This document shows, piece after piece, positions 1 through 64,000 of a DNA stretch of 64,000 bases. Source of the stretch: a virus (taxonomy: Duplodnaviria; Heunggongvirae; Uroviricota; Caudoviricetes); the IMG/VR virus record IMGVR_UViG_3300021387_000463, positions 348,754-412,753 of that record. One strand, written 5' to 3'. The translations under genes were made by a program, and so were the position numbers. Under the pieces are notes generated by a model, which saw only the letters and a list, made by a program, of their open reading frames with translations, did not search any database and had not been told where the DNA came from. Numbering within the stretch: the stretch's first letter is position 1; the number at the start of each line of letters is the position of its first letter.

Positions 1-3000
1 GATATTAGCACATTCAAAAAGGGCATTAGTGTTAATGGCGAACAATTCGAGAAGATAATTGACCCTGAAAATTATTGTATCGGAGTTTCACTCACAACAT
101 CATTGTGCAATAGAGGCTTTCAAGTTACTGATGATAAAACAGCAGTAACGCTTAATTGTGACATGACAAATAGTGGTTCAAAAGTTAGTTTCATGTCTGG
201 CCGACTTATAAAGACTGTTAATTATGATAATGAAATACCATATTTAACAACCGATTATGCAGACATGTATATTACTGACTTGCAAGACTTTGGAACAACA
301 GAAATGATTGGTATTAAGTCAATAAATATTGATTTTGAAAATGCAGTTTTACCTGTAATTACAATTCAGTTTACTGACGTAAGGGGTATGTCATTATTTA
401 CCCCAAAAGAATTATCAAGACTTAAAGATGTTCCTAGAGGTGGTGATGTAACTAAGGATAATGTTGCACAATTCTTTTTCCAATGTTTCTTCAAATTCCC
501 TTATCCAAAGTTTAATATTACTGTTAAGGGATTCTATGGAAGACCAGTTTCTTATGAGGTAACATGCGATAAGTTTGAAACCAATTTCAATTCCGAAACT
601 GGTAATTTCGATGTGACAGCACGTTTCATTGGTTATAAGTATTCTTTCTTAACTGATATATCATTGGAGCTGCTTGAGGCTGCTCCATATTGTGATTTCT
701 TGGGTAAAGATTATTGGGAAGAGAAAAAACAGAAAGATTTCCAAGTAACAAATGTATATGGTGCTAAAGTACCTATGCCTACACTTGTCGAAATAAGAAA
801 CAAGATAAAGGATATACTGACAAATGGAGACCTAGAACAAACGGAAACAACCATAACTGAAGAAGACAATACCCATGACGAGGAAAGAAGAAGCCTAGAG
901 GAAATCAAAAAAACATACTACTCTTGGTATGAGCAATTAATCCAAGAGGCTAACAAAAAATATGGCGAAAAACACGTTTTCATATATAAGAATGAGGATG
1001 GTGACTATCAAAGAGTTATTATCTTAATACCTAGCGATTACGCATCAAATGATATGTCGCAAGATTATCAACAGATGCTTGAAACGCAAAAGGTAAACAA
1101 TGACTTGTGTGCATTGATTAAAAAGTATAATGAGGCTTACGGACAAGGTAATAAGTTGGATGAGATTTCTGAAGACTTCAAGGGATACGTTAAGGCCCCA
1201 TTGTTCAACGATTTAACAACAAAAGACACATTTAATGGCTTGGTTGAAAATTGTAAGATACCAGAATATATTGTTGAGAGAATTATGTTGGGTAAGAATA
1301 AGGAAGCAACACTTGAGACGGTATTTAATAATGGTAATCCACCACAATATACTCATTGCTTTGATATTGATGTAGACTATTCTACAATACAATCAAGAAT
1401 TAACAGTCTAACCGAAGATGCCAATAAGTCATACCTTCAAAAGAGAAAAGAAAAGGAAATACATAATAAAAACATAAAGTTGATAGGCGAATTAGGTTTC
1501 AATCCTACTGTATCTAATGTCACCAAAATTATCATGGCTCATCTTGAGACATTGATGCATATGATATACAATGTAACTGATGCTATCAAGAATGACTCAA
1601 GTAGAACACCTAGTGCTTGGGGTATAAGTTGTGGTAAAGATGGTACTTGTCCAGATATTGACTGTGATACAACTCGTATTCCACCGTTCCCAAGAGTTAC
1701 TGAACAAGTGGAAGATAGCGGTACTAAAAAGCAACAAGATATGTGGATTGGAAAACTTGACAAGGATTCAATTAAAGAGGTTGACCTTGTTGAGACATTC
1801 TTTAATGCCATTGAGGAAATAGACAGACTTATTACTGAAACTGATAGAAAGATTGAAGAAACAAAGGAAGCAAGACAAGAGGCAGCTAAAGGTGAAGAAC
1901 GTTGCGTGGTAAAATACCCAACAACTTCATTCGACTTCTTCTTGAATTCAAAATTGTATGGCAATGACGTTGTAGAAGATATTGATAAATTATCTGGGGC
2001 AATCTCATTACGTATGTTCAGCGTATTATGCCTAAACTTCTACGCTAATCAGTGCGGAAAGAATGTGTGGAAGAATAAGGCTGCTCAGTTGGGTAGAGTT
2101 GAAGCACACAACTTTGTTGATAGTGTTAACGTTGAAACTAATCCTAAATTGCGTGATTGGATTAGACTAGGAACTGGAGAATTAAATGCTGATAACATCA
2201 TTAAGACAATACAATCAAAGGAAGGAAAATACCCTTGGTCATTTGATAGTGGAAATCCAACAGCAAAACCTTTGTTCGATTCATCAGCTTGGTTATCTAG
2301 ATACCAATGTAATCCGTTGAATGTAACAGCAGAACATGGATATTCATACATGTATCCAGTTCAAAACATATCATTTGACAAGATTAAGGAAAATTATGGT
2401 ATATTCTCTAATGGTGATTCTCAAGATAGTAAGGACGTTTTAATGTCTTGTCCATCTGTGGAAATAAACTCAATAGATATAACCTCATATAACTGTCATA
2501 ACAGCCTTATAATTGAAAATAACGTCAATAAGGTGAAGGACATGCTCGATAAAGCCATGTCCGAGTCTGTTAGCTCATATACTGAGGTAACTAATGCATT
2601 GTCTGGAAAAACCACTTTAGAAGAGGCTATTGAAGGATACTATAGCAAGATTTTCAAGACTGAAGGACTTAGTTCTTTCTGTAAGAAGAATGGCGTTAAA
2701 AAGGGTGATGATATAGTTAATTATCGTAAGGATAGTGATGAAGCATTCTTTGTGTTCTTGAAAGATAAAAAGATTGTACTAACTGATAAGGATAGTAGTG
2801 TAACATATACAAGCACTCCAGAGGATTTGGAGCAATACTTTAATAATGAGGTAACTGCTAAAAGTATAAACAGTTGCTTCATATCTGAAATTTTCCCTTA
2901 TAAGGGTAAGGAAATTAACCACCGTGATTCTCTACTTAACAAAGATGATTTCAGTGCAATAGAATTCTTGATGGGTATCGATTGTATCGATTATGACTAT

Positions 3001-6000
3001 TTAAGACAGAATGGTGGTTTCAATAGAATATTGTATGGCACTAATGCATTTGTATATACACCTAGACTTGTTGTTCTTCAATTAGGAGCTATTCTAGCAA
3101 CTGAGTGCGGAAATGACTTAAATCATGTAATAGATGTAAACGCCATTTCTTGTGGACTTCCTGGTAATTTGAAACAAATTGTATTACAGTATTTGAATAC
3201 CATCAGCATATATTCAAGAATGGCGTTAATTAAGTATTACCGTGATTGGGAAAATACTGAGTTTAAAGATATTAAGGCTCAATTAACTGGAAATAATAAA
3301 AACGCTAATATTGCTGCAAGATACTATAAGAAAGAACAAAGTGCTCAACATACTAGAGTACTATTGTATGAAGGTTCTAGTTTTGTTACTAAGCTTACAA
3401 ATGGGTTAATGTTGCCAGTATTAGTTGTACATGGTAATGTTAATCACTTTACTTGTGAAAAAGATACCCCAAAAGACTACGGTAGATTCACTCTTCCTAA
3501 GAGTGTTTACGCAGTAACCAACGATGTCTATAAGAACTATCTAAATGCCTTTGTGGATGAGCTTAACAGAATCCTAGAGGTTGACTATGAGAAGGATGAA
3601 AATGGAAACATGGTTAGAAGGGCAAGGAACGCTTGCAACACCTCTAACGAAATGAGAATGGAGCTATACCGTTACTTGAAGCAAGTATACGACAAGTGGA
3701 TACCTTCGGCAAAAGAGAGTGATTGGAACTTCAAAAACTTCTTTGAAGATGAAGGAGGAAAAGGCGATTATAGGTTCTATTTCATCGATTCTTACTACAA
3801 TAAGATTGGTGATAAGTTGTTGATAAATCCAAGAGAACTTACTAGAAGACTTGACACTGCTAGGGATAACTCAGATATTGGCTCTTCTGTATATTCATTG
3901 TTAGGATGGATATATGGAGATAATCGTTGTATGTTTAAGTGTATTCAGAATTTTGCTGATTTCTCAAATGGTGACGGAATCTATGATGTGTTTAATCCAC
4001 TGCCTTATTCAACAGCTTTCTCAAACTTAAGACAAGGCTCTGACTTTGTTGTTGTATATACATACGAACCTTCAAAGTATCTTGATTTGAATAGTAGTGA
4101 ATATACTGATGATGGATTCATGCTTAATGATGAACTTCAATGTCCAGTATCAATTACATCTAGAGGAAATGGGAATGGATATTATAAGATTCCAGCATTC
4201 GGTGTAACATATGGAAGACAATATCAAAGCTATTTCAAGAACATTTCATTGGACACTAAGAATGCAATTCAAACCCAGCAAGCTATATTTGCAAAACATG
4301 CAATCTTGAATGGTAAAACAAGTAATAACAAGTTTGGTGTAAGTGGACAAGATTTGTTCGACATCTATACAACGCAATCATACACTTGTACGGTTGACAT
4401 GATGGGATGTGCATGGATACAGCCAATGATGTACTTTGTACTTCTTAATGTGCCAATGTTCAGAGGCTCTTATATGATTATGAAGGTTCATCATAAGATA
4501 GTACCAGGAGACATGACAACAACATTTACTGGTTGTCGTATGTCAAACTGTGCAAATAAGTTCGTACAAGACATATTCATCAGTTCTGAAGGTGATGAAA
4601 CACAATTCACAACAGATGATAACAACTTTACACGTGAGAATGACCTTGCAAACGTTGACAATGATTGTCCATATGCAGTTTATCCTATATTTCAAGGTGA
4701 TGGTACTTTATCTGGAGATATGCTACAAAAAGGTAAAGAATTGATGGATAAATTAATCGCAAGAGGGTTCAATAAGATTGCATCTGCTGGTATTGTTGGT
4801 AATATGCGACAAGAATGTGGTGGAAAATTTGATTACGCTTCTGCTGTGGTTGACTCTGATAATTTTATCGCAGGAGGCTTGTGTGGATGGAATGATAGAT
4901 ATGGTAATTTGACGCATTTATTAGAAAAGAATTCTACAAACTTTGGACAAGCACCAGTTGTGCAAATAGCAAGTAAGTTAGGAATTACTAGCGTTATAAA
5001 TAAATTAAAGAATATTGGCGTTGATTATCAAATACAGTTCTTGGATGAAACTATTGGACAAGTAACTGAAAGAGCACCAAAATATAAAGGTGAACGAGTA
5101 CCATTATATTCAAAAGCTAAAATAAATGCTTGTACAAGTCCAGAGCAAGCTGCTGAAAGCTTTAGGGCTGCATATGAACGTGGAAGTAATTCAAATGATA
5201 GGCAAAACTACGCTAAACAATTCTACGATGCATATGATACAACTACAGTACCGCAATCTGAAGAAGCAACAAAGGTGAACGAGGACATTTACCCATTGTT
5301 CTATAATGCGGTTAAGCAGACTTGTGAGAATACGGCATCAATGAGATTTACACCAAAGGAGGAATATTTCAAGAATACTGATGCCAAGGGTAATGAAACC
5401 AAGGTATTGATGATGTCTACGGATGCAAACAACACACCTAAGTTGGCAAAGTTATTCGACTGTATATTGAACACACCAGAGTACTTTAAGTACGTAACTA
5501 ATTTGTATTGGGTTTATGAGAATGACCCTAAGACAATTGTACGTGTTGATGTTAAACTTTCAAATAAGGAAGTTGCAACAAATAATCAACATGTTTGGTG
5601 GTATAGAAAGGGTACAAGGGCTGAAAATAAAAATGCAAAGGCTGAGAGTGAACGACTATTGGTTGATAACTTAAGTGAAGATGCTAAGAGGTCACTTGGT
5701 AAACGTTATAATAGTGATGGTGGAAAGAATTTCAAGACTCTTGTTCCAGAACTCGAAGACCCACAGAATTTAACTGATTACAAACCAACCAATTGTGCAA
5801 GCGTCGGTAATAGTGGTACTGCTAATAGCTCTTCAGTAGCTGGACCATTTAACACAAAGTCATGGGCTGTTGATACATTTGTTCAAAACTTACATTATTG
5901 GCAAGATAGAATTTGTGAAAATAATGGTACTGGTGGAAGTAAAGCAAGAAAACCAGTTAAATCTTGGAATTTACCTAACTCTTATGGAAGAACCAAGAAT

Positions 6001-6366
6001 GGATGTGATTGGTGTACGTCTGTTATTAACAGAGCCTTGAGAGACACTGGATATGGACAAAAGTATTGTGGTGAAGAACCTTGGGATGTTTACGCAAAGA
6101 TGAAAGCAAGTAATTCTGATTTCGTTGAAGCAGCATCTGGACAATGTTCAAATAAGGTTGATGACTTTAATTTTGGAAGTGCTACAATATCAAAGGGTGA
6201 CGTTTGCGTTATGTGGACTTTGCCACCAAATCCTAAGAAGTTGCATAGGCATACTTGCGCTTTTGATGGTAGCCATTGGATTTCAGACTTTGTACAGCAA
6301 AGATGTAACGTTTACCGTTCAGCAAGCGAATGCAGAATGGAGTATCATCTATTTAAACACAAATAA
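1..6366 (+). CDS. Very large virion protein (5' truncated): baseplate-hub-like N-terminal/central region, phage tail lysozyme domain and C-terminal CHAP/NlpC-P60-like amidase
   Basis: Frame is open from base 1. Hub-like motifs (YTCTVDMMGCAWIQPMMYFVLLNVPMFRGSYMIMKVHH); Phage_lysozyme2-like 'ASAGIVGNMRQEC...GLCGWN'; C-terminal Cys-His motif 'WCTSVINRAL...GDVCVM...HRHTCAFDGSHWISDF'. Confidence 0.7.
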   Translation, partial: DISTFKKGISVNGEQFEKIIDPENYCIGVSLTTSLCNRGFQVTDDKTAVTLNCDMTNSGSKVSFMSGRLIKTVNYDNEIPYLTTDYADMYITDLQDFGTTEMIGIKSINIDFENAVLPVITIQFTDVRGMSLFTPKELSRLKDVPRGGDVTKDNVAQFFFQCFFKFPYPKFNITVKGFYGRPVSYEVTCDKFETNFNSETGNFDVTARFIGYKYSFLTDISLELLEAAPYCDFLGKDYWEEKKQKDFQVTNVYGAKVPMPTLVEIRNKIKDILTNGDLEQTETTITEEDNTHDEERRSLEEIKKTYYSWYEQLIQEANKKYGEKHVFIYKNEDGDYQRVIILIPSDYASNDMSQDYQQMLETQKVNNDLCALIKKYNEAYGQGNKLDEISEDFKGYVKAPLFNDLTTKDTFNGLVENCKIPEYIVERIMLGKNKEATLETVFNNGNPPQYTHCFDIDVDYSTIQSRINSLTEDANKSYLQKRKEKEIHNKNIKLIGELGFNPTVSNVTKIIMAHLETLMHMIYNVTDAIKNDSSRTPSAWGISCGKDGTCPDIDCDTTRIPPFPRVTEQVEDSGTKKQQDMWIGKLDKDSIKEVDLVETFFNAIEEIDRLITETDRKIEETKEARQEAAKGEERCVVKYPTTSFDFFLNSKLYGNDVVEDIDKLSGAISLRMFSVLCLNFYANQCGKNVWKNKAAQLGRVEAHNFVDSVNVETNPKLRDWIRLGTGELNADNIIKTIQSKEGKYPWSFDSGNPTAKPLFDSSAWLSRYQCNPLNVTAEHGYSYMYPVQNISFDKIKENYGIFSNGDSQDSKDVLMSCPSVEINSIDITSYNCHNSLIIENNVNKVKDMLDKAMSESVSSYTEVTNALSGKTTLEEAIEGYYSKIFKTEGLSSFCKKNGVKKGDDIVNYRKDSDEAFFVFLKDKKIVLTDKDSSVTYTSTPEDLEQYFNNEVTAKSINSCFISEIFPYKGKEINHRDSLLNKDDFSAIEFLMGIDCIDYDYLRQNGGFNRILYGTNAFVYTPRLVVLQLGAILATECGNDLNHVIDVNAISCGLPGNLKQIVLQYLNTISIYSRMALIKYYRDWENTEFKDIKAQLTGNNKNANIAARYYKKEQSAQHTRVLLYEGSSFVTKLTNGLMLPVLVVHGNVNHFTCEKDTPKDYGRFTLPKSVYAVTNDVYKNYLNAFVDELNRILEVDYEKDENGNMVRRARNACNTSNEMRMELYRYLKQVYDKWIPSAKESDWNFKNFFEDEGGKGDYRFYFIDSYYNKIGDKLLINPRELTRRLDTARDNSDIGSSVYSLLGWIYGDNRCMFKCIQNFADFSNGDGIYDVFNPLPYSTAFSNLRQGSDFVVVYTYEPSKYLDLNSSEYTDDGFMLNDELQCPVSITSRGNGNGYYKIPAFGVTYGRQYQSYFKNISLDTKNAIQTQQAIFAKHAILNGKTSNNKFGVSGQDLFDIYTTQSYTCTVDMMGCAWIQPMMYFVLLNVPMFRGSYMIMKVHHKIVPGDMTTTFTGCRMSNCANKFVQDIFISSEGDETQFTTDDNNFTRENDLANVDNDCPYAVYPIFQGDGTLSGDMLQKGKELMDKLIARGFNKIASAGIVGNMRQECGGKFDYASAVVDSDNFIAGGLCGWNDRYGNLTHLLEKNSTNFGQAPVVQIASKLGITSVINKLKNIGVDYQIQFLDETIGQVTERAPKYKGERVPLYSKAKINACTSPEQAAESFRAAYERGSNSNDRQNYAKQFYDAYDTTTVPQSEEATKVNEDIYPLFYNAVKQTCENTASMRFTPKEEYFKNTDAKGNETKVLMMSTDANNTPKLAKLFDCILNTPEYFKYVTNLYWVYENDPKTIVRVDVKLSNKEVATNNQHVWWYRKGTRAENKNAKAESERLLVDNLSEDAKRSLGKRYNSDGGKNFKTLVPELEDPQNLTDYKPTNCASVGNSGTANSSSVAGPFNTKSWAVDTFVQNLHYWQDRICENNGTGGSKARKPVKSWNLPNSYGRTKNGCDWCTSVINRALRDTGYGQKYCGEEPWDVYAKMKASNSDFVEAASGQCSNKVDDFNFGSATISKGDVCVMWTLPPNPKKLHRHTCAFDGSHWISDFVQQRCNVYRSASECRMEYHLFKHK

Positions 6367-6367
6367 T

Positions 6368-6401
6368 TTTGGAATTTTAACATTTTTTATATATCTTTGC
6401 A
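6368..6401 (+). promoter_or_regulatory. Bacteroidota-type primary-sigma promoter (-33 TTTG / -7 TAnnTTTG)
   Basis: TTTG at 6368, then TATCTTTG at 6392 (20-nt spacer). Confidence 0.8.
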
Positions 6402-6420
6402 TATATTGATAAAAATTGTT

Positions 6421-7008
6421 ATGATTTTAGGTTATATTGTTACGGATAGAAAGCTTACAAACATAGATGGCTTTGTGGAGCAAGTTAATGACATTTCATT
6501 GGCAGACCCCACAAAGCCTATACTCATTGTGGGTTGGAAGAAAGCAAAGAAAGACCCAAGGTATAAGTCAATTTTGGACAAACAACTTGATGAGAACGTT
6601 TTTTGGACGTTCAGTAAGACCGAGAGCCGTTCTGATTTTGAGGACGATTTGAAAATTTTCTATAATATTATATATAATAATATATTAAATAATATAAATT
6701 ATTATTATATTAATATATTTAAGTTAAAATATAATAATATAAAGAAATTATATAATATTATATTAAATTCTGAAGAAAATAAAGATATTTATTTAAGTAA
6801 GAATATTTTGTATATTCCACACAAGGGGAGAATCTTGGGGTTATCCCTCGCTGTGTTGGAATATTGTGGTATACCAATGAATAAGGTTCTTGATAAGATT
6901 AAATCGAAAGGAATCAACATCATTGAGGATAACAAGAAGTTTATATTCAAGTTATCAAAACAGCTTGGAAATAAGAAGTATGCAGTACCATACTTTATAT
7001 CTAGATGA
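6421..7008 (+). CDS. Hypothetical phage protein containing an extremely AT-rich internal segment
   Basis: ORF track 6397..7008; start moved to the ATG at 6421, downstream of the promoter. Confidence 0.75.
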   Translation: MILGYIVTDRKLTNIDGFVEQVNDISLADPTKPILIVGWKKAKKDPRYKSILDKQLDENVFWTFSKTESRSDFEDDLKIFYNIIYNNILNNINYYYINIFKLKYNNIKKLYNIILNSEENKDIYLSKNILYIPHKGRILGLSLAVLEYCGIPMNKVLDKIKSKGINIIEDNKKFIFKLSKQLGNKKYAVPYFISR

Positions 7009-7019
7009 AACAATAAATA

Positions 7020-7427
7020 ATGACAGGACGTGGAATAATAATAGGAACATTTGTAAAGAAAAACAAGATTTTATCATTTATAGAAACTCTCAAGAATGAA
7101 TTTGGTATCAAGCTTGAGAAGTTATTTATTTATTCAATTGATACAAACAAACGTGAATACCTAGTTACTTTCAAGACTTTTGATAAAGAGAGATTTATCA
7201 AGAATCTTGGGAATGCTACTGTCATGCATGTTAAGAATGGTTGCCTATTTTCCATCAATGCCCTCAACAAGTTGATTGAGAAAGATAATGAAGGTTCTGA
7301 CTTACCAAACAATGAATTCGTTGTCGATTGGAATAAATACAAAGACAAGCTTATAATCATAACAAATGGTGAACTTTCTATCTCAAATCTCTCCAAAATA
7401 GAGGATAAATCGTTATTTTTCAACTAA
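7020..7427 (+). CDS. Hypothetical phage protein
   Basis: 135-aa ORF in operon context; motif 'LFSINALNKLI...VDWNKYKDKLII'. Confidence 0.75.
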   Translation: MTGRGIIIGTFVKKNKILSFIETLKNEFGIKLEKLFIYSIDTNKREYLVTFKTFDKERFIKNLGNATVMHVKNGCLFSINALNKLIEKDNEGSDLPNNEFVVDWNKYKDKLIIITNGELSISNLSKIEDKSLFFN

Positions 7428-7432
7428 TGAGA

Positions 7433-7440
7433 TATTTATA
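7433..7440 (+). promoter_or_regulatory. Putative phage late promoter TATTTATA
   Basis: The motif recurs about 10-35 nt upstream of many virion-type genes on the sense strand. Confidence 0.65.
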
Positions 7441-7459
7441 GTAAATAAATTAATAGAGT

Positions 7460-7705
7460 ATGGGAAAGTTTATTATAAAACATATAAACAGTGTAAAGCC
7501 TCAAAAAAAGGTTGAAAATAATATAAGAGAAAATAAGGAAGTTATGACTACAAGCGAGAAGATAGCAATGGCACAGAGCGTACTTAGTGGCGCAGACGTA
7601 GCAGCTCCAGTAAAGAGAGTTAAGAAGGACAAGGGTCTTATCGAGAGAACCGAGAGCTCAAAGACCATTTTAACTGAAGACAATAAAGAACTTTTGAACG
7701 ATTAA
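7460..7705 (+). CDS. Small late protein, possible head/core component
   Basis: 81 aa; follows TATTTATA; C-terminus 'KGLIERTESSKTILTEDNKELLND' has several (I/L)xE sites. Confidence 0.65.
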   Translation: MGKFIIKHINSVKPQKKVENNIRENKEVMTTSEKIAMAQSVLSGADVAAPVKRVKKDKGLIERTESSKTILTEDNKELLND

Positions 7706-7712
7706 TATAACA

Positions 7713-8585
7713 ATGGCAACTAACGTTAAGTATCTTAAGGAAAATAATTTATATGAGGCACATAAGCACTTTATGCGTCTTAGTGAAGCATATATACCAA
7801 CATCGTTCCCAGAGGAAGAAATCGAGGAAGCTGGTGCTGACCAAAACCAAGACCCTAATGCAATGGGAGGTCAAGACCCTATGATGGGAGGAGACCCTAA
7901 CGCAATGGGTGGTGGTGCTAGCCCTATGGGTGGTGGTATGCCTCAAGACCCAAATGCTATGGGTGGTGCTGACCCTAACGCTATGGGAGGAGACCCAAAT
8001 GCAATGGGAGGCGCAGACCCTATGGCTAGTGCTGACCCAAATTCAGGGGCTGACCCAATGGCTGACCCTATGGGTGGTGATATGGGTGGTGAAGACCCTT
8101 TGGCTGACGCTAGTGGTGATATGAGTGAGGAAGATGGCGAGACAATTGACATCGATGGTTTGACCCAAGCACAAGATAAACTTAATGTTAAGCAGAACCA
8201 TATCGGAAGAGATTTGTCAAAAGTCGATACAAGAATCACATCGTTGATTGATACTATCAATAACCTTTTGTCAAAGGTTGATAGCAACAACAGTGAGATT
8301 GAAGCATTAAAGGCTGAGTTTGAGAAGAGAAATCCAACCCAGACTGAGAAGCTTAACCTACGCTCACTCGATTCTTATCCATTTAATATCAAGCCAAATG
8401 AGTATTGGGATGAAAAGGCAAAGCAAGGTGGATATGAGGCATACTCAGACAATGCAGAGCCTACAACCAAGGAATATACAATCACCAATGATGACGTAGA
8501 TAATCCATCTGATGACATCGCAAAGACATTCTTCAAGATTGATGATGATGATGTCCAGACACTTGACAAACTATTCAATTTCTAA
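7713..8585 (+). CDS. Acidic low-complexity protein with DPNAMGG repeats and a coiled coil (possible scaffold/internal head protein)
   Basis: 290 aa; Gly/Met/Pro/Asp repeat block followed by a heptad region. Confidence 0.7.
   Translation: MATNVKYLKENNLYEAHKHFMRLSEAYIPTSFPEEEIEEAGADQNQDPNAMGGQDPMMGGDPNAMGGGASPMGGGMPQDPNAMGGADPNAMGGDPNAMGGADPMASADPNSGADPMADPMGGDMGGEDPLADASGDMSEEDGETIDIDGLTQAQDKLNVKQNHIGRDLSKVDTRITSLIDTINNLLSKVDSNNSEIEALKAEFEKRNPTQTEKLNLRSLDSYPFNIKPNEYWDEKAKQGGYEAYSDNAEPTTKEYTITNDDVDNPSDDIAKTFFKIDDDDVQTLDKLFNF
7840..8110 (+). repeat. Intragenic imperfect tandem repeat encoding (G/A)DPNAMGG / ADPM
   Basis: About 11 DP-containing units seen directly in the translation. Confidence 0.9.
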
Positions 8586-8824
8586 TGAAAACAGTTAATT
8601 TAAGCGAGGAAGCATACAAGAAACTCATCAATGAGATTGGCTATGGCAATGATGATTTGGGGAATTTACGCAATGAATTAAAATATAGTATTGGTGATGC
8701 CTCACAAGTCATCAGAGACCATTTTATAATGTGCGAAAGACTTAATCAAGAACCTAATCCATATGTGGCTGATATAGCCAAACATATACAAGAAATAGAA
8801 CAATTACTTAATAATTTACAGTAG
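8585..8824 (+). CDS. Small protein with the shared leader motif (MKTVNLSEEAYKKLINE)
   Basis: TAATG coupling to the upstream gene; ends in TAG. Confidence 0.7.
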   Translation: MKTVNLSEEAYKKLINEIGYGNDDLGNLRNELKYSIGDASQVIRDHFIMCERLNQEPNPYVADIAKHIQEIEQLLNNLQ

Positions 8825-8825
8825 T

Positions 8826-9113
8826 ATGAAAAAGATTATAAGACTTACAGAATCAGAACTTAGAAATATAGTTGAGGAGTCAACAAAGAGGATTATCAAA
8901 GAGGCTGAGAGTGGTGGTTGGGTAGTTGATTCATCCGAAGCTCAAGAGGCATATGATTTAGCTGTTCAAGAAATGGGTGAGGAAACCATTAACAGTGCAA
9001 TTGTAAGAAGCCTTGGCGATGAAGTATTGGCACAATGTCTTGCTTATATCTTTAGGCAATATGATTTCAGACAATGGCAAAGTCGTTTTGACAGTCAAGA
9101 TGAAATGATTTAA
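8826..9113 (+). CDS. Small protein with the shared leader motif (MKKIIRLTESELRNIVEESTKRIIKE)
   Basis: 95-aa ORF followed by a hairpin. Confidence 0.75.
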   Translation: MKKIIRLTESELRNIVEESTKRIIKEAESGGWVVDSSEAQEAYDLAVQEMGEETINSAIVRSLGDEVLAQCLAYIFRQYDFRQWQSRFDSQDEMI

Positions 9114-9123
9114 AAGAAATAGG

Positions 9124-9163
9124 ATTCTCCAGTTATGAAAAAAAGTGAATATAACTGGAGAAT
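9124..9163 (+). terminator. Hairpin, probable terminator
   Basis: 13-bp perfect inverted repeat ATTCTCCAGTTAT/ATAACTGGAGAAT. Confidence 0.6.
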
Positions 9164-9176
9164 TTATATCAATTTT

Positions 9177-9210
9177 CTTGTTTTTTTCGATTTTTTTTTA
9201 TATCTTTGCA
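9177..9210 (+). promoter_or_regulatory. Bacteroidota-type promoter for the ssb-tdk-uvsX operon
   Basis: CTTG at 9177 and TATCTTTG at 9201. Confidence 0.75.
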
Positions 9211-9272
9211 ATATAATTTAAGCATGTGTTAGACATGCATTTTAAATAATTTTTTTAATAACAATTTTAATT

Positions 9273-10271
9273 ATGGGTAACAAAAATTTTAGCGTTAACA
9301 TTGATGATGACGCAGTTAGGAATCAGTATGAACAAGAACAGAAGCAACCTGTTAAGAAAACTCAGTTTGACACTAAGAATTATTTACAAGCTAGGCTTGG
9401 GTCAAACGAAGACACAAAGACACTTACAATCAGATTATTGCCATTCTCCCCAGAAGGTGGTAGTCCATTCAAGAAAGTTTTTATGCATACCGTTAAGGTA
9501 AACAAGGAGGTTTCACCTAGTGGGTGGAAGACTTTCGTGTGCCCAACACACAACAAGAAAGATGGCTCTGTAATGGGTGATAAATGTCCATTCTGTGAGA
9601 CATCTGCAAAGGCACGTGAGCTTAAGTCTAAGTCACTTGATGAACCTACAAAGAAAAAGTACGGTGATGTGGAATTCCTTAATCGTGTTAAGGAAATGTG
9701 GATTGTGCGTTGTATAGAGCGTGACCACGAGGAAGATGGAGTTAAGTTTTGGCTCTTCAACAGCTCAAAGAAGAAGGACGGAGTTTATGACAAGATTATG
9801 AACTTGGCAAAGATTCGTTCTGAGGCAGCAGCAAAGAAGGGAAATACCTACAGCATATTCGACCTTAACAATGGACTTGATTTGGTTGTAACCCTCTCAA
9901 GAACCTCAGACAATAAGACAGCAGTTCAGATTATTGATGCTGGTCTTCCTTCGCCACTTTCAGAGAATTTCGACCTTGGCGAGAAGTGGATTCACGACAG
10001 CAAGAAGTGGGATGAGGTATACACTGTTAAGCCTTATGAGTACATGGCAATTATCGCAATGGGTGGTGTTCCAGTATTTAGTAAGGAAGAGAATAAGTAT
10101 GTTGACAAGGAAGAGCTTGATAAACTTAAGGAAGAGGCTGAAAAGCAGAGAATTGACGAAGCTCTCACAGAACCAACAAAAGATTTCTCTGATATTGCAG
10201 AATCTAGCGGTGTGAATATAATTGATGGTAATGACGTTAAAGATGACGATGACGAAGACTTACCATTCTAA
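9273..10271 (+). CDS. T4 gp32-like single-stranded DNA-binding protein
   Basis: 'TIRLLP', H...CP...CPFCE zinc ligands, 'GVKFWLF', 'IFDLNNGLD', acidic tail DDDDEDLPF. Confidence 0.85.
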   Translation: MGNKNFSVNIDDDAVRNQYEQEQKQPVKKTQFDTKNYLQARLGSNEDTKTLTIRLLPFSPEGGSPFKKVFMHTVKVNKEVSPSGWKTFVCPTHNKKDGSVMGDKCPFCETSAKARELKSKSLDEPTKKKYGDVEFLNRVKEMWIVRCIERDHEEDGVKFWLFNSSKKKDGVYDKIMNLAKIRSEAAAKKGNTYSIFDLNNGLDLVVTLSRTSDNKTAVQIIDAGLPSPLSENFDLGEKWIHDSKKWDEVYTVKPYEYMAIIAMGGVPVFSKEENKYVDKEELDKLKEEAEKQRIDEALTEPTKDFSDIAESSGVNIIDGNDVKDDDDEDLPF

Positions 10272-10292
10272 GTAGGCAATGTTACGATTAAT

Positions 10293-10919
10293 ATGAACAA
10301 ACTATTTTATTACTATGGCTCAATGGCTTCAGCTAAAACACTGAGGCTATTGAGCACAGCTTACAACTTTGAGGAAAAAGGTGTACAAATAATGGTACTT
10401 AAGCCATCGTTGGATACAAGAGACGGTGAAGGAGTTATCCGTTCACGTGCTGGTCTTGAGCGTAAGTGTATCATGATTGACAACGAGATTAACTTATACA
10501 AGGCTATAAAGGCATATAAGAACGTTCTAAATGCACAATTTGAAACTCTTAAGTGGGTTATAATCGATGAGTGCCAATTCCTTACCGAAGAACAAGTAGA
10601 CCAACTATCAGATGTTGTAGATTTTTTAGGAATTAATGTAATGTGCTTTGGACTTAGAACAGATTTCCAATCAAAGCTATTTCCAGGTTCTAAACGACTT
10701 TTTGAACTTGCAGATGACATAGAAGAGATTAAGTCAACTTGTGAGTGCGGAGACAGAAAAACCTCAATCAATGCTAGATTTGATGAAAATGGTGAAATTA
10801 TCACTGAAGGTAGTCAAGTCATGATTGGTGGTAATGACAAGTACAGAGCCATTTGCAGAAAATGTTGGAAAGACAAAGTAAGAGATAAATTGTTGAAGGA
10901 AAATGAAACTAAAGCGTGA
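10293..10919 (+). CDS. tdk: Thymidine kinase
   Basis: GSMASAKT P-loop, IDECQFL, FGLRTDF, Zn ligands CEC...CRKC. Confidence 0.95.
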   Translation: MNKLFYYYGSMASAKTLRLLSTAYNFEEKGVQIMVLKPSLDTRDGEGVIRSRAGLERKCIMIDNEINLYKAIKAYKNVLNAQFETLKWVIIDECQFLTEEQVDQLSDVVDFLGINVMCFGLRTDFQSKLFPGSKRLFELADDIEEIKSTCECGDRKTSINARFDENGEIITEGSQVMIGGNDKYRAICRKCWKDKVRDKLLKENETKA

Positions 10920-11112
10920 TTTTAAGGTTGGGACACCCATTCAATTCAAGTGGTACGATAATTGGAAAGATGAGCTTGAAAATCCAACTAATTTTAAGGT
11001 TTTAGAAGGTACTGTTGATTCAAACACAGCAATGGATGAAGTGATAGTATATAACGAGCATGATAGAATGTTTTATGCTGTTAGAAATGAATATATTTTA
11101 AAAGAGTTTTAA
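10903..11112 (+). CDS. Small hypothetical protein (SH3/KOW-like)
   Basis: 69 aa, overlaps the tdk end; 'FKVGTPIQF' start. Confidence 0.6.
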   Translation: MKLKRDFKVGTPIQFKWYDNWKDELENPTNFKVLEGTVDSNTAMDEVIVYNEHDRMFYAVRNEYILKEF

Positions 11113-11115
11113 GTT

Positions 11116-11343
11116 ATGAAATTATTAAGAAAGTATGATATAGGAGATAATATTTCATATACATTTTATGGTGCTAAAAAAAAAGGCAAAATCAGAGAAA
11201 TCCGACACCCATTTCAATACGAAATTGAAGAAGTTTTTGATGATATAACAGTTGATGATTTATTATATGTAATTGAAACAAATGAAAGGGATGAAGATGG
11301 TATAATAGTTGATAATATGATATTAGAATATAATATATTATGA
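11116..11343 (+). CDS. Small hypothetical protein (SH3/KOW-like)
   Basis: 75 aa; 'KYDIGDNISY...KGKIREI'. Confidence 0.6.
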   Translation: MKLLRKYDIGDNISYTFYGAKKKGKIREIRHPFQYEIEEVFDDITVDDLLYVIETNERDEDGIIVDNMILEYNIL

Positions 11344-11368
11344 ATAATTTCGAAAATATTATTAAGTT

Positions 11369-12559
11369 ATGAAGCAGCCAATTAAGAAAAAGGAGTTTAA
11401 GAAGCCAAGTATTGCTAGTTTTAAGGAAAAATATGGTTTAACGATGAAATCAAACAAGGATTTGGTAAAGTCTGTTGCAGATAAGCCTACAGATTTTATT
11501 CCACTTCCAGAAGCATTTGCAGATGCAATTAAACTTCCAGGTATACCAAAGGGTTATCTTACAATTGTGACTGGATGGTCAAACACTGGTAAATCAACCA
11601 TTAAAAATTGTCTTATCGCAAGTTGTATTAATAATGGAATACTTCCAGTTATATATGAGACAGAGAACAACTTTGACTTTCAATATGCGATTGATTGTGG
11701 CATGAAAGCAACACCTATTTATGATGATGTAGAGGTTGAGGATGTTGATGAAGAAACTGGAGAGATTACAACCCATACAGAGAAAAGAATTATTAATTAT
11801 GATGGAGAATTCTTATATTTTGATAATAAGATTCTAGCTGAAATGTATGGTAATCGTGATTATTCAACTGGAAAAGAATCTAAAACTAAACGTAAGGAAG
11901 CAGTTCTTGAGGACATTGCATACTCTATAAATGATTTGTTAGATGCACAAGATAGAGGTGAAATCCAACAGCCAATGTGCTTTATTTGGGACTCTATTGG
12001 TTCTATTCAGTCGTTTAAGTCACTTGAGAGCAAGAGTGGTAACAATATGTTTGATGCTGGTGCAATTTCGCAATCATTCAGCAACATTATCAACAATAGA
12101 ATTCCATCTTCAAAGAAGGTTAGTGAAGAGTTTACAAACACATTCTTCTGTGTTAACAAGATTTGGAATGATTCAATGAATTCAATGGGTGGTGTACCTT
12201 CAATCGAGCTTAAGGGTGGTAAGACATTCTTCTATGGTGCAAGATTGATTATCCATCTTGGAGGTATCGGTAAGGCTGCTACAAAGAAACTTGATGCAAC
12301 TGCAAAGGGTAGCAAGTATCAGTATGGTATCACAACCAAGATAAGAACAACTAAAAACCAGTTACCAACACCTTGGAATGTAACATACGAAGGTGAAATG
12401 TCTTGTGTACATAATGGTCTATTGAATCCAAAGGCACTAGAGGAATACAAGAAAACCTACATGAAGGATATTCTTGCAAAGATTGAAGAGACAAGTGGTA
12501 AGAAACTTGACTTAACAGAAAATGATGTACAATTCACTGAAGAAGATTCTGAAGAGTAA
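11369..12559 (+). CDS. UvsX/RecA-like recombinase
   Basis: Walker A GWSNTGKST, 'IYETE', Walker B FIWDSIGS, 'KGGKTFFY'. Confidence 0.9.
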   Translation: MKQPIKKKEFKKPSIASFKEKYGLTMKSNKDLVKSVADKPTDFIPLPEAFADAIKLPGIPKGYLTIVTGWSNTGKSTIKNCLIASCINNGILPVIYETENNFDFQYAIDCGMKATPIYDDVEVEDVDEETGEITTHTEKRIINYDGEFLYFDNKILAEMYGNRDYSTGKESKTKRKEAVLEDIAYSINDLLDAQDRGEIQQPMCFIWDSIGSIQSFKSLESKSGNNMFDAGAISQSFSNIINNRIPSSKKVSEEFTNTFFCVNKIWNDSMNSMGGVPSIELKGGKTFFYGARLIIHLGGIGKAATKKLDATAKGSKYQYGITTKIRTTKNQLPTPWNVTYEGEMSCVHNGLLNPKALEEYKKTYMKDILAKIEETSGKKLDLTENDVQFTEEDSEE

Positions 12560-12720
12560 TGAGTTTTGAATATACAGTTAAATATAGACCACATCGCATT
12601 GTAGATTATATTATTACAAATGTTAGGCATAATGAAGCTGACGATTCAGTTGTAATAGAATATAGCAATGGGGAATCAATAAAACTTAGTTTAGCAGATT
12701 TAATTGGACATGAAGCTTGA
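12559..12720 (+). CDS. Small ORF, 53 aa (MSFEYTVKYRPHRIVDY...)
   Basis: Translated by hand; TAATG coupling with the recombinase gene. Confidence 0.5.
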   Translation: MSFEYTVKYRPHRIVDYIITNVRHNEADDSVVIEYSNGESIKLSLADLIGHEA

Positions 12721-12847
12721 ACATGTTGTAAAGAAAGTCTATGAACCTATACATAGAGGTGGATGGGAATTTACATTTACGCCACCACAATGGATTATAG
12801 ATTGGTGTGAAGATAAGGCATTTATTGAAACAGTAGAATACATATGA
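12710..12847 (+). CDS. Small ORF, 45 aa (MKLEHVVKKVYEPIHRGGWEF...)
   Basis: Translated by hand; overlaps both neighbours. Confidence 0.45.
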   Translation: MKLEHVVKKVYEPIHRGGWEFTFTPPQWIIDWCEDKAFIETVEYI

Positions 12848-12921
12848 GTTTAGAAACTGTAGATAGACTATTTGAAGATGATTGGTTGTGGGAATGGGTT
12901 GTGGTACATGACCGATATTAA
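12844..12921 (+). CDS. Micro-ORF, 25 aa (MSLETVDRLFEDDWLWEWVVVHDRY)
   Basis: ATGA coupling; ends just before the terminator. Confidence 0.35.
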   Translation: MSLETVDRLFEDDWLWEWVVVHDRY

Positions 12922-12927
12922 ATAAAG

Positions 12928-12961
12928 AATAGGGGAGAAAGAGATTTCTCCCTTATTTTTT
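12928..12961 (+). terminator. Rho-independent terminator
   Basis: AATAGGGGAGAAA-GAGA-TTTCTCCCTTATT followed by a T run. Confidence 0.75.
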
Positions 12962-12992
12962 GGAATTTTAACATTTTTTTTATATCTTTGCA
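12959..12992 (+). promoter_or_regulatory. Bacteroidota-type promoter
   Basis: TTTG at 12959 and TATCTTTG at 12983; nearly identical to the 6368 copy. Confidence 0.8.
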
Positions 12993-13005
12993 AAAAGGTG
13001 TTAAA

Positions 13006-13314
13006 ATGAAAGATATGATACGTGAATATAAAGGAGAAATGTTTAGAAAATTTGCGTTGAAGCTTAAAAAAGAAGGGCTTTGGCAAAAGTTTATTATTCT
13101 TGAATATTATTTTAGATTTTACAATAATCTAGATAATAACTTAATAACAATATATAAATATCTCAAAAACGAAAATAGTGATAACGTAATATTATTAGAT
13201 TGGGTTAAAGGAAAAAAGAAAGGTAGATTTGGTTCATATTTGGATAGTATGCTGTTTTCTGAATATGACAGATACATATTGCTGAGTGATTTTTTTAAAC
13301 ATTATAAAGTATAA
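13006..13314 (+). CDS. Hypothetical protein
   Basis: ORF track 12988..13314; first ATG after the promoter is at 13006. Confidence 0.6.
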   Translation: MKDMIREYKGEMFRKFALKLKKEGLWQKFIILEYYFRFYNNLDNNLITIYKYLKNENSDNVILLDWVKGKKKGRFGSYLDSMLFSEYDRYILLSDFFKHYKV

Positions 13315-13317
13315 AAT

Positions 13318-13881
13318 ATGACAGACGAGCAAAGAGAAAAAAACCTAGAGCTTTATGTTAAGAAGCTAGGAAAACTTGGTATTGATACAAGTACCTTGAT
13401 TGAAAAGTATGGAGAACTTTTAAAGAATGGTTCTTTCACACAAACAAATGAGTTTGGAAACGCTTACAACGGCTCACTGCTTGAGATTATTTTGAAGGTG
13501 CTTACACCTTATGCAGTGAAAGTAAATGAGTTGCTTCCAGAGGATAGAAGGGTTGATAAGCCTACTCTCGTAAAGGTATGTCTTCTTCACCAAATCGCAA
13601 AGGCAGTTAGATTGATTCCTAACGATAACCAATGGGAGGTTGAGAAGCGTGGCTTTGTTTACAAATACGATAATAACTTACCTTCAATCAGAACTGGTCT
13701 ACACTCCGTTTCAATGTGTTTTGAGTGTGGTATACCTTTGACAACTGAAGATATTGAGGCAATGACAGTTAATGATAGAGACCTATCGGATGACCAAGCA
13801 CGTTGGCACTCAAGTATCATGGCAACAATTGTAAGACAAGCAAGCGAACTAACATATCTTCAAATCAACGATAAGAAATGA
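13318..13881 (+). CDS. HD-domain-like protein with degenerate metal ligands
   Basis: 'NAYNGSLLE...VCLLHQIAKA' matches the HD fold pattern (AYxGGLxEH...LLHDxGK) but reads HQ. Confidence 0.65.
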   Translation: MTDEQREKNLELYVKKLGKLGIDTSTLIEKYGELLKNGSFTQTNEFGNAYNGSLLEIILKVLTPYAVKVNELLPEDRRVDKPTLVKVCLLHQIAKAVRLIPNDNQWEVEKRGFVYKYDNNLPSIRTGLHSVSMCFECGIPLTTEDIEAMTVNDRDLSDDQARWHSSIMATIVRQASELTYLQINDKK

Positions 13882-14474
13882 AATTTTGGAGAAAAAAAGA
13901 AAAGGAAGTACACGTAAAGATTAAAAGGCTACGTGATGATGCAGTAATGCCTACATATGCCCATGAGGGTGATGTTGGTATGGATTTAACAGCAGTCAGT
14001 GTTGAATATGACCAAGAGCATGATATGTACATTTATCACACTGGTCTTGCTGTAGAAACTGATAAGGGATATGGAATACTTTTATTTCCAAGAAGTTCAA
14101 ATAGGAAAACAGACGCATATCTTTGCAACCATGTTGGTATTGTGGATTCATTCATATATCGAGGTGAAATGATGCTATGCTTCAAGAATAGAGACTCACT
14201 TAGGACACTTGCTCTTGAGGCTAGATTCCTTGAATTCTTAAATAATCTCAAGTTTAAGGATATTGATAGGCTTACTCTTGATGAAGCTAAGAAGAATTCA
14301 AGTGTTACTTGGATGGATACAATGAGGAATCCAATGGCATTTGCCCCATATAAGGTTGGTGAAAGGATTGCACAAATGGTAGTAGTACCATACCCTAAAG
14401 TTAAGCTAACTGAGGTAAATCAGCTTTCAGTGACAGAAAGGGGTGAAGGAGGATTTGGTTCAACTGGTAAATAA
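13878..14474 (+). CDS. dut: Trimeric dUTPase with an internal insertion
   Basis: GMDL, PRSS, GIVDS.YRGE, ERIAQ and RGEGGFGSTG motifs. Confidence 0.95.
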   Translation: MKFWRKKEKEVHVKIKRLRDDAVMPTYAHEGDVGMDLTAVSVEYDQEHDMYIYHTGLAVETDKGYGILLFPRSSNRKTDAYLCNHVGIVDSFIYRGEMMLCFKNRDSLRTLALEARFLEFLNNLKFKDIDRLTLDEAKKNSSVTWMDTMRNPMAFAPYKVGERIAQMVVVPYPKVKLTEVNQLSVTERGEGGFGSTGK

Positions 14475-14483
14475 TTCAATGTT

Positions 14484-15089
14484 ATGACAGACGTACAAGT
14501 TTTTAAATGGTTTTGTAAGGAACAAGGAATAATGGCTAATATAAGGGGAATGTACTATGTATCTACCCCTAAAAGATACATGCGAGAGAGAAACGGAGGT
14601 TTTTATAAATTATCTTTTGAAGAGTGGATTCATGAGTTGGTTTCTAGTCGTGGATTCTACAGTCTATTAACTAAGATAGGAGAGGCATATACTTGCAATA
14701 TACTATACAGTCAATACGACCACATGATTCCTAGCATTGAGGGGCTATATACAGACGGATTTAAAAAAGCAATGCAGCGTTGGACATATTTTGTCAGTAA
14801 AAATATTATCGTTGATGACATATCTCTGAAGGTTGGTGATATTGTTTATTATAAGAATCCTTTCAAATGGGATGACCCAGACTGCGAAATGGTTGTTGTT
14901 GACCATATCAATATTAGGGACGGTTATGTAAGTGGGCATCTTAATGGTAAGAATCCTGATGTTTGGGAAAATAAAAGGGATTACATGAATTTATCTCAAT
15001 TAAGGAAATTAGATAATCCACACGAGCAGTTAGAAATAAATTATTCCATTAAGCGTAATAGGAGGGTTTACAATGGGGTTAATAGATGA
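14484..15089 (+). CDS. Hypothetical protein
   Basis: 201-aa ORF within the operon. Confidence 0.7.
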   Translation: MTDVQVFKWFCKEQGIMANIRGMYYVSTPKRYMRERNGGFYKLSFEEWIHELVSSRGFYSLLTKIGEAYTCNILYSQYDHMIPSIEGLYTDGFKKAMQRWTYFVSKNIIVDDISLKVGDIVYYKNPFKWDDPDCEMVVVDHINIRDGYVSGHLNGKNPDVWENKRDYMNLSQLRKLDNPHEQLEINYSIKRNRRVYNGVNR

Positions 15090-16197
15090 TAGAATATGTT
15101 ATACATATGAAGACCTAACAATTAAACCATGTGTTGTTAGCAATATAAACCATCGTGTAGAATGCAATCCTTTCGATAATGGGGGTATGCTACCATTATT
15201 CACAGCACCAATGGATACTGTGGTGAATGAGGATAATTTCAATCTATTCGAATTAAATAAGATTACTTCAATATTACCTAGAATAGAACAATATCCAATT
15301 GACGTTAGAGTAACGTATGCAACTGGAGGTAAGTGGGCAGCTTTTTCACTTGATGAGTTTATACATTATTTCTGTACACCAGTAATCCCAATGTTCAAGG
15401 GATTCCCAATGAAAGCATTAATTGATGTTGCCAACGGACACATGCAGAGACTATTCGATGCAGCCAAGAAAGCAAAGTCAATATGGGGTAGAAATCTAAT
15501 ACTTATGGGTGGTAATATTGCCAATGAGGAAACATACGAACTCTATGCTGATGCTGGATTTGATTACGTTAGAGTTGGAATCGGTGGTGGTAAGGGATGT
15601 CTTAGCACTTCCAATACTGGAGTTCATAAACCAATGGCATCATTGGTGAATGATACTTATCTTCTCAAGAAGAAACTAGAGGAAGTAAAGAAATATGAAA
15701 AACTACCATATATTATTGCAGATGGTGGTATAAGAGGCTACCGTGACATTATAAAGGCGATTGCGCTTGGTGCTGATTATGTTATGATTGGTAGTGTATT
15801 CGCTAAAATGTTTGAATCAGCGTCACAAAAAGTATATGGTACAATGCTTGGTATTGATATTAATTCTTTTAGAGATTTACATTATAATGGAAATAATGCT
15901 GGATGGGAAGGAACATATAGAGGAGAAAAATACAATATTGGGCCAGTTTATGCTACTTTTTATGGTATGGCTTCTAGGGAAGGACAAATTGCTATGAATG
16001 GAGCGAAGACAAAAACTAGTGAAGGTGTAAAGAAAACGCTTGAGGTAGAGTATACAATGGAAGGTTGGGTAAATAACTTTACTGATTATCTACGTTCAGC
16101 AATGTCATATCTTGGTGTTAACACGTTGGAAGAACTTAGAGAAAAGGCAATTTTGGTGGTAAATTCACAAAATGCAGTGAATGCAGTAAATAAATGA
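15073..16197 (+). CDS. GMP reductase / IMP dehydrogenase family protein (no CBS domains)
   Basis: APMDTV, IDVANGH, VGIGGGKGC (catalytic Cys), IIADGGI, ADYVMIG, FYGMAS, SEG, LRSAMSY. Confidence 0.9.
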   Translation: MGLIDDRICYTYEDLTIKPCVVSNINHRVECNPFDNGGMLPLFTAPMDTVVNEDNFNLFELNKITSILPRIEQYPIDVRVTYATGGKWAAFSLDEFIHYFCTPVIPMFKGFPMKALIDVANGHMQRLFDAAKKAKSIWGRNLILMGGNIANEETYELYADAGFDYVRVGIGGGKGCLSTSNTGVHKPMASLVNDTYLLKKKLEEVKKYEKLPYIIADGGIRGYRDIIKAIALGADYVMIGSVFAKMFESASQKVYGTMLGIDINSFRDLHYNGNNAGWEGTYRGEKYNIGPVYATFYGMASREGQIAMNGAKTKTSEGVKKTLEVEYTMEGWVNNFTDYLRSAMSYLGVNTLEELREKAILVVNSQNAVNAVNK

Positions 16198-16199
16198 TA

Positions 16200-16238
16200 A
16201 AAAAAGTGAATAAGAGTTTGTTTCTTATTCACTTTTTT
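16200..16238 (+). terminator. Terminator hairpin, possibly overlapping a weak promoter
   Basis: 16-bp inverted repeat AAAAAAGTGAATAAGA/TCTTATTCACTTTTTT. Confidence 0.7.
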
Positions 16239-16257
16239 GTATTTTTTAAATAAAACT

Positions 16258-16947
16258 ATGGACAAAAATATAGCAGTTGTTGTTTGTTCTAGGAAAACAA
16301 CGGAAGAAAACAAGGATTTCATCGAGCACATTAAGAATACTTGCGGTTGTGATACACATGTTTATTTGATACATAATCCAGACGGAGTATCGTTATCAAA
16401 GATATATGCTGACATGATTGTTAATAGCGAGATTGATAGTGATGTAATAGTTTTTATACATGATGATATTGAGTTCTTGAGAGAAGGATGGGGTAAAGAA
16501 GTGTTAAGACTATTCAATGAGCATACTGATTATGGAATTATCGGAGTAGCTGGTTCTGCTCAGTTTGATGAGAAGGGAGCTTGGTGGAATTATGATAAGA
16601 AGTTTGGACAAGTTCTTCATAGGTCAAACGGAAAGTCTTGGTTAACTGCATTCTCACCGTTACTTGATAAAGACTTACAAGAAGTTGTGGTTATTGATGG
16701 TTTGTTCATGGCGGTACACAGAAGAAGATTAGCAGAGAATTTCAGTAGGGAATTGGAAGGTTTTGATTTCTACGATATACATTTTTGTCTAGCTAATTTC
16801 TTTGAAAAGAAAAGTAAGATTGGCGTTACAACCAACATTAGATTAGCCCACAATTCAATCGGACAGCTTAAGGATAGTTGGTACAAGAATAGGGAGATAA
16901 TCAATAAGAAATTTGGTAATAAGTTCCCAATCGATATTTTAAAATAA
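16258..16947 (+). CDS. Glycosyltransferase (GT-A / GT2-like)
   Basis: 'VIVFIHDDIEF', 'GIIGVAG', 'VVVIDGLFMA', 'FDFYDIHFCL'; start moved to the ATG at 16258. Confidence 0.85.
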   Translation: MDKNIAVVVCSRKTTEENKDFIEHIKNTCGCDTHVYLIHNPDGVSLSKIYADMIVNSEIDSDVIVFIHDDIEFLREGWGKEVLRLFNEHTDYGIIGVAGSAQFDEKGAWWNYDKKFGQVLHRSNGKSWLTAFSPLLDKDLQEVVVIDGLFMAVHRRRLAENFSRELEGFDFYDIHFCLANFFEKKSKIGVTTNIRLAHNSIGQLKDSWYKNREIINKKFGNKFPIDILK

Positions 16948-16971
16948 TTTGGCATGATTTTTGCAATTAAT

Positions 16972-17199
16972 ATGGAACTAGATAAACTACTTACACTATA
17001 TAGCGCAGTAAGTAATATTTGTCAAGATTATTCTAGGATGACAGACGGATATTCGCTCGCAACTGGAGATAAGAGATTTGAACATATTCCAGAAGATATA
17101 AGATTAATGATTAAAGAAAGACAAGAGTTTTTCTCATATAAAGATAAGGTTAGAAACCTTTTGAAAAGTAAAATAAGGGAGGAAATGACTAAACTATGA
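16972..17199 (+). CDS. Small helical hypothetical protein
   Basis: ORF track 16954..17199; ATGA overlap with the next gene; start uncertain. Confidence 0.6.
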   Translation: MELDKLLTLYSAVSNICQDYSRMTDGYSLATGDKRFEHIPEDIRLMIKERQEFFSYKDKVRNLLKSKIREEMTKL

Positions 17200-18194
17200 A
17201 TGCAATAAAGAGATTACAGAAAGCATTGTTGAATTTATACTACGGTTTACCATTTGGCCTTAAGGCTGCTGGAGACGAAATCATGGGTGGTGGTGAAGCA
17301 GACCAAGCAGGAACCGAGATAAACCAACAAGTAACCGATAAGAGAGTGGCAAAGCACTTGTTGAAAGGTGAGGTTACTCAAGAAGTTGAGGAACTTAGAT
17401 ATAGGACATATCTAGTTGCCAATGAATCTGAGAAGTACAAGTACCTAGGCAATGGTGTTGCCGTGAAGGAGGAAAAAGAAAAACCAAAGGATAAGACAAG
17501 ATTTAAGTTCTCACAAGACAATGAGAATATCTGTGAGTCTGTGTTAAGTACAATGAATCAAGTCGGAAACTATGGTGCTGAGAAATATCGTTTTGAGATT
17601 GACTATAATTCATTTGTAAGATTTAAGGTTGAGAAGTTCGCAAAGAAGGTTGATGTCGATATTGATGAGAAAATTGGTAAGATTGAAACAACATTGCACT
17701 TTAATACAGAACCAGACCCATATGATGCAGCCTCAATGCCATTTATCAATGAGCTTAAGAAGTTACTTGGTAACAAAAGCGAGTATTTCATTTCAAAGCA
17801 TGAAATCGCATCATCAATCTATAATCTTTCATTCACAACATACAAGGCATATAATGAAGATGACTTAGTAAGTTATTCATTCATTAAGGGTGGTAAGTTT
17901 AAGGACTTTAGACAAGAAGGATATGAATATCTTTTAACACTTACTTGGGATGAGTATATGAGATTACCACTTGACCTTGAATCAAAGTACTACTCTAAGT
18001 CTATGGCTGAGAAGTATGCTAAGAAGGAGAGAAAGGATGTAGCACCAGAAATGGTCAATACAGAGAGAAAGAGATACTGTTCAGTATGTGGTAGAGAAAT
18101 GTCAGTTTATGACGCAGATATACAAGAGGCAGACGGACATAAGCCAATTTGTAAAGATTGTCTTAATAAAGCCTTGAAAAATGAAGAAAAATGA
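17196..18194 (+). CDS. Hypothetical protein with a C-terminal C4 zinc finger
   Basis: CSVC...CKDC near the C-terminus. Confidence 0.75.
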   Translation: MNAIKRLQKALLNLYYGLPFGLKAAGDEIMGGGEADQAGTEINQQVTDKRVAKHLLKGEVTQEVEELRYRTYLVANESEKYKYLGNGVAVKEEKEKPKDKTRFKFSQDNENICESVLSTMNQVGNYGAEKYRFEIDYNSFVRFKVEKFAKKVDVDIDEKIGKIETTLHFNTEPDPYDAASMPFINELKKLLGNKSEYFISKHEIASSIYNLSFTTYKAYNEDDLVSYSFIKGGKFKDFRQEGYEYLLTLTWDEYMRLPLDLESKYYSKSMAEKYAKKERKDVAPEMVNTERKRYCSVCGREMSVYDADIQEADGHKPICKDCLNKALKNEEK

Positions 18195-18218
18195 TTATTC
18201 TTTATATAAAGAAAAATT

Positions 18219-18818
18219 ATGTTGACAATTGGAATTGAATTAAATCATGTTGTAAGAAATATCAACAGACAGATTCTTAAGAACTATTCAAAGGAATTTG
18301 ACCCATCAATGGAATGGGAAGACCTAGACGATAAGGTGGACATCTTCAAGAAGTACCTTAAGTTCGAGAGCAAGTATGAGAAGAATAATTTCTTGTATAT
18401 CGATTATCCTTTTGAAATATTCGGTGCTTGTCCAGCAATGGAGAAGAATCTTCCAAGGGACATCAATAACTGGCTTGCAGATATTGAGAATATGGAAGAC
18501 GAGGACATTAGAATCATTTTCTACAGTTTGGATGAGGTTGCATTGACAATTCAATCTAGTTATTTCTTCTTAAGTAAAATTGGTTCTAGAGTTAGGAAGG
18601 TTATTTTCCCAACAAAGCTTGAAGAGGTTTGGGACGAATGCGATGCAGTGATTACAGCAAGGAATGAGTTCTTTGAGAAGAAGAAACCAGAAGGAAAGAA
18701 GATTGTTCTCATTAATCGTGAGTTTAACGAGGAACATAAGGATGAGGCAGACTTGAACTATAATAGTTTGAGCGAAATCATCACAGATAATAATTTTTTC
18801 AAAAAGGTTAAGGAATGA
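18219..18818 (+). CDS. HAD-fold 5'(3')-deoxyribonucleotidase-like protein with a degenerate motif I
   Basis: 'IGIELNHVVRN' in place of IGIDxDGV; C-terminal 'KIVLINREFN'. Confidence 0.6.
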   Translation: MLTIGIELNHVVRNINRQILKNYSKEFDPSMEWEDLDDKVDIFKKYLKFESKYEKNNFLYIDYPFEIFGACPAMEKNLPRDINNWLADIENMEDEDIRIIFYSLDEVALTIQSSYFFLSKIGSRVRKVIFPTKLEEVWDECDAVITARNEFFEKKKPEGKKIVLINREFNEEHKDEADLNYNSLSEIITDNNFFKKVKE

Positions 18819-19150
18819 CAAATTCACCATACATTTTTGACTTAAACAACATTACAAGCTTCATCTTTGGTAATCCGAATGAGAAGACCAATGAAGTAGA
18901 AATCACGGACAATTTCGTCTATGACAAAGATACAAAGTCAATGATTCCTAATACTAGGGAAGTTAAGGAGGTTAAGGTTAACGATTACACTGGTCAGAAT
19001 ACCATTCGTTACGACATGATTAGAATGTTTATTGACATCCTTGATTCAATCGAAGACCCAAAGGTGTTGACAATGGGACAGAATATTACACTTAATACAC
19101 TAAAGGCGTATGAGCTAATAAAAGATATAAACGAGGAAAGCAATGAGTGA
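18815..19150 (+). CDS. Hypothetical protein
   Basis: 111 aa, translationally coupled to its neighbours. Confidence 0.7.
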   Translation: MTNSPYIFDLNNITSFIFGNPNEKTNEVEITDNFVYDKDTKSMIPNTREVKEVKVNDYTGQNTIRYDMIRMFIDILDSIEDPKVLTMGQNITLNTLKAYELIKDINEESNE

Positions 19151-20228
19151 GAAAGATTTAAAGGTTATCGAGAATATCGAAAAAGAGATTTCAAAGATAG
19201 ACAAGAAGGAAAATAGAATTTATTTCTTTGTGATTGATACAAAGGGAGTTCCTAGCGGTAGCTTGGAATACATCTATAATTTGGCTCTTATCCTTAAGAA
19301 CGAAGGATATAACGTTAATATGCTTCACACTGAGGAAGAGTTTGTAGGTGTTGGTGCATGGCTAGGAGAGGAATACACAAGCCTCCCACATTTCAATGTT
19401 AACAAGGGTGAAGTTGGTACATCACCAAGTGATGTGTTGTTCATTCCTGAGATTTTCTCACAAGTTATGAACCAGACAAGAAATCTTCCTTGTAAGAGAG
19501 TGGTAATCTTGCAGAACTATGACTACGTTGTGGAGCAGATGCCATATGCAGCACAGTGGGGTGATTTTGGAATCATGGAAGGTATCACCAACTCTGATTA
19601 CCAAGCAGCAGAACTTAATGAGGCATTCCCTTATGTGAAACTTAAGAAGGTTAGACCGTTTATCTCAAAGATATTCGGTACAACAATCGCACCAAAGAAG
19701 ATGGTCATCAATGTTATCTCAAAAGACCAGAGTGACATCAAGAGAATCGTTAAGCCATTCTATTGGAAGTATCCATTCTTCAAGTGGGTGTCATTCAAGG
19801 AACTTAGAAACTTGTCAAAGGAAGAGTTCGCAAAGGAACTTAGAGAGGGCGCAATGACAATCGTTGTAGATGAGACTGCAAGCTTCATGTATTCTGCACT
19901 TGAAGCTATGAAGAGTGGTAGTATTACAATGGTTAAAGTTCCTACAACAACCGTAGATTGGGCTAATGGTGAAGAGCTTCCAAACTGTTGCGTATGGTTC
20001 AATGACTACGATACCCTTCACAAGCAGATTGCAAGTGTTGTACGCTCTTGGATTACAGACAAGATACCAACTGTACTCGCTGAAGAAGCAAAGAAGGTTA
20101 CTGAGGAATACACAGAGGAAAACACTAAGGCTGACATCTTGGCTTACATTACAGACGTTCTCGATAGGAGAAAGAAGGAAATGCAAGACTTAGTAGTCCA
20201 GATTAAAGCTAAGAAGGAGGAAGAGTAA
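19143..20228 (+). CDS. Glycosyltransferase-like protein (GT-B fold)
   Basis: 'PSGSLEYIYNLALILKNEGY', 'DVLFIPE', 'SALEAMKSG'. Confidence 0.7.
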   Translation: MSEKDLKVIENIEKEISKIDKKENRIYFFVIDTKGVPSGSLEYIYNLALILKNEGYNVNMLHTEEEFVGVGAWLGEEYTSLPHFNVNKGEVGTSPSDVLFIPEIFSQVMNQTRNLPCKRVVILQNYDYVVEQMPYAAQWGDFGIMEGITNSDYQAAELNEAFPYVKLKKVRPFISKIFGTTIAPKKMVINVISKDQSDIKRIVKPFYWKYPFFKWVSFKELRNLSKEEFAKELREGAMTIVVDETASFMYSALEAMKSGSITMVKVPTTTVDWANGEELPNCCVWFNDYDTLHKQIASVVRSWITDKIPTVLAEEAKKVTEEYTEENTKADILAYITDVLDRRKKEMQDLVVQIKAKKEEE

Positions 20229-20229
20229 A

Positions 20230-20874
20230 ATGAAAGAATTTCTAACAAGTGGCATTGTCGGAAACATTGAACTTGATAAGTCAATATGTGTGCATACATA
20301 TGAACAAGCAAAGAAGAGTCCTAAAATGAAGGAAAAACTAGAGAAATATGTTGAAAGATGGAAGCAGCTAGGATTCACTGAGGGATTCCCAGAGGAACGT
20401 AAGGAAGAGTTATCATATGCTTATGAGCAACTTGCAGTTTTTTTAATTGCTTGTGCAACAGAACAAACGCATGCATTGTTCACTGACCAAGAGAGATATT
20501 TCGACACAGTTGGTTTTCCAATGACTAGAAGAGTTCTTGGTAATCTTGAACCAAATGAGTTTGATTTCCAAATGTACATAAAGTATTGTAAGGAGTTTAA
20601 CGTCAATGACGTGATTAATTATGTCGAAGAGTTGAATCCAATAATAGAACCTTGGGGACCAGGAAGAGAGGTTGTAAGAAAGTATTTCAGCATGGATAGT
20701 GAAGCTGAAGCAGTCGCTATATGCTGCGATATGATAGAAGAAAAATTCAAAAATCCAGATAAAGATAGTAATACTATTAGAAAGGAACATTTTGATAAAG
20801 TTAAGAAACTAATTGAAACTAAGAAAGAAGAGTTAAAGAATGAAGGAACTAGTAGTGATAATACCAATGCATGA
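20230..20874 (+). CDS. Protein whose N-terminal half resembles the N-terminus of T4 gp23-type major capsid proteins
   Basis: 'RWKQLGFTEGFPE...YEQ...FPMTRRVLGNL' versus T4 gp23 'KWKPLLEGEGLPE...FENQ...GMVRRAIPNL' (recalled, not searched); far too short for an HK97 fold. Confidence 0.6.
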   Translation: MKEFLTSGIVGNIELDKSICVHTYEQAKKSPKMKEKLEKYVERWKQLGFTEGFPEERKEELSYAYEQLAVFLIACATEQTHALFTDQERYFDTVGFPMTRRVLGNLEPNEFDFQMYIKYCKEFNVNDVINYVEELNPIIEPWGPGREVVRKYFSMDSEAEAVAICCDMIEEKFKNPDKDSNTIRKEHFDKVKKLIETKKEELKNEGTSSDNTNA

Positions 20875-21649
20875 ATTTGGTAAGGAAAATATAGAACTTT
20901 TGAACAAGGCTGTTGACAGCGTACCAGAGGAAATTAAGGTAGTATTGTCACACAGCAAGAATCTTGACAAGAGAAAGCTCAAGGGTATTAATGAGCGTGT
21001 CAGCTTCATTGCTGAGTCTGAGGGTGATTCATTCGCAGAACTTGTAAATGCTGCTGTGGATGCAGTTGCAAATGATTTCAAGTGGTTCTCAATCCTTGAA
21101 TTCGATGATACATACACTGCAACATGGCTTACAAATGCAAAGAAGTATATTGACTTTATGCCAGACATGAGTGTGTTTATGACTCTTGAGGACATTACAG
21201 ATTTTAATAATGGAAAGTATATCGGTTTCGGTAATGAGGCTGCTTGGGCATCTTCATTCTCAAATGAGATTGGATATATCGACCATGACTGTTTACAGAA
21301 TTATTTTGATTTCTATCTCACAGGTTCAATCTTCAACATCGCAGATTGGCAAGAGGTGGGTGGACTTAAACCTTCAATCAAGATTACATTCTGGTATGAG
21401 TGGCTTCTTCGTGCAACCAATAAGGGCAAGAAGGTTTTTGTAATACCAAAGGTATGTTATAATCATACTCTCGATAGAAAGGGTTCTCTTGTAAACATCT
21501 ACAAGGAATCTATTGACCAAGAGGAATCACAGTGGTGGTTCGACCTTGCAAAACGTGAGTACTTCTATAAGGAAGATAGAAAGAAAGAATACAAGAAAGA
21601 ATTGCCAGATGCTGAAATACCAAATGAAGCATCAGCTAAAGAAGATTAA
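20840..21649 (+). CDS. Glycosyltransferase-like protein (GT-A / GT2)
   Basis: 'LVVIIPMH', 'WFSILEFDD', 'VGGLKP', 'FVIPKVCYNH'. Confidence 0.75.
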   Translation: MKELVVIIPMHEFGKENIELLNKAVDSVPEEIKVVLSHSKNLDKRKLKGINERVSFIAESEGDSFAELVNAAVDAVANDFKWFSILEFDDTYTATWLTNAKKYIDFMPDMSVFMTLEDITDFNNGKYIGFGNEAAWASSFSNEIGYIDHDCLQNYFDFYLTGSIFNIADWQEVGGLKPSIKITFWYEWLLRATNKGKKVFVIPKVCYNHTLDRKGSLVNIYKESIDQEESQWWFDLAKREYFYKEDRKKEYKKELPDAEIPNEASAKED

Positions 21650-21662
21650 AAATTACCTATAT

Positions 21663-21699
21663 AATGGTGCTAATTTTGGTGGTTAGCACCATTTTTTTT
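21663..21699 (+). terminator. Rho-independent terminator
   Basis: AATGGTGCTAA/TTAGCACCATT followed by a T run. Confidence 0.8.
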
Positions 21700-21701
21700 A
21701 G

Positions 21702-21831
21702 AATGTCATCAAAACGGTAACACGGAGATTTTCTCAATTGAGAAAATGTGAAAGAAAGTGTGTTGAAATTACGCAGATTTGCCTTTGATTTGATATTTAG
21801 TATTAAAAGTATACTAACAAGGGATATTCCC
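21702..21831 (+). ncRNA. Candidate structured RNA leader upstream of the late sigma gene
   Basis: Nested inverted repeats with G-U pairs on the + strand (see findings). Confidence 0.35.
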
Positions 21832-21852
21832 CATATATAAATATCTAGAGAA

Positions 21853-22626
21853 ATGTCAGAAATTTGCGTAACTGAAGAAAAAGTTAAGAAGAAGAGAGGT
21901 AGAAAACCTTCCAAGGAGAGAAAAGGCTACTTCTATGAGGAGCAAGAACAAGCTGTAGTGGATTATATCTCAACAGACGATGAGAGGGAGAAGAACAGAA
22001 TCTTTAACACTACACTTAAGCCAGCATTTACAAAGATGATTGAGTCAATTATAAGGAGATACAGTCTATATCCCCCAGACGAGGAATTCCAAGAGACATT
22101 TGATGATACCATGTCCTTCCTTATGACGAAACTATCATGCTTTGACCCTTCAACAAATTATAAGGCATATTCATATTGCGGTACAATTTGTAAAAACTAT
22201 TTGATTTATAAGATTAACCAATTCGCAAAGAATCAGAAGCGTAATGAATCATACGACACCCCTACTGATTCAACTCAAGGTGACATCGATGATAACATAA
22301 GATTTTCATACGATGAAACAGACCCTAGAAGGACTTTTCTTTCTGAGTTGACTGGTAATACCGTTGAGAATATTCAGCGTATCCTAAACGACAAGGATAA
22401 GCTTAAATTGAATGAAAATGAGGTTAAGGTGGGTATGACACTCATCAATCTTATGACGAATTGGGATGAGATTTTTGCCCAAATGGGTAGTAATAAATTC
22501 AATAAGAGTTCAATACTTTTGTTCTTGAAAGAGACCACAATGTTGAACACAAAGGAGATAAGAGACGCACTTAAGGTATATAAGAAAAGATATTATGAAG
22601 TTAAGTGGAAACTTATCAATGAATAA
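21853..22626 (+). CDS. T4 gp55-like late-transcription sigma factor
   Basis: 'YFYEEQEQAV', 'AFTKMIESII', 'FDPSTNYKAYSYCGTICKNYL', a region-2-like pattern typical of gp55 homologues. Confidence 0.8.
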   Translation: MSEICVTEEKVKKKRGRKPSKERKGYFYEEQEQAVVDYISTDDEREKNRIFNTTLKPAFTKMIESIIRRYSLYPPDEEFQETFDDTMSFLMTKLSCFDPSTNYKAYSYCGTICKNYLIYKINQFAKNQKRNESYDTPTDSTQGDIDDNIRFSYDETDPRRTFLSELTGNTVENIQRILNDKDKLKLNENEVKVGMTLINLMTNWDEIFAQMGSNKFNKSSILLFLKETTMLNTKEIRDALKVYKKRYYEVKWKLINE

Positions 22627-22638
22627 TATAAATTCTGA

Positions 22639-22646
22639 TATTTATT
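22639..22646 (+). promoter_or_regulatory. Putative late promoter TATTTATT
   Basis: Variant of the recurring motif, upstream of the baseplate operon. Confidence 0.55.
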
Positions 22647-22655
22647 ACAAAAAAC

Positions 22656-23063
22656 ATGGCAAAGTTAAAAATTGAATTAAATGATATACAGAACATCCGT
22701 GACTTGTTGCAAGAGACATACAGATTAGCGGATGAGCAGATAGTTCAAGCCCAAAACGAAATAAACAAGCTCTCAGTGTCCACACAGCTCGAACAAGAGG
22801 CTATGGATGCTAAGAGCAAGTATGCAAAGGCTATCAATGACTATCTAGGCATGAAGGACAAGGCAATATCAAAGAAGTTGGATATTGCGAAGATTCTCAC
22901 TGACATCTACCACCATAACGGTGACGTTAAGAGTGCAATGGAGAATGGTGAGAACATGAAGAACATGGACTTTAATTTTGATGACATCAAGAAGATGATT
23001 GATGAGTCATACGAAGAGAAGGACAAGGACAAAACTAAGACAATTGAACTTAACAAGAAGTAA
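22656..23063 (+). CDS. Helical hypothetical late protein
   Basis: 135 aa, coiled-coil-like. Confidence 0.75.
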   Translation: MAKLKIELNDIQNIRDLLQETYRLADEQIVQAQNEINKLSVSTQLEQEAMDAKSKYAKAINDYLGMKDKAISKKLDIAKILTDIYHHNGDVKSAMENGENMKNMDFNFDDIKKMIDESYEEKDKDKTKTIELNKK

Positions 23064-25297
23064 TGGCAAATATTAAGAATAAACAGCAAGACGCAATGGC
23101 AGCAATTGATACCGCCAAAGCGATGGTTGATAAAGTTCTTACAATCATGGAGATAATGATTTCAACTCCAAGTGTATCTTTGACATTTGCAACCAATCCA
23201 ATCGGATTCATATTGCAGTTGTTGAAACACTTGGGCGTGACCTATGAAGAACTTAGGGACTATCTTGCCAATTTCTTAATATATATAATACCAGTATTGG
23301 AAATCAGTGTTAAAACAATATTGCTTACCAATCTAAAGAACATGATTTCTTGTTCTGTTGACCCTAGAATTCCAGAAAAATATAGAAAAAGATTTAATTG
23401 CGGTGACGCATATATCGAAAACTATGGAATTAACATTGGTGTAGAAGCAATTGATTTCTTGGATAAACTATCTGAAAACCCTTTAAGTGATTTCGGAAAG
23501 GACATGTATTTCGGTCTTGAGGGTGTGGACGATGTATATAAATTCGCAAGAGCAGAGGACATGGATGCTTTCTTATGGTTTGTAATGCATAAGGGTAAGT
23601 TTCCTAATGCTTCAGCAGTAAGTGATATGTCAACGTTTTCAGATGACGTACATGGTGCAGGAAGCTATACAGTTAAACCAACTGATGCATCTTTATTGGA
23701 CGTTATTGAACTTACATCAAGTTCAGATTCTCCATCTAAGATAATGCTTGGTAATACCTTTAGTTATACTGGTTCTCCTAGCGTTATCTCAATGTGTATT
23801 GATAGACAATACGATAAGGATAACAATGTTGTAGCAAATACGTTGGTTCCAGTGTCTGATGATGTTTGCAGCGTGAATTGGTACATCAGACGTGCAGACC
23901 AATTGACCAAGAATCTTGGATTTGGCAAGAAGTCATTCGAAGGTAGGGATTTTTCAAAGGAAAGGGCAATATGTAATTTACAGTTTATTGATACAGCCTC
24001 AAGTAATTTATTCCCAGCTCAAGGTTTGGTGAACAATGCATTCAGATTCACAATATTACCAAAACCATATATACATATTCCTAATATTGAATTCGGAGAG
24101 AAGCCTTGGGGATTTGTACCTTTGCTATTCGATAGCGATGGTAGCTATAATCCAATGGGTAAATATACAATAAGAACTGATACCACACCAACAACTGGAG
24201 GTACATATACTAAGGAGAAAGTACCAGTTACGAATGATAAGGGTAAAACTGAGCAAAAACTTAAGATAACAGATACTAGGGAAACAATATACACTGTTGG
24301 AGAAGGAAAGGTAAAAGTAAATGCCAAGACTGGAAAAGTAACTGTAGATGATAAAGATAAAATTAAAAAAGGACTTATTGAGTGTTATAAGGGCTTGACT
24401 GTCTATGAGTTCAATTATGACTTTGTGATGGGCATGAAGCTCTTTGATGCAAAGGTAATGGCAACCACGCTGTTAGACACACTTGTTAACACTAGATTGG
24501 GTCTTAACTTGAATCTTGCTCAAAAGCATCAAGAGGCTACTGAAGAAATAAAGGAGATAATAAAGAACATTATCAATTCCGATGACTCAAATGTAGAAGA
24601 TTGCTATTTCTCTTTCGATAATAGAAAGTATGATGAACTATTAAGAAAGAGTGAGGAAAAGAGGGCTAGACAATACAATTTCGGCAATAGCACCAATGCA
24701 AGTGCAACATTTGAGGAAGTATATAACATTCTAGAGGAATATGATACCGCTGGTACTCTTGAGGAACAAGTGGATGTTATAAGTCGTGCAATTACTCAAG
24801 CATCTGTTACAATCACAGATGGACTTGATGAACAAGACAAGTATGGTGTTGAGTTTAATTTTGTTTTTGACTTGATTGAGAATCTAGTTCTTGCTATTGT
24901 TAATGCAGTCCTTACACCGAAGGTACTATTATTGTTGGAGGTAAACCGCCAGATAATGGGTGGTGATTGGAAAGCATTCACGATAAAGGACTTGTTAAAG
25001 GCCATGCAAGGGCTTATAATTGGCTTAATTAAGGAAGTTAGGGACTTGGTAATCCAAGAGCTTCTTAAGTTCGTTTTAAAGCAATTAGAGCCACTTAAGG
25101 AAATGATTGAGTCAATAATACTCAGAGAGCAGATTGAGAACTACACAGAGGCAATCAATGATATAATTAGGAATTGTCCAGTTATATGGTTTAGTTTCGG
25201 TAATCAAAATCTTGAGACAAAACTTGACACGGTTGATTATGCTGATATTGATGTTAGTTCTAATAGAGCTGATGATAAGCCAACTAATAACTGTTAA
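23063..25297 (+). CDS. Large hypothetical late (probably structural) protein
   Basis: 744 aa; helical ends; same operon as the baseplate spike gene. Confidence 0.7.
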   Translation: MANIKNKQQDAMAAIDTAKAMVDKVLTIMEIMISTPSVSLTFATNPIGFILQLLKHLGVTYEELRDYLANFLIYIIPVLEISVKTILLTNLKNMISCSVDPRIPEKYRKRFNCGDAYIENYGINIGVEAIDFLDKLSENPLSDFGKDMYFGLEGVDDVYKFARAEDMDAFLWFVMHKGKFPNASAVSDMSTFSDDVHGAGSYTVKPTDASLLDVIELTSSSDSPSKIMLGNTFSYTGSPSVISMCIDRQYDKDNNVVANTLVPVSDDVCSVNWYIRRADQLTKNLGFGKKSFEGRDFSKERAICNLQFIDTASSNLFPAQGLVNNAFRFTILPKPYIHIPNIEFGEKPWGFVPLLFDSDGSYNPMGKYTIRTDTTPTTGGTYTKEKVPVTNDKGKTEQKLKITDTRETIYTVGEGKVKVNAKTGKVTVDDKDKIKKGLIECYKGLTVYEFNYDFVMGMKLFDAKVMATTLLDTLVNTRLGLNLNLAQKHQEATEEIKEIIKNIINSDDSNVEDCYFSFDNRKYDELLRKSEEKRARQYNFGNSTNASATFEEVYNILEEYDTAGTLEEQVDVISRAITQASVTITDGLDEQDKYGVEFNFVFDLIENLVLAIVNAVLTPKVLLLLEVNRQIMGGDWKAFTIKDLLKAMQGLIIGLIKEVRDLVIQELLKFVLKQLEPLKEMIESIILREQIENYTEAINDIIRNCPVIWFSFGNQNLETKLDTVDYADIDVSSNRADDKPTNNC

Positions 25298-25308
25298 AAT
25301 ATAATAAT

Positions 25309-25677
25309 ATGGGTATAGAGCAGATTTGTCAAACGATTACTAATTTCTTTAATAATGTTAGACCACCATTTCCACAGATAAGTAGGATATTGTTGGTGTG
25401 TTCAATGATACGCAGACCAGGACTTTCAACCATACAGTCAGTATCAAACATTGTTAAGGATTTGAACAGATTGGGTATACCTACTGGTCCGATGCCAGAC
25501 GGTAGTGCCAATCTAACGGTAGGCGCTTTCTTTGCATCGACAAAGGAAACATATCGAGGAATTAAACACGATATGTCAATACAAGTTGGTATACAACCAG
25601 GAACACTTAATATACAAGCAGGACCTTATCCTGGAACTAATATAACCCCAGGAATGGGAATTGGTGGAGGTTTCTAA
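25309..25677 (+). CDS. Hypothetical late protein, possibly baseplate-associated
   Basis: 122 aa with a Gly/Pro-rich C-terminus. Confidence 0.7.
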   Translation: MGIEQICQTITNFFNNVRPPFPQISRILLVCSMIRRPGLSTIQSVSNIVKDLNRLGIPTGPMPDGSANLTVGAFFASTKETYRGIKHDMSIQVGIQPGTLNIQAGPYPGTNITPGMGIGGGF

Positions 25678-25679
25678 AT

Positions 25680-25871
25680 ATGAAAGAAAAAATAGATTTC
25701 ACAAAGTTAAGTAACGCAGAAATCAATATTAAGATTATGGGTTACGAAAATGAATATAATGTAAAGAAAGATAAAATCATTAAATTAGTTGATGATTTAA
25801 AGGAACTTGATGCTTTATACATTGAGGCAAAAGGCGAATTAAATAAAAGAGGTGTGTTAGCTGATGAGTGA
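25680..25871 (+). CDS. Small coiled-coil protein
   Basis: 63 aa within the operon. Confidence 0.6.
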   Translation: MKEKIDFTKLSNAEINIKIMGYENEYNVKKDKIIKLVDDLKELDALYIEAKGELNKRGVLADE

Positions 25872-26778
25872 AATAGTTGTTAAAATTGGAAAGGTAAGAG
25901 AGGTAGAGAATGTCTATTCGAAAGGTGGCTCTGATGGCATGAGAGTTAGGGCTGAATTGACAGAGGATAAACCAAAGAAACTTGAGGATATTCCTTGGGC
26001 TATACCACTCATGCCTAAAGTTTTTCATATATTACCTAAAGTTGGTGAGGCTGTGTTGGTTATATCTGAATATACTAGCAGTAACCACTCACAGAGGTAC
26101 TATATTGGACCGATTATTGCCCAGCCACAGTATATGAAATATAACAAGGATGATTCGGCATTGTCAATCTTTAAGAACTTCAAGTTTAAGCCTATAGAGA
26201 AAATATCGAACTTCGATATGTCTAGGGGCGCATTCCCAAATAATGACGATGTTGCAGTCATCGGTAGAGGCTCTGAAGATGTTACGTTAAAATACGATGA
26301 GTCAACTAGAAAAAGTGAGATAGATATACGTGCTGGTATTCGTACAGAACCTTCAATAGCGAAGGAAAGGGGCATAATGGGTAATATTATGTTTAATGAC
26401 ATTGACCCAGCTTATATACAGCTTAAGTATAAAGGTGGATTGGCTAGCAAACAGAATCACCAAGTATCTAGTATGATTAATATGGTGGCTGATAACATTA
26501 ACCTAATCAGTAACCAAGACAAAAATGTGTCTGATAATATACATGATAAGGATTCATTGATTAAGGATGAGGACTCTGACCTTATAATGGATAGGCTTCA
26601 TCAAGTACCAATGGGTGATAAGCTAGTAGAACTTCTTAAAATTATGAAGGGTGCAATTATGCACCATGTGCATCCTTGGGCTGGTATGGAACAATGTGGT
26701 GACTGGCCAGGTTATATTAATCAACTTGAAGGATATGATATTGATTCAATCCTTTCTGAATATGTTAGAATATCTTAA
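25864..26778 (+). CDS. Baseplate central spike (gp5/gpV-like OB fold with an HxH tip)
   Basis: 'IGKV...RVRA...IPWAIPLMP...PKVGEAVLV' OB-fold pattern; C-terminal 'MGDKLVELL...HHVHP'. Confidence 0.75.
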   Translation: MSEIVVKIGKVREVENVYSKGGSDGMRVRAELTEDKPKKLEDIPWAIPLMPKVFHILPKVGEAVLVISEYTSSNHSQRYYIGPIIAQPQYMKYNKDDSALSIFKNFKFKPIEKISNFDMSRGAFPNNDDVAVIGRGSEDVTLKYDESTRKSEIDIRAGIRTEPSIAKERGIMGNIMFNDIDPAYIQLKYKGGLASKQNHQVSSMINMVADNINLISNQDKNVSDNIHDKDSLIKDEDSDLIMDRLHQVPMGDKLVELLKIMKGAIMHHVHPWAGMEQCGDWPGYINQLEGYDIDSILSEYVRIS

Positions 26779-26783
26779 TAACT

Positions 26784-27260
26784 ATGTATAAACCGAATTA
26801 TGGAGACCCAATTTTGGGCAAAAATGTTCAAATAATAGGTGGGGCTAATTTTGGCTCAGAACCATATTTAATTAAAATTGGTGATAATACTACTATTTCC
26901 TTTGATTGTGCATTTGTTACGCATGATGCTGCTACTAGGGTGGTTAGGAATCTCCCAGATGGAGATAAGGAAACTGTAATATATGCTCCTATAGTCATAG
27001 GTAAGAATTGTTTCATAGGATGTAGAACAGTTGTACTTCCTGGTGTTACAATTGGTGATAACTGTATTATTGGTGCTGGAAGTATCGTTAACAGTGATAT
27101 ACCAAGTAATACAGTAGCAGCTGGAGTACCTTGTAAACCGATTTGTACTTTAGAGGCTTATAGGAATAAGCATAAAGATGATTTTATGTACATTGTATCG
27201 AAACCATTCGAGGAAAAGAAACAGATTTTATTAGATAAATTTAAAGCGAGACTCCAATAA
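26784..27260 (+). CDS. Hexapeptide-repeat (left-handed beta-helix) sugar O-acyltransferase
   Basis: IKIGDN, FVTHD, IVIGKNCFIG, VTIGDNCIIGAGSIV, AGVPC. Confidence 0.9.
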   Translation: MYKPNYGDPILGKNVQIIGGANFGSEPYLIKIGDNTTISFDCAFVTHDAATRVVRNLPDGDKETVIYAPIVIGKNCFIGCRTVVLPGVTIGDNCIIGAGSIVNSDIPSNTVAAGVPCKPICTLEAYRNKHKDDFMYIVSKPFEEKKQILLDKFKARLQ

Positions 27261-27273
27261 GAATCTCGCTTTA
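27242..27273. terminator. Bidirectional terminator; near-identical inverted copy at 61565
   Basis: TAAAGCGAGA/TCTCGCTTTA between convergent genes. Confidence 0.7.
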
Positions 27274-27324
27274 TTATTTATTCACCTTCTAAGGGTAGGG
27301 AAACTACCACCATTTTGTTTCTTG

Positions 27325-28131
27325 TTAATCCCAATTGTCTAATATTTTTGTAATTAATGGATTTCTTACTATGTCTTCTCTTGTAAATTCTGTTATTCCA
27401 ATCTCAGGTAGTTCTCTAAGATGATTTGCAGCGTATTCAAGTCCACATTCTGCCTTTTTGCTCACAATGTCACGTCTGTTAACTTGTTCGCAGTCTCCAG
27501 TTATAACAACCTTGCTGTTTTCTCCAATTCTAGTGAGCAATAACTTCATATTTTCCTTAGTATACTGCTCTGCCTCGTTTACGAGTATTAATGCATCATC
27601 AAATGTTTTACCCAAGACGTAGTTAATAAATTCGTACCTCACATAGCCACCTTCTATTAAGTTTTTTGCCATGTACTGTGGGTCATTATTACCACTGTTC
27701 TTCAGAATCTTAGTAATGGTTTCTTCGTCACATTCCTTAAATGGTCTAGTCTTGTCTTCAAAATCACCTTTAAGGTATCCAAGGTTTAAGTCCAAACCTC
27801 CAGCTGGTGCCGTAGGAACAATCATAACAATATGTGAATACCTACCTTCTTTAAGTTCCTTAAGAGCGTATGCAAGCGAAATGTAGGATTTTCCAGTACC
27901 AGGAGCACCCATACCAAAACAAACTTGATGGTTTTTATTTTTCAAAACATTTAAAAACTCCTTTTGCTTTTCGTTTTTACACTTGATGTCAAGTTTAAAA
28001 CTTAATGCTTTGAGTTGTGTGGTGTAGCCACATGATGTAAGATAATTAAGAGCACTGTCTTTTTTCATCTTTTCTTCGATGAACTCAAGTTCAAGTTCAT
28101 CCAAACCTTTCAAATTCTTTTTTTTTCCCAT
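27325..28131 (-). CDS. phoH: PhoH-family ATPase
   Basis: GAPGTGKS, LGYLKG, GKTFDDA, NEAEQ, LLTRIGENSK, GDCEQ, DIVRNP; start set to the ATG at 28131. Confidence 0.92.
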   Translation of the reverse strand: MGKKKNLKGLDELELEFIEEKMKKDSALNYLTSCGYTTQLKALSFKLDIKCKNEKQKEFLNVLKNKNHQVCFGMGAPGTGKSYISLAYALKELKEGRYSHIVMIVPTAPAGGLDLNLGYLKGDFEDKTRPFKECDEETITKILKNSGNNDPQYMAKNLIEGGYVRYEFINYVLGKTFDDALILVNEAEQYTKENMKLLLTRIGENSKVVITGDCEQVNRRDIVSKKAECGLEYAANHLRELPEIGITEFTREDIVRNPLITKILDNWD

Positions 28132-28145
28132 AAAAATTAAGTTAG

Positions 28146-28186
28146 AAAAAAAGCGCACTAGCCCTTCAAAGAACTAGTGCGCTTTT
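28146..28186 (-). terminator. Strong terminator within the phoH 5' leader
   Basis: GCGCACTAG...CTAGTGCGC followed by T7 on the minus strand. Confidence 0.75.
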
Positions 28187-28233
28187 GATTATGTAGTATT
28201 TAATGATTTCATCCATGCCATCACATATTTTTA

Positions 28234-28241
28234 TATAAATA
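28234..28241 (-). promoter_or_regulatory. Putative late promoter TATTTATA (minus strand)
   Basis: Reads GATATTTATA on the minus strand, pointing at phoH. Confidence 0.55.
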
Positions 28242-28280
28242 TCTTCAAAACGTTAATAAACGTTATATTTCATCTCAAAA

Positions 28281-28316
28281 TTTGGTTATTTCGAAATTAA
28301 TTCGTATCTTTGCAGC
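28281..28316 (+). promoter_or_regulatory. Bacteroidota-type promoter for the membrane-protein cassette
   Basis: TTTG at 28281 and CGTATCTTTGCAGC with -7 box at 28305. Confidence 0.8.
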
Positions 28317-28347
28317 ACGAAACGATAAAGAACAAATTTACAGATAA

Positions 28348-28560
28348 ATGGATAATAATAAATCGGCTTATGTTAGTTCTAGTGTTGGAATCCCAGCAGT
28401 AGTTGTTGGTGCTCTAATTGCGCTTAAAAAAGTCGGCATGACAGCTATGACCTACAGTGACATTATTTGGTTTGGTGTTGAGGTGTGACTTGTCTGTGCC
28501 ATTGTTGTTGTGGCCATTTGGCTCATCGTGTGTTGTATTTTAGTTCTATTTGAATCATGA
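28348..28560 (+). pseudogene. Small two-TM membrane protein gene interrupted by an in-frame TGA at 28486
   Basis: MDNNK...WFGVEV*LVCAIVVVAIWLIVCCILVLFES*; the hydrophobic frame continues past the stop and ends in an ATGA overlap with the next gene. Confidence 0.6.
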
Positions 28561-28898
28561 TGAATATATTTTTGAATGCTGCCCCACTTTGGGGAATAGA
28601 GTTTATGGATGCCACTTGGATAACGGTTGCGATTATCCTAATAGTGGTTGGGGAAATTGCAATGGGTGTTTTTGCTGCCATTACTGACGAGAGCCTTGAT
28701 TGTGTATTTTTTGCCTCAATATTATGGGTTTTTGTCTGTATCTTCTGGGGAGCTACACTCTTAGTCCTTGTTGGTATCTTAGCCGTTACTATACCTTTAT
28801 TTGTAGGATACTATGTGCCAAAGTGGATTGCTAAGTATGTGAACCACCTTAAGGAGAAGAAACGAAAAGGGGTGAATAAACTAATGTATAAAGACTAA
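28557..28898 (+). CDS. Small multi-pass membrane protein
   Basis: Three hydrophobic stretches and a basic tail. Confidence 0.75.
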   Translation: MMNIFLNAAPLWGIEFMDATWITVAIILIVVGEIAMGVFAAITDESLDCVFFASILWVFVCIFWGATLLVLVGILAVTIPLFVGYYVPKWIAKYVNHLKEKKRKGVNKLMYKD

Positions 28899-28901
28899 TA
28901 T

Positions 28902-29063
28902 ATGTTATATGCGAGAATTTTTGGCGGTGTATTTGCCATTATATATGTGCTGTACATCTTCCTTTGTTGCCTCGAAATGTGGGGTATCATAAAGTTTACC
29001 AAGAGAGGTGTTGAAATTTCATTTCCAAAGATGATGATTCCGTTCTACTATTTCTTCAAGTAA
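28902..29063 (+). CDS. Small membrane protein, 53 aa (MLYARIFGGVFAIIYVLY...MIPFYYFFK)
   Basis: Translated by hand; fills the gap before the SPFH gene. Confidence 0.65.
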   Translation: MLYARIFGGVFAIIYVLYIFLCCLEMWGIIKFTKRGVEISFPKMMIPFYYFFK

Positions 29064-29096
29064 AAAAGTATTAACAATAAAAAAAATAGAAAAAAA

Positions 29097-30344
29097 ATGA
29101 AGCAAGATTTTCAGAAAATGCCAACAAATGTTTCCAAGAAAGTGATTCTTGGTGTGGTCGCTATTGTTCTTTTAGTCGTAGGCATATATGCCTCTAGTTC
29201 AGCGTTTGAGGACTGTGACCGTTCAGAGATTTACGTGAATCAGTTCCCCCTCACAGGTGAGTTCGCTGTGTGGACTGATGGTGGCGTGCATGGACAGTGG
29301 TGGGGTACTATCCACGAGTATCATAAGACAACTCAAGTTGAGTTCACTGGTGTTGAGAAGAACGATGAGGGTTATGTGGCAAGTGGTAGCAATCCTGGTG
29401 CTGCTGTAACCTTTAATGATAGAGGTCGTGGCTATATCATCGGTTCGCTCCGTGTTGTTCTTCCTACAGACGAGAAACACATGACACGTATTCAGACTGA
29501 CTTCGGTTCTGAGGAGTCGTTGATTGCGACACTGATTAAACCTACACTGTATAAGGTAGTTACCTCATGTGGACCGCTGATGTCATCACTTGAGTCTGTG
29601 TCTGAGACACGTACCGACTTGATTCAGTATATTACTGACCAACTGAATAACGGTGTATACAAGACCAAGAGTACCAAGACTGAGATTACCAATGAGCTGA
29701 CTGGCGAACCAGAGGTTATTACAAAGGCTGAGATTATCTTTGATGCCAAAGCTCCAGGAGGTTATAAGCGTCAGGAGCTTTCACCTTTCTCACAGTACGG
29801 TATCACTTGTAACCTCGTATCAATTACTGACATCAAGTATGATAAGGCTACTCAAGACCAGATTGATGCGCAGAAGCAAGCTAACCTTGCAGTCGTAACC
29901 GCTAAGACCAAATCTCTTGAGGCTATTCAGAAGACAGTCTTGATTACTGAGCAAGGTAAGGCAGAGGCTGAGAAAGCTAAGTGGGAGCAAGAGAAGATTA
30001 AGGCAGTCGAGGTGACTAAGGCACAGCAAGAGTTTGAGGTTGCTAAGTTGGCTGCTGAGACAGCACAGCAAGAGGCACTTCGTATCAAGGCAGAGGGTGA
30101 GGCAGAAGCCGCAGCAGCCGCAGCAAAGGTACGTGCAGGTCTTACTCCAGAACGTGCTGCTGAGATTAAGAAAGAGACCCTTATCGGTATCGCACATGAG
30201 TTTGCAAACGCAAATGTTGACCTCGTTCCTAAGATTATTGTTGGTAATAGTGGTAACGGTGGTTCTGACCCCATGCAGACTGTCGGACTCAACATGCTTA
30301 TGCAAGTGCTTGACCGCATGAATAAGATGGAGTGGAGCAAGTAG
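29097..30344 (+). CDS. SPFH/band-7 (prohibitin-like) membrane protein
   Basis: N-terminal TM, band-7 core, Ala/Glu/Lys coiled coil (AEGEAEA), 'VPKIIVG' tail. Confidence 0.85.
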   Translation: MKQDFQKMPTNVSKKVILGVVAIVLLVVGIYASSSAFEDCDRSEIYVNQFPLTGEFAVWTDGGVHGQWWGTIHEYHKTTQVEFTGVEKNDEGYVASGSNPGAAVTFNDRGRGYIIGSLRVVLPTDEKHMTRIQTDFGSEESLIATLIKPTLYKVVTSCGPLMSSLESVSETRTDLIQYITDQLNNGVYKTKSTKTEITNELTGEPEVITKAEIIFDAKAPGGYKRQELSPFSQYGITCNLVSITDIKYDKATQDQIDAQKQANLAVVTAKTKSLEAIQKTVLITEQGKAEAEKAKWEQEKIKAVEVTKAQQEFEVAKLAAETAQQEALRIKAEGEAEAAAAAAKVRAGLTPERAAEIKKETLIGIAHEFANANVDLVPKIIVGNSGNGGSDPMQTVGLNMLMQVLDRMNKMEWSK

Positions 30345-30388
30345 TCTTTACCTCTTAAATAAATCACAAGTGTGTTTAAGACAAAATA

Positions 30389-30416
30389 AAAGGGTAGGAA
30401 TCCAATCCTACCCTTT
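30389..30416. terminator. Bidirectional terminator
   Basis: AAAGGGTAGGA/TCCTACCCTTT between convergent genes. Confidence 0.75.
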
Positions 30417-30420
30417 CTTA

Positions 30421-31890
30421 TTATGCGTATTTATTATTTAAATCATCCACGATGTCAAAAGAAAGAACGTCATGATGAATAATGCTATTCATACCGTAAG
30501 TGATTCTAACGTCAACGTAATATCTCTGAGGTATGAGAATACTCGTATCTAAGATATAGAAATTCTCTGAGAATGCCTTATTGATGCTGTCCCATTCGAT
30601 TACATCTATTTCTCTAGTCCCATCCCTAACGTAAAGTCTAATATCAATGTTATCAACCAATTGTGTGGTATTTATTGTATAGTTAGGTTTTGCTGAGATA
30701 ATCATCTTTCTTATATCACCACGTTTAATCTGTTCTTTTTCCTTTATACCAGTTATAGAAGGTGTGAAGGTTGTATTGGTCACACTTAAGGAGTTTCCTA
30801 TGTTGAAGAAGTTAGGTGTGTCCTTAAGCACGAAATCAAGTTCTACATCGTCCAATTTTGTTCCTTGGTAGGAGATATTACTCCAAGTGTCATAAAGCAT
30901 CGTATCAGCCTCAAAATCGCCCTTAGAGAGCTTCAAATTAACATAATAGACACCTCTAGTATGCTTTTGTGATTCAAGTTCCATGATAACCTCATCATCA
31001 CCATTCTTAATTGTGACTGTAGGATTGTTATCTAGGTCTTGCAAGGTGTCACCAATCGTACAATATAGATAAAGCTTGTTATTCTTATTTAGAACGAAAT
31101 TAGACCTATCATCAAGTATCACATCAGAGTATCTTGTCTCTACGAATGGCTCAAAGAATGTATTGGTCTTATCTGTAAGGAAACCGATGTAGTTCTCATA
31201 TTCACTGTCTGAAACCTCAAGCAGTGGAGAATATGCCATTGCAATACCATAGTTCTCAAGTTCACCAGTTAGGAACTTATTAAAGGTGTCTGTAATGTCT
31301 ATGCTGATATTCTCATTACCAACATCGAAATGTTGTCTGCATATAATTATTGAATCCTCATTGGCAGAGAATTTGTCATATTCCTTTGAAAGTGTATCGT
31401 TTGTATAGATACCTTCCTCATCCCAAGGTAATCCGTTCATTCTCTGGAACCAATTGCTACCATCTGTAGAAATCAATCTGTTAGGGTCAACTACAGTTCT
31501 TGAATAGAAGTCGGCATTGAAATAGCTTCTTGAGTAATCGAATCCCTTTCCTCTATCCCAAGGCTTTGGTATCAAGAAGAATATGATGTCAAATGAAGTT
31601 GCACGTATTTTCTTATTGTCATTAATAGAGCTAGTTTCCTTTTGGTGTAACTGTGTGAAGTCAATTGAACCAGCGTTGGTTATGTGCAATACATGCTTCA
31701 TCTTTGACATATTAGGCATAATACCGTCATCCATGAGCTTCTTAACTTGAGTGTGGTCAAAGTATAATAAAGCCCTAGACACGATGTTATCATGTCCATA
31801 AACAAGCTCAGATATTGGATTAATACCAGTGTTTAGCTTACTATTGCTTATAATGGTATTAAACTTTGATATGTATGTTTTATAAACCAT
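30421..31890 (-). CDS. Probable virion structural protein (beta-rich, Ig-like C-terminal domains)
   Basis: 489 aa; 'SRALLYFD', 'WDRGKGFDY'; late-promoter operon. Confidence 0.6.
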   Translation of the reverse strand: MVYKTYISKFNTIISNSKLNTGINPISELVYGHDNIVSRALLYFDHTQVKKLMDDGIMPNMSKMKHVLHITNAGSIDFTQLHQKETSSINDNKKIRATSFDIIFFLIPKPWDRGKGFDYSRSYFNADFYSRTVVDPNRLISTDGSNWFQRMNGLPWDEEGIYTNDTLSKEYDKFSANEDSIIICRQHFDVGNENISIDITDTFNKFLTGELENYGIAMAYSPLLEVSDSEYENYIGFLTDKTNTFFEPFVETRYSDVILDDRSNFVLNKNNKLYLYCTIGDTLQDLDNNPTVTIKNGDDEVIMELESQKHTRGVYYVNLKLSKGDFEADTMLYDTWSNISYQGTKLDDVELDFVLKDTPNFFNIGNSLSVTNTTFTPSITGIKEKEQIKRGDIRKMIISAKPNYTINTTQLVDNIDIRLYVRDGTREIDVIEWDSINKAFSENFYILDTSILIPQRYYVDVRITYGMNSIIHHDVLSFDIVDDLNNKYA

Positions 31891-31895
31891 TTTAT

Positions 31896-33218
31896 TTAAT
31901 TTTCGTCATAATTTATCATTATATCTTCCTCATCAATTGGTTCATCCAAAGATGACTCTGCGATATTTGTCTTGTCAAATGTAACATTAGGGTCATAACC
32001 AATCAAATATAGTTCTGATTCAGCATGAAGGTCATCTCTAGTGATTCTAACTGTTATTTTATCATCCTTGTAGAATTTGACATCACTGTCTAAATTCATA
32101 AGTTCATCATTGACAAGAAGCTTGAAGTCATATACATTGCTTGTTTCGATTGTCTCAAGTACCATATCCTTATCGATTACGAATGACAATTCAGTTGTGC
32201 AGCCATCGAATTTCATCATTACCTTCATAATTTTGTGATAGTACTTATCTGTTTTCTCACAGCAGTTATCACTATCATCCAAAATCTCAAGTATGATATT
32301 AGGCTTATCCTTATCATCGATTGGAATTACCTCGCAATGGTCATCTTTAGCCAATGTTTCAGCCTTAATTCTCTCGTATGCCTCTGGGTTGTCATCGAAT
32401 CCTTCCATGAATACTACCTTCTCATCCTCTCTTCTGTTTCTACCCTTTCTAGTGACAATACCGCTTGCATCTGAATCATGAGAAGATATTACAAATCTTG
32501 AAGGTATTCTCTCAACGCTATAGTCTTCCTTACGGATTATATAACCTCTAACCTTAATCTTGAACGTCTGTGAATAATATTTACGGTCATTAATCGTATA
32601 TTCTGATTCATCAGATATATCATCAAGGGTCATTGACATTGGATGGTCGTTAGGTGAAAGATAACAGTTAATAGCACTGAATTCGTATTGCATTAACTCA
32701 TTCATCTTATTGACAATCTCCATTTTATTTGATATGATTGCAACTGAATAAAGGAAGTTAACAGCAAATGGCTGTTTCATTGTATATTTGTCATATGCCT
32801 CAGTACCATTCTCTTGTAATACTGGAACATAGAACATTGCGAAGTCCTTATGACCTGGAATATTGAAGTAATTTCCTTGACTCTCACCCTTCTGTGGATT
32901 AAGCTCACGTGTCACGGTCTTGAAGTTGATGATTGGGTTACCAGTGTCATCTTGCTTATCCCATGTCTGTAAGTATTCACTTAATCTCTGTGTGCTATAC
33001 AATTTATACGTTGGCAGTCTCTTACCGTCATAAGTGATTCTAATGCGCTCATCAACCCATTTGTACATAGCCTCATCTATGTCTGAGTATTCAATTGGTT
33101 TTGGTAATGGCGTACCGTTTTCCAATATCATCTTAGACATGTTTCTACGTCTTTCAATGCCATAGGCATGATGACGCAGCTTGAGCTTATCCATATATGG
33201 TTTTGGTTGTATTAACAT
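31896..33218 (-). CDS. Tail completion / sheath terminator (T4 gp15-like) protein
   Basis: 'DIDEAMYKWV...PFAVNFLYSVAII...QTFKIKVRGYI' pattern; late promoter upstream. Confidence 0.5.
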   Translation of the reverse strand: MLIQPKPYMDKLKLRHHAYGIERRRNMSKMILENGTPLPKPIEYSDIDEAMYKWVDERIRITYDGKRLPTYKLYSTQRLSEYLQTWDKQDDTGNPIINFKTVTRELNPQKGESQGNYFNIPGHKDFAMFYVPVLQENGTEAYDKYTMKQPFAVNFLYSVAIISNKMEIVNKMNELMQYEFSAINCYLSPNDHPMSMTLDDISDESEYTINDRKYYSQTFKIKVRGYIIRKEDYSVERIPSRFVISSHDSDASGIVTRKGRNRREDEKVVFMEGFDDNPEAYERIKAETLAKDDHCEVIPIDDKDKPNIILEILDDSDNCCEKTDKYYHKIMKVMMKFDGCTTELSFVIDKDMVLETIETSNVYDFKLLVNDELMNLDSDVKFYKDDKITVRITRDDLHAESELYLIGYDPNVTFDKTNIAESSLDEPIDEEDIMINYDEN

Positions 33219-33230
33219 ATGTTATTATTT

Positions 33231-33265
33231 TATTTATAAATATTTGATTGATACTAATATTTATA
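33231..33265. promoter_or_regulatory. Divergent pair of late promoter motifs
   Basis: TATAAATA at 33235 (minus-sense) and TATTTATA at 33258 (plus-sense). Confidence 0.6.
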
Positions 33266-33286
33266 GGAAATAATGAATTAAGAAAT

Positions 33287-33673
33287 ATGCAGTATTTTTA
33301 CATAAAACAAGGTAGTACACTACCAACACTAAGAATGGAACTAATTGAAGATGGAAGACATGATTTCCATAAGTTTCATGAATGCATTCAAGCTGCTGAC
33401 ATTACATTTACAATGGTGAACATCGACACCAATGTAACAAAGGTGGCTAAGAACAAGGCTTACATAAAGTTACGTGAAAATGATGATTGCACGGAACAAT
33501 ACGTCATATGCTATGATTGGAAAGCGCATGACACCAAGGAAGCTGGTTCTTATAAGGGGACTTTTGAAATTACATTTAATGGAAACATTAAGAATGATTC
33601 ATACACATACCCAAGTGGTATATTGAATATGCCAATAAGAGAGGAGTTATTAATTACGATTTTGCCAAAATAA
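33287..33673 (+). CDS. BppU-N-like Ig-fold structural protein
   Basis: 'FYIKQGSTLPTL...YDWKAHDTKEAGSYKGTFEI'; start moved to the ATG at 33287. Confidence 0.6.
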   Translation: MQYFYIKQGSTLPTLRMELIEDGRHDFHKFHECIQAADITFTMVNIDTNVTKVAKNKAYIKLRENDDCTEQYVICYDWKAHDTKEAGSYKGTFEITFNGNIKNDSYTYPSGILNMPIREELLITILPK

Positions 33674-33700
33674 AAGGAGAGAACCTATTTCCCTCCTTTT
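33672..33700. terminator. Bidirectional terminator
   Basis: AAAAGGAG...CTCCTTTT at the convergent junction. Confidence 0.55.
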
Positions 33701-33951
33701 TCTTTTAATATTTCATCAAATTTTTTCTTTTCTTCATCGGTGCATAAATCATAAAATTTTTGATAGTTTATTTGCAAATCATAATTCTTATCATCCACAT
33801 CCTTTAATTTATGGAACATACCGCCATAAAGAGCAGAGAATTGATAATAACCTTTTTTGGTGATTCCTTTTACTATTCCAATGTCGCTATTTTCAAAACT
33901 ATTTTTTCTATTGATTATATAATCACCTTTTGCAAATTTTGACTCAATCAT
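33685..33951 (-). CDS. Hypothetical protein
   Basis: 88 aa; 'KFAKGDYII'. Confidence 0.65.
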   Translation of the reverse strand: MIESKFAKGDYIINRKNSFENSDIGIVKGITKKGYYQFSALYGGMFHKLKDVDDKNYDLQINYQKFYDLCTDEEKKKFDEILKEKGGK

Positions 33952-33952
33952 A

Positions 33953-34348
33953 TTAATTTAACATTAGTACATTCTTTATTGCTAGTTTGCGTTCCACTTC
34001 ATCAAGTGTCTCACCAAACCTAAAAAACAATCTTCCATCTTCTGGGTATTCTGAGTATGAATCAGTGTTTTCCCATGCTAGAGCAATTATTCCATCTGTG
34101 CAATCTTGGAAGCCAAAACAGCAGTTATTTTGTATAAGGTCTAATTTAATTTTCATTTTAACGATATGAATCTCATATACATATTCTTCATTTGGTTGTA
34201 AGCCATTAACAAGACACGCTGGTTTGTATTCAAAATTTTCTCCCCAGAATTCATCAATGTTGTTGGTGAATATAAATTCATATCTATAGTAGCCATCAGT
34301 CTCTTCCCCAATTAGTCTAATAAATCCTAGTTTTACTTCTTCTTCCAT
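33953..34348 (-). CDS. Hypothetical phage protein
   Basis: ORF track 33953..34423; likely start MEEEVKL at 34348. Confidence 0.7.
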   Translation of the reverse strand: MEEEVKLGFIRLIGEETDGYYRYEFIFTNNIDEFWGENFEYKPACLVNGLQPNEEYVYEIHIVKMKIKLDLIQNNCCFGFQDCTDGIIALAWENTDSYSEYPEDGRLFFRFGETLDEVERKLAIKNVLMLN

Positions 34349-34361
34349 AACAATTAATGGT

Positions 34362-34505
34362 TTATTGCTTATTATTTTCTCTTCTTTTAGTGGCATCACG
34401 AAACATGGACTTATAGCCCTCATAGTCCCTAGGTAATGTATCTATCTCCCATAAACTTAGAAGACCCTTGATGCCATTGTTGTAAATTCCTTTATCAATA
34501 GACAT
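34362..34505 (-). CDS. Small ORF, 47 aa (MSIDKGIYNNGIKGLLSLWE...)
   Basis: Translated by hand; fills the gap directly after the helicase stop. Confidence 0.5.
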   Translation of the reverse strand: MSIDKGIYNNGIKGLLSLWEIDTLPRDYEGYKSMFRDATKRRENNKQ

Positions 34506-34506
34506 G

Positions 34507-36468
34507 TTATTTGTTGTTTTCGCTGACAATGATATTGTCGATTATTTCTTGTTTTCCCCTAACTTTATCAAACATTTCCTTATAAAAAGTATCAGCAAAT
34601 ACTTGATAATAAATAGTTACGTCATTTTTTTGATTCAATCTGTGAATTCTGTCCTCTGCTTGTAGGTTATCACCACTAACCCAACTGAAGCTGTTGAAGA
34701 TTGCCACACGAGAAGCAACAAGTGTAAGTCCAACTCCAGCGGATTGTATATTTCCTATAAATACTTTCACATTTGGGTTATTCTGGAATTCTTCAACCGA
34801 TTTATCTTTCTTTTTTATGGTCATCTTACCATTATGAACAACACAGATGTCCTTAAATGCCTCCTTAATGGCATTAAGTTCCTCATCAAATGAGCAGAAG
34901 ATAACAACCTTATGTCCCAAGTTAATACATTTTCTTGCAAGACTGATGGTTTTACTTGTCATAGAGTTAGCAAGCCACTGACGCATTATAATGCCCTCAG
35001 TAATCTTCTTATATTTCTCCATGTCCTCCTTATTTTTACCATCCTTCGCTTGAATATACTCATCCCAGACTCTTTCATAACTCTCTCTTTCCTTTTCAGT
35101 TAACTTATAATTCAAAACCTTAACAGTTTTCTTAACAATCTTACCAAAGTCGCTCTTCAACCTTCTAATGTAATAAGGCTTTATGATTTCTTGCAACTCA
35201 TCTAGGTTTGAAGAACCGTCTGTTACCCATATCTTCTTCAATCTCTTCTCAAGAACCTTATCCAATTCCTCTTTCTCATCAGAAGTTAAGTCATACCATG
35301 TTTTCTTATCCCTCTCCTTACAGAATAGATACGTAATGGCATCACGCTCTTTCTTATTGTAGAAGCTCTTTCCATCACAATACCTCTCAACGTAGTATTT
35401 CCAATCGTCTGCAAGAGGACAACCGATAATCTTAAGGATATTGAAGAAGTTGATTGGCCGATTGGTGATTGGAGTACCAGTTATGGCGTATATACCCTTT
35501 GGGTTGCTTCTTTTAACCAAGTCAGACACAATCTTGAATATGCCACTAGTGGTATTAGACAATCTGTGTGCCTCATCAATTATCACCAAGTCGAAGTTTG
35601 ATTGGAATAGTTGGCTGTTATCCATAGCTTCCTTGATAACCTTGTGCTTTCGAGATATTTTTTCTTTCTCCTTAGTCACCTTAGTAAGTTTTCCATCCTC
35701 ATACTCAAGTGTGGTGGATTTAACAGTCTCAGTTGGTATCTCATAGAAGTTCTTCAATATATCATAGTTGATAATGGTAAATTTGTTCTCCTTCCACTTG
35801 CTACCTTCCACAATGGTTATCTCATCCTCAGATACGAGATTTTTCAATTCCTTGAACCATGTCAACTTAACTGAAGCTGGAGAAATAATCAATACCTTCT
35901 CGTATTTGTCTTCAAGAGCTGCCACAATTGCAGCTAGGGTCTTACCACTACCCATTTCGCTTGCGAGAATGCCCTTTTTACGGCTTGTGAGGAACTTTAC
36001 AGCCTCTTCTTGGTAAGGATAAAGGTTGAATCCAATTCGCTCGTTGTAGGCGCTAAAATCTATTAATTTATTCTCCCAAGGCTCACTCAAGAAATCAGTC
36101 AATATTGCTTTCTTTGGGGTAAATAACTCCACAGCTTTTTCTTGTGACCTCCTATAGATTGCATAGAAGTGGTACAAGTTATCCATTTCTCCCAAGAACC
36201 ATGTTATCTTAAGCACCTTTGGTACGAAATCAAGATTCAAGTTGCTGTGCAATGATTCGCCATACCAATCAGCAATCTTGACAATCTTGTTTATCTTCTT
36301 TGGCTCTCTATCACAATTTGACAAAACATATTCTGCCTCAAAATCATTCAATGTTCTCGTCTGGTAGGCGATTACAGTGTTCTTGAGTTTAATTATATAA
36401 GAATTATTACCTTTATAACTCTTAAGTAATTCATATGCCTTTTCAATTTTTGCTAGAGATAATGCCAT
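34507..36468 (-). CDS. SNF2-family (HARP/SMARCAL1-like) helicase
   Basis: YPYQ, EMGSGKT, IIDEAH, TGTPITN, AGVGLTL, QAEDRIHR. Confidence 0.92.
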   Translation of the reverse strand: MALSLAKIEKAYELLKSYKGNNSYIIKLKNTVIAYQTRTLNDFEAEYVLSNCDREPKKINKIVKIADWYGESLHSNLNLDFVPKVLKITWFLGEMDNLYHFYAIYRRSQEKAVELFTPKKAILTDFLSEPWENKLIDFSAYNERIGFNLYPYQEEAVKFLTSRKKGILASEMGSGKTLAAIVAALEDKYEKVLIISPASVKLTWFKELKNLVSEDEITIVEGSKWKENKFTIINYDILKNFYEIPTETVKSTTLEYEDGKLTKVTKEKEKISRKHKVIKEAMDNSQLFQSNFDLVIIDEAHRLSNTTSGIFKIVSDLVKRSNPKGIYAITGTPITNRPINFFNILKIIGCPLADDWKYYVERYCDGKSFYNKKERDAITYLFCKERDKKTWYDLTSDEKEELDKVLEKRLKKIWVTDGSSNLDELQEIIKPYYIRRLKSDFGKIVKKTVKVLNYKLTEKERESYERVWDEYIQAKDGKNKEDMEKYKKITEGIIMRQWLANSMTSKTISLARKCINLGHKVVIFCSFDEELNAIKEAFKDICVVHNGKMTIKKKDKSVEEFQNNPNVKVFIGNIQSAGVGLTLVASRVAIFNSFSWVSGDNLQAEDRIHRLNQKNDVTIYYQVFADTFYKEMFDKVRGKQEIIDNIIVSENNK

Positions 36469-36544
36469 ATTTTTATATTTTATCTTTGATAAAATATAAA
36501 AATATTTTTGAAAAAATCAAGTGCTTTAAATGAAAAAATGTAAA

Positions 36545-36552
36545 TATTTATA
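36545..36552 (+). promoter_or_regulatory. Putative late promoter TATTTATA
   Basis: 20 nt upstream of the kinase ATG. Confidence 0.65.
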
Positions 36553-36572
36553 AGAAATATTGATATTTAACG

Positions 36573-37322
36573 ATGAAATTAATTAAAATAAACGAATCTC
36601 AGCAAAAAAGACTGTTCGAAGCGTATCAAGAGGGATTTTCGTTTGACCATTTATCCATATTAGGTAACGATGCTTTTTCTGATGAGGAATCTAGCAGCAA
36701 ACTACAGTTCGAATATTGTAGGAAGTGGCTAGGAGAACCAGTTGCGCAAGGTTCTTCTAGATGTATCTTTATGTTGAGTGACAATCTTGTTTTGAAGATT
36801 GCAAATGGCAAGTATGAAGCTGGCAAGGCTCAGAATCGTCTTGAGTGTCAACTATATGAGGAAACAAAATCACCATTGTTGGTTAGAATATTCGGAAACG
36901 ATGATAATTATACGTATATAATCTGTGAAAATGTAATTCCAGCACAGCCAATAGACTTTGAAAAGATTATCGACATACCATTCTATAATAGGTACTATAA
37001 CCAGAGGAATTCTGAATACAGTCAATATTTCGAGAATCCAAGGGCTAATTATGAGAAAGTACCATATGATGTGTATGACATAGTATGCTATCTTGAGGCC
37101 AACTATTCCGTTGGAGAAGGATATTACAGCAAGGATATAGAAATGTATCTTAGAAAGAATCCTTGGTTGAAGAAGCTTGAGGAATTTATAATGAACACAC
37201 AGATTGGCGATTTAACTAAACCTGAGAATTACGGAGTTGTAAATAGAGACGGAAATCCAATGATTGTGGTTCTTGACGCAGGAATGAATTTAGAAAATTG
37301 GGAGGGATATTATCGTGGCTAA
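36573..37322 (+). CDS. Protein-kinase-like enzyme with the shared N-terminal leader
   Basis: Gly loop AQGSSR, VLKIA lysine, QNRLE alphaC glutamate, catalytic loop DLTKPEN, DAG at the DFG position. Confidence 0.8.
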   Translation: MKLIKINESQQKRLFEAYQEGFSFDHLSILGNDAFSDEESSSKLQFEYCRKWLGEPVAQGSSRCIFMLSDNLVLKIANGKYEAGKAQNRLECQLYEETKSPLLVRIFGNDDNYTYIICENVIPAQPIDFEKIIDIPFYNRYYNQRNSEYSQYFENPRANYEKVPYDVYDIVCYLEANYSVGEGYYSKDIEMYLRKNPWLKKLEEFIMNTQIGDLTKPENYGVVNRDGNPMIVVLDAGMNLENWEGYYRG

Positions 37323-37857
37323 TTTAAAGTTTAATACAAATAACATAAGACGTGTTCCGATTAACAGAAACAGTCTATTCTACGATGCAGAAACATTTGC
37401 ATTGGAGAGGGAGATAGGTAAGGACTATATCGAGCAAGATATTGGTCAAACTGTCGTATTATATCAAGTTGATGCATCACAAACACAGACTGATGCAGTA
37501 TATGGTGAGTCATCTTCAGATGAGGTTGCATTCAAGACACCAGTTGAAATACCATGTACATATAAGATTGAGGAACCAGAGTTGAAGTCATATGACAAGT
37601 CAAAGCAACTTGGTACTTATATGAAGACTGGTAAGCTCACCATTGGTGTATACCAAGAGACTCTTGTTGAACTTAACGTTGATATTAAGAAGGGTGATTA
37701 TATTGGTGTGCAAATATCTCCAGAACACATGGAGTTCTTCGTAGTCAATAATGACGGTAAGAACAACTATGATAATGCTCATTCACTATGGGGTACTGTT
37801 CCATTGTATAGAACAATACAATGTTCTCCAGTTGATACTAGTGAGTTTAAGGCTTGA
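37315..37857 (+). CDS. Neck/head-closure protein (T4 gp14-like)
   Basis: 'IGQTVVLYQVD...DAVYGE...FKTPVEI...DIKKGDYI'. Confidence 0.55.
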   Translation: MANLKFNTNNIRRVPINRNSLFYDAETFALEREIGKDYIEQDIGQTVVLYQVDASQTQTDAVYGESSSDEVAFKTPVEIPCTYKIEEPELKSYDKSKQLGTYMKTGKLTIGVYQETLVELNVDIKKGDYIGVQISPEHMEFFVVNNDGKNNYDNAHSLWGTVPLYRTIQCSPVDTSEFKA

Positions 37858-37860
37858 AAG

Positions 37861-37900
37861 AAAGAATGGAGACAGAACAAATCTGTCTCCATTTCTTTTT
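37861..37900. terminator. Bidirectional terminator
   Basis: AATGGAGACAGA/TCTGTCTCCATT flanked by A and T runs. Confidence 0.8.
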
Positions 37901-37901
37901 A

Positions 37902-39116
37902 TTATTTCTTAGCTAATTGTTTATATAGTTCAACCCTTTGTTTGCAAATTGTATCAAGTGAATATCTATCCTTTACGAAGTTATACAAGTTGTCTTGAAG
38001 CTTCTTAAGCATATCTCTATCATTAGCAAGCTTGTTGATGTACTTAGCCCAATCCTTATGATTCTTTCTTGAATCAACTAGAAGTGCAGTACCTTCCTCA
38101 TTAATCTTACCACCCTTTTCAATCATTGGAATCAAGTTAATGGTATATGCACCAAAGTTCTGTGCGATAAACGCTGTATGCGTGAATCCACACTCGATTT
38201 CCTTCAACTCAGACTTAACACTATTGAATTCGTTTTCCTTCAATGGTGCTATAAGTACATCTACATTTTGATAGTGTGTAGCATAGTTATTTATGTCCCT
38301 AGTCCACATTCTACGATATGGCTCATTTGTAAATGGGTCATCTGTGTTTGCAATGTACTTCATAAGGAATTCTTTATGCTCAGGAGAAACATTTTTATAA
38401 TCATCAGTGAAAATCTTCTCATAATCACACCATACACTCTCATGTGGTAGAATTGGGCGAGTTGTCTTCTCACCAGTTTCTTGATTATAGATTGTTCTGT
38501 TTCCTCTTGTATCGAAACCACAAAGTACAAACTGCACCTTATCCTTATCAATCTGCTTTGCAATACCATCCAATAGTTGCAAATCCTTCAAGTGTGAAGA
38601 ACCACAGATGATGCCAACTCTAAGTCTTCCGTCACCTTCAATCTTTGGAACTGCATACTGTTTTTCCTCTGGATTGATTGCATTTGGGAACACAGCCACA
38701 TTCTTGTTATATTTCTTCAAAACATTTGCGAAGATAGGCGTGGTGGTTGTAACATAATCAGCTTTCTTAAGGTGATTGATGATTGGCTCATGCCACTTTT
38801 CCTTCTTTGCAGTCAATGACATTGGATGGTCATCACCAAGTTTAAAGTGGTCATCCACGTCAATGATTACTGGAATACCCAAGAACTTAATCATGTCGAT
38901 AATCTTGCATTGCTTATCAAGCTGCTTGTGTATATGAATCAAGTCATATTGTTTCAAAAAAGCCTCAAGGTCTCCGTTAGGCATGCTATAAACAATATCT
39001 ACATCAAATTCATCACCATAATGCTCTTGAATGTATAGATGTGGGTCTACTGAACGGAACTTACCGACACCAGTTCTATCACTAGGTATCACTAACATTT
39101 TAATTTTCTTATCCAT
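37902..39116 (-). CDS. Glycosyltransferase (GT-B, GT4-like)
   Basis: 'GVGKFRSVDP', 'IDVDD', 'VFPNAI', 'IAPLKENEFNSVKSELKEIE'. Confidence 0.85.
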   Translation of the reverse strand: MDKKIKMLVIPSDRTGVGKFRSVDPHLYIQEHYGDEFDVDIVYSMPNGDLEAFLKQYDLIHIHKQLDKQCKIIDMIKFLGIPVIIDVDDHFKLGDDHPMSLTAKKEKWHEPIINHLKKADYVTTTTPIFANVLKKYNKNVAVFPNAINPEEKQYAVPKIEGDGRLRVGIICGSSHLKDLQLLDGIAKQIDKDKVQFVLCGFDTRGNRTIYNQETGEKTTRPILPHESVWCDYEKIFTDDYKNVSPEHKEFLMKYIANTDDPFTNEPYRRMWTRDINNYATHYQNVDVLIAPLKENEFNSVKSELKEIECGFTHTAFIAQNFGAYTINLIPMIEKGGKINEEGTALLVDSRKNHKDWAKYINKLANDRDMLKKLQDNLYNFVKDRYSLDTICKQRVELYKQLAKK

Positions 39117-39140
39117 ATTTTAATATATTAAAACAATTTA

Positions 39141-39605
39141 TTATCTTGTAAGTACATAACCCATAGAAACCTTTCCATCCATATTTCTGAACAATGTTGC
39201 CAACATGAATGGGAATTCACCAGCTGAGAACCAACGTCTGATTTCTTGTGCTGATTTTGGCATCATTTCCTCTGGACCGTTATAATACTTCTTGAAATAT
39301 TCGAACACATAATTAGCAACATAATCACAATCACTTATCCTAACAACCTCTTGTTTAACCTCTTTTGTAATTGACATGAAAATGTCCTCATAATATCTTC
39401 TTTCGAAAATACCATACATAAACAAGGCATTTGGCATTGCATACATATGCTCATTGTGAATTGCCAACAACTTCCTTGAAAAGTCATTCAACATTATTGT
39501 CTTTACTTTCTCAAGGTCTGGGTTATCAAAGTCAATATCGACATTACAAGTTATTCCATAACCCTTTACACGCTTAACACGTCCATCATCAAAATATTCT
39601 ATCAT
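39141..39605 (-). CDS. Hypothetical protein
   Basis: ORF track 39141..39650; likely ATG at 39605, after a promoter-like TTTG...TATCTTTT. Confidence 0.65.
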   Translation of the reverse strand: MIEYFDDGRVKRVKGYGITCNVDIDFDNPDLEKVKTIMLNDFSRKLLAIHNEHMYAMPNALFMYGIFERRYYEDIFMSITKEVKQEVVRISDCDYVANYVFEYFKKYYNGPEEMMPKSAQEIRRWFSAGEFPFMLATLFRNMDGKVSMGYVLTR

Positions 39606-39665
39606 ATTTTTTTCTATAAAAGATAAGGAAAATTGAGGGAAAATAAACAAATAAAAACAAAAAAA

Positions 39666-39692
39666 AAAGAGTGTTATCCGTTAACACTCTTT
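39666..39692 (-). terminator. Terminator of the minus-strand late operon
   Basis: AAAGAGTGTTA/TAACACTCTTT with a long T run on the minus strand. Confidence 0.7.
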
Positions 39693-40378
39693 CTCTTATC
39701 GTTTACGTTACCAACTTTCTTCATAACGCATTCATATAAATCTCCGTTCTTTGCCAAGAATCTGAATGACTTACCAATTGATATTGTATTCACCTCATTG
39801 GTTTCTTGTCTTCCCTCAGATACAATCTTCTTATTTAGGGAAACAGCATACTTTCTTACGATTTCCTCAACAATTGTTCTAATCATTGGATAATCTACTT
39901 GAGGTGCTGCTGCATATTGCATCTGTGGTTGAGGCGCATACTGCTGTTGTACACCCTCATTAACAAGTTGTCTAACGTTCTGTGGAGGTGTATATGTTGG
40001 TTGCTGTGGTGCAGCATCCATTATTCCTTCGGTAAGGAATGAAAGGTCACGATTATCACCACCACCAAATGCAGCATATAGCTCTGACTCATCAATTGGG
40101 TTGGCCATAAATGCTTCTCTGATTGCGGCTGGTACGTTTGCAGCATTTTCTCCCATCTGTCCACCGAATGAAGGTGGTGCTTGGGTCTTTCTATTCCTAG
40201 CTGTTGTCATCAAGTCACTAGTTAGGGTTTCTCCATTAAGTGACTCATTAATACCGTCCTTATGTCCTGCTGCGATTTTATCAAGAGTGCCATTTGCTTC
40301 CAATTTCATGAGCTTTGCAGCCCTTGACATGGACTCATTTAACCTAGCCCTCTTTTGTTGTTCAGTCATATTTGCCAT
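39674..40378 (-). CDS. Hypothetical late protein with a Q/P-rich linker and multiple (L/I/V)xE sites
   Basis: LNES, INES, LTEG, VNEG and VSEG motifs. Confidence 0.7.
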   Translation of the reverse strand: MANMTEQQKRARLNESMSRAAKLMKLEANGTLDKIAAGHKDGINESLNGETLTSDLMTTARNRKTQAPPSFGGQMGENAANVPAAIREAFMANPIDESELYAAFGGGDNRDLSFLTEGIMDAAPQQPTYTPPQNVRQLVNEGVQQQYAPQPQMQYAAAPQVDYPMIRTIVEEIVRKYAVSLNKKIVSEGRQETNEVNTISIGKSFRFLAKNGDLYECVMKKVGNVNDKRKSVNG

Positions 40379-41097
40379 TATCTTCTGTTGTTATTTAAAT
40401 AATCATTTTCATCGAAATCTACTTCGTCAGAATCATAACCCTTATCTGTTACTGGTCCCTTCTGTGGCTCTGTCAAAGCCTTTTCAGCATCGTTAAGGTC
40501 GAATAGACGCCAGAAATCTTCACCCTTCTTTGGAGTATTCTCTATATTCTGCCTAATCATGTCGTACTTCCTACTATTAGGTTGAGAGGTATAGACATTT
40601 TTCTTCCATTGCTGTGTGATTCTTGGCTGTTGTACTGGGCCTTTTGTTGCATTTTTTTGTTGACCAACTTTTACGTCATTTTGGAATTGCAATAGCTGTC
40701 TTTCCGCTGGGCTGATAAAGTCATCGAATTTGGCATTATCATAGAATGTGCCCATTGTCTTATCTCCAGTGAGATTGTATTCACCAAATGAACTTGGTGG
40801 TGCTTCAAAGAATTTCTTATTTTTCATTGGTGTCCAAGATGTGATTCTATCAAGTCTGAAGAACTTCCACTTCGGAGCACCCCTACGAGTTCCACCACCT
40901 TCTTGAAACGCTCTAACAACAGGATAACCTTTCTTTGTTGTACCTATTGCAAAAGGTTTAATGACACGACTACCCTTTGGATTTCCAGCACCATCACCTT
41001 GTCCATCATCATATCTGATACGGACTTGGTATTTGTTTCGGATTGCATCAAGAACAGCATCAAACGCTACTTCTTCATTTAAAAGGCAGTTTGCCAT
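40378..41097 (-). CDS. WYL-domain protein
   Basis: 'AIRNKYQVRIRY...RVIKPFAIG...VVRAFQ...WKFFRLDRI'. Confidence 0.8.
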   Translation of the reverse strand: MANCLLNEEVAFDAVLDAIRNKYQVRIRYDDGQGDGAGNPKGSRVIKPFAIGTTKKGYPVVRAFQEGGGTRRGAPKWKFFRLDRITSWTPMKNKKFFEAPPSSFGEYNLTGDKTMGTFYDNAKFDDFISPAERQLLQFQNDVKVGQQKNATKGPVQQPRITQQWKKNVYTSQPNSRKYDMIRQNIENTPKKGEDFWRLFDLNDAEKALTEPQKGPVTDKGYDSDEVDFDENDYLNNNRR

Positions 41098-41106
41098 GTC
41101 TTAATA

Positions 41107-41448
41107 TTAATCTTTTTCGTTATATGGGTTATAAGTAACCTTCATATTCATTTCATCCAAACGACTCTGAGGTGTGACATCCATATTTTGCTTTGCATAT
41201 AGCTCATTGAGTTGGTTCTGATATGTATTATCGACAATCAATGATTTCAATGCTTCCAACTTTCTCTGCATCTTTCTGTCTGCGAAGAATGCGTTGGTCT
41301 CAGCAATTGCTTGTCTTGTCTCTTCCTCGTTTAGTTCCTTCTTTACATTAGCCTTTTTGATAGAATCTACCCTCTTGTCAACAAGTTCCATTCCGATTAG
41401 GATGTTCTTTGCTAGTTTATGTAGTCTATCGTTATCATAACTTCTCAT
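41107..41448 (-). CDS. Hypothetical helical protein
   Basis: 113-aa ORF within the operon. Confidence 0.7.
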   Translation of the reverse strand: MRSYDNDRLHKLAKNILIGMELVDKRVDSIKKANVKKELNEEETRQAIAETNAFFADRKMQRKLEALKSLIVDNTYQNQLNELYAKQNMDVTPQSRLDEMNMKVTYNPYNEKD

Positions 41449-41474
41449 AGATTAGTTTATTTAAATTGAATGTA

Positions 41475-41897
41475 TTAAGTGGTAGTTTTCTGTCCAATCT
41501 GCTGGCCGAAGAAATACTGACCGTCATTTACATTCTGAGTTGTGTCTACAAGATTTGCACCGTAAGGCACTTCCTTGTTATACATTGAGATAGCCAATGC
41601 TCTCTCACGTCCACTGATTCCATTTCTACCTTTTATATCGTAGTAACCACCACCATTTTCAGTATCGAAATTACTGTAGTTAATCTGGGTTGTTGGTTTT
41701 GTACAATCTGGTAAGAAGTGAGTGTGACCACCGTGTCCTGTACCCTTACCTTGAGCATCACCATCGCTCATTGCATCTGGGTGAGTTGGACCGTATTGAT
41801 TCTCGATGTTATAGTCACTACGAGTAATCTCTTGGTGTCTCTCTTCCATGCCTCTCTTTTCAAGACAAGTCTGTCCGTTCTGAACTGTATTTGCCAT
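41475..41897 (-). CDS. Hypothetical late protein (Gly/Asn-rich)
   Basis: 140 aa; TATTTATA at 41932-41939 upstream. Confidence 0.75.
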   Translation of the reverse strand: MANTVQNGQTCLEKRGMEERHQEITRSDYNIENQYGPTHPDAMSDGDAQGKGTGHGGHTHFLPDCTKPTTQINYSNFDTENGGGYYDIKGRNGISGRERALAISMYNKEVPYGANLVDTTQNVNDGQYFFGQQIGQKTTT

Positions 41898-41955
41898 ATT
41901 CTTTATAAAATTTAAGTAATTTATTTTCTATTATAAATAGTTATTCCTAATATTT

Positions 41956-42435
41956 TTAGCCCCATCTAGTTGCTTTTGGCATCATATCTGTCATTATGTC
42001 TGATACTGATTGCAATCGTTCTGTAATTTCCTTTGGGGCATTTCTTTCATTAATCACCTTTTGTTTCTCTACCTCTTTCTTGAATTTCTTTTCCTCTTTA
42101 GCCTTTCTCTTAGCCTCTGCCTTTGCTTCTTGTTTCTCTTGCTTTATCCTAGCAGTCTCGATTTGGTCTTGAACACTCTGGTCAGTGCTTCCAACTGGGA
42201 ATTCAGTCTGTACCATATACTCAGCATCTACCAATGCCTTTGTGTATTGCAAGTCAACCTTCCATTCATTTCTATATAGATGTTCTTTCCTTGCTTCAAT
42301 ACCAAATTTTTCAAGACAAGTCTGTTTTCCACTTGAGTTAACATTTGAAGATGGCTGCTGTGGCTTTGTACCACCCATTATATTCTCAATAGTGTTACCA
42401 ATCTTCTTTAAAGTATTATCTATAGTATTAGCCAT
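41956..42435 (-). CDS. Hypothetical protein sharing an N-terminal motif with 41475..41897
   Basis: MANT...QTCLEKxGxExR in both proteins. Confidence 0.7.
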   Translation of the reverse strand: MANTIDNTLKKIGNTIENIMGGTKPQQPSSNVNSSGKQTCLEKFGIEARKEHLYRNEWKVDLQYTKALVDAEYMVQTEFPVGSTDQSVQDQIETARIKQEKQEAKAEAKRKAKEEKKFKKEVEKQKVINERNAPKEITERLQSVSDIMTDMMPKATRWG

Positions 42436-43825
42436 TCTTCAATTTGATTAATTGCTTTTCAGTTATATACACCTTTTTGCCGTTTCTCTTAATTTCTTCA
42501 GCAATCTGATTTAATGCCTTACTTCCACCAACAACGAATATTGAAGCCATATCACCTCTCTGGTGGTAAACATCCAACGCTTTATTAACTATTACCAATA
42601 CTTTTTCAGGTGGTAAATCCTCGTCATATTCTGAAAGTATTCTCTCCAATGGTTCTATACCAAAATCAGAGAATGCATCACTACCGTCAGGCATCATCAT
42701 CCAATCATAAAATCCAATTAAGTCAAGGAAGTTCATAGAATCAACTACCCAATATAATTTATTAATGCTGTAATCTATTTCAATTTTTCCGTGTAATCTA
42801 GATTTTTTATTGAATTCTTCTATGTATCGCTCAACATCACCATATACTTGTTCGAACTTAGCTTTTTGTCTTGCAAGGTCTTGCTGTGCTACAGTCCTAT
42901 TAACATCATCTTGAGACATCCAAGGGAAATATGTTTGTCCATATTTGTCAACAGCTTCGTTTAATGCGTTAAACTCATCATTATATAGTTTCATTACGTC
43001 ATTTGGTGATAATTCTACCTTAATTTCATCACTGCTAACTGATTCTACCTCTCTAGAGTTATTGAAATATGACATTACAAAATCTTCAAATTCTTCCTCT
43101 GGAAACCATTGACTATGACCTGCAATACTAGTATTAGCCTTTAAAATTGCAGTATTTTTCATAATAATACCAATCCATTGATAAATGTATCTTGCTGGGA
43201 ATTTAACCAATTTTCCATATTTAGTGAACTCGCTTAACGCTTTTGCATACATATCTGGATTTATCAGTACCCCCCAATTTTGTTTTCCTTCTGGATTATC
43301 AAGGAAACTATTAAATACATAAATGGGACTATATTCTTCTAAATAATCCCAAAATGCACTAGATTCAACATCTTCTTTTATTATCCTATTCTCAGTCTTT
43401 ATTTTGGATGTAGGCACACTTTGCTTGGCTATATTGACGTTGCTAGGTTTAACACTTGCGGTAGGCTTTGGAGGCTCTATTGGAGATACCTCTGCTTGGC
43501 TTCTAGCCCTCTCTACAGTTTTCTTGTAGAAATTGTAAGCCTTTTGTCCACCTTGCGTTATGTCGTTAGGATTCATTCTCTGCATTCTCTTCTTTGCATC
43601 CTCAACGCTAACATAGCTTGTGTTCTGTTCCTTACCATTCACGCTGTCATCACCCTTCTTGTTGTAATTCTTGGTTGATGCAAGGCTCTTAAGGTTCTTG
43701 AGGCTATTCTTAGGCATAACCTTCTCTAGCGCATTGTACCATGCACTATAATACTGCCTATCCTTCAATGGAACAGGTGCTTTCCTTCTAGTTACCTTCT
43801 GTGAATCCTCTAAAAATAATGCCAT
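42428..43825 (-). CDS. Multi-domain late protein, possibly processed internal head protein
   Basis: 465 aa; FLED, IIKED and LNEA sites; C-terminal KKVYITEKQL motif. Confidence 0.7.
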   Translation of the reverse strand: MALFLEDSQKVTRRKAPVPLKDRQYYSAWYNALEKVMPKNSLKNLKSLASTKNYNKKGDDSVNGKEQNTSYVSVEDAKKRMQRMNPNDITQGGQKAYNFYKKTVERARSQAEVSPIEPPKPTASVKPSNVNIAKQSVPTSKIKTENRIIKEDVESSAFWDYLEEYSPIYVFNSFLDNPEGKQNWGVLINPDMYAKALSEFTKYGKLVKFPARYIYQWIGIIMKNTAILKANTSIAGHSQWFPEEEFEDFVMSYFNNSREVESVSSDEIKVELSPNDVMKLYNDEFNALNEAVDKYGQTYFPWMSQDDVNRTVAQQDLARQKAKFEQVYGDVERYIEEFNKKSRLHGKIEIDYSINKLYWVVDSMNFLDLIGFYDWMMMPDGSDAFSDFGIEPLERILSEYDEDLPPEKVLVIVNKALDVYHQRGDMASIFVVGGSKALNQIAEEIKRNGKKVYITEKQLIKLKNG

Positions 43826-43827
43826 TG

Positions 43828-44076
43828 TTAAATTGTATTTGATGATTTCCTACCGCCAACAGCACCCCATTGCTGTGGTGACTGTGCGTTTGCGAACTTT
43901 TCAGTATCCATTGGATTAGCCTTTTTAGGGCTTCTATCCTTATCAGTTATTGTTGGCTGAAGCTCTACCTTATCCAAACCATCATACTCTGGAATTGTAC
44001 TTGTTCCAAAATCTTGGTCTGTAACGCTCTCAAACAGCCTACTATACTGAGATTCATTCAAATTAATTATTTTCAT
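43828..44076 (-). CDS. Small protein with the shared leader (MKIINLNESQYSRLFE)
   Basis: 82 aa; first gene after the bidirectional late promoter. Confidence 0.75.
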   Translation of the reverse strand: MKIINLNESQYSRLFESVTDQDFGTSTIPEYDGLDKVELQPTITDKDRSPKKANPMDTEKFANAQSPQQWGAVGGRKSSNTI

Positions 44077-44096
44077 AATTCCATTCTTTTATTTGC

Positions 44097-44110
44097 TATA
44101 AATATTTATA
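44097..44110. promoter_or_regulatory. Palindromic bidirectional late promoter TATAAATATTTATA
   Basis: 14-bp perfect palindrome between divergent genes. Confidence 0.7.
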
Positions 44111-44134
44111 TAAGACAAATAATATAAAGGAATA

Positions 44135-46120
44135 ATGGCAAATTTAAAAGTAAATAACTATCATAATCTGAAATTAAGGATTAACGGAGACGAATATTGG
44201 GACTTCTTTGTTAATAAGGATTCTTATGGTTCATTTAAGATTAATGGACTATATGATAATTGCCTTATATCCTATATAGACCTTTGTGACAGTGAATGTA
44301 CTGATGGCTCAGAATGGGTTTACAGTAAAAGCGGTTACACATGGGACAAATCATTGGCACTTGGTTATACCTTATATAATATAACATATACTGGAGTTGA
44401 TAATGGTCTTTTCACATTCCGTAAGGATAGAATTACCAACAAGGACTTCCTAGAGATATTCCAAAAGAACAAGCTTAAGATTGAGGAAAACGACTATAGA
44501 TTAAAACTCCATGCAGTAAGTGGAAATACTTTACAATATGAGTATCCTCTACATATCGAAGAATGTTATACAAAGCTTAATGGTGGCTTCTTCCAAGGCT
44601 TCTTCAAAACAGAATGTGACAAGTACCAAATACTTCCTTCATCATTCGAGCATGGCGATACACTTAACTTCGAATTCACATTGAAAAAGTGTGACTTGGA
44701 GAAGGAATCTGATAAGACATTGAATGACAAGTATCCAGAGAATAAGGGTATATTCTTCTATATCGGTACAAGAGCAGAGAATAAGTGGATTTATATGTAC
44801 GATGAGAAGGATGAGGATGGCCTTGAGGAATGTTATGAATTGGGTGTTGATGATTTCGTTGAAGATGGTGAGATAGACAAGAAAGACCATATCATTGGAA
44901 ACTTCTATAATCCAAATCCTGATTTTGATGGATATGACCCATTTGAACTAGGTGATTACACCAATTACAATTACTATGATGAAGATTTGTATGCTGACGA
45001 TTATTGTGATTGGGATGATATGTATGACTATCTTGAGATAGAAACTGAGAAGAAGCCTAAGACTATAGATGAAAATGCAAGACATTCAACCCTTACATGG
45101 TGCTGTGGGGAGATACAAGAAAAGGATTACATATTGAAGCCTTGGTTTCATGGCTGTGGGTGTCCAATATCATACAAGAGAATGCCAAAAACAGATAAAG
45201 ACCCATTTGACCCAAATCCATTGAAAGGATGTACTGAATTTGGTGATGACTATATATTCGACAATGGAGAGGTAATCGGACTTGATGAAGCTATAGATTA
45301 TATTGAGGCTGAACTTGATATTTCAGACTTCGAATATGAAACAGATAACGGTTTTAGACTTTCTGAAGGAAATCAATATTACTTCTATACCGATAACAAG
45401 TTCTTGTTCTTTGACAGAACCAAGACTGGTTTCACTGTTTCAAATTGGGTTGAAGGAACACAAATCATGTTCTCTGGACGTAGAAGCAAGTTTAAGGGGA
45501 ATTTATTCATCCTAATGAATCGCACAAAGACTGGTTACACCGTTAATACTATTGATGAGCTTCGTGACCAATCAGCAAACGAATATAACCCTTATAATGA
45601 CATCTATAATAACGCTCTAGCTTTTAGAATTACAGATAAGGGAGAAATAGGTTATAGAATGCTAACAATTGACTGTGAGAAGGAAGGTAGGGATAAGACA
45701 AACATCATCGAGGGTTATTCATTTGAGAATGTAATACTAGATTGCGAATGGACAACTGTTAATGTTAGAATTACGTTCACATTCGGAAAAATGAAAATCA
45801 TGTTTTATGTTAATGGTAAGTTGGTTTACATAACAAAAGACCTTCCAATGCTTAACCTAAAGGCTCTTAATGAAATATATGACAAGCAAGAGGGTGTTCC
45901 TTATAATATTTCACTTGGTGGCGGTACACAAGGTCTTGCAGAGACAATACAACCAAACTATATGCTCAATCCAACAAGGGTTTATCCTCTTGAGAAGGCA
46001 TTTGCTGGTAGTTTCATCGGTTATATCTCTTCATTCAAAATTTATAACTGCTTCATGGAACAGATGATAATAGAACATAATTACAAATACGAAAATAACA
46101 AATTAAAAATAGACAACTAA
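44135..46120 (+). CDS. Probable structural protein with a LamG/ConA-like beta-sandwich and acidic Cys-rich insertion
   Basis: 'GIFFYIGTRAENK', 'IMFYVNGKLV', 'ISLGGG', 'FIGYISSFKIYN'. Confidence 0.6.
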   Translation: MANLKVNNYHNLKLRINGDEYWDFFVNKDSYGSFKINGLYDNCLISYIDLCDSECTDGSEWVYSKSGYTWDKSLALGYTLYNITYTGVDNGLFTFRKDRITNKDFLEIFQKNKLKIEENDYRLKLHAVSGNTLQYEYPLHIEECYTKLNGGFFQGFFKTECDKYQILPSSFEHGDTLNFEFTLKKCDLEKESDKTLNDKYPENKGIFFYIGTRAENKWIYMYDEKDEDGLEECYELGVDDFVEDGEIDKKDHIIGNFYNPNPDFDGYDPFELGDYTNYNYYDEDLYADDYCDWDDMYDYLEIETEKKPKTIDENARHSTLTWCCGEIQEKDYILKPWFHGCGCPISYKRMPKTDKDPFDPNPLKGCTEFGDDYIFDNGEVIGLDEAIDYIEAELDISDFEYETDNGFRLSEGNQYYFYTDNKFLFFDRTKTGFTVSNWVEGTQIMFSGRRSKFKGNLFILMNRTKTGYTVNTIDELRDQSANEYNPYNDIYNNALAFRITDKGEIGYRMLTIDCEKEGRDKTNIIEGYSFENVILDCEWTTVNVRITFTFGKMKIMFYVNGKLVYITKDLPMLNLKALNEIYDKQEGVPYNISLGGGTQGLAETIQPNYMLNPTRVYPLEKAFAGSFIGYISSFKIYNCFMEQMIIEHNYKYENNKLKIDN

Positions 46121-46121
46121 T

Positions 46122-46601
46122 ATGCCAAGCAAAAGTAAATCACAACAGAGATTCTTCGGTATGGTGGATGCGTACAAAAAAGGTGAACTGAAGAATCCAA
46201 GCAGCAAGATAAAGAAAGCTGCAAAGGGAATGTCAATGAGTGATGTCAAGGATTTTGCTGAAACAAAACATAAGGGACTTCCAGAGAAGGTTGAGGAAAA
46301 TATCATAAGATTGACTGAATCAGACCTTCACAATATTGTAAATGAAGCTGTATATAAGATATTAAAAGAGAATAACTTCATAAGCAACAAATCGTTAGGT
46401 GCTATGGAGGATGCATTTCTTCCAAAGAAAGGTATTGACATTTTAAGTAAAGGTGTTAAGGTTTTACGTGGCGATATTCGTCCAGACGCTTATTATACTG
46501 AAGGTCATTACACAAACAGAAATACAGATTTGTTAGCCGATGCAATAATAGAATATCCTGATGGAAAAAGACATATACTTATGAGAAAAAGGAGAGCTTG
46601 A
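46122..46601 (+). CDS. DUF3008-like domain followed by the shared IIRLTESDL motif
   Basis: 'MPSKSKSQQRFFG...DFAETKHKGLPEKV', then 'NIIRLTESDLHNIVNEAV'. Confidence 0.7.
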   Translation: MPSKSKSQQRFFGMVDAYKKGELKNPSSKIKKAAKGMSMSDVKDFAETKHKGLPEKVEENIIRLTESDLHNIVNEAVYKILKENNFISNKSLGAMEDAFLPKKGIDILSKGVKVLRGDIRPDAYYTEGHYTNRNTDLLADAIIEYPDGKRHILMRKRRA

Positions 46602-46613
46602 TACTCTCCTTTT
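46587..46613. terminator. Bidirectional terminator
   Basis: AAAAGGAGAG/CTCTCCTTTT at the convergent junction. Confidence 0.7.
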
Positions 46614-48034
46614 TATTGCACATAGTCATTCATAACGAAGAAGTCATCAATGACACCCATCTTCAATGCAGCACGATATGCTGTCTGATTCCCTTTGAAG
46701 AACTCAGTCTTGGTATCATACTTCAATGCCTCTTCCTCGATGTGCTTGTATGTCCAGTATCCTTTTTTGTGCTGTTTTTGTCTAACTAGCCAGTCCATTT
46801 TTTCATTGAAACCGTATCTATATGACATTAAAAATGCTGTTAAATTTTTTTCCTTGAACTCTTCTTTATTAGAATATTTTTTTGCTTCGTGCATAATATT
46901 TTTTTCATTTTTCCAGTATCCTTTGGGATGTTTTCCATTATCATTATTTAACCATATCATTTCATCAAGCCATTTGTTTTTTCTAGCTGACTCATATGCT
47001 CTTTGTGATAAAAATTTAAACTCACCTCTAGTTTTATATTTCTTTGATTCATTTATAACATTTTCTTTGTTTTGCCAATAGCCTCTTGGCTTTCTTTCTT
47101 TTGGCTTTTCGAACCAGTCCATTTCACCGAACCATTTATTTTTCCTAGCTGATTCATATGCCCCTACATTGTTTTTTTGAAACTCACCCCTAGTTTTATA
47201 TTTTCTAGCTTCGTTTATAACATTTTCTTTGTTTTGCCAATGACCATTTGGCACATTCTTTTTTTTATTCAGCCAAGTTAATTCATTTATGTAGCCATGA
47301 TTTATTGCAGCACGATATGCCCCACAAGACTTATTTCTAAATTCACCCCTAGTTTTATATTTTTTTGCTTCATTAATTATGTTATTTTTATCATTCCAAT
47401 ACTTATTTGGCACATTTTGTATTTTTGGTAACCAAGTCATCTTATCAATCCAGTTGTTTGTAATTGATAAATGATATGCTTGCGGTGCATTTTTTTGGAA
47501 TTCGCTTCTTGTTTTATATTTTTTACCTTCTTCAAAACATTTTTCTTTACTCCACTTCTTGCACATGTGGCCAAGACTACCACAATGTTGCTTGTTAATT
47601 ATTGTAAAGCCTTTATTTCTATAATATTTCTCCCAATAATCTTCTCTTTCAGCACCTTGTAATACAGTCAACCCTTCTTCCAATACTTCGATTTTAGGGA
47701 TTTCCGTATTAAATTCTTTGGCAAATTTATAAACAGTATCTTTTTCTCTTGTTCTATGTTGATGGTCTCTTAATTCTAGATATATTGTTCTACCAACATA
47801 CACAGCATTCTCATTTTCAAAATAATATCTGTATACAGTATCAACTGGGTCTTTACATACATTTTTTTTAGTCAACCAAGTCATCTCATCTAACCAACCG
47901 TTTTTAAGAGACCTTTTATATGCTCCGCAAGAACCTTTACAAAACTCTGCCCTTGATGAATATTTCTTTGATTCATTAATGGCATTTTCTTTTATTAACC
48001 AGTAATTTTTAGGCTTATAATTTTTTTTAGACAT
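46613..48034 (-). CDS. Free-standing GIY-YIG homing-endonuclease-like protein with seven ~53-aa repeats
   Basis: 'TVYRYYF...VYVGRT...RDHQH...REDYW...INK' nuclease core; repeats W..ENVINEAKKYKTRGEF....GAY..A....W. Confidence 0.8.
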   Translation of the reverse strand: MSKKNYKPKNYWLIKENAINESKKYSSRAEFCKGSCGAYKRSLKNGWLDEMTWLTKKNVCKDPVDTVYRYYFENENAVYVGRTIYLELRDHQHRTREKDTVYKFAKEFNTEIPKIEVLEEGLTVLQGAEREDYWEKYYRNKGFTIINKQHCGSLGHMCKKWSKEKCFEEGKKYKTRSEFQKNAPQAYHLSITNNWIDKMTWLPKIQNVPNKYWNDKNNIINEAKKYKTRGEFRNKSCGAYRAAINHGYINELTWLNKKKNVPNGHWQNKENVINEARKYKTRGEFQKNNVGAYESARKNKWFGEMDWFEKPKERKPRGYWQNKENVINESKKYKTRGEFKFLSQRAYESARKNKWLDEMIWLNNDNGKHPKGYWKNEKNIMHEAKKYSNKEEFKEKNLTAFLMSYRYGFNEKMDWLVRQKQHKKGYWTYKHIEEEALKYDTKTEFFKGNQTAYRAALKMGVIDDFFVMNDYVQ

Positions 48035-48193
48035 GTTATTGTTTTTTTTTTTACTTATTTTTCTAGTAAGAATATAAAAAATTGTTGTGTTTATAAACTT
48101 TTATACATATAAATAGTATTAAAAAACAAAATATAATCAAGTCTTTTTTATATTTATTTTTAAGAAAATAACAAAATAATATTTTGATAAATA

Positions 48194-50521
48194 ATGAATG
48201 GACTTTATTACTACAAATTAGTGTCTGAATACCCAGAAGACGTAACGAAGAACTGCAAGCTAACAATCACAGAGATTGACAGTAACTTTAAAACTCTTAA
48301 GGACAATGACATTAAAACGGCTGAATTTGTAAGAGGTGAAGACTGCGATAAGTCAGATGGTACACTTGTTCTTACAAGGAACAATGGTGACAAGATTATC
48401 GTTCCTCTTGATGTTAGCCTTTGCAAGAATCTAGCATATGATTTAGATGTTAGTGTTGCTGATTGTGAGAAGAGTGGAGCAACTCTTACAATATCCTACA
48501 AGGATAATGCGAGGGATGATGAAGGTAATCCAATCGTTCACACTGTAAAACTTGAGAACGTCATTACAAAGGACAACCTTAGAGACGTACTTGGAAGTGA
48601 TATTCTCACAAAAGTTATTACAGATGCTTCATTGAAGGGACTTGGCACTATGCGTTCTCCACTTGGTATTGCAGGTGTTGAGAAAACAGGTATGTTGGCT
48701 CCAGCTATCAAGTTGTTGGATTTGACCGAGGGTGACAAGTTACCAGAGGTTGCTAAATCTAGAACTAGATTCGTTACAAGAGAGTATGTTAATGACTATG
48801 GTTATCTTTACAGTGGCATTATTAGAGACAGAAATGGTAATCCTATTGGTGGAGGAGTATATAAGATTCAAGAGATTCTTGACGAACAGTATGAGAGAGA
48901 CGAGATTTACAAGGAAGTAGAAAGTAGAGAATACTACTGGCACGTTCCTTCAAAGGCTGATTGGGATGCATTGCTTGACTCAATCGAACCTTGTGACTAT
49001 CGTAACCACAAGTCAGCACAGTGTCACATTGAGCTTGGTAAACTTGCTGGTAAGTACCTTAAATCAGAGTGTGGATGGATAAATTCAGAATATGAATGCA
49101 CATGTACAGGAAAGAGACCTTACACTAGCTGTAGTACTAATAACACATCAGTTAGCGAAGACATTGATTCAGATGATTACATCTTCGATAATACTGATAC
49201 AATACCAAATGATAAGGAAATTAACCCAGTTGGTGTTGACAAATATGGAATGACAATTCTTCCAAGTGGTACTGCTGGTTTCAAGAAAAATACTGAAAAA
49301 CCATATTACAATGGATTCAAAGAGACAACAGCATTTTGGACAACAACTGTTATTGCTCAAGGACAAGACACATATGTTAAGGTGTTCAATGATAATATGA
49401 GTGGTGTATACCAAGTTGCTGATTGTCCAGACCCATATTATTCAGTAAGACTTGTAAAAAAGTATGATGGTAACAACTATCGTGAGACTGAATATATTGA
49501 TGGTGTTCTTTACAGATGCATCTTGTTCCCAGAAAGTGGCCAGATTTGGCTTGCTTCTAACTTCGCAGATAAGAACAGATTCTTGACACTTGATAACTAC
49601 AAGACTGCTGGAGCAAAAGCACCAGAGGTATTAGACCCTAATGGTGGTTATCTTCCAAATGAGAAGAGAATTGAAATGTTCATCAACGAGTACAATGGAC
49701 GTTACTGGGAGAAGAAGGTAATGGATGAGGGTGTTACAATCGTAATACAGAATCCTTGCTTTGATTCAAGAAGTGGAGATACAGTTGAATTCTGTTGGAT
49801 TGACGGTGATGGATATGAGCGTTGTATCGAGGTTGAGATTCCAAAGGTTGCTCAGAGCAATATTGAGTACAGAGTATATTTGACTGAGGATGGATGTGAC
49901 AAGGTTTTGAAAAACACTGATGACCTTGTTGTTGAGAGAGTTCTTAGTATATTAGTACCAATGATTGATGAGGAACGTTGGGAGCGTGAAAAGTCTGACG
50001 TTGTTCTTAGTGGAATGATTGAAGACCTTCGTGATGACCTTGATGAAGAGATTTCAGATAGAACTGCTGCTGACGAGGTTCTTTCAGGTGCAATCGACAC
50101 TCTTCGTGAAGACCTTGATAATGAAATCGAAAGAGCAATCAGTGCTGAAACCGAACTTTGGGAAGCAATCGCAGAAGAGGCTTCGGCTAGAACTGCTGCC
50201 GATGAGGAACTTTGGGAGGCACTTTCTGCTGAGACTGAGGCTAGAATCGCTGAAGACAAGAGACTTGACCAGAGGATTGATGATGAGATTGAGAGAGCAA
50301 CCGCAAGAGAAGATGAAATCGAACAAGAATTATTTGATGAGATTGAGAGAGCAACCGCAAGAGAAGATGAAATTGATGGCCAGTTAATCGACTGGGAGCA
50401 GAACCCATTCACAATGAGTGCTGCAACCGAGGGGGACTATAATATGGTTCTTCCTTCAAAGGATGGAATTGAAGAGCACTCTATAAAGATTAAGTTCGAT
50501 GGAAACTTTGGTGAGATTTAA
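48194..50521 (+). CDS. Fibre/adhesin-like protein with a Fibrobacter-succinogenes-major-paralogous (FISUMP, C-lectin-like) domain and C-terminal coiled coil
   Basis: 'LTITEIDSNF' N-terminus; YGYLY, WHVPSKADW, AGKYLKS..GW, GMTILPSG, FWTTT and YSVRLVK motifs; E..RA..AE..L repeats. Confidence 0.75.
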   Translation: MNGLYYYKLVSEYPEDVTKNCKLTITEIDSNFKTLKDNDIKTAEFVRGEDCDKSDGTLVLTRNNGDKIIVPLDVSLCKNLAYDLDVSVADCEKSGATLTISYKDNARDDEGNPIVHTVKLENVITKDNLRDVLGSDILTKVITDASLKGLGTMRSPLGIAGVEKTGMLAPAIKLLDLTEGDKLPEVAKSRTRFVTREYVNDYGYLYSGIIRDRNGNPIGGGVYKIQEILDEQYERDEIYKEVESREYYWHVPSKADWDALLDSIEPCDYRNHKSAQCHIELGKLAGKYLKSECGWINSEYECTCTGKRPYTSCSTNNTSVSEDIDSDDYIFDNTDTIPNDKEINPVGVDKYGMTILPSGTAGFKKNTEKPYYNGFKETTAFWTTTVIAQGQDTYVKVFNDNMSGVYQVADCPDPYYSVRLVKKYDGNNYRETEYIDGVLYRCILFPESGQIWLASNFADKNRFLTLDNYKTAGAKAPEVLDPNGGYLPNEKRIEMFINEYNGRYWEKKVMDEGVTIVIQNPCFDSRSGDTVEFCWIDGDGYERCIEVEIPKVAQSNIEYRVYLTEDGCDKVLKNTDDLVVERVLSILVPMIDEERWEREKSDVVLSGMIEDLRDDLDEEISDRTAADEVLSGAIDTLREDLDNEIERAISAETELWEAIAEEASARTAADEELWEALSAETEARIAEDKRLDQRIDDEIERATAREDEIEQELFDEIERATAREDEIDGQLIDWEQNPFTMSAATEGDYNMVLPSKDGIEEHSIKIKFDGNFGEI
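50281..50373 (+). repeat. 39-bp exact direct repeat with a 54-bp period (DEIERATAREDEI x2)
   Basis: Copies at 50281-50319 and 50335-50373. Confidence 0.9.
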
Positions 50522-50523
50522 TA

Positions 50524-53500
50524 ATGTTGAAACAATATAAATTGACAATGGATACAATTAACAGATTACAATTTAGACATCACGAAGAGATATTCGAGAC
50601 AAGAGAGGATGCTCTTAAGTATATTTGTAAGACTTTGCCAAGAGAAGGTGGTGAAGGATTGGCTGAACCAGGCTCTCCTTACACACGTTCACTCTTTGCA
50701 GAGCCAACCATTCTCAGATATAAAAACACTGAGGAAGAGGGTACTTGTAATGATGGATGCAGCAAAGGTCCACACATCATCATTGTTATCGGTTCTCAGA
50801 CCAACGATGACGATAGAAAGCCAGAGGAGAATAAGTATTGTATCATAGATATCGACAAGACAGAGGATGAGATTAAGAATCTTGAGGAAGAGCTTGAGAA
50901 GGCTATCAAGAGCCTTACAATAATTGCACTTAATTCTGACACTCTTAACCTCTACGCTGAGAAGACAGAGGATGGTACACTTGTAAGTGGTGACGTTAAG
51001 ACTGCTGAGACACACGTATTTGACGGTCTTGTTAAGGAGAACAACTTAATGATTGTTCCTACAGATGACCTAGCAGGTCCAGCAGGACTTTTCATCTATG
51101 TTGACCTTACATATGATGAGGCTACAGAGACCTTTACATTTATCGTTACAAATGCTGACGGTACTCTTAAGAAGCAAGCAGTTAAACTTCCTAGCAACTA
51201 CCTTGTAAGTGGTGAGTATAAGAAGGAAGACGAATCTATCCATCTTCACATGAAGAATGGTGATGATATACTTATTAATTGTGAACAACTTATTGATGAG
51301 TGGAAAGTTGAGGGTGAGGCTTCAACTACTCCTATTGTCCTCAATAGGACAAACGTTGGTCCAGATGATGAGCAGCACACAGAGCATCACCACACAGAGC
51401 CTTGGCAAGATATTCTTCGTGCTGATGTTAGAGTTGCTGATTTTATCAACACTAACATTCTTGAGAAGACTACTGATGGTAGATACCTTTATGTTGATGG
51501 TAAGGCAACAAACATTGTTTACTACTACAATGGTGAGAAGAGTAATGTAAGTGAGCAGCTTGACAAACTTAACAAAATCAAGATTTCTGCCGATAATGAC
51601 AATATTATCTGGAATAGAACTGATGGTTTCTTTGCAAGTGCAAAACTTGATTACATTTCAAACAAGAATAAACTTGTCTTCACTACTTCAACTGTAAGTG
51701 GTGGTACTATCACTAAGGAGATTCAGCTTAACTCAGTTGAGTTGTTCCAGAATGTCTATTATGACAGAAATACTGAGGAACTTGTTATTACCTATAAAGA
51801 CAATGAAGGTAATTTGAAGGTTATCAGAATCCCTATTAGTGATATGTTTGATGAGTGGGATGTGTTAAATGATGCACATAGTGTTAAACTTGTCAAATCT
51901 CCACACCACGTTTCTGGTAAGGATATTCTTACTGCTGACGTTAATATTTCTTCTATGGAAAATAACATCCTTGAGGAAATTGGCGAGGGTAACGTTCACG
52001 CACTATTTGTTAAAGGTACTTCTGACAACATAAAGTATAATGATACCACAGTTGAGAGTGCTCTTGATGACCTTGCAGCAGAGGATGCAGCAATCAACGA
52101 GAAGATTGACCAAGAAATTTCACGTTCAACAGAAGAGGACGAGAAGATTGAGAATACAATCGGCTCTGGTTTCTCTACAGACGCTCATGAGACAGTTACC
52201 TACAAGTTCAACCAGTTGCAAGAGGAGGTTAACTCAGAGGCTGAGAAGCTTCAGAATGAGATTGACCGTTCAACTGCAAAGGACGATGAACACGATGCTA
52301 AGCTTGCTGAGCAGCAAGCTGAAATCGAGGCAATCAGTGCGGATTCAGCCAACAACATTAAGGATATTATCAACAACGACCATTCAATTGACGTTGATAA
52401 GACAGACCAAGTTAGACCTGTGATAAGCGTCAACTTGAGCGACCATGAGCCTTATAATATAATCAGACTTGAGGGTGATGGACTCTACAGTTTCATTGAT
52501 TTGGGTTATGATTCAGATACAAACAAATTGATATTCACAAGGTCAGACAAGGATTCAAGAGAGAACAAGACCAAGGAGATACAGCTCAACAGTGTACCAT
52601 TCGACATCAGATATGACAAAGACCGTGAGGTTCTTATTATTACTTATCACACAAGCGAAGGTGACAAGACTGTGGAGATTGACCTTCATGACTTAATACA
52701 TGATGAATGGACGGTTCAAGACACTGAAACAGTTACATTAAATAAGAGTGTTGTAGTAAGCGGTGGACCAGATGTATTAACTGCAAAAGTTAAGATATGC
52801 CACCACGAAGACAACGCAATAGAAGAACACAATGACGGTATCTATGTACACAGTTATAGCGGTGAAATAGCCGACTTGGGTTCTAAGATTGATACGGTAA
52901 GCGGTGACGTTATCACAGAGAAGGCTCGTGCTGAAGCAGCAGATGACGAACTTGATAGAAAGATTAATGCTGAAGCATCAGCAAGAAGTGAGGCTGATGA
53001 TGACATATATATTAAAATAAGAGAGTTCAGTGGTGATACTTCTCTTGAACTTCGTAGTATTAGGGGGGATGTTTCAAGGATAAGTGGTGACGTGTCTAGT
53101 TTAGAAAGTGACCTTGATGACGAAATCGAAAGAGCTAAAAATGCTGAGAGTGGGTTGACAGAAGCAATACGGAAAGCCAAAATCAAGTTTAGTCCTTCTA
53201 AAGATGGATTGGTATCAGATGGTACAATAGAATTTAATAATTATGAAGCCAACAATAACATTGTTGAAGCTAAAGTAATGCTTCAAGATGGTACTAACAT
53301 CATTAAAGTAGGTAATGGACTTTATGCAACAGTTGATTTGGGCTATAGTGCTGCAACGAATACATTGGAATTAATAACTTCTAGTGGTTCAAAAACAATT
53401 CCATTAGCTGGAGTTACTTTTATAGATAGATGCTATTATGATTCAGTTAATAAAAACATCGTTATTGTTTATAAGGATGGACAAGGAATAGAACATACAA

Positions 53501-54351
53501 CAACCATTGGTGTAACAGACTTGTTCAATGAGTGGGATGTTAATAATGCAACATCAGTTGGGGCAATACACCTAGTAAAAGAAACTGCTACGTCTGGTGG
53601 TACAGATAAATTAAGTGCATATGTCCTTCTTGACGATGAAATTATTGACCCTAATACTGGTATACCAACTGGTATAATGCAAGAAGGTACACCAAATGCT
53701 ATTAGAAAAATAGGAAATGGTCTATTTGTCAAAGATAACACCGAAAATATAGAATGTATAAGCGGTAGAACTGATGCTATATATAAGGCAGCATTTGGCG
53801 AACTAGTTCCTAGTGGATGTGGAGAAGCGATTGAATATATCCCAGACACGTTATCTTGTGTTATAAGTGGGGCAACTTCATTGTATGATGCAGATAGGCT
53901 GATGGCACATCAGATTTGTGAAATCCTTGAGATGTGGGTGAGCGGTATGACGTGTACGTCTGTTTCAAATTGGGTAGATGACGGTGCTAATAAGAAAATG
54001 CTTGTTGATGTTAGACCTTCTCATGGTAATCTCATGAATGGTATGACAGATGATGATTTGTATATTACAGACTTAACTGGAGATACAATCGAGCACGGTG
54101 TGACTGAATTTACAGATACAAATGCACTTAGAATAGTTTGCCTAGAAGAAGGCGGTGGTGTTATACCAGACATATCAAGTCCTCAGAATGGCATATATTT
54201 GAGTAATGTTTGGGATTGTGGTAAGTATTATCAAGAGTCTACAGAGGCTGATGAAATGGAAGAAGTATCTGGTGACGGATATAATGTAAATTATTTCACT
54301 GATGAAGATACTAGTGCAAGGAACTTTAATTACATGAACAATGTAAGATAA
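50524..54351 (+). CDS. Long repetitive fibre-like virion protein
   Basis: Four repeats of 'DLxYD...L.F...KEIQL...YYD...LVITY...DLFDEWDV' alternating with coiled coils. Confidence 0.7.
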   Translation: MLKQYKLTMDTINRLQFRHHEEIFETREDALKYICKTLPREGGEGLAEPGSPYTRSLFAEPTILRYKNTEEEGTCNDGCSKGPHIIIVIGSQTNDDDRKPEENKYCIIDIDKTEDEIKNLEEELEKAIKSLTIIALNSDTLNLYAEKTEDGTLVSGDVKTAETHVFDGLVKENNLMIVPTDDLAGPAGLFIYVDLTYDEATETFTFIVTNADGTLKKQAVKLPSNYLVSGEYKKEDESIHLHMKNGDDILINCEQLIDEWKVEGEASTTPIVLNRTNVGPDDEQHTEHHHTEPWQDILRADVRVADFINTNILEKTTDGRYLYVDGKATNIVYYYNGEKSNVSEQLDKLNKIKISADNDNIIWNRTDGFFASAKLDYISNKNKLVFTTSTVSGGTITKEIQLNSVELFQNVYYDRNTEELVITYKDNEGNLKVIRIPISDMFDEWDVLNDAHSVKLVKSPHHVSGKDILTADVNISSMENNILEEIGEGNVHALFVKGTSDNIKYNDTTVESALDDLAAEDAAINEKIDQEISRSTEEDEKIENTIGSGFSTDAHETVTYKFNQLQEEVNSEAEKLQNEIDRSTAKDDEHDAKLAEQQAEIEAISADSANNIKDIINNDHSIDVDKTDQVRPVISVNLSDHEPYNIIRLEGDGLYSFIDLGYDSDTNKLIFTRSDKDSRENKTKEIQLNSVPFDIRYDKDREVLIITYHTSEGDKTVEIDLHDLIHDEWTVQDTETVTLNKSVVVSGGPDVLTAKVKICHHEDNAIEEHNDGIYVHSYSGEIADLGSKIDTVSGDVITEKARAEAADDELDRKINAEASARSEADDDIYIKIREFSGDTSLELRSIRGDVSRISGDVSSLESDLDDEIERAKNAESGLTEAIRKAKIKFSPSKDGLVSDGTIEFNNYEANNNIVEAKVMLQDGTNIIKVGNGLYATVDLGYSAATNTLELITSSGSKTIPLAGVTFIDRCYYDSVNKNIVIVYKDGQGIEHTTTIGVTDLFNEWDVNNATSVGAIHLVKETATSGGTDKLSAYVLLDDEIIDPNTGIPTGIMQEGTPNAIRKIGNGLFVKDNTENIECISGRTDAIYKAAFGELVPSGCGEAIEYIPDTLSCVISGATSLYDADRLMAHQICEILEMWVSGMTCTSVSNWVDDGANKKMLVDVRPSHGNLMNGMTDDDLYITDLTGDTIEHGVTEFTDTNALRIVCLEEGGGVIPDISSPQNGIYLSNVWDCGKYYQESTEADEMEEVSGDGYNVNYFTDEDTSARNFNYMNNVR

Positions 54352-54376
54352 AGTGATACATTATACTAAAATAAAT

Positions 54377-54413
54377 AAAAAGAGGACTAGAGTAAATCTA
54401 GTCTTCTTTTTTT
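54377..54413 (+). terminator. Rho-independent terminator
   Basis: AAGAGGACTAGA/TCTAGTCTTCTT followed by a T run. Confidence 0.8.
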
Positions 54414-54425
54414 ATTGTTATGTAA

Positions 54426-54433
54426 TATTTATA
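54426..54433 (+). promoter_or_regulatory. Putative late promoter TATTTATA
   Basis: Upstream of 54453 and the endolysin gene. Confidence 0.65.
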
Positions 54434-54452
54434 TAGAAAATAAACGTTTATT

Positions 54453-54836
54453 ATGAGTAAGGATAAAGACATTAAGAATATTGTAGAAGAGTTGAAAGCA
54501 TTAAAGGCACAACTCTCAGAAGACTATTTATTTAATGGTGACGATGGAGTTATGGAAGACCCTAACGCAATGGGACAGCAAATGCCACCTCAAGACCCAA
54601 CAATGATGCAGCAGCAGCCACAGCAGATGATGGGTAACGGTGACTCTGAGGAAGAGATTGCAATGCATGCTCAAGAGGTCATCCAACATGAGCCAATCAT
54701 CGGTAAGATTAGAGAAACAGCTATTGAGGGTTTGAAGAAGTATGCAGACCACCCAACTAGCTCATTATATGAGTTCTTCAAGAAGGTATTCTTGGAGAGC
54801 GATAAGGTATTGACAGATACTGGAAATAAGAAATAA
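54453..54836 (+). CDS. Hypothetical late protein with a DPNAMG/Gln-rich segment
   Basis: 127 aa. Confidence 0.75.
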   Translation: MSKDKDIKNIVEELKALKAQLSEDYLFNGDDGVMEDPNAMGQQMPPQDPTMMQQQPQQMMGNGDSEEEIAMHAQEVIQHEPIIGKIRETAIEGLKKYADHPTSSLYEFFKKVFLESDKVLTDTGNKK

Positions 54837-54845
54837 TATATAGTT

Positions 54846-55346
54846 ATGGCAGTTTATACGAAATTAACACCTATTGTCCTTAAGTGGGAAGGAGGTTATG
54901 CTGGAAATATTGATGGTATGATTTGTACCATGAAGGGCGTTACATTGGCTACCTATAGAAAGTTCTTCGGAAAGGATAAGACTTGCAAGGATTTGAAGGA
55001 AATTACAAATGCTGAGTGGGACTTGATTTTCAAGGAAGGGTTTTGGGATAGATGGAAAGCCGATGACATTGAAAGTCAAGCAATTGCAAACTTGCTTGTA
55101 GATTGGTGCTGGGCTAGTGGTGTCTATGGCATTAAACTACCACAAAGGGTTCTTGGAGTTAAGGATGATGGAATTGTAGGTAGGAAGACTTTAGCAGCAA
55201 TAAACGATTATCCAGACAAGAAAGAGCTTTTCCAAAAGTTGTGGAATAGAAGGAAAAAGCATTTCCAAGATATCGCAAAGAATGGTAAAGAGAAGTTCTT
55301 AAAGGGATGGTTAAACAGACTAAATGATTTTAAATACTTTGAATAA
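54846..55346 (+). CDS. Endolysin, glycoside hydrolase family 108
   Basis: WEGGY, TMKGVT, DGIVGRKT, KFLKGWLNR. Confidence 0.92.
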   Translation: MAVYTKLTPIVLKWEGGYAGNIDGMICTMKGVTLATYRKFFGKDKTCKDLKEITNAEWDLIFKEGFWDRWKADDIESQAIANLLVDWCWASGVYGIKLPQRVLGVKDDGIVGRKTLAAINDYPDKKELFQKLWNRRKKHFQDIAKNGKEKFLKGWLNRLNDFKYFE

Positions 55347-55347
55347 T

Positions 55348-55497
55348 ATGGGTAAATATAGTGAAGAAGATGTAACATGGTCATCTATAGAGAAATATAT
55401 TGATTATAGTAATGTTGTTTGGTCATTCTCCAAAAATGGTATACCGAAGTATGCATTTATGGATGAAAATGGAAATAGAATTAAAATTGAATTTTAA
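55348..55497 (+). CDS. Small ORF, 49 aa (MGKYSEEDVTWSSIEKY...)
   Basis: Translated by hand; directly after the endolysin gene. Confidence 0.45.
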   Translation: MGKYSEEDVTWSSIEKYIDYSNVVWSFSKNGIPKYAFMDENGNRIKIEF

Positions 55498-55509
55498 ATC
55501 TTAATAATA

Positions 55510-55566
55510 GTTAATAATTGGGGTGATATTTTGTCATCCCAATTTTTTTTCGTATCTTTACAGCAA
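55510..55566 (+). promoter_or_regulatory. Composite stem-loop plus Bacteroidota-type promoter
   Basis: Hairpin 55516-55544 overlapping the -33 TTTG; -7 box TATCTTTA. Confidence 0.65.
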
Positions 55567-55578
55567 TTAATAAAAGAT

Positions 55579-55794
55579 ATGAGCAAAATAACATTTGACA
55601 AGCCGTTTGGAGTAGTGTTTGAGGGTGTTCTCACTAATCGCACTGTCTTAGTCTCTGAGATACGTGTTCTCAAGAGTGGCAAACCTTCTGCTGTGTATAA
55701 TAAGGAGGGTGAGAGATTTAATTTTGAGTTCCTTGATTTTGAGTCAAAGGAGAGAGTTGAGAAAATAGTAGAAAGAAATAAGAAGTATCTATGA
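55579..55794 (+). CDS. Hypothetical early protein
   Basis: ATG at 55579 after the promoter. Confidence 0.65.
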   Translation: MSKITFDKPFGVVFEGVLTNRTVLVSEIRVLKSGKPSAVYNKEGERFNFEFLDFESKERVEKIVERNKKYL

Positions 55795-56396
55795 TTTACG
55801 ATGATTTTGTTAAATGGCTAGATGGTTTGGATTTATCCACAGTAGATGCCAATCCTATTACCTTCAATCTAACAGATTTCGAGAGTAATAAGGACTTTGC
55901 TAATTCAATGACATTGGCTGGAAGACATCTTGTGGATGAAGAGGACATTGTTGTCCGTTACTCAAAGCCATACACTGAGGACAAGAGCGACATTATCGTG
56001 CGCTTTCAGATTCTCAGAAGCAAGGCCAAGATGTTCTTTAACTACCTTAAGGGTAATGATACCAAGATTTCTTGTGTGCTTTGTTCCAACAAGGAGATTA
56101 AGGAGGCAATCAAGTTCTTCAACTCGCTTGGCGTTAAGGGTGAGGATATGACAAGTCTTTCCTCGAAGGAAATGGACTATACCGCAATGCTTAAGGAAGC
56201 TCTTGATGACTATAATAAGAACAAAGGAGAGGATGGCACATGTTCCCTCATCATTTCAATCTCGATTGAGCATGATGATAACACTGATATTGACTACCCA
56301 ATGTTGTCTTATGATTTCATTGAGGGTAATAGCTTCAGCAACTTTGATGCCACAAAGGTATGGGTTAAGAGTGAAATTTTAAAGATTAAGGAATAA
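55791..56396 (+). CDS. Hypothetical protein
   Basis: 201 aa, translationally coupled. Confidence 0.75.
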   Translation: MIYDDFVKWLDGLDLSTVDANPITFNLTDFESNKDFANSMTLAGRHLVDEEDIVVRYSKPYTEDKSDIIVRFQILRSKAKMFFNYLKGNDTKISCVLCSNKEIKEAIKFFNSLGVKGEDMTSLSSKEMDYTAMLKEALDDYNKNKGEDGTCSLIISISIEHDDNTDIDYPMLSYDFIEGNSFSNFDATKVWVKSEILKIKE

Positions 56397-56758
56397 TGAA
56401 AAGTATGTTGTTGGATATTTGTTTTGCATGGTTGATAATGGTAGTGATAAACTATGTGTATCTCTACATAGCAACTAAGTTTGGAATTTTCAAAGAGTTC
56501 ACAAAGGAACTAATGACTGACCAAGACCACTGGTATAGTGAACCAAAAACTGTTCCATTCTGGTGGTTCTTCATGCCTCCACATTGTATGATGTTTTCGC
56601 TTGCGATAGTTGTATTTTTACTGTATAGGTTGATTCTTAAACCATTATATAGTATCACTATCTACCCCATATGCAAACTAGTGGTTTGGTTTTGTAATTT
56701 CCTTTTTAGTCCAATAAAAAGGAATATCTTCTACTCTGAACTAGAAAATTCTCATTGA
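56396..56758 (+). CDS. Small membrane protein
   Basis: Two to three hydrophobic segments. Confidence 0.7.
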   Translation: MKSMLLDICFAWLIMVVINYVYLYIATKFGIFKEFTKELMTDQDHWYSEPKTVPFWWFFMPPHCMMFSLAIVVFLLYRLILKPLYSITIYPICKLVVWFCNFLFSPIKRNIFYSELENSH

Positions 56759-57786
56759 AGATAAACCTCATCAATTTGCTGGGCATTACTTAAGTGCCTA
56801 GCAATTTCTTTATATCCACCTTTCTCATATAAAGATGATGGGTCTTCATCACCTTCAACTGGTATATATCTCACCTTGCCGTAAAGGTTTCCATGATTCA
56901 AGAACTTGTAAATTTCCTTTACAGTGCTAAAGGCATCAGCATCTAAGAAGATGTTCACATTGGCATTTGCCTTTGTGATTAAATCCCAATATAATTTATA
57001 TTCCTTATTGAGTGCCTTACCCAATAATGGAATGGAATTCGGCACTACAATGTGGTCAAATGGGCCTTCTACAAGAGTAATGTCTGCATCCCATTGTACC
57101 TTATTTTCGTTAAATATGATTTCCTTTTTCTTCGCATCTGGATTATCATATTTAACCCTTGTAAACCCTTCCTTCTTAGGTAGATAGTCTCTACCAACCC
57201 AATAATTGAGTTCATCGTATTCGTTATATGATGGTATGATTATTCTGTATGAAGATTTCCTCCATTTATCATCATTCTCCTTTTCAGTGAATCCAATACC
57301 ATAACGATTGATTATATCCCACCCAATACCTCTTTCGTTAAGGTATCTCATTGCACCCTTATTATAATACTTACCTTCCTTAAATGGTCTGAAACTGGGT
57401 GGGAGCTTGAGGTCTTCCTTCTCAATGATTGATGTATCGATGTTGAAGTCATTTGAGCTGAAGTTAAGATTGTATAGTTCACTGTCTCTAATGGTACGTA
57501 TGATGTCCTTATACTCTTGTAGGAGCTTTTCATTTCCATACATTCTGATAAGCTTCACAATAGTACCACTCATGTGTTCATCAACCGAATCACATTTCCA
57601 ACAACGGAATAGCTGTTTCTGTAGGTTTACCTCCAAGTTGAATTTCCTTGCTTCCATCCATCCGTCACGTTCTACACACTTAGGACATGGGAATTGATAT
57701 TGGAATGCGTTTTCGTCAAAGCCATTCTTTGCTTCCCCAAGGAATACTGCTAGAATATTGTATAATTTCTCAAGTTCTTGTTTCAT
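56752..57786 (-). CDS. DNA primase (Zn ribbon + TOPRIM)
   Basis: CPKC...CWKC, YLNERGI, RIIIP, VEGPFD, FLDADA, DPS. Confidence 0.88.
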   Translation of the reverse strand: MKQELEKLYNILAVFLGEAKNGFDENAFQYQFPCPKCVERDGWMEARKFNLEVNLQKQLFRCWKCDSVDEHMSGTIVKLIRMYGNEKLLQEYKDIIRTIRDSELYNLNFSSNDFNIDTSIIEKEDLKLPPSFRPFKEGKYYNKGAMRYLNERGIGWDIINRYGIGFTEKENDDKWRKSSYRIIIPSYNEYDELNYWVGRDYLPKKEGFTRVKYDNPDAKKKEIIFNENKVQWDADITLVEGPFDHIVVPNSIPLLGKALNKEYKLYWDLITKANANVNIFLDADAFSTVKEIYKFLNHGNLYGKVRYIPVEGDEDPSSLYEKGGYKEIARHLSNAQQIDEVYLQ

Positions 57787-57789
57787 AAT

Positions 57790-57823
57790 TGCAAAGATAT
57801 GTTAAAATATTGAGAAAAACAAA
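57790..57823 (-). promoter_or_regulatory. Bacteroidota-type promoter for the primase gene
   Basis: Minus strand TTTG-N20-TATCTTTGCA. Confidence 0.75.
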
Positions 57824-57833
57824 TTATTAGAGA

Positions 57834-57841
57834 TATTTATA
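57834..57841 (+). promoter_or_regulatory. Putative late promoter TATTTATA
   Basis: 20 nt upstream of 57862. Confidence 0.65.
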
Positions 57842-57861
57842 AGAAATAAAATTTAGGAAAG

Positions 57862-58131
57862 ATGGCAAAGAAAATTAAAGATAGTGACATTTTAAAGGCT
57901 ATGGCGATGCATCTTGACGAGGATTCAGTTGTATTCGGAGCAAATGGTCATTATGCTGTTGGAGCATACTATGACATCACCAAGGTAAGCAGTGTATTTG
58001 GTGATAAGGATTATAATAGCCAAGACGCAATAGATGCTGCTGATTCAACTGAGGCAGCAGAAAAATATCGTACAGATGATGATAAAATGATTGAAAACTT
58101 CCAGAAAGCTGAATGGTTAAAGGAATTTTAA
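57862..58131 (+). CDS. Hypothetical late protein
   Basis: 89 aa. Confidence 0.7.
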   Translation: MAKKIKDSDILKAMAMHLDEDSVVFGANGHYAVGAYYDITKVSSVFGDKDYNSQDAIDAADSTEAAEKYRTDDDKMIENFQKAEWLKEF

Positions 58132-58169
58132 TGATGTGAATGTGAATCATTCAAAGATAATCAGAACTA

Positions 58170-59678
58170 TTGACTGTGAAAAAAAACATTGTTATAATAC
58201 ATTACAATACTCCTCTCCTTACTGAGTGCTTGGTGAGGAGTATTAATTTATTTGTCAAAGATGCAAATGTCTATGTTTTCGATAATAGCGATAAATATCC
58301 ATTTACAGCATCATTTGACAACGTTACGCTATTGGATAATACAAGAGGGGCGATAATAAATTTTGATAAGTGGCTTGAGAAGTACAAGAATAAGGGCAAT
58401 TCTCATGGTAGAGTTAACAGATGGGGAAGTGCCAAGCACTGCTATAGTGTACAAAAATGTATGGAAATTATCAAGGAAAACTTTATTTTATTGGATTCCG
58501 ATGTATTATTAAAGAAAGACATATCCGAATTATTCGATGAAACCGTTGCATATGCTGGTGAAATAATCACACAGCCACTTAGTAGTATAAAAAGGGTTTT
58601 GCCATTTATAACATACATAAACACTAAGTTGTGTCTTGAGAAGGGAATCCATTATTTCGATGATAACTACATGCATGGATTATACAAGAATTCAAATGCT
58701 GATAAGTATGACACTGGAGCTGGATTTTACGTTCATGCCTCAAAGTATCCCCACAAGTCAATAAACTATGCCGAGTATGTCACACATTATGGTCACGGTT
58801 CATGGAATAAGAAGGGATGCAAACCAGTATGTAATCCAAGTGAATGGTTAAGTGTGCATAAGAACCTTTGGTCAACTGAGAGAAACAAAAGGGTAATATA
58901 CACATGCATAACTGGTGGCTATGATGCCATAATTGAGCCTAAAGTGATTACCAAGGGATTTGATTATGTTTGCTTTACCGACAATATGAAGATGGAAAGC
59001 ACTGTGTGGGACATAAGGCCATTACCAAAGGAAACTGAAGGATTATCTCAAGTTAAGAAACAAAGATACGTTAAGATTAACCCACATCTTCTGTTAAGCG
59101 ACTACGATGTTTCAATATGGGTTGATGGAAATGTTACCATAAAGAGCAATTTGAATGAATTCCTAAGTAAGTTCTTGAGAAACGATTATTCAATATATGT
59201 TCCAAAACATCCAGCTAGGGATTGTATATATTCTGAATCTAAGGCTGTGGTTGCAATGAAGAAGGATACCAAGGCAAATGTGACACCTCAGATTGAGAGA
59301 TACAAGAAAGAAGGTTTTCCTAAGAACTATGGTCTATTGCAGAGCAACATAATGCTTAGAGTACATAACAATGAAGATTGTATAAAATTCATGGAACAAT
59401 GGTTTGAGGAACTTAAGAATGGTTCTCATAGAGACCAATTATCTTTCAACTATGTTGCATGGAAAAACGAAGATATTAAGGTGTTCTATCTCGATAAGAC
59501 AATATATAAGTCACAATGGTTTAGTTGGGGAGCTGGACATAGAAGGACTACTAAGACATCCTCAATGGAAATAAACTCATTGAAACGCAAGAAATCAAGT
59601 ACTCAATTAAGGGAGGAATTCAGAGCAATAATGGAGAATCGAAGAAGAATACCAACTTATAAGATTAATATTTACTAA
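58170..59678 (+). CDS. Two-domain glycosyltransferase: GT2-like plus DUF616 (TOD1/MUCI70-like)
   Basis: 'IIHYNTP...FDNSD...LLDSDVL'; second domain 'IYTCITGGYD...CFTD...IWVDGN...HPARDCIY...RDQLSFNY'. Confidence 0.85.
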   Translation: MTVKKNIVIIHYNTPLLTECLVRSINLFVKDANVYVFDNSDKYPFTASFDNVTLLDNTRGAIINFDKWLEKYKNKGNSHGRVNRWGSAKHCYSVQKCMEIIKENFILLDSDVLLKKDISELFDETVAYAGEIITQPLSSIKRVLPFITYINTKLCLEKGIHYFDDNYMHGLYKNSNADKYDTGAGFYVHASKYPHKSINYAEYVTHYGHGSWNKKGCKPVCNPSEWLSVHKNLWSTERNKRVIYTCITGGYDAIIEPKVITKGFDYVCFTDNMKMESTVWDIRPLPKETEGLSQVKKQRYVKINPHLLLSDYDVSIWVDGNVTIKSNLNEFLSKFLRNDYSIYVPKHPARDCIYSESKAVVAMKKDTKANVTPQIERYKKEGFPKNYGLLQSNIMLRVHNNEDCIKFMEQWFEELKNGSHRDQLSFNYVAWKNEDIKVFYLDKTIYKSQWFSWGAGHRRTTKTSSMEINSLKRKKSSTQLREEFRAIMENRRRIPTYKINIY

Positions 59679-59682
59679 TGTT

Positions 59683-60012
59683 ATGATTACAGTTAAGAAT
59701 TTAATGTCAATAGAGAGGATTCTATTGGAGATTTATACAAAGCACAAGTTTGAATTGGACTTTAACACCGTTTATAAGCTTTATGATTATCTTAGGGTGA
59801 TTGGTAGAATAACAAACTACTCATTTCAGATTCAAGATGAATACTATCAAACAACCAAGGATGAAGAGAAAATGAAAGCCTTTCATGAGAAGGTGCTTAA
59901 TGGTGAGGTTGATTATGATTGGGTAAAGACTGCATCGTTTATTGGTGAACTTATGGAAGAACTTAAGAACAATGAGGTTAATGAAATGGTTAACAAACTG
60001 AAGTTTTGGTAA
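59683..60012 (+). CDS. Hypothetical protein
   Basis: 109 aa. Confidence 0.7.
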   Translation: MITVKNLMSIERILLEIYTKHKFELDFNTVYKLYDYLRVIGRITNYSFQIQDEYYQTTKDEEKMKAFHEKVLNGEVDYDWVKTASFIGELMEELKNNEVNEMVNKLKFW

Positions 60013-60018
60013 ATAAAG

Positions 60019-60075
60019 GTTAAAATTGGATTGATTATTTGGTCAGTCCAATTTTTTTTCGTACATTTGCAGCAA
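60019..60075 (+). promoter_or_regulatory. Composite stem-loop plus Bacteroidota-type promoter (sister of 55510)
   Basis: Hairpin AATTGGATTGA/TCAGTCCAATT; TTTG at 60038; TACATTTG at 60062. Confidence 0.7.
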
Positions 60076-60096
60076 AAGTTTTAAAAATGAAATAAT

Positions 60097-60453
60097 ATGG
60101 ATAAAAGTATTAAGGAATTTCTCTTGAAGGTATTGAATGTCATTGAAAGAGAAGCAGAGGGAGAAAATGTTCACATTTGTGAAGAGTTTTCATCAGAAGA
60201 GGTGAAAGACATTCTCAAGAAAGAGTTTGGTTGGAAAGAGCCTTCTTATGGTAAACTTTCAAAAAACCAAATCTTTGAAGCAGCAGATGAGTTCACCTAC
60301 GGTGATGAATATGAGAACTTATGTAAAAACGGTTTGACAAAGGAAAACAAAGAAAAGGCTTTGAAATTTCTTTTTAACTACTGGAAGATTACTGAAGTAA
60401 CCAAAGATGCCGAGAAAGAATTTTTTAAATGGATTAAAAACGAAATAAAATGA
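60097..60453 (+). CDS. Hypothetical early protein
   Basis: 118 aa. Confidence 0.7.
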   Translation: MDKSIKEFLLKVLNVIEREAEGENVHICEEFSSEEVKDILKKEFGWKEPSYGKLSKNQIFEAADEFTYGDEYENLCKNGLTKENKEKALKFLFNYWKITEVTKDAEKEFFKWIKNEIK

Positions 60454-60848
60454 TTGCATTAGTAATTACATTAATTATTTTAGTGGCAGTTCTCGTAGTA
60501 GTTGTTATCAATCGCATCTTCATCAAGGAAGAGGACTTGATTGTAAAGGCAGAGAAGAATTGGTTCTATCACACCTTGGCAAAGGTAACTTGCCCCAAGT
60601 ATGATGGCTACATCATGGATGACAATGAGAAGAAAGCTATGGAAGAGTTTATATCGAAGCCATCTGAGTACGATAGTCATCCAGTAGGCAGTTACCTCAA
60701 GATGCGTAAGGAACTGAAGGACATTCTTGTCACCGCTGGGAATTTTCATGGTTACAAACTGAATTTCAACCTTGGTGAGATTGGAACTGGACTTGCTGTA
60801 ATGGTTTTGTTTGGCATTGTCGTAACATTGGGAGTTGTATTATGTTAA
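60450..60848 (+). CDS. Membrane protein with N- and C-terminal TM helices
   Basis: Hydrophobic termini. Confidence 0.7.
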   Translation: MIALVITLIILVAVLVVVVINRIFIKEEDLIVKAEKNWFYHTLAKVTCPKYDGYIMDDNEKKAMEEFISKPSEYDSHPVGSYLKMRKELKDILVTAGNFHGYKLNFNLGEIGTGLAVMVLFGIVVTLGVVLC

Positions 60849-61558
60849 CAAATAGAATTCCAACAGAACGGCTATTCCATAACGATAGGATGTGGTATAG
60901 CTTCGAGGGATATGACAAAAAGAATCAGCCCATCATAAAGGAAGTGCCAAGTGGTTGCGAAAGTAGAGTTGGTGATGGTAAGCATTTTTATTATTCAGAT
61001 GGCCGTGAGGAATTATATAACCATTGGGTTAATAACCTTAACAATCAAGATGAGTATGAGAAACTTACTAGTGAATACAGCACATTGATAAAGGGAATAA
61101 AGGATAAGAAGATTAAGAACAAACTTTATTACAACTATCCACCTTTCTTCCAATACCATATTGCTCTCTGTGATGCAAAACAGATAACGTTAGAGGAATT
61201 GTCTGACAGAATCGCACAACACATGGACAAGATAGTCAAACATTTCCGTGTTGGTATGGTAATGTCAGAATGGTCTCCAGATGCGCATTGGAATTTCATT
61301 GTCACTAAATTCAAATACAACAGAAAAACTAGGATTTTTACTGTTGGTATGCTCAGTTTTTTTAAGCAGTTTGGTAATGTTGGTGAAGAGAATGAGGAAA
61401 CTTTTGACCTTAAAACACGTAAAGGCATTTCAGAACTTGCTAGGTTCATGGGCTATGATAGAGGATATTGGCAAGATTTGAATAAACTCATTGAAGCTTA
61501 TCAAGAGAAGGTTGACAAACAAATCAAGTTCATTAATTCTGTTAAAAAGCTACTCTAA
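60842..61558 (+). CDS. Hypothetical protein
   Basis: 238 aa. Confidence 0.7.
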   Translation: MLTNRIPTERLFHNDRMWYSFEGYDKKNQPIIKEVPSGCESRVGDGKHFYYSDGREELYNHWVNNLNNQDEYEKLTSEYSTLIKGIKDKKIKNKLYYNYPPFFQYHIALCDAKQITLEELSDRIAQHMDKIVKHFRVGMVMSEWSPDAHWNFIVTKFKYNRKTRIFTVGMLSFFKQFGNVGEENEETFDLKTRKGISELARFMGYDRGYWQDLNKLIEAYQEKVDKQIKFINSVKKLL

Positions 61559-61564
61559 AAAATA

Positions 61565-61594
61565 AAAGCGAGATTCTTAATTGAGTCTCGCTTT
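61565..61594. terminator. Bidirectional terminator
   Basis: AAAGCGAGATTC/GAGTCTCGCTTT. Confidence 0.75.
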
Positions 61595-62372
61595 ATTTGT
61601 TCACATCTATGTATGTTGTTCTTTTATCTTCCTTATTCCAATATTTGATAACGTAGTTAATTTCCCTTGTTCCTTTTCCATCGTTGGTCTCTCCAATAAT
61701 CTCACTTGTAAATTCTAGTTCCCCAAATCTTTTCTTGTTCATGAAGCCTAAAACAGCCACATAAGCATCGCAAGCATCGAAGTTTTCCTTCTTAAGTTCA
61801 TCCTTCTTATTGTATAACCATTCAATATCAGGAAAAACGTCAGCAACCTTTCCTTGGATAACTGTTTTCTTATCAATAGTCCAAGGGTATCCTCCAAACA
61901 ACACCAACTTACAGTCCTTAATCTCCTTATGAATCTTTGAGAATTCATATTGCTTTTCATCCTTACCATATTTCCTTATTGACATAAGTTCTGGGAATGA
62001 ATACTCTCTAGCATCATAGGATGATATGTAGTTTGGAACAATCCCTAAGATGTTATAAACGCAGTCTGAGACCATTCCATTGAACCTAAGTAGTGTTGAT
62101 ACCGTATTGACGTTATTCGACCTCAGAAGAGGCTCTTCTATAACTACATGGTCAATTCCGAAGTCCTTATACTTGATAAGGAACTCTTCAAATATCTTTT
62201 TCTTCAAGAACAGTTGTTCTATACCCTTAATCTTGTTTGAAACCTTTGGGCTGATGTGGGTTAATTCTACAATCTTACCATAGTCAGAACCATCATCGAT
62301 GATGATGCTGATACCGATACATGCAGTACTCACATCTAACCCTAAATATATTTCTTTTCCTTCTTTATTCAT
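61593..62372 (-). CDS. RuvC-like Holliday junction resolvase
   Basis: LGLDVST, VVIEEP, DKK, FDACDAY acidic tetrad. Confidence 0.85.
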   Translation of the reverse strand: MNKEGKEIYLGLDVSTACIGISIIIDDGSDYGKIVELTHISPKVSNKIKGIEQLFLKKKIFEEFLIKYKDFGIDHVVIEEPLLRSNNVNTVSTLLRFNGMVSDCVYNILGIVPNYISSYDAREYSFPELMSIRKYGKDEKQYEFSKIHKEIKDCKLVLFGGYPWTIDKKTVIQGKVADVFPDIEWLYNKKDELKKENFDACDAYVAVLGFMNKKRFGELEFTSEIIGETNDGKGTREINYVIKYWNKEDKRTTYIDVNK

Positions 62373-62375
62373 ATT

Positions 62376-62738
62376 TCATTCTTCTATATCACGATATTCT
62401 TTTATAAAACTTTCTTCAAAATGCTTTTGCATATCATTAATCATTGAACGTCTGCCTTCATCGAACATTTTTCTTTCTTTTTTTTGGAATTTGTAATATT
62501 CGTCATAGGCTCGTTTTATATCAATTCCGTCATCCCAAAATGGAATTGGGTGATGTTCATCATACTTAGGTAAACCAAATTCTTTGCATTCCTCTATTAA
62601 CTTATCAAACCCAAAAACTGGAGTAATAGTACATGCAATGGCATCACCTCTTCCATTGTCAGTTATATACCCTAGTTTTTGCTCTTTACCATCATTTGTT
62701 ATTCTAAACAGTTTATTATCTTTTACAATATATTCCAT
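62376..62738 (-). CDS. Hypothetical protein
   Basis: 120 aa. Confidence 0.65.
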   Translation of the reverse strand: MEYIVKDNKLFRITNDGKEQKLGYITDNGRGDAIACTITPVFGFDKLIEECKEFGLPKYDEHHPIPFWDDGIDIKRAYDEYYKFQKKERKMFDEGRRSMINDMQKHFEESFIKEYRDIEE

Positions 62739-62811
62739 ATATAATATTAAATAATATATTAAAATAATATAATATATTCATATAGATTTAAATAAAATTT
62801 ATTAAAAATAA

Positions 62812-62845
62812 TTTGTTTTTTTAACATTTTTTATATATCTTTGCA
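62812..62845 (+). promoter_or_regulatory. Bacteroidota-type promoter
   Basis: TTTG at 62812 and TATCTTTG at 62836. Confidence 0.8.
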
Positions 62846-62859
62846 TTAAACATTGTACT

Positions 62860-63210
62860 ATGGGAAGATTGTATGTAAACCAGACACTTGAAAAACAGAT
62901 ACGGCAATACTGCGAATACAATGAGATTGAAGACGTGAATGCTTTTGCAAATCGTTGTTTATCTCAGGGTTTCAATATTGTCAAGTTTGGTGTTTCCCCA
63001 AGTGATAATAAAGAAAGAGAAAATAACGGAATTAAAGATTTCAAGAAAAATGAAAGTAGAAAGGAAAAAGAACCTCCTACAAAAGATAAAGGAGAACAGA
63101 AGGAAAACAGTGGAGAAAGACTTGAAGAGCACAAAGAAGAAAGCAAACCAACTGAAGAAAGAAAAGAAGGTGTAACTATCAGAAAGATTCAAATTATTAA
63201 AAAACAATAA
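62860..63210 (+). CDS. Small protein with a ribbon-helix-helix-like N-terminus and charged tail
   Basis: 'LYVNQTLEKQIRQYCEYNEIEDVNAFANRCL'. Confidence 0.6.
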   Translation: MGRLYVNQTLEKQIRQYCEYNEIEDVNAFANRCLSQGFNIVKFGVSPSDNKERENNGIKDFKKNESRKEKEPPTKDKGEQKENSGERLEEHKEESKPTEERKEGVTIRKIQIIKKQ

Positions 63211-63212
63211 AC

Positions 63213-64000
63213 ATGATAGATATAAAGAGCAAGGGAAGAATTAATGTACACTGGAACGTTTCCCCTTATGACTATAATAAGGAAAAGGAGAAATCAATCA
63301 TTGCAAAGTTCAGTAAGAAATACAATCTTCCAAAAGAGAAGATTAAGGTAATACCAGAGTTTTTAATGATTGATGACGAAGGTAAAGAGATTTCTCTCAA
63401 TGCTGATGTGATACAGAATGTTCAAGACCCACAATTTCAAATCAAGTTATTTGAGTCATACCTTAAAACAAAGAATATAGCCAATTATGACTTTGAGTTG
63501 ATAAAGAAGATTGATGCTGAGATTAATGGAAAGATTGACTACAAAGTTTATGATAAGTATAGAAGATACTCTATCAAATGGATACGCTGGAGCAATTTCC
63601 TAAGTTATGGTAAAGATAATTATTTTGATTTTACGAACATACATGGTCTTACTTCATTAAGTGGCGAAAACCAGAGTGGTAAAACGACACTATCAATTGA
63701 TTTGATTCATTTTTTACTGTTTGGTAAAACTGAAAAGGTCGCAACTCAAGATAAGATATTCAATAAGCACTTACCAAATGAAATCAATGTTGTGGTAGAA
63801 GGGTGTATCAATATAGATGGTACTGATTATGTCATCAAGAGAACTCTAATGAGGCCAGCGTTGAATAGAAGAACCGATAAGAGCAAGACAACACAGAGGG
63901 TTGAATACTATAGGATAGTAGGAGATTCAAAGGAAGAACTTGAAGAGTATGATATTGAGAACCAGCAAGAGGAGAATGGTATTCAAACCAACAAGGCCAT
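63213..64000 (+). CDS. SbcC/Rad50/T4 gp46-like ATPase (3' truncated)
   Basis: Hand translation: 'IKWIRWSNFLSYG...LSGENQSGKTT...FLLFGKT'; runs off the window. Confidence 0.85.
   Translation, partial: MIDIKSKGRINVHWNVSPYDYNKEKEKSIIAKFSKKYNLPKEKIKVIPEFLMIDDEGKEISLNADVIQNVQDPQFQIKLFESYLKTKNIANYDFELIKKIDAEINGKIDYKVYDKYRRYSIKWIRWSNFLSYGKDNYFDFTNIHGLTSLSGENQSGKTTLSIDLIHFLLFGKTEKVATQDKIFNKHLPNEINVVVEGCINIDGTDYVIKRTLMRPALNRRTDKSKTTQRVEYYRIVGDSKEELEEYDIENQQEENGIQTNKA

What the first reader, a model, noticed from the sequence alone, without database searches (positions are those of the whole stretch)
8585..46601. Shared short leader motif on unrelated late proteins: candidate head-packaging address system
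Seen: six otherwise unrelated proteins carry one motif. 8585 MKTVNLSEEAYKKLINE; 8826 MKKIIRLTESELRNIVEESTKRIIKE; 36573 MKLIKINESQQKRLFE; 44076(-) MKIINLNESQYSRLFE; 46122 internal NIIRLTESDLHNIVNEAVYKILKE; 43825(-) C-terminal KKVYITEKQLIKL. The consensus is K-(I/V)-x-(L/I)-(T/N/S)-E-S followed by an amphipathic helix ending (L/I)xE. All lie in TATTTATA-driven operons. Established: T4 internal proteins use an N-terminal capsid-targeting sequence that prohead protease gp21 removes at (I/L)-x-E. Inference: this is a portable tag that loads interchangeable cargo (kinase, DUF3008 domain, small helical proteins) into the head for ejection into the host.
Basis: partly seen in the sequence, partly recalled or inferred. 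Interest (0 to 1): 0.8.

Follow-up and report, generated by a model that had tools for sequence, protein, structure and literature searches.

The report
Shared leader peptide on phage proteins
A 413-kb T4-like phage of rumen-type Bacteroidales starts about sixteen unrelated small late proteins with one conserved leader peptide that ends in the cut motif of its head protease; this is most likely a larger version of phage T4's "load into the head, then clip" tag, but neither loading nor clipping has been observed.

Summary
The motif is real, but the six cases are unequal. Two window proteins carry a 26-residue module, MKKIIRLTESDLHNIVKESVxRILKE: 8826 at its N-terminus and 46122 internally, after a DUF3008 domain. 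Three (8585, 36573, 44076-) carry a related 16-17-residue short form. The C-terminal case (43825-) is not supported.

The genome has 10 strong long-form copies and about 5 short ones. N-terminal matches number 12 against 0.2 expected. Tails are unrelated, and conservation is at protein level, not DNA level.

A profile of the module hits 6,867 protein clusters. These are essentially all metagenomic phage sequences, and every near-complete carrier genome encodes a T4-type prohead protease. The two most conserved islands are L-T-E (residues 7-9) and L/I-x-E (24-26), which match that protease's motif. Conservation collapses straight after E26.

New here: L/I-x-E is specifically depleted in the cargo tails (O/E 0.82, against 1.3-1.4 in neighbouring proteins), while L/I-x-D, -K and -Q are enriched. 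Cargo turns over quickly between sister genomes. A few cargoes elsewhere are a SAM lyase and a NUDIX hydrolase.

Best reading, at about 0.55: a capsid-targeting propeptide. The scan already reported this leader from three other windows of this genome. Packaging and cleavage remain untested.

The parts
8826..8903 (+). Long leader module (26 aa, MKKIIRLTESELRNIVEESTKRIIKE) at the N-terminus of a 95-aa protein (gene 8826-9113)
   Evidence: HMM E 1e-13 to 3e-16. The gene is absent from the syntenic site in sister genome G002, so it is an indel cassette.
46293..46370 (+). Long leader module placed internally (residues 58-83) in the 159-aa protein 46122-46601, between a DUF3008 domain and a tail
   Evidence: HMM E about 1e-14 to 1e-17. 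DUF3008 (PF11450) E 3.4e-7 at residues 4-57. G006 has module plus the same tail without DUF3008. G002 has DUF3008 plus module with a different tail.
8585..8635 (+). Short leader (17 aa, MKTVNLSEEAYKKLINE) on a 79-aa protein (8585-8824)
   Evidence: Weakest of the three short forms. Its only ortholog is in G002, where the leader matches at 14/17 and the tail is 62% identical.
36573..36620 (+). Short leader (16 aa, MKLIKINESQQKRLFE) on a 249-aa protein-kinase-like protein (36573-37322)
   Evidence: The leader is the most conserved part across 72 homologs. In the AF2 model (mean pLDDT 88) residues 1-20 score only 45-58 and are not packed on the core. Foldseek hits are all kinase-like folds. K75, E91, N219 and D235 are invariant and D213 is nearly invariant.
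44029..44076 (-). Short leader (16 aa, MKIINLNESQYSRLFE) on an 82-aa protein (43828-44076, minus strand)
   Evidence: Found at E 1e-7 by an HMM built only from the kinase family's N-termini. The tail is unrelated to the kinase.
42428..43825 (-). 465-aa protein whose C-terminal KKVYITEKQLIKL was listed as a sixth member; not supported
   Evidence: No match to either leader HMM. The C-terminus is conserved in the G002 ortholog, but so is the whole protein at 72%. No Pfam or PHROG family.
7433..7440 (+). TATTTATA late-type promoter box ahead of the operon 7460-9113, which contains the 8585 and 8826 genes
   Evidence: The extended consensus is (A/G)ATATTTATA...AA.
36545..36552 (+). TATTTATA box 21 nt upstream of the kinase-like gene
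44097..44110 (.). Overlapping divergent TATTTATA boxes. The minus-strand box (44097-44104) drives 44076(-) and the 465-aa gene. The plus-strand box (44103-44110) drives 44135-46120 and 46122-46601.

Best explanation
The leader is a capsid (prohead-core) targeting propeptide.

Proposed steps:
1. Late in infection, about sixteen small, hydrophilic, mostly acidic proteins are made. Each carries the leader, which is a short extended stretch, an N-cap (TES) and a basic amphipathic helix.
2. The helix docks them onto the assembling scaffold core of the T4-type prohead.
3. The Peptidase_S77 prohead protease then cuts after Glu at L-T-E (residue 9) and/or (L/I)-x-E (residue 26).
4. This frees a mature cargo that stays in the head and is probably ejected with the DNA.

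The short 16-17-residue form found at 8585, 36573 and 44076(-) is a truncated relative with the same two L/I-x-E islands.

Shown here: the module exists, sits at N-termini, is under protein-level selection and ends in an L/I-x-E motif. Also shown: the protease gene, avoidance of the motif in the tails, late-type promoter boxes, and modular exchange and turnover of cargo.

Inferred, not shown: binding to the core, packaging, cleavage and ejection.
For: 1. The genome has 10 strong long-form copies and about 5 short ones. N-terminal matches number 12 against 0.2 expected.

2. In an unbiased sample of 114 tagged ORFs from IMG/VR and MAG loci, 100 modules start the ORF. About 9 of the 15 'internal' copies begin with Met and are likely mis-called starts.

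3. A logo of 339 modules gives L7 89%, T8 88%, E9 99%, L/I24 91% and E26 94%. No residue exceeds 13% at P1'. gp21 cuts after L/I-x-E (PMC9026906).

4. A Peptidase_S77 gene lies at genome 298458-299153(-). One tagged gene follows it 4 nt downstream and another lies beside it. All 5 of 5 near-complete carrier genomes encode this protease.

5. The capsid protein has [LI]xE at residues 23, 44, 51 and 60, with IYE|ATAS just before the Pfam Gp23 match begins.

6. [LI]xE is depleted in the tails: O/E 0.72 (z -4.7), 0.77 (z -2.7) and 0.43 in three samples. For 212 non-redundant proteins it is 0.82 (95% bootstrap 0.71-0.93). In neighbouring proteins O/E is 1.27-1.41. In the same tails, [LI]xD, [LI]xK, [LI]xQ and Ex[LI] are 1.2-1.4.

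7. Five of ten long-form tails have no homolog in sister genome G002. Leaders are 77-96% identical, while tails range from 31% to 97%.

8. The same tail occurs with and without DUF3008 upstream of the module.

9. TATTTATA boxes also precede the terminase, portal, sheath and scaffold-like genes.

10. Only 1 of 114 tagged ORFs has a hydrophobic segment, against 28% of neighbours.

11. Leader-tagged cargoes elsewhere include a SAM lyase (E 1e-11) and a NUDIX hydrolase (E 7e-20).

12. The module is virtually absent from 185,579 cellular genomes. It gives 7 hits, all in MAG contigs, five of them from Bacteroidales/Prevotellaceae bins, two of them rumen (RUG) and one reindeer.
Against: - There are no virion proteomics and no cultured relative. 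GenBank phages gave no match.
- The leader is 26 aa, against 10 aa in T4, and has no sequence similarity to the T4 tag.
- Cargo tails are acidic (median -5.4 charge per 100 aa), unlike the basic T4 internal proteins.
- Some proteins carry 2-3 copies, including internal and C-terminal ones. After cleavage such a copy would stay attached to the cargo.
- In the kinase-like family, conservation continues past the proposed cut site.
- The depletion of L/I-x-E is partial: 204 sites remain.
- Co-occurrence with the protease is within one phage clade, so it is not independent evidence.
- The scaffold-like protein shows no significant match to the module.
- AF2 of a two-copy protein was uninformative (pLDDT 46).
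Confidence: 0.55

Rival explanations
1. The leader is a docking or oligomerisation helix for some other shared partner, unrelated to the capsid interior. The partner could be a chaperone, a late assembly factor, a tail or baseplate site, or a common host target. Its L/I-x-E motifs would then be structural (N-cap and helix end) rather than cleavage sites.
For: The helix is an idealised amphipathic helix whose only PDB profile matches are de novo helical repeats. Copies occur internally and at C-termini, and 2-3 times per protein, in part of the family. The kinase family conserves residues beyond the supposed cut.
Against: This does not explain why [LI]xE, but not [LI]xD/K/Q, is depleted in the tails. 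It does not explain why conservation collapses exactly after E26. It also leaves unexplained the tight linkage of two tagged genes to the protease gene.
Confidence: 0.2
2. The tagged proteins are accessory prohead-core or scaffold components (analogues of T4 gp67/gp68). They are targeted and clipped by the protease but serve head assembly and are discarded, rather than being delivered as effectors.
For: Two tagged genes flank the protease gene in the head-morphogenesis cluster. The tails are acidic and compositionally simple, like scaffold proteins.
Against: Scaffold proteins are cut into many pieces, and the 497-aa scaffold-like protein has 10 [LI]xE sites. The tagged tails instead avoid the site. 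Half the cargo set differs between sister genomes, which is unlike essential assembly parts. Some cargoes elsewhere are enzymes: SAM lyase, NUDIX and a kinase-like fold.
Confidence: 0.12
3. The conserved 5' segment is mainly a recombination handle that lets gene cassettes be swapped. The peptide would have no function of its own.
For: Tails and upstream domains are exchanged exactly at the module. Tagged genes behave as indels.
Against: Leader copies are only 66% identical in DNA, the median shared exact run is 8 nt, and codon position 3 is 41% identical against 79% for positions 1+2. This means the peptide, not the DNA, is conserved. The profile finds it in 6,867 clusters with the same residue preferences.
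Confidence: 0.05
4. The resemblance is chance, or ordinary paralogy of a small gene family.
For: The short-form matches are short, and one claimed member (the C-terminus of the 465-aa protein) is indeed not significant.
Against: N-terminal matches number 12 against 0.2 expected. HMM E-values reach 1e-18. The tails show no detectable similarity. There are thousands of carriers.
Confidence: 0.02

Closest known systems
Capsid-targeting sequence (CTS) of phage T4 internal proteins IPI, IPII, IPIII and Alt, removed by prohead protease gp21 (PMC9026906; PMC3012670)
   Same: - An N-terminal tag on unrelated, fast-changing late proteins.
- It ends in L/I-x-E.
- The genome encodes a gp21-family protease and a gp23-type capsid protein.
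- Cargo sets differ between related phages.
- Some cargo looks like anti-defence enzymes.
   Different: - The leader is 26 aa (or 16-17 aa), against 10 aa in T4, with no sequence similarity.
- It carries two L/I-x-E islands.
- There are about 16 tagged genes per genome, against 4 in T4.
- Cargo is mostly acidic, not basic.
- Occasional internal, C-terminal or repeated copies occur.
- Nothing has been shown experimentally.
Propeptides of ejection and inner-body proteins of giant phages phiKZ, 201phi2-1 and SPN3US, cleaved at S/A-x-E by a diverged gp21 homolog (PMC9026906; PMC5694885; PMC7411985)
   Same: A jumbo phage in which many head-internal proteins are processed after Glu by a T4-related protease.
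   Different: Those propeptides are not one shared, portable sequence. Here a single conserved module is reused, and the motif is L/I-x-E rather than S/A-x-E.
Encapsulin cargo-loading peptides and the P22 scaffold-domain fusions used to load capsids (my own knowledge, not tested here)
   Same: A short helical peptide acts as a position-tolerant address for the interior of an HK97-fold shell.
   Different: Those tags are usually C-terminal and are not removed by a protease. There is no sequence relation.
Polymorphic effector systems with a conserved N-terminal trafficking domain and variable C-terminal payloads (my own knowledge)
   Same: The architecture and evolutionary pattern match: a constant N-terminal address, hypervariable tails and cassette-like turnover.
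   Different: The delivery route here would be the phage head, not a secretion system.

Membership tests
T4-type capsid-targeting propeptide (CTS) system | The tag lies at the N-terminus of otherwise unrelated proteins | tested here: met
   In the genome, 12 N-terminal matches against 0.2 expected. In loci, 100 of 115 modules start the ORF and about 9 more begin with Met. Tails are unrelated. Exception: window 46122 carries the module internally.
T4-type capsid-targeting propeptide (CTS) system | The tag ends in the prohead protease motif L/I-x-E | tested here: met
   L/I24 91% and E26 94%, with conservation lost at P1'. The short forms end in LFE or INE.
T4-type capsid-targeting propeptide (CTS) system | The genome encodes a gp21-family (Peptidase_S77) prohead protease and a gp23-type capsid protein | tested here: met
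   PF03420 at 85 bits and PF07068 at 214 bits. PHROG head maturation protease E 4e-43. All 5 of 5 complete carrier genomes are positive.
T4-type capsid-targeting propeptide (CTS) system | Late expression together with head genes | tested here: inconclusive
   The TATTTATA box is shared with the terminase, portal, sheath and scaffold-like genes and precedes tagged genes or their operons. There are no transcript data.
T4-type capsid-targeting propeptide (CTS) system | The propeptide is cleaved off by the protease | not testable with these tools
   Only indirect support: specific depletion of [LI]xE in the tails, O/E 0.82 (0.71-0.93) against 1.3-1.4 in neighbours.
T4-type capsid-targeting propeptide (CTS) system | The cargo is physically inside the head and is ejected | not testable with these tools
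   No virion proteome and no cultured relative.
T4-type capsid-targeting propeptide (CTS) system | Sequence homology to the T4 CTS (10 residues) | tested here: not met
   tblastn of a two-module protein found nothing in 50,697 GenBank phage records, T4-type phages included. The length is 26 aa against 10. The relation is therefore analogy or an independent variant, not membership by descent.
Protein-kinase-like fold (window 36573-37322) | Bilobal kinase fold with a Gly-rich loop, a Lys-Glu pair, a catalytic Asp/Asn loop and a DFG-like Asp | tested here: met
   AF2 pLDDT 88. All top Foldseek PDB hits are kinase-like folds (MTR kinase, APH(2''), eukaryotic-type kinases), with prob up to 0.99 but TM only about 0.33. 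K75, E91, N219 and D235 are invariant and D213 is nearly invariant. There is no Pfam hit, so the family assignment is by fold only.
DUF3008 (PF11450) (window 46122-46601) | Match to the Pfam model above its gathering score | tested here: met
   30.8 bits against a cut-off of 24, at residues 4-57.

The most novel reading that the evidence does not exclude
A clade of 300-410-kb T4-like phages of rumen or gut Bacteroidales runs a large, open-ended protein-delivery system. One 26-residue leader with two protease sites would load thousands of different, rapidly exchanged, mostly unknown cargo families into the head for injection. At least 6,867 clusters at 50% identity carry the leader, including SAM lyase, NUDIX and kinase-like enzymes. 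That would make it the largest known reservoir of pre-packaged phage effectors, and a ready-made packaging tag for engineering Bacteroidales phages.
Probability: 0.4. Interest if true: 0.8.

Novelty: new variant of a known kind. Interest (0 to 1): 0.62.

Why it matters
If the leader is a packaging tag, a simple sequence search would list the injected-protein repertoire of a whole group of uncultured megaphages. Most of these proteins have no known family, so they are candidate anti-defence and host-takeover factors.

It would also show that T4's capsid-targeting principle scales to dozens of cargoes, and it would supply a portable tag for loading proteins into such phages.

The motif-avoidance signal is a way to infer exposure to a protease from sequence alone, and it can be applied to other phage groups.

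Tried and rejected
- **DNA- or RNA-level repeat: rejected.** Codon position 3 identity is 41%, against 79% for positions 1+2.
- **Known domain: none found.** Pfam and PHROG give no family for the module. A PDB profile search returned only de novo helical repeats. ESM Atlas gave only unnamed viral clusters.
- **Literature:** a full-text search for the motif strings gave 0 papers.
- **GenBank phages:** tblastn of a two-module protein gave no match.
- **Megablast** of the region against phages gave no match.
- **Scaffold mimicry: not supported.** The scaffold-like N-terminus resembles the module by eye (7 of 26 residues) but is not significant with a 339-sequence HMM.
- **Module self-pairing: uninformative.** AF2 of a natural two-copy protein gave pLDDT 46.
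- **PF23780 search** of whole records with the genome search found nothing anywhere, including controls. The SAM-lyase cargo was located instead by a direct Pfam scan.
- **Multi-copy bias:** the 2-3-copy proteins dominate the top only because scores add up. In the unbiased sample, 113 of 114 proteins have one copy.


Full report
**Setting**

The window is the last 64 kb of a single 412,753-bp virus record, with 36% G+C.

The genome encodes a Peptidase_S77 (T4 gp21-type) prohead protease at 298458-299153(-). It also encodes a gp23-type major capsid protein at 300892-302931, a terminase, a portal and a tail sheath.

The capsid protein is at most 40% identical to those of cultured T4-superfamily phages such as Flavobacterium, Microcystis and Rhodothermus phages. 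This is therefore a distant T4-like jumbo phage.

**The observation**

All six quoted peptides are present. An HMM scan of the whole genome shows what they belong to.

- A 26-residue module, MKKIIRLTESDLHNIVKESVxRILKE, occurs ten times at E below 1e-9. Nine copies are at an N-terminus and one is internal, at window 46293-46370 behind a DUF3008 domain. Two weaker internal copies lie in a 649-aa protein.
- Window 8826 is a typical long-form member.
- Window 8585, 36573 and 44076(-) carry a shorter relative (16-17 aa). It shares the first half, I-(K/R)-(I/L)-(N/T)-E-S, and ends in L-F-E or I-N-E.
- An HMM made only from the N-termini of homologues of the 36573 protein recovers 44076(-) at E 1e-7. 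It also recovers similar leaders, including long/short hybrids, on many unrelated tails in other contigs.
- The C-terminal case in the 465-aa protein matches nothing.

The signal is well above chance.

- A loose pattern occurs 12 times within the first seven residues of 596 proteins, against 0.2 expected.
- The tails are unrelated.
- Leader copies differ freely at synonymous sites: 41% identity at codon position 3 against 79% at positions 1+2, with a median exact run of 8 nt.

**Distribution**

A profile of the module hits 6,867 representatives (clusters at 50% identity) at E of 0.001 or better, and 841 at 1e-10, among 1.8 billion proteins.

- The cluster members I looked up come only from metagenomes.
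- IMG/VR gave more than 174 loci, many on contigs of 225-412 kb.
- In 185,579 cellular genomes there are only 7 hits. All are MAG contigs, five of them in Bacteroidales/Prevotellaceae bins (rumen RUG and reindeer among them), and they include a 408-kb contig that is evidently a phage.
- All five near-complete carrier genomes encode the S77 protease. The smaller carriers are estimated to be fragments.
- GenBank phages have no match, and no paper contains the motif.

The top of the profile list is rich in proteins with 2-3 copies, some internal or C-terminal. This is a scoring bias. In an unbiased set of 114 tagged ORFs from the fetched loci, 113 have one copy and 100 modules start the ORF. About nine of the 15 'internal' copies begin with Met, so they are probably mis-called starts.

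**Anatomy of the leader**

A logo of 339 distinct modules shows two most-conserved islands: L7-T8-E9 (89%, 88%, 99%) and L/I24-x-E26 (91%, 94%). No residue exceeds 13% immediately after E26, and the next positions are Gly/Asp-rich.

Both islands match the T4 gp21 specificity, which is cleavage after Glu in L/I-x-E (PMC9026906).

The capsid protein of this phage has four such sites in its first 60 residues. The last is IYE|ATAS, nine residues before the Pfam Gp23 match starts. This agrees with a T4-like propeptide.

The leader has a median net charge of +2, and AF2 models residues 9-26 as a helix.

**A new indirect test of cleavage**

If the tails meet an L/I-x-E protease, they should avoid that motif. 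They do.

| Sample | [LI]xE observed/expected in tails |
|---|---|
| Global representatives | 0.72 (z -4.7) |
| Loci ORFs | 0.77 (z -2.7) |
| This genome | 0.43 (4 observed, 9.2 expected) |
| 212 non-redundant proteins | 0.82 (bootstrap 95% 0.71-0.93) |

Neighbouring proteins in the loci sample and the other 80-300-aa proteins of this genome give 1.27-1.41. In the same tails, [LI]xD, [LI]xK, [LI]xQ and Ex[LI] are enriched at 1.2-1.4, and [LI]xxE is neutral.

The depletion is therefore specific to Glu at +2. Low helicity or segregated composition does not explain it. It is partial, not absolute.

**Modularity and turnover**

Sister genome G002 (412,435 bp) has orthologs that are 60-97% identical.

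- Five of the ten long-form tails of this genome have no homolog anywhere in G002, even by tblastn.
- The window's 8826 gene is a clean indel.
- G002 carries tagged genes that are absent here.
- Where orthologs exist, leaders are 77-96% identical, while tails range from 31% to 97%.

The DUF3008 protein shows exchange exactly at the module. G002 has the same DUF3008 and module with a different tail. G006 has the module at the N-terminus with the same tail and no DUF3008.

**Expression**

An (A/G)ATATTTATA box lies in the sense orientation within 70 nt upstream of 42 of 596 genes, against 11 for its reverse complement. It precedes the terminase, portal, sheath, fibre-like and scaffold-like genes.

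Seven of the eight tagged genes that have their own upstream spacer carry it, five exactly and two with one mismatch, at -14 to -38. The background is 7% for exact boxes and 13% for relaxed ones. The other tagged genes sit inside operons headed by such a box. The window boxes are at 7433, 36545, 44103 and, on the minus strand, 44097-44104.

**Cargo**

- Tagged proteins are small, with a median of 137 aa.
- They are hydrophilic: 1 of 114 has a hydrophobic segment, against 28% of neighbours.
- They are acidic and rich in Gly, Asp, Gln, Asn and Tyr.
- Of the 120 scanned, only five have a Pfam match at E 0.001 or better. These include a NUDIX hydrolase (L066:3001-3765), an S-adenosylmethionine lyase (L088:7499-8341) and DUF3008.
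- The 249-aa protein at window 36573 folds confidently (pLDDT 88) into a protein-kinase-like fold with the catalytic Lys, Glu, Asp, Asn and Asp conserved.
- Its first 20 residues are the most conserved part of the family, yet they are modelled with pLDDT 45-58 and are not packed on the core. That is what a trans-acting leader would look like. However, conservation there continues past the proposed cut into AYxEGFSF.

**Interpretation**

The best reading, at about 0.55, is a capsid-targeting propeptide of the T4 kind. In T4 the first 10 residues of IPIII suffice for packaging, and gp21 removes them (PMC9026906; PMC3012670). T-even phages are already known to place CTS-like leaders on diverse internal proteins. 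That makes this a new, longer and much more widely used variant, not a new principle.

Rivals and my estimates:
- another docking function, 0.2
- discarded core components, 0.12
- a recombination handle, 0.05
- chance or paralogy, 0.02

Motif avoidance in the tails argues against the first two rivals, and the codon-position pattern argues against the third.

Nothing here shows packaging, cleavage or ejection.

**Earlier notes**

The scan's earlier notes show that the same leader was reported from three other windows of this genome, with the same reading. I used those notes only as leads, and I tested the leader count, the protease and the capsid protein independently.

Noticed in passing
L088:7499-8341 (DGVD01000011.1, 251,867-bp contig in a 'Bacteroidales bacterium UBA4293' bin): A leader-tagged protein carries an S-adenosylmethionine lyase domain (PF23780, E 1.2e-11, residues 102-194). 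That is the enzyme class phage T3 uses against restriction. Here it may be pre-packaged.
   Followed up: partly
L066:3001-3765: A leader-tagged NUDIX hydrolase (PF00293, E 7e-20) with an intact NUDIX box.
   Followed up: partly
L093 (ONBK01000001.1, 408,014 bp, 'Bacteroidales RUG153 scaffold_1') and L088: Contigs filed as bacterial MAG sequence carry the phage leader and have megaphage size. They are probably phage genomes binned as bacteria.
   Followed up: no
window 44097-44110: Two TATTTATA boxes overlap back to back (TATAAATATTTATA) between divergent genes, forming a compact bidirectional late-type promoter. The box is the reverse complement of T4's late promoter TATAAATA, yet it is used in the sense orientation (42 genes against 11).
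   Followed up: partly
genome 300892-302931 (outside the window): The capsid protein has four [LI]xE sites in its first 60 residues but only six in the remaining 619. This fits a protease-targeted N-terminal propeptide.
   Followed up: partly
genome 248539-250488 (outside the window): A 649-aa protein with a Dps-like N-terminal region (weak PHROG match, 'starvation-inducible transcriptional regulator', presumably this protein) has two internal leader-like modules at residues 353-378 and 516-541. It may be a natural polyprotein of tagged units.
   Followed up: no
window 9273-12559: The small late-promoter operon holding the 8585 and 8826 genes sits directly upstream of DNA-metabolism genes. The 11369 gene matches UvsX-like recombinase. 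I read the 10293 gene as thymidine-kinase-like and the 9273 gene as a possible ssDNA-binding protein from their sequences only, not tested. Tagged cassettes are thus scattered outside the structural block.
   Followed up: no
genome 7651-8436; G002 114357-114731; protein P0002: A few tagged cargoes contain a Gly/Ala-rich hydrophobic stretch (for example KGAALGGMMAMS and GLGAALGLGAAG), which looks like a glycine zipper. Their function is unknown.
   Followed up: no
window 1-6366: A 2,121-aa open frame runs off the window start. It was not examined.
   Followed up: no

Follow-up and report, generated by a model that had tools for sequence, protein, structure and literature searches.

Gene X of this phage is a domesticated fragment of the phage's own capsid gene. 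The protein that it encodes represents a new protein family, within the known theme of capsid-gene paralogy, and it is unable to form a shell, as all of the shell-forming parts of the major capsid protein (MCP) are missing from it. X is accessory, fast-evolving and dispensable, being present, absent, duplicated or swapped between near-identical phages. A possible role for X, proposed tentatively and by analogy with capsid recognition in other phages, could be that of a decoy, itself unable to assemble, for a host factor by which nascent MCP is recognised.

Relationship of X to the major capsid protein

The window, which is the whole 64,000-nucleotide stretch that was analysed, is the final 64 kb of a virus record that measures 412,753 bp and is rated complete. 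Its features are listed in Table 1, and positions are those of the window unless a genome or locus is named. An earlier sequence-only reading had reported an open reading frame with two capsid-like motif strings at the position of X, and the frame, its length and both strings are indeed present. Upstream, the GT-B gene has its stop codon at 20226–20228, 1 nt 5' of the X start codon. Searches of Pfam, PHROGs and NCBIfam with X gave no family match and no second domain, and the X-family profile had no match among PDB sequences. No X homologues were found among 50,697 deposited phage records, nor was there a match to X in 185,579 prokaryote genomes; X is confined to phages. A literature search found no described family or paper for X.

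Table 1. Features of gene X and its surroundings (positions in the window).
Feature	Position	Strand	Remarks
17-pair hairpin with A- and T-run flanks	16200–16238	both strands score as terminator	between IMPDH-like and GT2_5 genes
GT-B-type glycosyltransferase, 361 aa	19143–20228	+	profile match to PDB 8XSG, E 1.6e-8; context of X
Ribosome-binding site AAGGAGG	20214–20220	+	read from sequence; ATG of X 9 nt downstream; strong
Gene X (P0001)	20230–20874	+	ORF of 214 codons and a stop; small free-standing MCP paralogue
X residues 1–111	20230–20562	+	homologue of MCP residues 1–90 (BLASTP, hhalign)
X-specific insertion, residues 15–30	20272–20319	+	gap in MCP row of alignments
Spine-helix remnant, X residues 149–174	20674–20751	+	invariant E-A-E motif; remnant of MCP 464–484
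Overlap of X and GT-A gene	20840–20874	+	35 nt; read from sequence
GT-A-like protein, 269 aa	20840–21649	+	weak match to rhamnosyltransferase TIGR01556, E 0.019; context of X
Terminator-like hairpin with T-run	21663–21693	+	closes the transcription unit holding X

The genome encodes one Gp23-family MCP (P0002, 679 aa, genome positions 300892–302931), which matches PF07068 with an E value of 3e-64. In a BLASTP comparison, MCP residues 1–90 and X residues 1–111 share 40% identity (E 1e-17), and the profiles of the X and MCP families match each other with an hhalign probability of 99.1% (E 1.4e-18). When the phage's own genome was searched with X or with the X-family profile, only X and the MCP N-terminus were matched. 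These results bear out the capsid likeness that had been seen in approximately the first 106 residues, and identify the protein resembled as the phage's own MCP. By analogy with T4, X residues 1–111 would correspond to the propeptide region together with the N-arm helix that ends in the RRV motif.

The likeness is closest at the very start of the two proteins, where 12 of the first 14 residues are identical while the codons differ at five synonymous sites. This number of synonymous differences in 14 codons indicates that the peptide has been kept by selection in both X and MCP, and it rules out recent gene conversion as the source of the identical peptide. Relative to MCP, X then carries a 16-residue insertion after residue 14, which is among the best-conserved parts of the X family; D16 and I19 are invariant, and H22, Y24 and K28 nearly so. 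A catalytic or metal site made up of the Cys, His and Asp residues of the insertion was considered and ruled out, since the Cys is replaced by Leu in several members. The residues that X and MCP have in common are mostly hydrophobic, and their role may be to hold the fold together.

The same chain of conserved elements is found in the MCP N-termini of T4-like, Flavobacterium and Microcystis phages. The MCP of the T4-like Yersinia phage MHG19 contains the W..L...G.P, ENQ, LTE|A and RR elements in the order in which they occur in X and MCP, and the comparison with T4 gp23 made in the sequence-only reading was thus right in kind. X resembles the N-terminal region of T4 gp23 in having W..LGF/LEG, an ENQ/EQL helix and a helix of the form hydrophobic-P-x-x-RR-V/A in the same order. 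It differs from gp23 in being a separate gene, in its 16-residue insertion and in its divergence past RRV, and also at the cleavage site, the position of which in MCP is presumed by analogy with T4: at its equivalent in P0001 and the subfamily of P0001 the Glu is replaced by Cys, and [LIVM]-x-E is present there in 51 of 156 X domains.

X can be aligned with MCP as far as the end of the F-P-x-x-R-R-V helix; over the following 10 or so residues the likeness is lost, and the next strand is absent from X. By this alignment, the whole 29-residue MCP stretch equivalent to Gol is not contained in X. Of the link to the Gol peptide and the Lit protease that the sequence-only reading had drawn, what stands is that the Gol-equivalent stretch is retained in X for its first half, as far as the RRV helix, while the part that follows has diverged. 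The Gol position in the MCP is one that we take from PMC3014915 together with T4 numbering. A kinase-like protein encoded at 36573–37322 starts with a leader of K-I-x-I-N-E-S followed by an amphipathic helix, and this leader is unrelated to the N-terminus common to X and MCP.

The remainder of X had been described as an unrelated helical tail. This is partly wrong, as a remnant of the MCP spine helix is present at residues ~149–169 and only part of the C-terminal half is unrelated. BLASTP gives a second, weak segment in which MCP 438–484 is paired with X 123–169, and the profile match of the C-terminal half to MCP was weak with only 23 X sequences. When the C-terminal half alone of 156 diverse X domains was compared to a diverse MCP alignment, the sole match joined X residues ~149–169 to MCP 464–484 (hhalign probability 83%, P 8.9e-6), where the long spine helix begins with the conserved acidic motif D-x-E-A-E. 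Because the match is short, we regard the support for the spine helix as moderate. A related 389-aa protein, P0267, contains two N-terminus-like repeats, the second of which runs from the spine helix into a region matching MCP 471–587 (E 2e-8), and a direct join of the N-arm to the spine helix therefore exists in another protein. The P0267 gene (L028:3995–5164) is a chimera located 3' of a PhoH-like gene and reaches the contig end; its segment like MCP 471–587 comprises the spine helix and part of the A domain.

No counterpart of MCP residues ~90–463 and 485–679 is found in X. The E-loop, the large insertion and the P and A domains have been lost, and X has no match to PF07068. On these alignments, X is made of two non-adjacent helical pieces of the MCP, the N-terminal quarter and the spine-helix remnant.

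X is predicted to fold as a soluble, compact helical bundle. The AlphaFold2 model built with the family alignment is a single bundle (pLDDT 84.7, pTM 0.82) that is all-helical except for one tiny hairpin, with dips in confidence at residues 71–90 and in the tail. A Foldseek search of the PDB with this model gave no match at E ≤ 0.001. The best hits of a VIA wide fold search were generic helical bundles (best Z 6.2, below the noise level for helical proteins), a BFVD search returned only one uncharacterised metagenomic Myoviridae protein, and a search of the ESM Atlas returned nothing usable. The AlphaFold2 model of the MCP is poor (pLDDT 46 with 17 close homologues); little weight is given to it or to its three N-terminal helices and long helix at 472–499, which parallel the helices of X.

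The last 11 residues of X are strikingly conserved. They are encoded in the 35-nt overlap, where one frame specifies a disordered X tail and another the first beta-strand, a highly constrained one, of the GT-A-like protein; P0023 in L009, where the two genes are separate, lacks the conserved tail. The conservation of the tail is thus explained by its overprinting on the start of the GT-A gene. A likeness of the tail (E-x-T-x-S-D-N-S/T) to the presumed mature N-terminus of MCP was considered as mimicry (hhalign P 0.08) and, given the overprinting, is taken as chance.

Distribution, selection and turnover of the X family

There are 58 homologues of 183–216 aa that span X from end to end, with 37–84% identity. 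Full-length homologues occur in many phages of 300–420 kb, and several are located on contigs of 375–423 kb from ruminant gut metagenomes. When 1.84 billion representatives were searched with the X profile, 379 matched at E ≤ 1e-3; the best 150 of these 379 are mostly stand-alone proteins of 110–210 aa that contain both MCP-derived parts, with a few true MCPs that are matched at the N-terminus only. Conservation over the full length of X extends down to ~25% identity across hundreds of clusters.

X is under purifying selection, more relaxed than that of its neighbours. Its dN/dS values are 0.1–0.35 overall, with dS saturated in most X pairs and values of 0.33, 0.22 and 0.22 in the three least saturated ones, as compared to 0.02–0.17 for the flanking genes. 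The suspicion that X might be a decaying fragment is contradicted by the full-length homologues and by dN/dS values well below 1. The alternative offered by the sequence-only reading, a truncated capsid paralogue with a new role, gains support from the homology to the phage's own MCP, the stand-alone state of the gene, its full-length occurrence in dozens of relatives and the purifying selection. On a tree of 76 N-terminal columns, which lacks the resolution to tell a single origin of X from several, one clade is not rejected (p-AU 0.46).

Besides X, the clade holds another partial copy of the capsid gene 5' end, which is independent of it. In a 295-kb relative with terminal repeats (genome G001), a 49-aa ORF on the minus strand (L031:1471–1620) encodes five extra residues followed by a copy of MCP residues 1–35 (94% identical) and a stop, far away from that phage's MCP gene.

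The gene downstream of X was used as the anchor to compare 38 further IMG/VR loci, of which 37 were informative and one was uninformative. X precedes the GT-A gene in 17 loci. In 18 of the 37, including all of the most distant and several close ones, the two glycosyltransferase (GT) genes abut and leave no room for X. One locus (L054) has X after the second GT gene, where it still adjoins GT-A. In another (L038:3398–3535), only the final ~49 residues of X lie between the GT genes, ending in the tail that overlaps GT-A; this deletion remnant indicates that X can be lost. Searches of the X-less records, which are partial, with the X profile matched only the phage's own MCP.

Copy number and sequence vary as well. 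Three X domains lie between the GT genes at L027:4443–6107, where a 180-aa gene is followed by a 368-aa tandem double X; the 180-aa gene matches the X family with an hhalign probability of 99.7%, and tandem forms are also found elsewhere (P0185, P0194 and P0293). Two deeply different classes of X allele occur on near-identical backbones. Between L014 and L017, X is 43% identical while GT-B is 97% identical (dS 0.20), and between L020 and the window X is ~40% identical while four neighbouring genes are 92–96% identical. The MCP is 82–97% identical across the clade, and its N-terminus is 93–96% identical in phages with either X class.

Transcription unit and expression of X

The window contains 11 copies of the motif ATATTTATA, spread over 7432–57841, where 2.8 would be expected, and the genome contains 58. 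An ATG-initiated ORF begins within 60 nt downstream of 36 of these copies, and the motif heads the structural genes at genome positions 285–335 kb, including the scaffold–MCP unit, making it a good candidate for a late promoter. Neither ATATTTATA nor its 7-mer core TATTTAT is found on the + strand between 11722 and 22639, in agreement with the earlier remark that no such motif lies in front of X; ATATTTATA matches the motif of that reading. The missing motif suggests that X is probably not expressed with the head genes.

The unit that contains X is bracketed by the two terminator-like hairpins of Table 1 and opens with the GT2_5 glycosyltransferase gene. The stretch at 16237–21649 forms one unit with three GT-like genes, namely GT2_5 (Pfam E 2.6e-28), GT-B and GT-A-like. 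The glycosyltransferase labels that had been given to the two genes flanking X are supported for the 361-aa protein and weakly so for the 269-aa protein, which has no Pfam or PDB match and belongs to a strongly conserved family. The structure matched by the 361-aa protein, PDB 8XSG, is a putative glycosyltransferase cited in a paper on the glucosyltransferase AmGGT (PMC12159676). The label "HAD", given to the 199-aa gene at 18219–18818, gains no support from the Pfam, NCBIfam and PDB-profile searches, none of which gave a match. This protein has E-L-N at the position of the HAD DxD motif, and the E and N are invariant in ten relatives. The GT-B/GT-A pair, with stop and start abutting, is kept to ~35% identity in phages that have no X.

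Possible roles of X and their meaning

T4 gp23 binds EF-Tu through its first quarter, which also contains the Gol stretch, the activator of the Lit protease (PMC3014915), and it loses its first 65 residues within the prohead (PMC9958956). The defence protein Avs7 detects MCP monomers that have just been synthesised, EF-Tu being its structural partner (PMC13581612). As X has no domain beyond the MCP-derived helices, it most likely acts by its resemblance to unassembled MCP. If X is a decoy, it would stand in for new, unassembled MCP and occupy a factor that normally recognises the N-terminal quarter of MCP. The candidate partner would be a host factor, either a capsid-sensing defence protein or EF-Tu, and X, made before or independently of the late genes, would blunt the recognition of MCP.

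The accessory, hypervariable and duplicating nature of X, together with the missing late motif, points to a host-facing role, and for this reason the decoy reading is ranked first; rapid diversification and exchange of X between related phages are in keeping with it. The reading sits uneasily with alleles of X that are only ~40% identical beside a nearly invariant MCP N-terminus, since a decoy should track the epitope that it imitates. X is also just 40% identical to MCP, the hydrophobic residues common to both may only maintain the fold, and the retained part of the Gol-equivalent stretch is its first half only. Furthermore, the case for early expression comes from the absence of one motif, and a decoy gives no reason for the lasting position of X beside the GT-A gene. 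We know of no described phage decoy that is derived from a capsid protein or is a truncated form of the phage's own MCP. A more specific form of the proposal, which is speculative and doubtful, would make X the first phage counter-defence built from a cut-down copy of the phage's own MCP: a soluble protein resembling nascent MCP, produced in advance of the late genes, that would occupy without activating a sensing system of the Lit or Avs7 type, either alone or with EF-Tu. The hypervariable alleles and changes in copy number would then be the record of an arms race.

Ranked below the decoy, and its main rival, is an association of X with the prohead, which we consider rather unlikely. The MCP-like N-terminus would in that case bind the scaffolding core, the protease or the portal, and X would be taken up by the head and processed in the manner of a T4 internal protein, or else modulate head size or assembly. 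X keeps exactly that part of MCP which T4 cuts from gp23 (65 residues; PMC9958956), along with the inner-face spine helix, and its 14 N-terminal residues are held by selection as they are in MCP. One X subfamily has I/L-x-E at the presumed cleavage-site equivalent, in the least confident, loop-like region of the model. Accessory status and variability are also seen in the T4 internal proteins, one of which, IPI, protects glucosylated DNA (PMC9958956), which would fit the neighbourhood of GT genes. However, neither X nor its operon is preceded by the late motif that the structural genes have, the presumed cleavage Glu is Cys in the P0001 subfamily with [LIVM]-x-E in only about a third of the X domains, and many relatives with the same MCP do without X. 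X is strongly variable while MCP is nearly invariant, and it contains no cargo domain beyond the MCP-derived helices.

It is improbable that X is a partner of the flanking GTs, whether as an adaptor to MCP or the prohead, as a regulator or as an acceptor. GT-B, X and GT-A follow one another, with genes that abut or overlap, in relatives that include distant ones with ~25% identity in X, and the relocated X of L054 remains adjacent to GT-A. Yet the GT pair is found without X in half of the loci, among them all of the most distant, so that co-occurrence is not obligate and the pair is older than X and works without it; it is for this reason that we rate a GT role low. The adaptor idea of the sequence-only reading is further weakened by the relocation in L054, by the reduction of X to a remnant in L038 and by the divergence of X, which is uncorrelated with that of either GT (r 0.03 and 0.17). 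The Ser/Thr-rich, acceptor-like tail of X is explained by its overprinting on the GT-A start. A co-fold of X with GT-A scored 0.00, below the mark, which counts neither for nor against binding. Less probable still is that X is a functionless by-product of partial capsid-gene duplication, carried at a permissive junction. The clade does produce partial copies of the MCP 5' end, as in the 49-aa ORF with MCP 1–35 of the 295-kb relative, and loss of X is frequent, but the low dN/dS, the full-length conservation across hundreds of clusters, the X-specific invariant residues, the confidently predicted compact fold and the strong ribosome-binding site all speak against it. Some probability is reserved for roles other than these four.

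Several known systems resemble X in part. T4 gp24 is the vertex paralogue of gp23, a full-length shell protein of HK97 fold and an essential part of the virion. Like gp24, X is a second gene that one phage has gained by duplicating its major capsid gene; unlike gp24, it has no shell-forming domains (214 versus 679 aa for the MCP, and no PF07068 match) and is dispensable. Delta, or scaffolding, domains are helical N-terminal extensions of HK97-type capsid proteins that face the prohead interior and are removed on maturation, and the N-terminal part of X similarly derives from a helical capsid-protein N-terminus. To our knowledge, delta domains act in cis and none is known as a separate accessory gene, whereas X is a stand-alone gene that contains a spine-helix remnant as well. 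DSAD1 is a phage anti-defence protein against DSR2 that competes with the structural-protein trigger and is not a homologue of it, while Fv1 is a host-encoded, capsid-derived restriction factor. If X is a decoy, it would share with both the logic of a stand-in for a capsid or structural protein that disturbs recognition or assembly, and would differ from DSAD1, which has no homology to the trigger, and from Fv1, which is a host gene, in being a phage gene derived from the phage's own MCP. The T4 internal proteins reach the head by means of an N-terminal address that is then cut off (PMC9958956). X is small, accessory and fast-evolving like IPI–III, and some of its alleles have I/L-x-E. Its N-terminus, however, is a 100-residue homologue of MCP in place of their 10-residue capsid-targeting tag, and the conserved cleavage site and late expression of the internal proteins contrast with the unconserved cleavage motif and missing late motif of X.

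X shows the birth of a gene from two non-adjacent helices of an HK97-fold protein. Capsid proteins are major triggers of bacterial immunity, and the answers of phages to capsid sensing, other than point mutations, are a largely open field. Here, a large and abundant clade of huge phages from the gut and rumen keeps an optional, rapidly changing mini-copy of the very part of the capsid protein that T4 uses for EF-Tu binding and removes in the prohead. If X is a component of the prohead, it would represent a new way of directing proteins to the head or of adjusting how very large capsids assemble. If X is a true decoy, it would represent a new class of counter-defence and would provide a handle on capsid sensors in uncultured hosts.

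Follow-up and report, generated by a model that had tools for sequence, protein, structure and literature searches.

The window, a stretch of 64,000 nucleotides from a 412,753-bp jumbo gut phage, carries a gene for a protein of 473 amino acid residues that is likely a free-standing GIY-YIG homing endonuclease. The protein consists of a GIY-YIG core and seven copies of a small helical unit. This repeat array is probably the DNA-gripping arm of the nuclease, and the gene would spread by homing while its array is reshaped by recombination (Table 1). The gene is inverted relative to its neighbours, as stated in the preliminary description, lying on the minus strand amid genes of the plus strand (44135..46120, 46122..46601 and 48194..50521). 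Its product is basic (pI 9.58; 97 K+R vs 61 D+E) and matches phrog_20046 (E 6e-60), a family with function not assigned. Homologues of similar length number 1,624, and 27 phage records hold relatives of the gene in a total of 67 places, with at most five per genome; two paralogues are present in the same genome. The names of seven clusters checked were either "hypothetical protein" or missing, and a search of the ESM Atlas returned "hypothetical protein" clusters only. For the 473-aa protein, Pfam (E ≤ 1) gave a chance laminin match only and NCBIfam nothing relevant, a PDB sequence search gave 0 matches with the whole protein, profile A1 or the unit profile A2, and Rfam and tRNA scans of the 64-kb window yielded nothing.

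Table 1 Features of the putative homing-endonuclease locus (positions in the window)
Feature	Position	Strand	Basis and remarks
Putative homing-endonuclease gene	46613..48034	-	ORF list; 473 aa; pI 9.6
Unit 1, aa 9-55, N-terminal of core	47870..48010	-	profile E 2.7e-28
GIY-YIG catalytic core (activity predicted), aa 60-156	47567..47857	-	PF01541, I-TevI profile and Foldseek matches
Unit 2, aa 158-203	47426..47563	-	profile E 2e-26
Unit 3, aa 210-256	47267..47407	-	profile E 3.4e-28; missing in close relative P0004
Unit 4, aa 263-309	47108..47248	-	profile E 5.3e-28; missing in close relative P0012
Unit 5, aa 317-363	46946..47086	-	profile E 1.3e-28
Unit 6, aa 371-417	46784..46924	-	profile E 1.2e-24; DNA 96% identical to L006
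Unit 7, aa 424-469, acidic, GC-rich, C-terminal	46628..46765	-	profile E 2e-24
Upstream region travelling with the gene, holding TATTTATA and TATAAAC..ACAA	48035..48165	-	identity to L006
Recombination breakpoint, linker between units 6 and 7	46766..46815	.	sliding identity vs L006
7-bp hairpin and T-run between convergent stops, outer edge of shared DNA	46590..46615	.	read from sequence

The identity of the core as a GIY-YIG nuclease, proposed earlier, was borne out by profile matches, invariant residues and an I-TevI-like predicted fold. All 12 family cores compared match PF01541 (best E 5.8e-10), with 29.5 bits for the relatives P0092 and P0111; the query core alone reaches E 3.9e-4 and 21.1 bits, narrowly below the cut-off of 22.6, and a GIY-YIG match is absent when the full-length protein is compared with Pfam. 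The top PDB match of the core profile was I-TevI (1mk0/1ln0, E 0.02-0.04), and the catalytic domain of I-TevI in the same entries was also the top PDB match in Foldseek (TM 0.67-0.73 for the target, probability 0.97-0.99), where weak E-values (0.65-1.0) result from the length of the query model, 473 residues. Residues Y68, Y70, Y79-x-G81, R89, H93, E131 and N147 are invariant in sets of 34 and 12 sequences, and both Tyr motifs, R..H and E are paired in the HMM alignment of the core with I-TevI chains. The residues are called catalytic-type after the roles of their counterparts in I-TevI. Judged from these alignments, the core keeps all family-invariant catalytic-type residues and is I-TevI-like, with predicted activity.

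The catalytic fold and motif spacing are those of I-TevI, I-BmoI and the T4 Seg proteins, I-TevI being the best match. Similar to T4 Seg, the present gene is free-standing between phage genes, on a putative transcription unit of its own, and similar to all three, its nuclease would be linked to a distinct DNA-binding part that is extended. Unlike in the I-TevI/Seg class, neither NUMOD modules nor a zinc finger were found in the protein (Pfam, E ≤ 1), and the arm is made of seven all-helical 47-aa units that are absent from the catalogues searched. In I-TevI the nuclease is N-terminal and the binding domain C-terminal, whereas the present units flank the nuclease on both sides.

The unit profile finds exactly seven copies in the protein, each with an E-value of 1e-24 to 1e-28; one precedes and six follow the core, in agreement with the preliminary description, whose seven quoted helix-3 strings were all found as written. 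Pairwise identity among the units is 28-68%, and the direct repeats in the DNA of the array are spaced 159-162 bp. Units 4 and 5 form the most similar pair. A stretch of 76 nt (47015-47090 vs 47177-47252) shows 86% identity in DNA, and along the pair two blocks of 83-90% are separated by a divergent helix-2/turn segment. The high similarity first noticed for this adjacent pair thus stands, but its reading as a recent duplication was overstated, as identity amounts to 74% across all 141 nt and to 68% at the protein level. The last unit departs from the others in composition. Its preference for AAG, GAG and TTC codons, also noted before, is reflected in the counts (AAG 4/AAA 1, GAG 3/GAA 1, TTC 4/TTT 0; G/C-ending) and in a GC content of 41.8% vs 26-34% in the other units. 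Units 1-6 carry a net charge of +2 to +6 and unit 7 one of -2, and unit 7 therefore may not bind DNA.

A single unit of about 47 aa is all-helical, with three helices, and is predicted with a pLDDT of 92.3; the whole model reaches a pLDDT of 82.7 with a pTM of 0.35, and the linkers between the units are short and rich in K, R, P, G and N. These models support the modular nuclease-array architecture originally proposed, with modules that would fold independently as beads on a string. The further suggestion of HTH-like modules found no confirmation: with a single unit, Foldseek returned 0 matches in the PDB, and in a VIA-align comparison with 48,161 chains the best Z was 3.2, too weak for naming a fold, with DNA-binding domains scattered at Z 2.1-2.4 amid unrelated helical proteins. 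The unit is hence without detectable similarity to known DNA-binding folds in these two comparisons, a counterpoint to its reading as a DNA-binding module. Fourteen single units compared with Pfam at E ≤ 10 matched no relevant family in a version searched without PF26058; this family appears in the precomputed annotation of some relatives and may already describe the unit. Literature searches found no description of the unit. DUF723 was considered as its identity and rejected, the DUF723 matches in relatives, weak or from precomputed annotation, belonging to a separate N-terminal Zn module, which in P0033 and P0092 shares one polypeptide with the units.

The family defined by the unit is unnamed and very large, with at least 8,097 protein clusters (50% identity) that contain 4-18 units each, nearly always around a GIY-YIG core; members are found in cultured Vibrio, Rhizobium and Burkholderia phages as well as in Lak megaphages. 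Among the 146 top representatives, our core profile finds the core in 127, and PF01541 matches eight of the other 19; the units number 0-12 on the N-terminal and 0-11 on the C-terminal side of the core. Nuclease-free arrays exist as well (L025 and five of the 146 representatives), and therefore the units can serve functions besides aiming a nuclease.

If the array is the DNA-binding arm, its units would line the DNA to either side of the cut and jointly recognize a long, mismatch-tolerant site. Conserved basic residues are present in nearly all units at columns 6, 14, 15, 19, 24 and 35, at least ten columns exceed 3 bits of entropy, and the most variable ones are 20 and 23 (helix 2), 27 and 28 (turn) and 31, 32 and 34 (helix 3). 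Contact with the DNA would fall to the most variable residues, which occupy helix 2, the turn and one face of helix 3; as a counterpoint, these are equally just the exposed positions of the unit. The preliminary description went further and proposed a re-targetable code as in TALE or zinc-finger arrays, in which each unit reads one short subsite through few helix-3 residues and swaps re-target the nuclease predictably. Such a code could account for the modular architecture, for natural variants differing by whole units, for the clustering of the most variable columns in helices 2 and 3 and the turn, and for a helix-3 allele swap in unit 4. It is nevertheless highly improbable and was not upheld here. 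Mean identity among the units within a protein is about 45%, an identity of 70% is attained by only 11 of 1,209 pairs of neighbours, and the residue combinations counted among 1,593 units number 1,207 for five variable columns and 746 for three; therefore the family does not present a small alphabet on a fixed scaffold. Orthologues of one locus differ at these columns too (within-orthologue diversity 0.23-0.45), no regular unit packing or fixed inter-unit arrangement is predicted (pTM 0.35), and intact relatives without a whole internal unit fit tolerance better than strict register. Common to the present array and to TALE and C2H2 zinc-finger arrays are tandem small modules as the (here putative) targeting arm of a nuclease and a naturally varying module number; a near-identical scaffold, a small set of specificity residues and a predicted superhelix distinguish those systems from the present one.

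The opposite alternative, that the units are non-specific nucleic-acid tethers providing affinity or sliding while the nuclease domain or one or two special units such as unit 2 choose the site, we regard as improbable. The basic columns common to nearly all units, the tolerated loss of units, the range from 4 to 18 units and the retention of the unit-2 type directly C-terminal of the core across the subfamily all agree with it. Interchangeable tethers would, on the other hand, not be expected to show unit types conserved by position, and nine orthologues have an almost invariant helix 3 in each of units 2, 3, 5, 6 and 7. At unit 4 the same nine orthologues have two helix-3 alleles, the window's allele being that of unit 5.

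A signature of mobility is seen in the comparison with L006, in which the 473-aa protein is 94.5% identical, against 77% and 52% for the proteins encoded on either side. The gene together with approximately 130 bp upstream is about 95% identical to L006 at the DNA level, and the block of high identity (91-100%) extends from about 46,790 to 48,165. At its upstream edge, identity to L006 is 90-95% until about 48165 and 47-77% thereafter; in two independent DNA runs, contigs agree fully until 48163 and continue with 138 unlike letters. At the other end, the shared similarity of the window, L006 and L004 begins at the stop codon of the gene. Within the array, sliding identity to L006 rises from 83-84 to 91-98 per 100 columns across the linker between units 6 and 7, with 62 differences in 1251 nt upstream of this breakpoint and 30 in 168 nt downstream (Fisher p 3.5e-8). 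The DNA of unit 7 is 84% identical to L006 vs 95-96% for the rest of the gene, and its protein sequence shares 96-98% identity with L004 and L022. From this distribution unit 7 is the older, resident layer, found at the locus in all nine related contigs. The whole-unit differences in close relatives comprise unit deletions and one addition. Together with the breakpoint and the two helix-3 alleles of unit 4, they support the mosaicism noted in the preliminary description, i.e. a gene that is a mosaic from recombination, and an evolutionarily plastic array.

Three states of the locus were observed in the nine distinct related contigs: two are fused, five are split, the genes being broken in a linker, and two are tail-only (L004, with its identical copy L005, and L016), retaining a two-unit ORF of 107-109 aa behind the same upstream motif as that of the full gene. 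The states form a series. Of the empty alleles that had been suggested for comparison, a truly empty one was not found in the viral contigs searched, all nine related contigs keeping a tail of at least two units. Presence and absence, similarity between phages above that of the flanks and multiple copies are what classically characterizes selfish homing genes. On the homing reading, a co-infecting relative with another allele would be cleaved, and repair from the phage's own genome copy would transfer the cassette (about 46,780-48,165). The array changes via recombination among its own repeats: whole units are lost or gained, adjacent units undergo conversion, and crossovers produce mosaics. 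Here, units 1-6 and the putative promoter region were recently shared with another phage and are joined in frame to the resident unit 7.

The retention of the tail in nine of nine related contigs would also suit a nuclease or regulator that is not selfish but domesticated and benefits the phage, e.g. by competitor exclusion or array-mediated repression. Nuclease-free arrays exist, and amino-acid change in the tail (pN 0.04-0.19 per site) is low vs roughly saturated synonymous change (pS about 0.5-1), a contrast that is not confined to lineages with the tail alone and is the only quantity quotable for the tail because synonymous sites are saturated. This alternative is nonetheless very improbable, as the nuclease part is present, absent or replaced at one locus and far more similar between phages than the flanks, and the family is multi-copy per genome. 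Narrower, though also unlikely, is the proposition that the conserved C-terminal tail, comprising units 6-7 or 5-7, represents a resident, nuclease-free DNA-binding gene of the phage clade rather than debris. In tail-only genomes the two-unit protein of 107-109 aa would then be made from the upstream motif shared with the full gene, and it may occupy the homing site or the promoter and confer immunity to re-invasion or act as a repressor, and the 473-aa gene would be an in-frame fusion of a newly arrived nuclease-array cassette with the resident tail gene. If so, the arrays would be both an aiming device and a recombination handle for loss and regain of the nuclease.

An upstream sequence of the gene's own had been reported. 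The sequence TATTTATA is indeed present on the minus strand (48108-48115), as a candidate promoter element; a generic sigma-70 scan gave 11 promoter-like sites vs 9.8 expected from shuffles, i.e. no enrichment. The motif TATAAAC..ACAA (about 48082-48098) is conserved in an alignment of five related loci. The hairpin downstream of the gene was not flagged by the terminator scan.

Homing endonucleases are natural cutters of long DNA sites and a source of genome-editing parts. A module that binds DNA specifically would be a new DNA-recognition domain, naturally varied by unit loss, gain and exchange; the array does not amount to a ready-made programmable code. With a recombination junction mapped and the gene seen fused, split or reduced to its tail, the locus offers an unusually complete life cycle of a homing gene. 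The modular, re-targetable concept itself is already in print for other modules of phage homing endonucleases. Barth et al. (2023, PMC10448857) describe phage homing endonucleases of the T5orf172 type with repeated CapR, DUF723 and DUF4397 domains, presented as Zn-finger modules with a CxxC...CxC motif and, for DUF723, treated as a DNA-binding domain of homing endonucleases. They also present the "beads on a string" arrangement of repeated DNA-binding domains on a GIY-YIG-related nuclease, in-frame deletions by recombination of degenerate repeats and the swapping of domains between genes. The two types meet in the present phage, which has DUF723 genes elsewhere in its genome, and in P0033 and P0092, where the present units occur alongside a single DUF723 module, a co-occurrence in favour of the DNA-binding reading. 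In contrast to the modules of that type, the present unit is all-helical and without conserved Cys pairs, and DUF723, matched elsewhere in the genome, had no match in the 473-aa gene or its unit. The T5orf172 profile matches only two of 12 family cores (E 0.049), against 12 of 12 for PF01541. Vibrio phage Helene, the subject of a repeat figure in PMC10448857, is absent among the 28 phage records holding the unit. Contigs from RNA libraries, which by themselves do not demonstrate transcription, were found inside the gene, 151-177 nt long with 0-10 mismatches, in two metatranscriptome runs of one sample.

The window is the terminal 64-kb stretch of a virus record of 412,753 bp and encodes a basic protein of 473 amino acid residues (pI 9.58; 97 K+R and 61 D+E). 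The gene is probably a repeat-armed GIY-YIG homing endonuclease, with predicted roles in binding and cleavage. A profile made from its own repeats placed exactly seven units, each with an E-value of 1e-24 to 1e-28, in agreement with the preliminary description of one unit before the nuclease core and six after it; the helix-3 strings quoted there were also correct. The repeat copies are spaced by 159-162 bp in the DNA, and the units are joined by linkers of 5-7 residues (K/R/P/G/N).

Features of the nuclease gene, its surroundings and related loci (L, loci with related genes; G000:C1, the phage's own genome record outside the window)
Feature	Position	Strand	Remarks
Nuclease gene	window 46613..48034	-	473 aa; + strand genes on either side (ORF list)
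Repeat unit 1	aa 9-55	-	unit profile
Repeat unit 2	aa 158-203	-	unit profile
Repeat unit 3	aa 210-256	-	unit profile
Repeat unit 4	aa 263-309	-	unit profile
Repeat unit 5	aa 317-363	-	unit profile
Repeat unit 6	aa 371-417	-	unit profile
Repeat unit 7	aa 424-469	-	unit profile
Tail-only two-unit ORF	L004:5577-5900	-	intact, 107-109 aa, last two units only
Tail-only two-unit ORF	L016:4019-4348	+	intact, 107-109 aa, last two units only
Units-only ORF	L025:3555-4790	+	411 aa, 8 units; unrelated 125-kb viral contig
GIY-YIG paralogue	L002:1357-2307	+	own genome, ~101 kb
GIY-YIG paralogue	L003:1480-2265	-	own genome, ~265 kb
DUF723-type genes	G000:C1:42982-43467, 333325-333804, 84844-85146, 12391-12708		tandem modules
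Neighbouring protein	window 46122-46601	+	159 aa
Hairpin	window 46590-46615		between convergent stop codons
Two repeat-rich proteins	window 48194-54351	+	775 and 1,275 aa

The whole protein had no match in Pfam, NCBIfam or PDB sequences. The core alone (aa 60-156) matched the GIY-YIG family PF01541 (E 3.9e-4; 21.1 bits, cut-off 22.6), as did 12 of 12 cores from related genes (best 5.8e-10). The two best PDB sequences for the core profile were those of the I-TevI catalytic domain (E 0.02-0.04), with both Tyr motifs, the R..H pair and the Glu aligned. For the AlphaFold model of the protein (pLDDT 82.7), the top PDB folds were I-TevI 1mk0 and 1ln0 (TM 0.67-0.73 on target, probability 0.97-0.99), and residues Y68, Y70, Y79, G81, R89, H93, E131 and N147 showed no variation among 34 close relatives and 12 distant ones. 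The core is hence taken as an intact, predicted I-TevI-type nuclease. Matches in BFVD were other viral GIY-YIG or 'intron-associated' endonucleases, together with unnamed proteins.

Each unit is predicted to consist of three helices and a short turn. A single unit modelled by itself reached a pLDDT of 92.3 and the whole-protein model a pTM of 0.35, the latter indicating independent beads on short linkers. Fourteen units (E≤10) had no family in a Pfam copy scanned without PF26058, an accession listed for some relatives which may already model the unit. A profile search found no PDB sequence for the unit, Foldseek no matching fold, and a structural search of 48,161 chains a best Z of only 3.2; the earlier label 'HTH-like' is thus unproven.

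We infer that the units bind DNA from their charge, their almost exclusive link to a nuclease, their placement to either side of the active site, and the presence of units and a DUF723 module within one polypeptide in the related proteins P0033 and P0092; DUF723 is regarded in homing endonucleases as a domain that binds DNA (PMC10448857). The scaffold conserved across 1,593 distinct near-complete units, drawn from 266 proteins, comprised W4, E12, K15, Y16, F22, A29, Y30, A33, W38 and W44. The most variable columns (8, 10, 17, 20, 23, 27, 28, 31, 32 and 34) were mostly exposed, on helix 2, the turn and one face of helix 3. This placement fits a recognition surface, but small domains in general vary at such positions. 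The proposed analogy with TALE arrays was not borne out, for unlike TALE repeats the units of one protein share a mean identity of 45%, with only 11 of 1,209 adjacent pairs reaching 70%; across the whole set, five variable columns hold 1,207 different residue combinations (three columns, 746), and the same columns still drift among nine orthologues. Recognition would at most resemble the idiosyncratic zinc-finger or homeodomain type.

When 1.84 billion representatives were searched with a profile, at least 8,097 proteins with the unit were recovered at E≤1e-3, 2,012 of them at E≤1e-30, with up to 18 units per protein. Among the 146 best representatives beyond the relatives already collected, 127 contained the core according to its profile; eight of the remaining 19 matched PF01541, five above the cut-off, and five of the 146 were pure unit arrays. 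Units lay on both sides of the core (0-12 N-terminal, 0-11 C-terminal), the 1+6 arrangement of the window gene lying towards the asymmetric end of this range. Relatives occurred in 67 places in 27 phage records, including cultured Vibrio, Rhizobium and Burkholderia phages and Lak megaphages, annotated as 'hypothetical' or 'GIY-YIG nuclease domain-containing'. Seven large clusters of unit proteins were named 'hypothetical protein' or had no name. The units-only ORF of L025 shows that a whole gene can consist of a nuclease-free array; two of its neighbouring units resemble a very recent duplication.

Locus L006 carries the same gene at the same position with 94.5% protein identity, against only 77% and 52% for the flanking proteins of 661 and 775 aa. 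In a sliding comparison, DNA identity was 91-100% over ~46,790-~48,165 and 40-77% outside, so that the mobile unit comprises the gene together with ~130 bp of upstream DNA. Two independent DNA runs yielded contigs that match the window exactly as far as 48,163 and continue with 138 unlike letters, which confirms the boundary at ~48,165. The codon shift noted earlier in the last unit (GC 41.8%, codons ending in G/C) marks a real junction, since differences from L006 number 62 in 1,251 nt for aa 1-417 but 30 in 168 nt for aa 418-473 (Fisher p 3.5e-8). Unit 7 is 96-98% identical in protein to L004 and L022 and 88% to L006, with DNA identities to the three of 84-89%. Judged by these identities, unit 7 belongs to an older layer resident at the locus, and recent exchange affected units 1-6 along with the upstream region. 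The closest pair in the array is units 4 and 5 (68% aa, 74% DNA, blocks of 83-90%). Helix 3 of unit 4 has two alleles among orthologues, and that of the window equals helix 3 of unit 5, as conversion between neighbours would produce. Among close relatives, P0004 lacks unit 3, P0012 lacks unit 4 and P0013 has one extra unit.

The mosaic history of the gene is well documented, and its conserved tail is of interest. A tail of the unit-6/7 type was present in the same inverted orientation in all nine distinct related contigs with the locus. The gene is fused in two (the window and L006). Five (L019, L020, L021, L022 and L024) carry a nuclease ORF of 312-419 aa and an ORF of 2-3 units in another frame, always split within an A-rich linker; four have an ATG ahead of the first tail unit, and L022 is split in an A10 run without one. 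These loci may be frameshifted fusions or two-cistron arrangements. The remaining two, L004 (identical in L005) and L016, are tail-only. Their ORF directly follows the upstream motif of the nuclease gene, TATAAAC..ACAA, conserved in five loci, and may be expressed as a stand-alone DNA-binding protein. The start of the L004 ORF is similar to the N-terminus of the L022 nuclease gene, which points to a probable in-frame deletion that arose when the first unit recombined with unit 6. Tail divergence was 0.04-0.19 per non-synonymous site with synonymous sites near saturation, a pattern by which the tail has apparently been kept by purifying selection, if not demonstrably within the tail-only lineages.

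The closest enzymes, I-TevI, I-BmoI and the Seg proteins, have nuclease and lifestyle in common with the window gene but differ in their binding modules. Closest in concept are the T5orf172-type homing endonucleases, whose CapR/DUF723/DUF4397 repeats were described as 'beads on a string' and for which inter-repeat recombination, in-frame deletion and domain swapping were reported (Barth et al. 2023; PMC10448857). The general idea of repeated modules is therefore already in print; new, as far as the literature was searched, is the all-helical unit, for which no description was found there.

At least four further genes of the phage (L007-L013) contain DUF723-type Zn modules in tandem, the module class reported from T5orf172 homing endonucleases; in one of these genes, three copies precede a C-terminal domain of another type. 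Of the two GIY-YIG paralogues, one carries the same module as 2+2 units; in the other, the core is N-terminal and is followed by a K/E-rich tail with short 'K..YY..HKEE' repeats of a different kind. In the 159-aa neighbour, the N-terminal ~80 aa are conserved (87% identical in L004) and match six PHROGs annotated as 'virion structural protein' or without known function; neither L004 nor L006 has a related C-terminal half, indicating a second exchange boundary near 46,370. The hairpin (7 bp, GC-containing, T-runs on both strands) differs at each related locus. The 775-aa and 1,275-aa proteins contain long E/D/A-rich coiled-coil-like repeats, share just 41-54% identity among relatives and probably represent fast-diversifying fibre or tail proteins.
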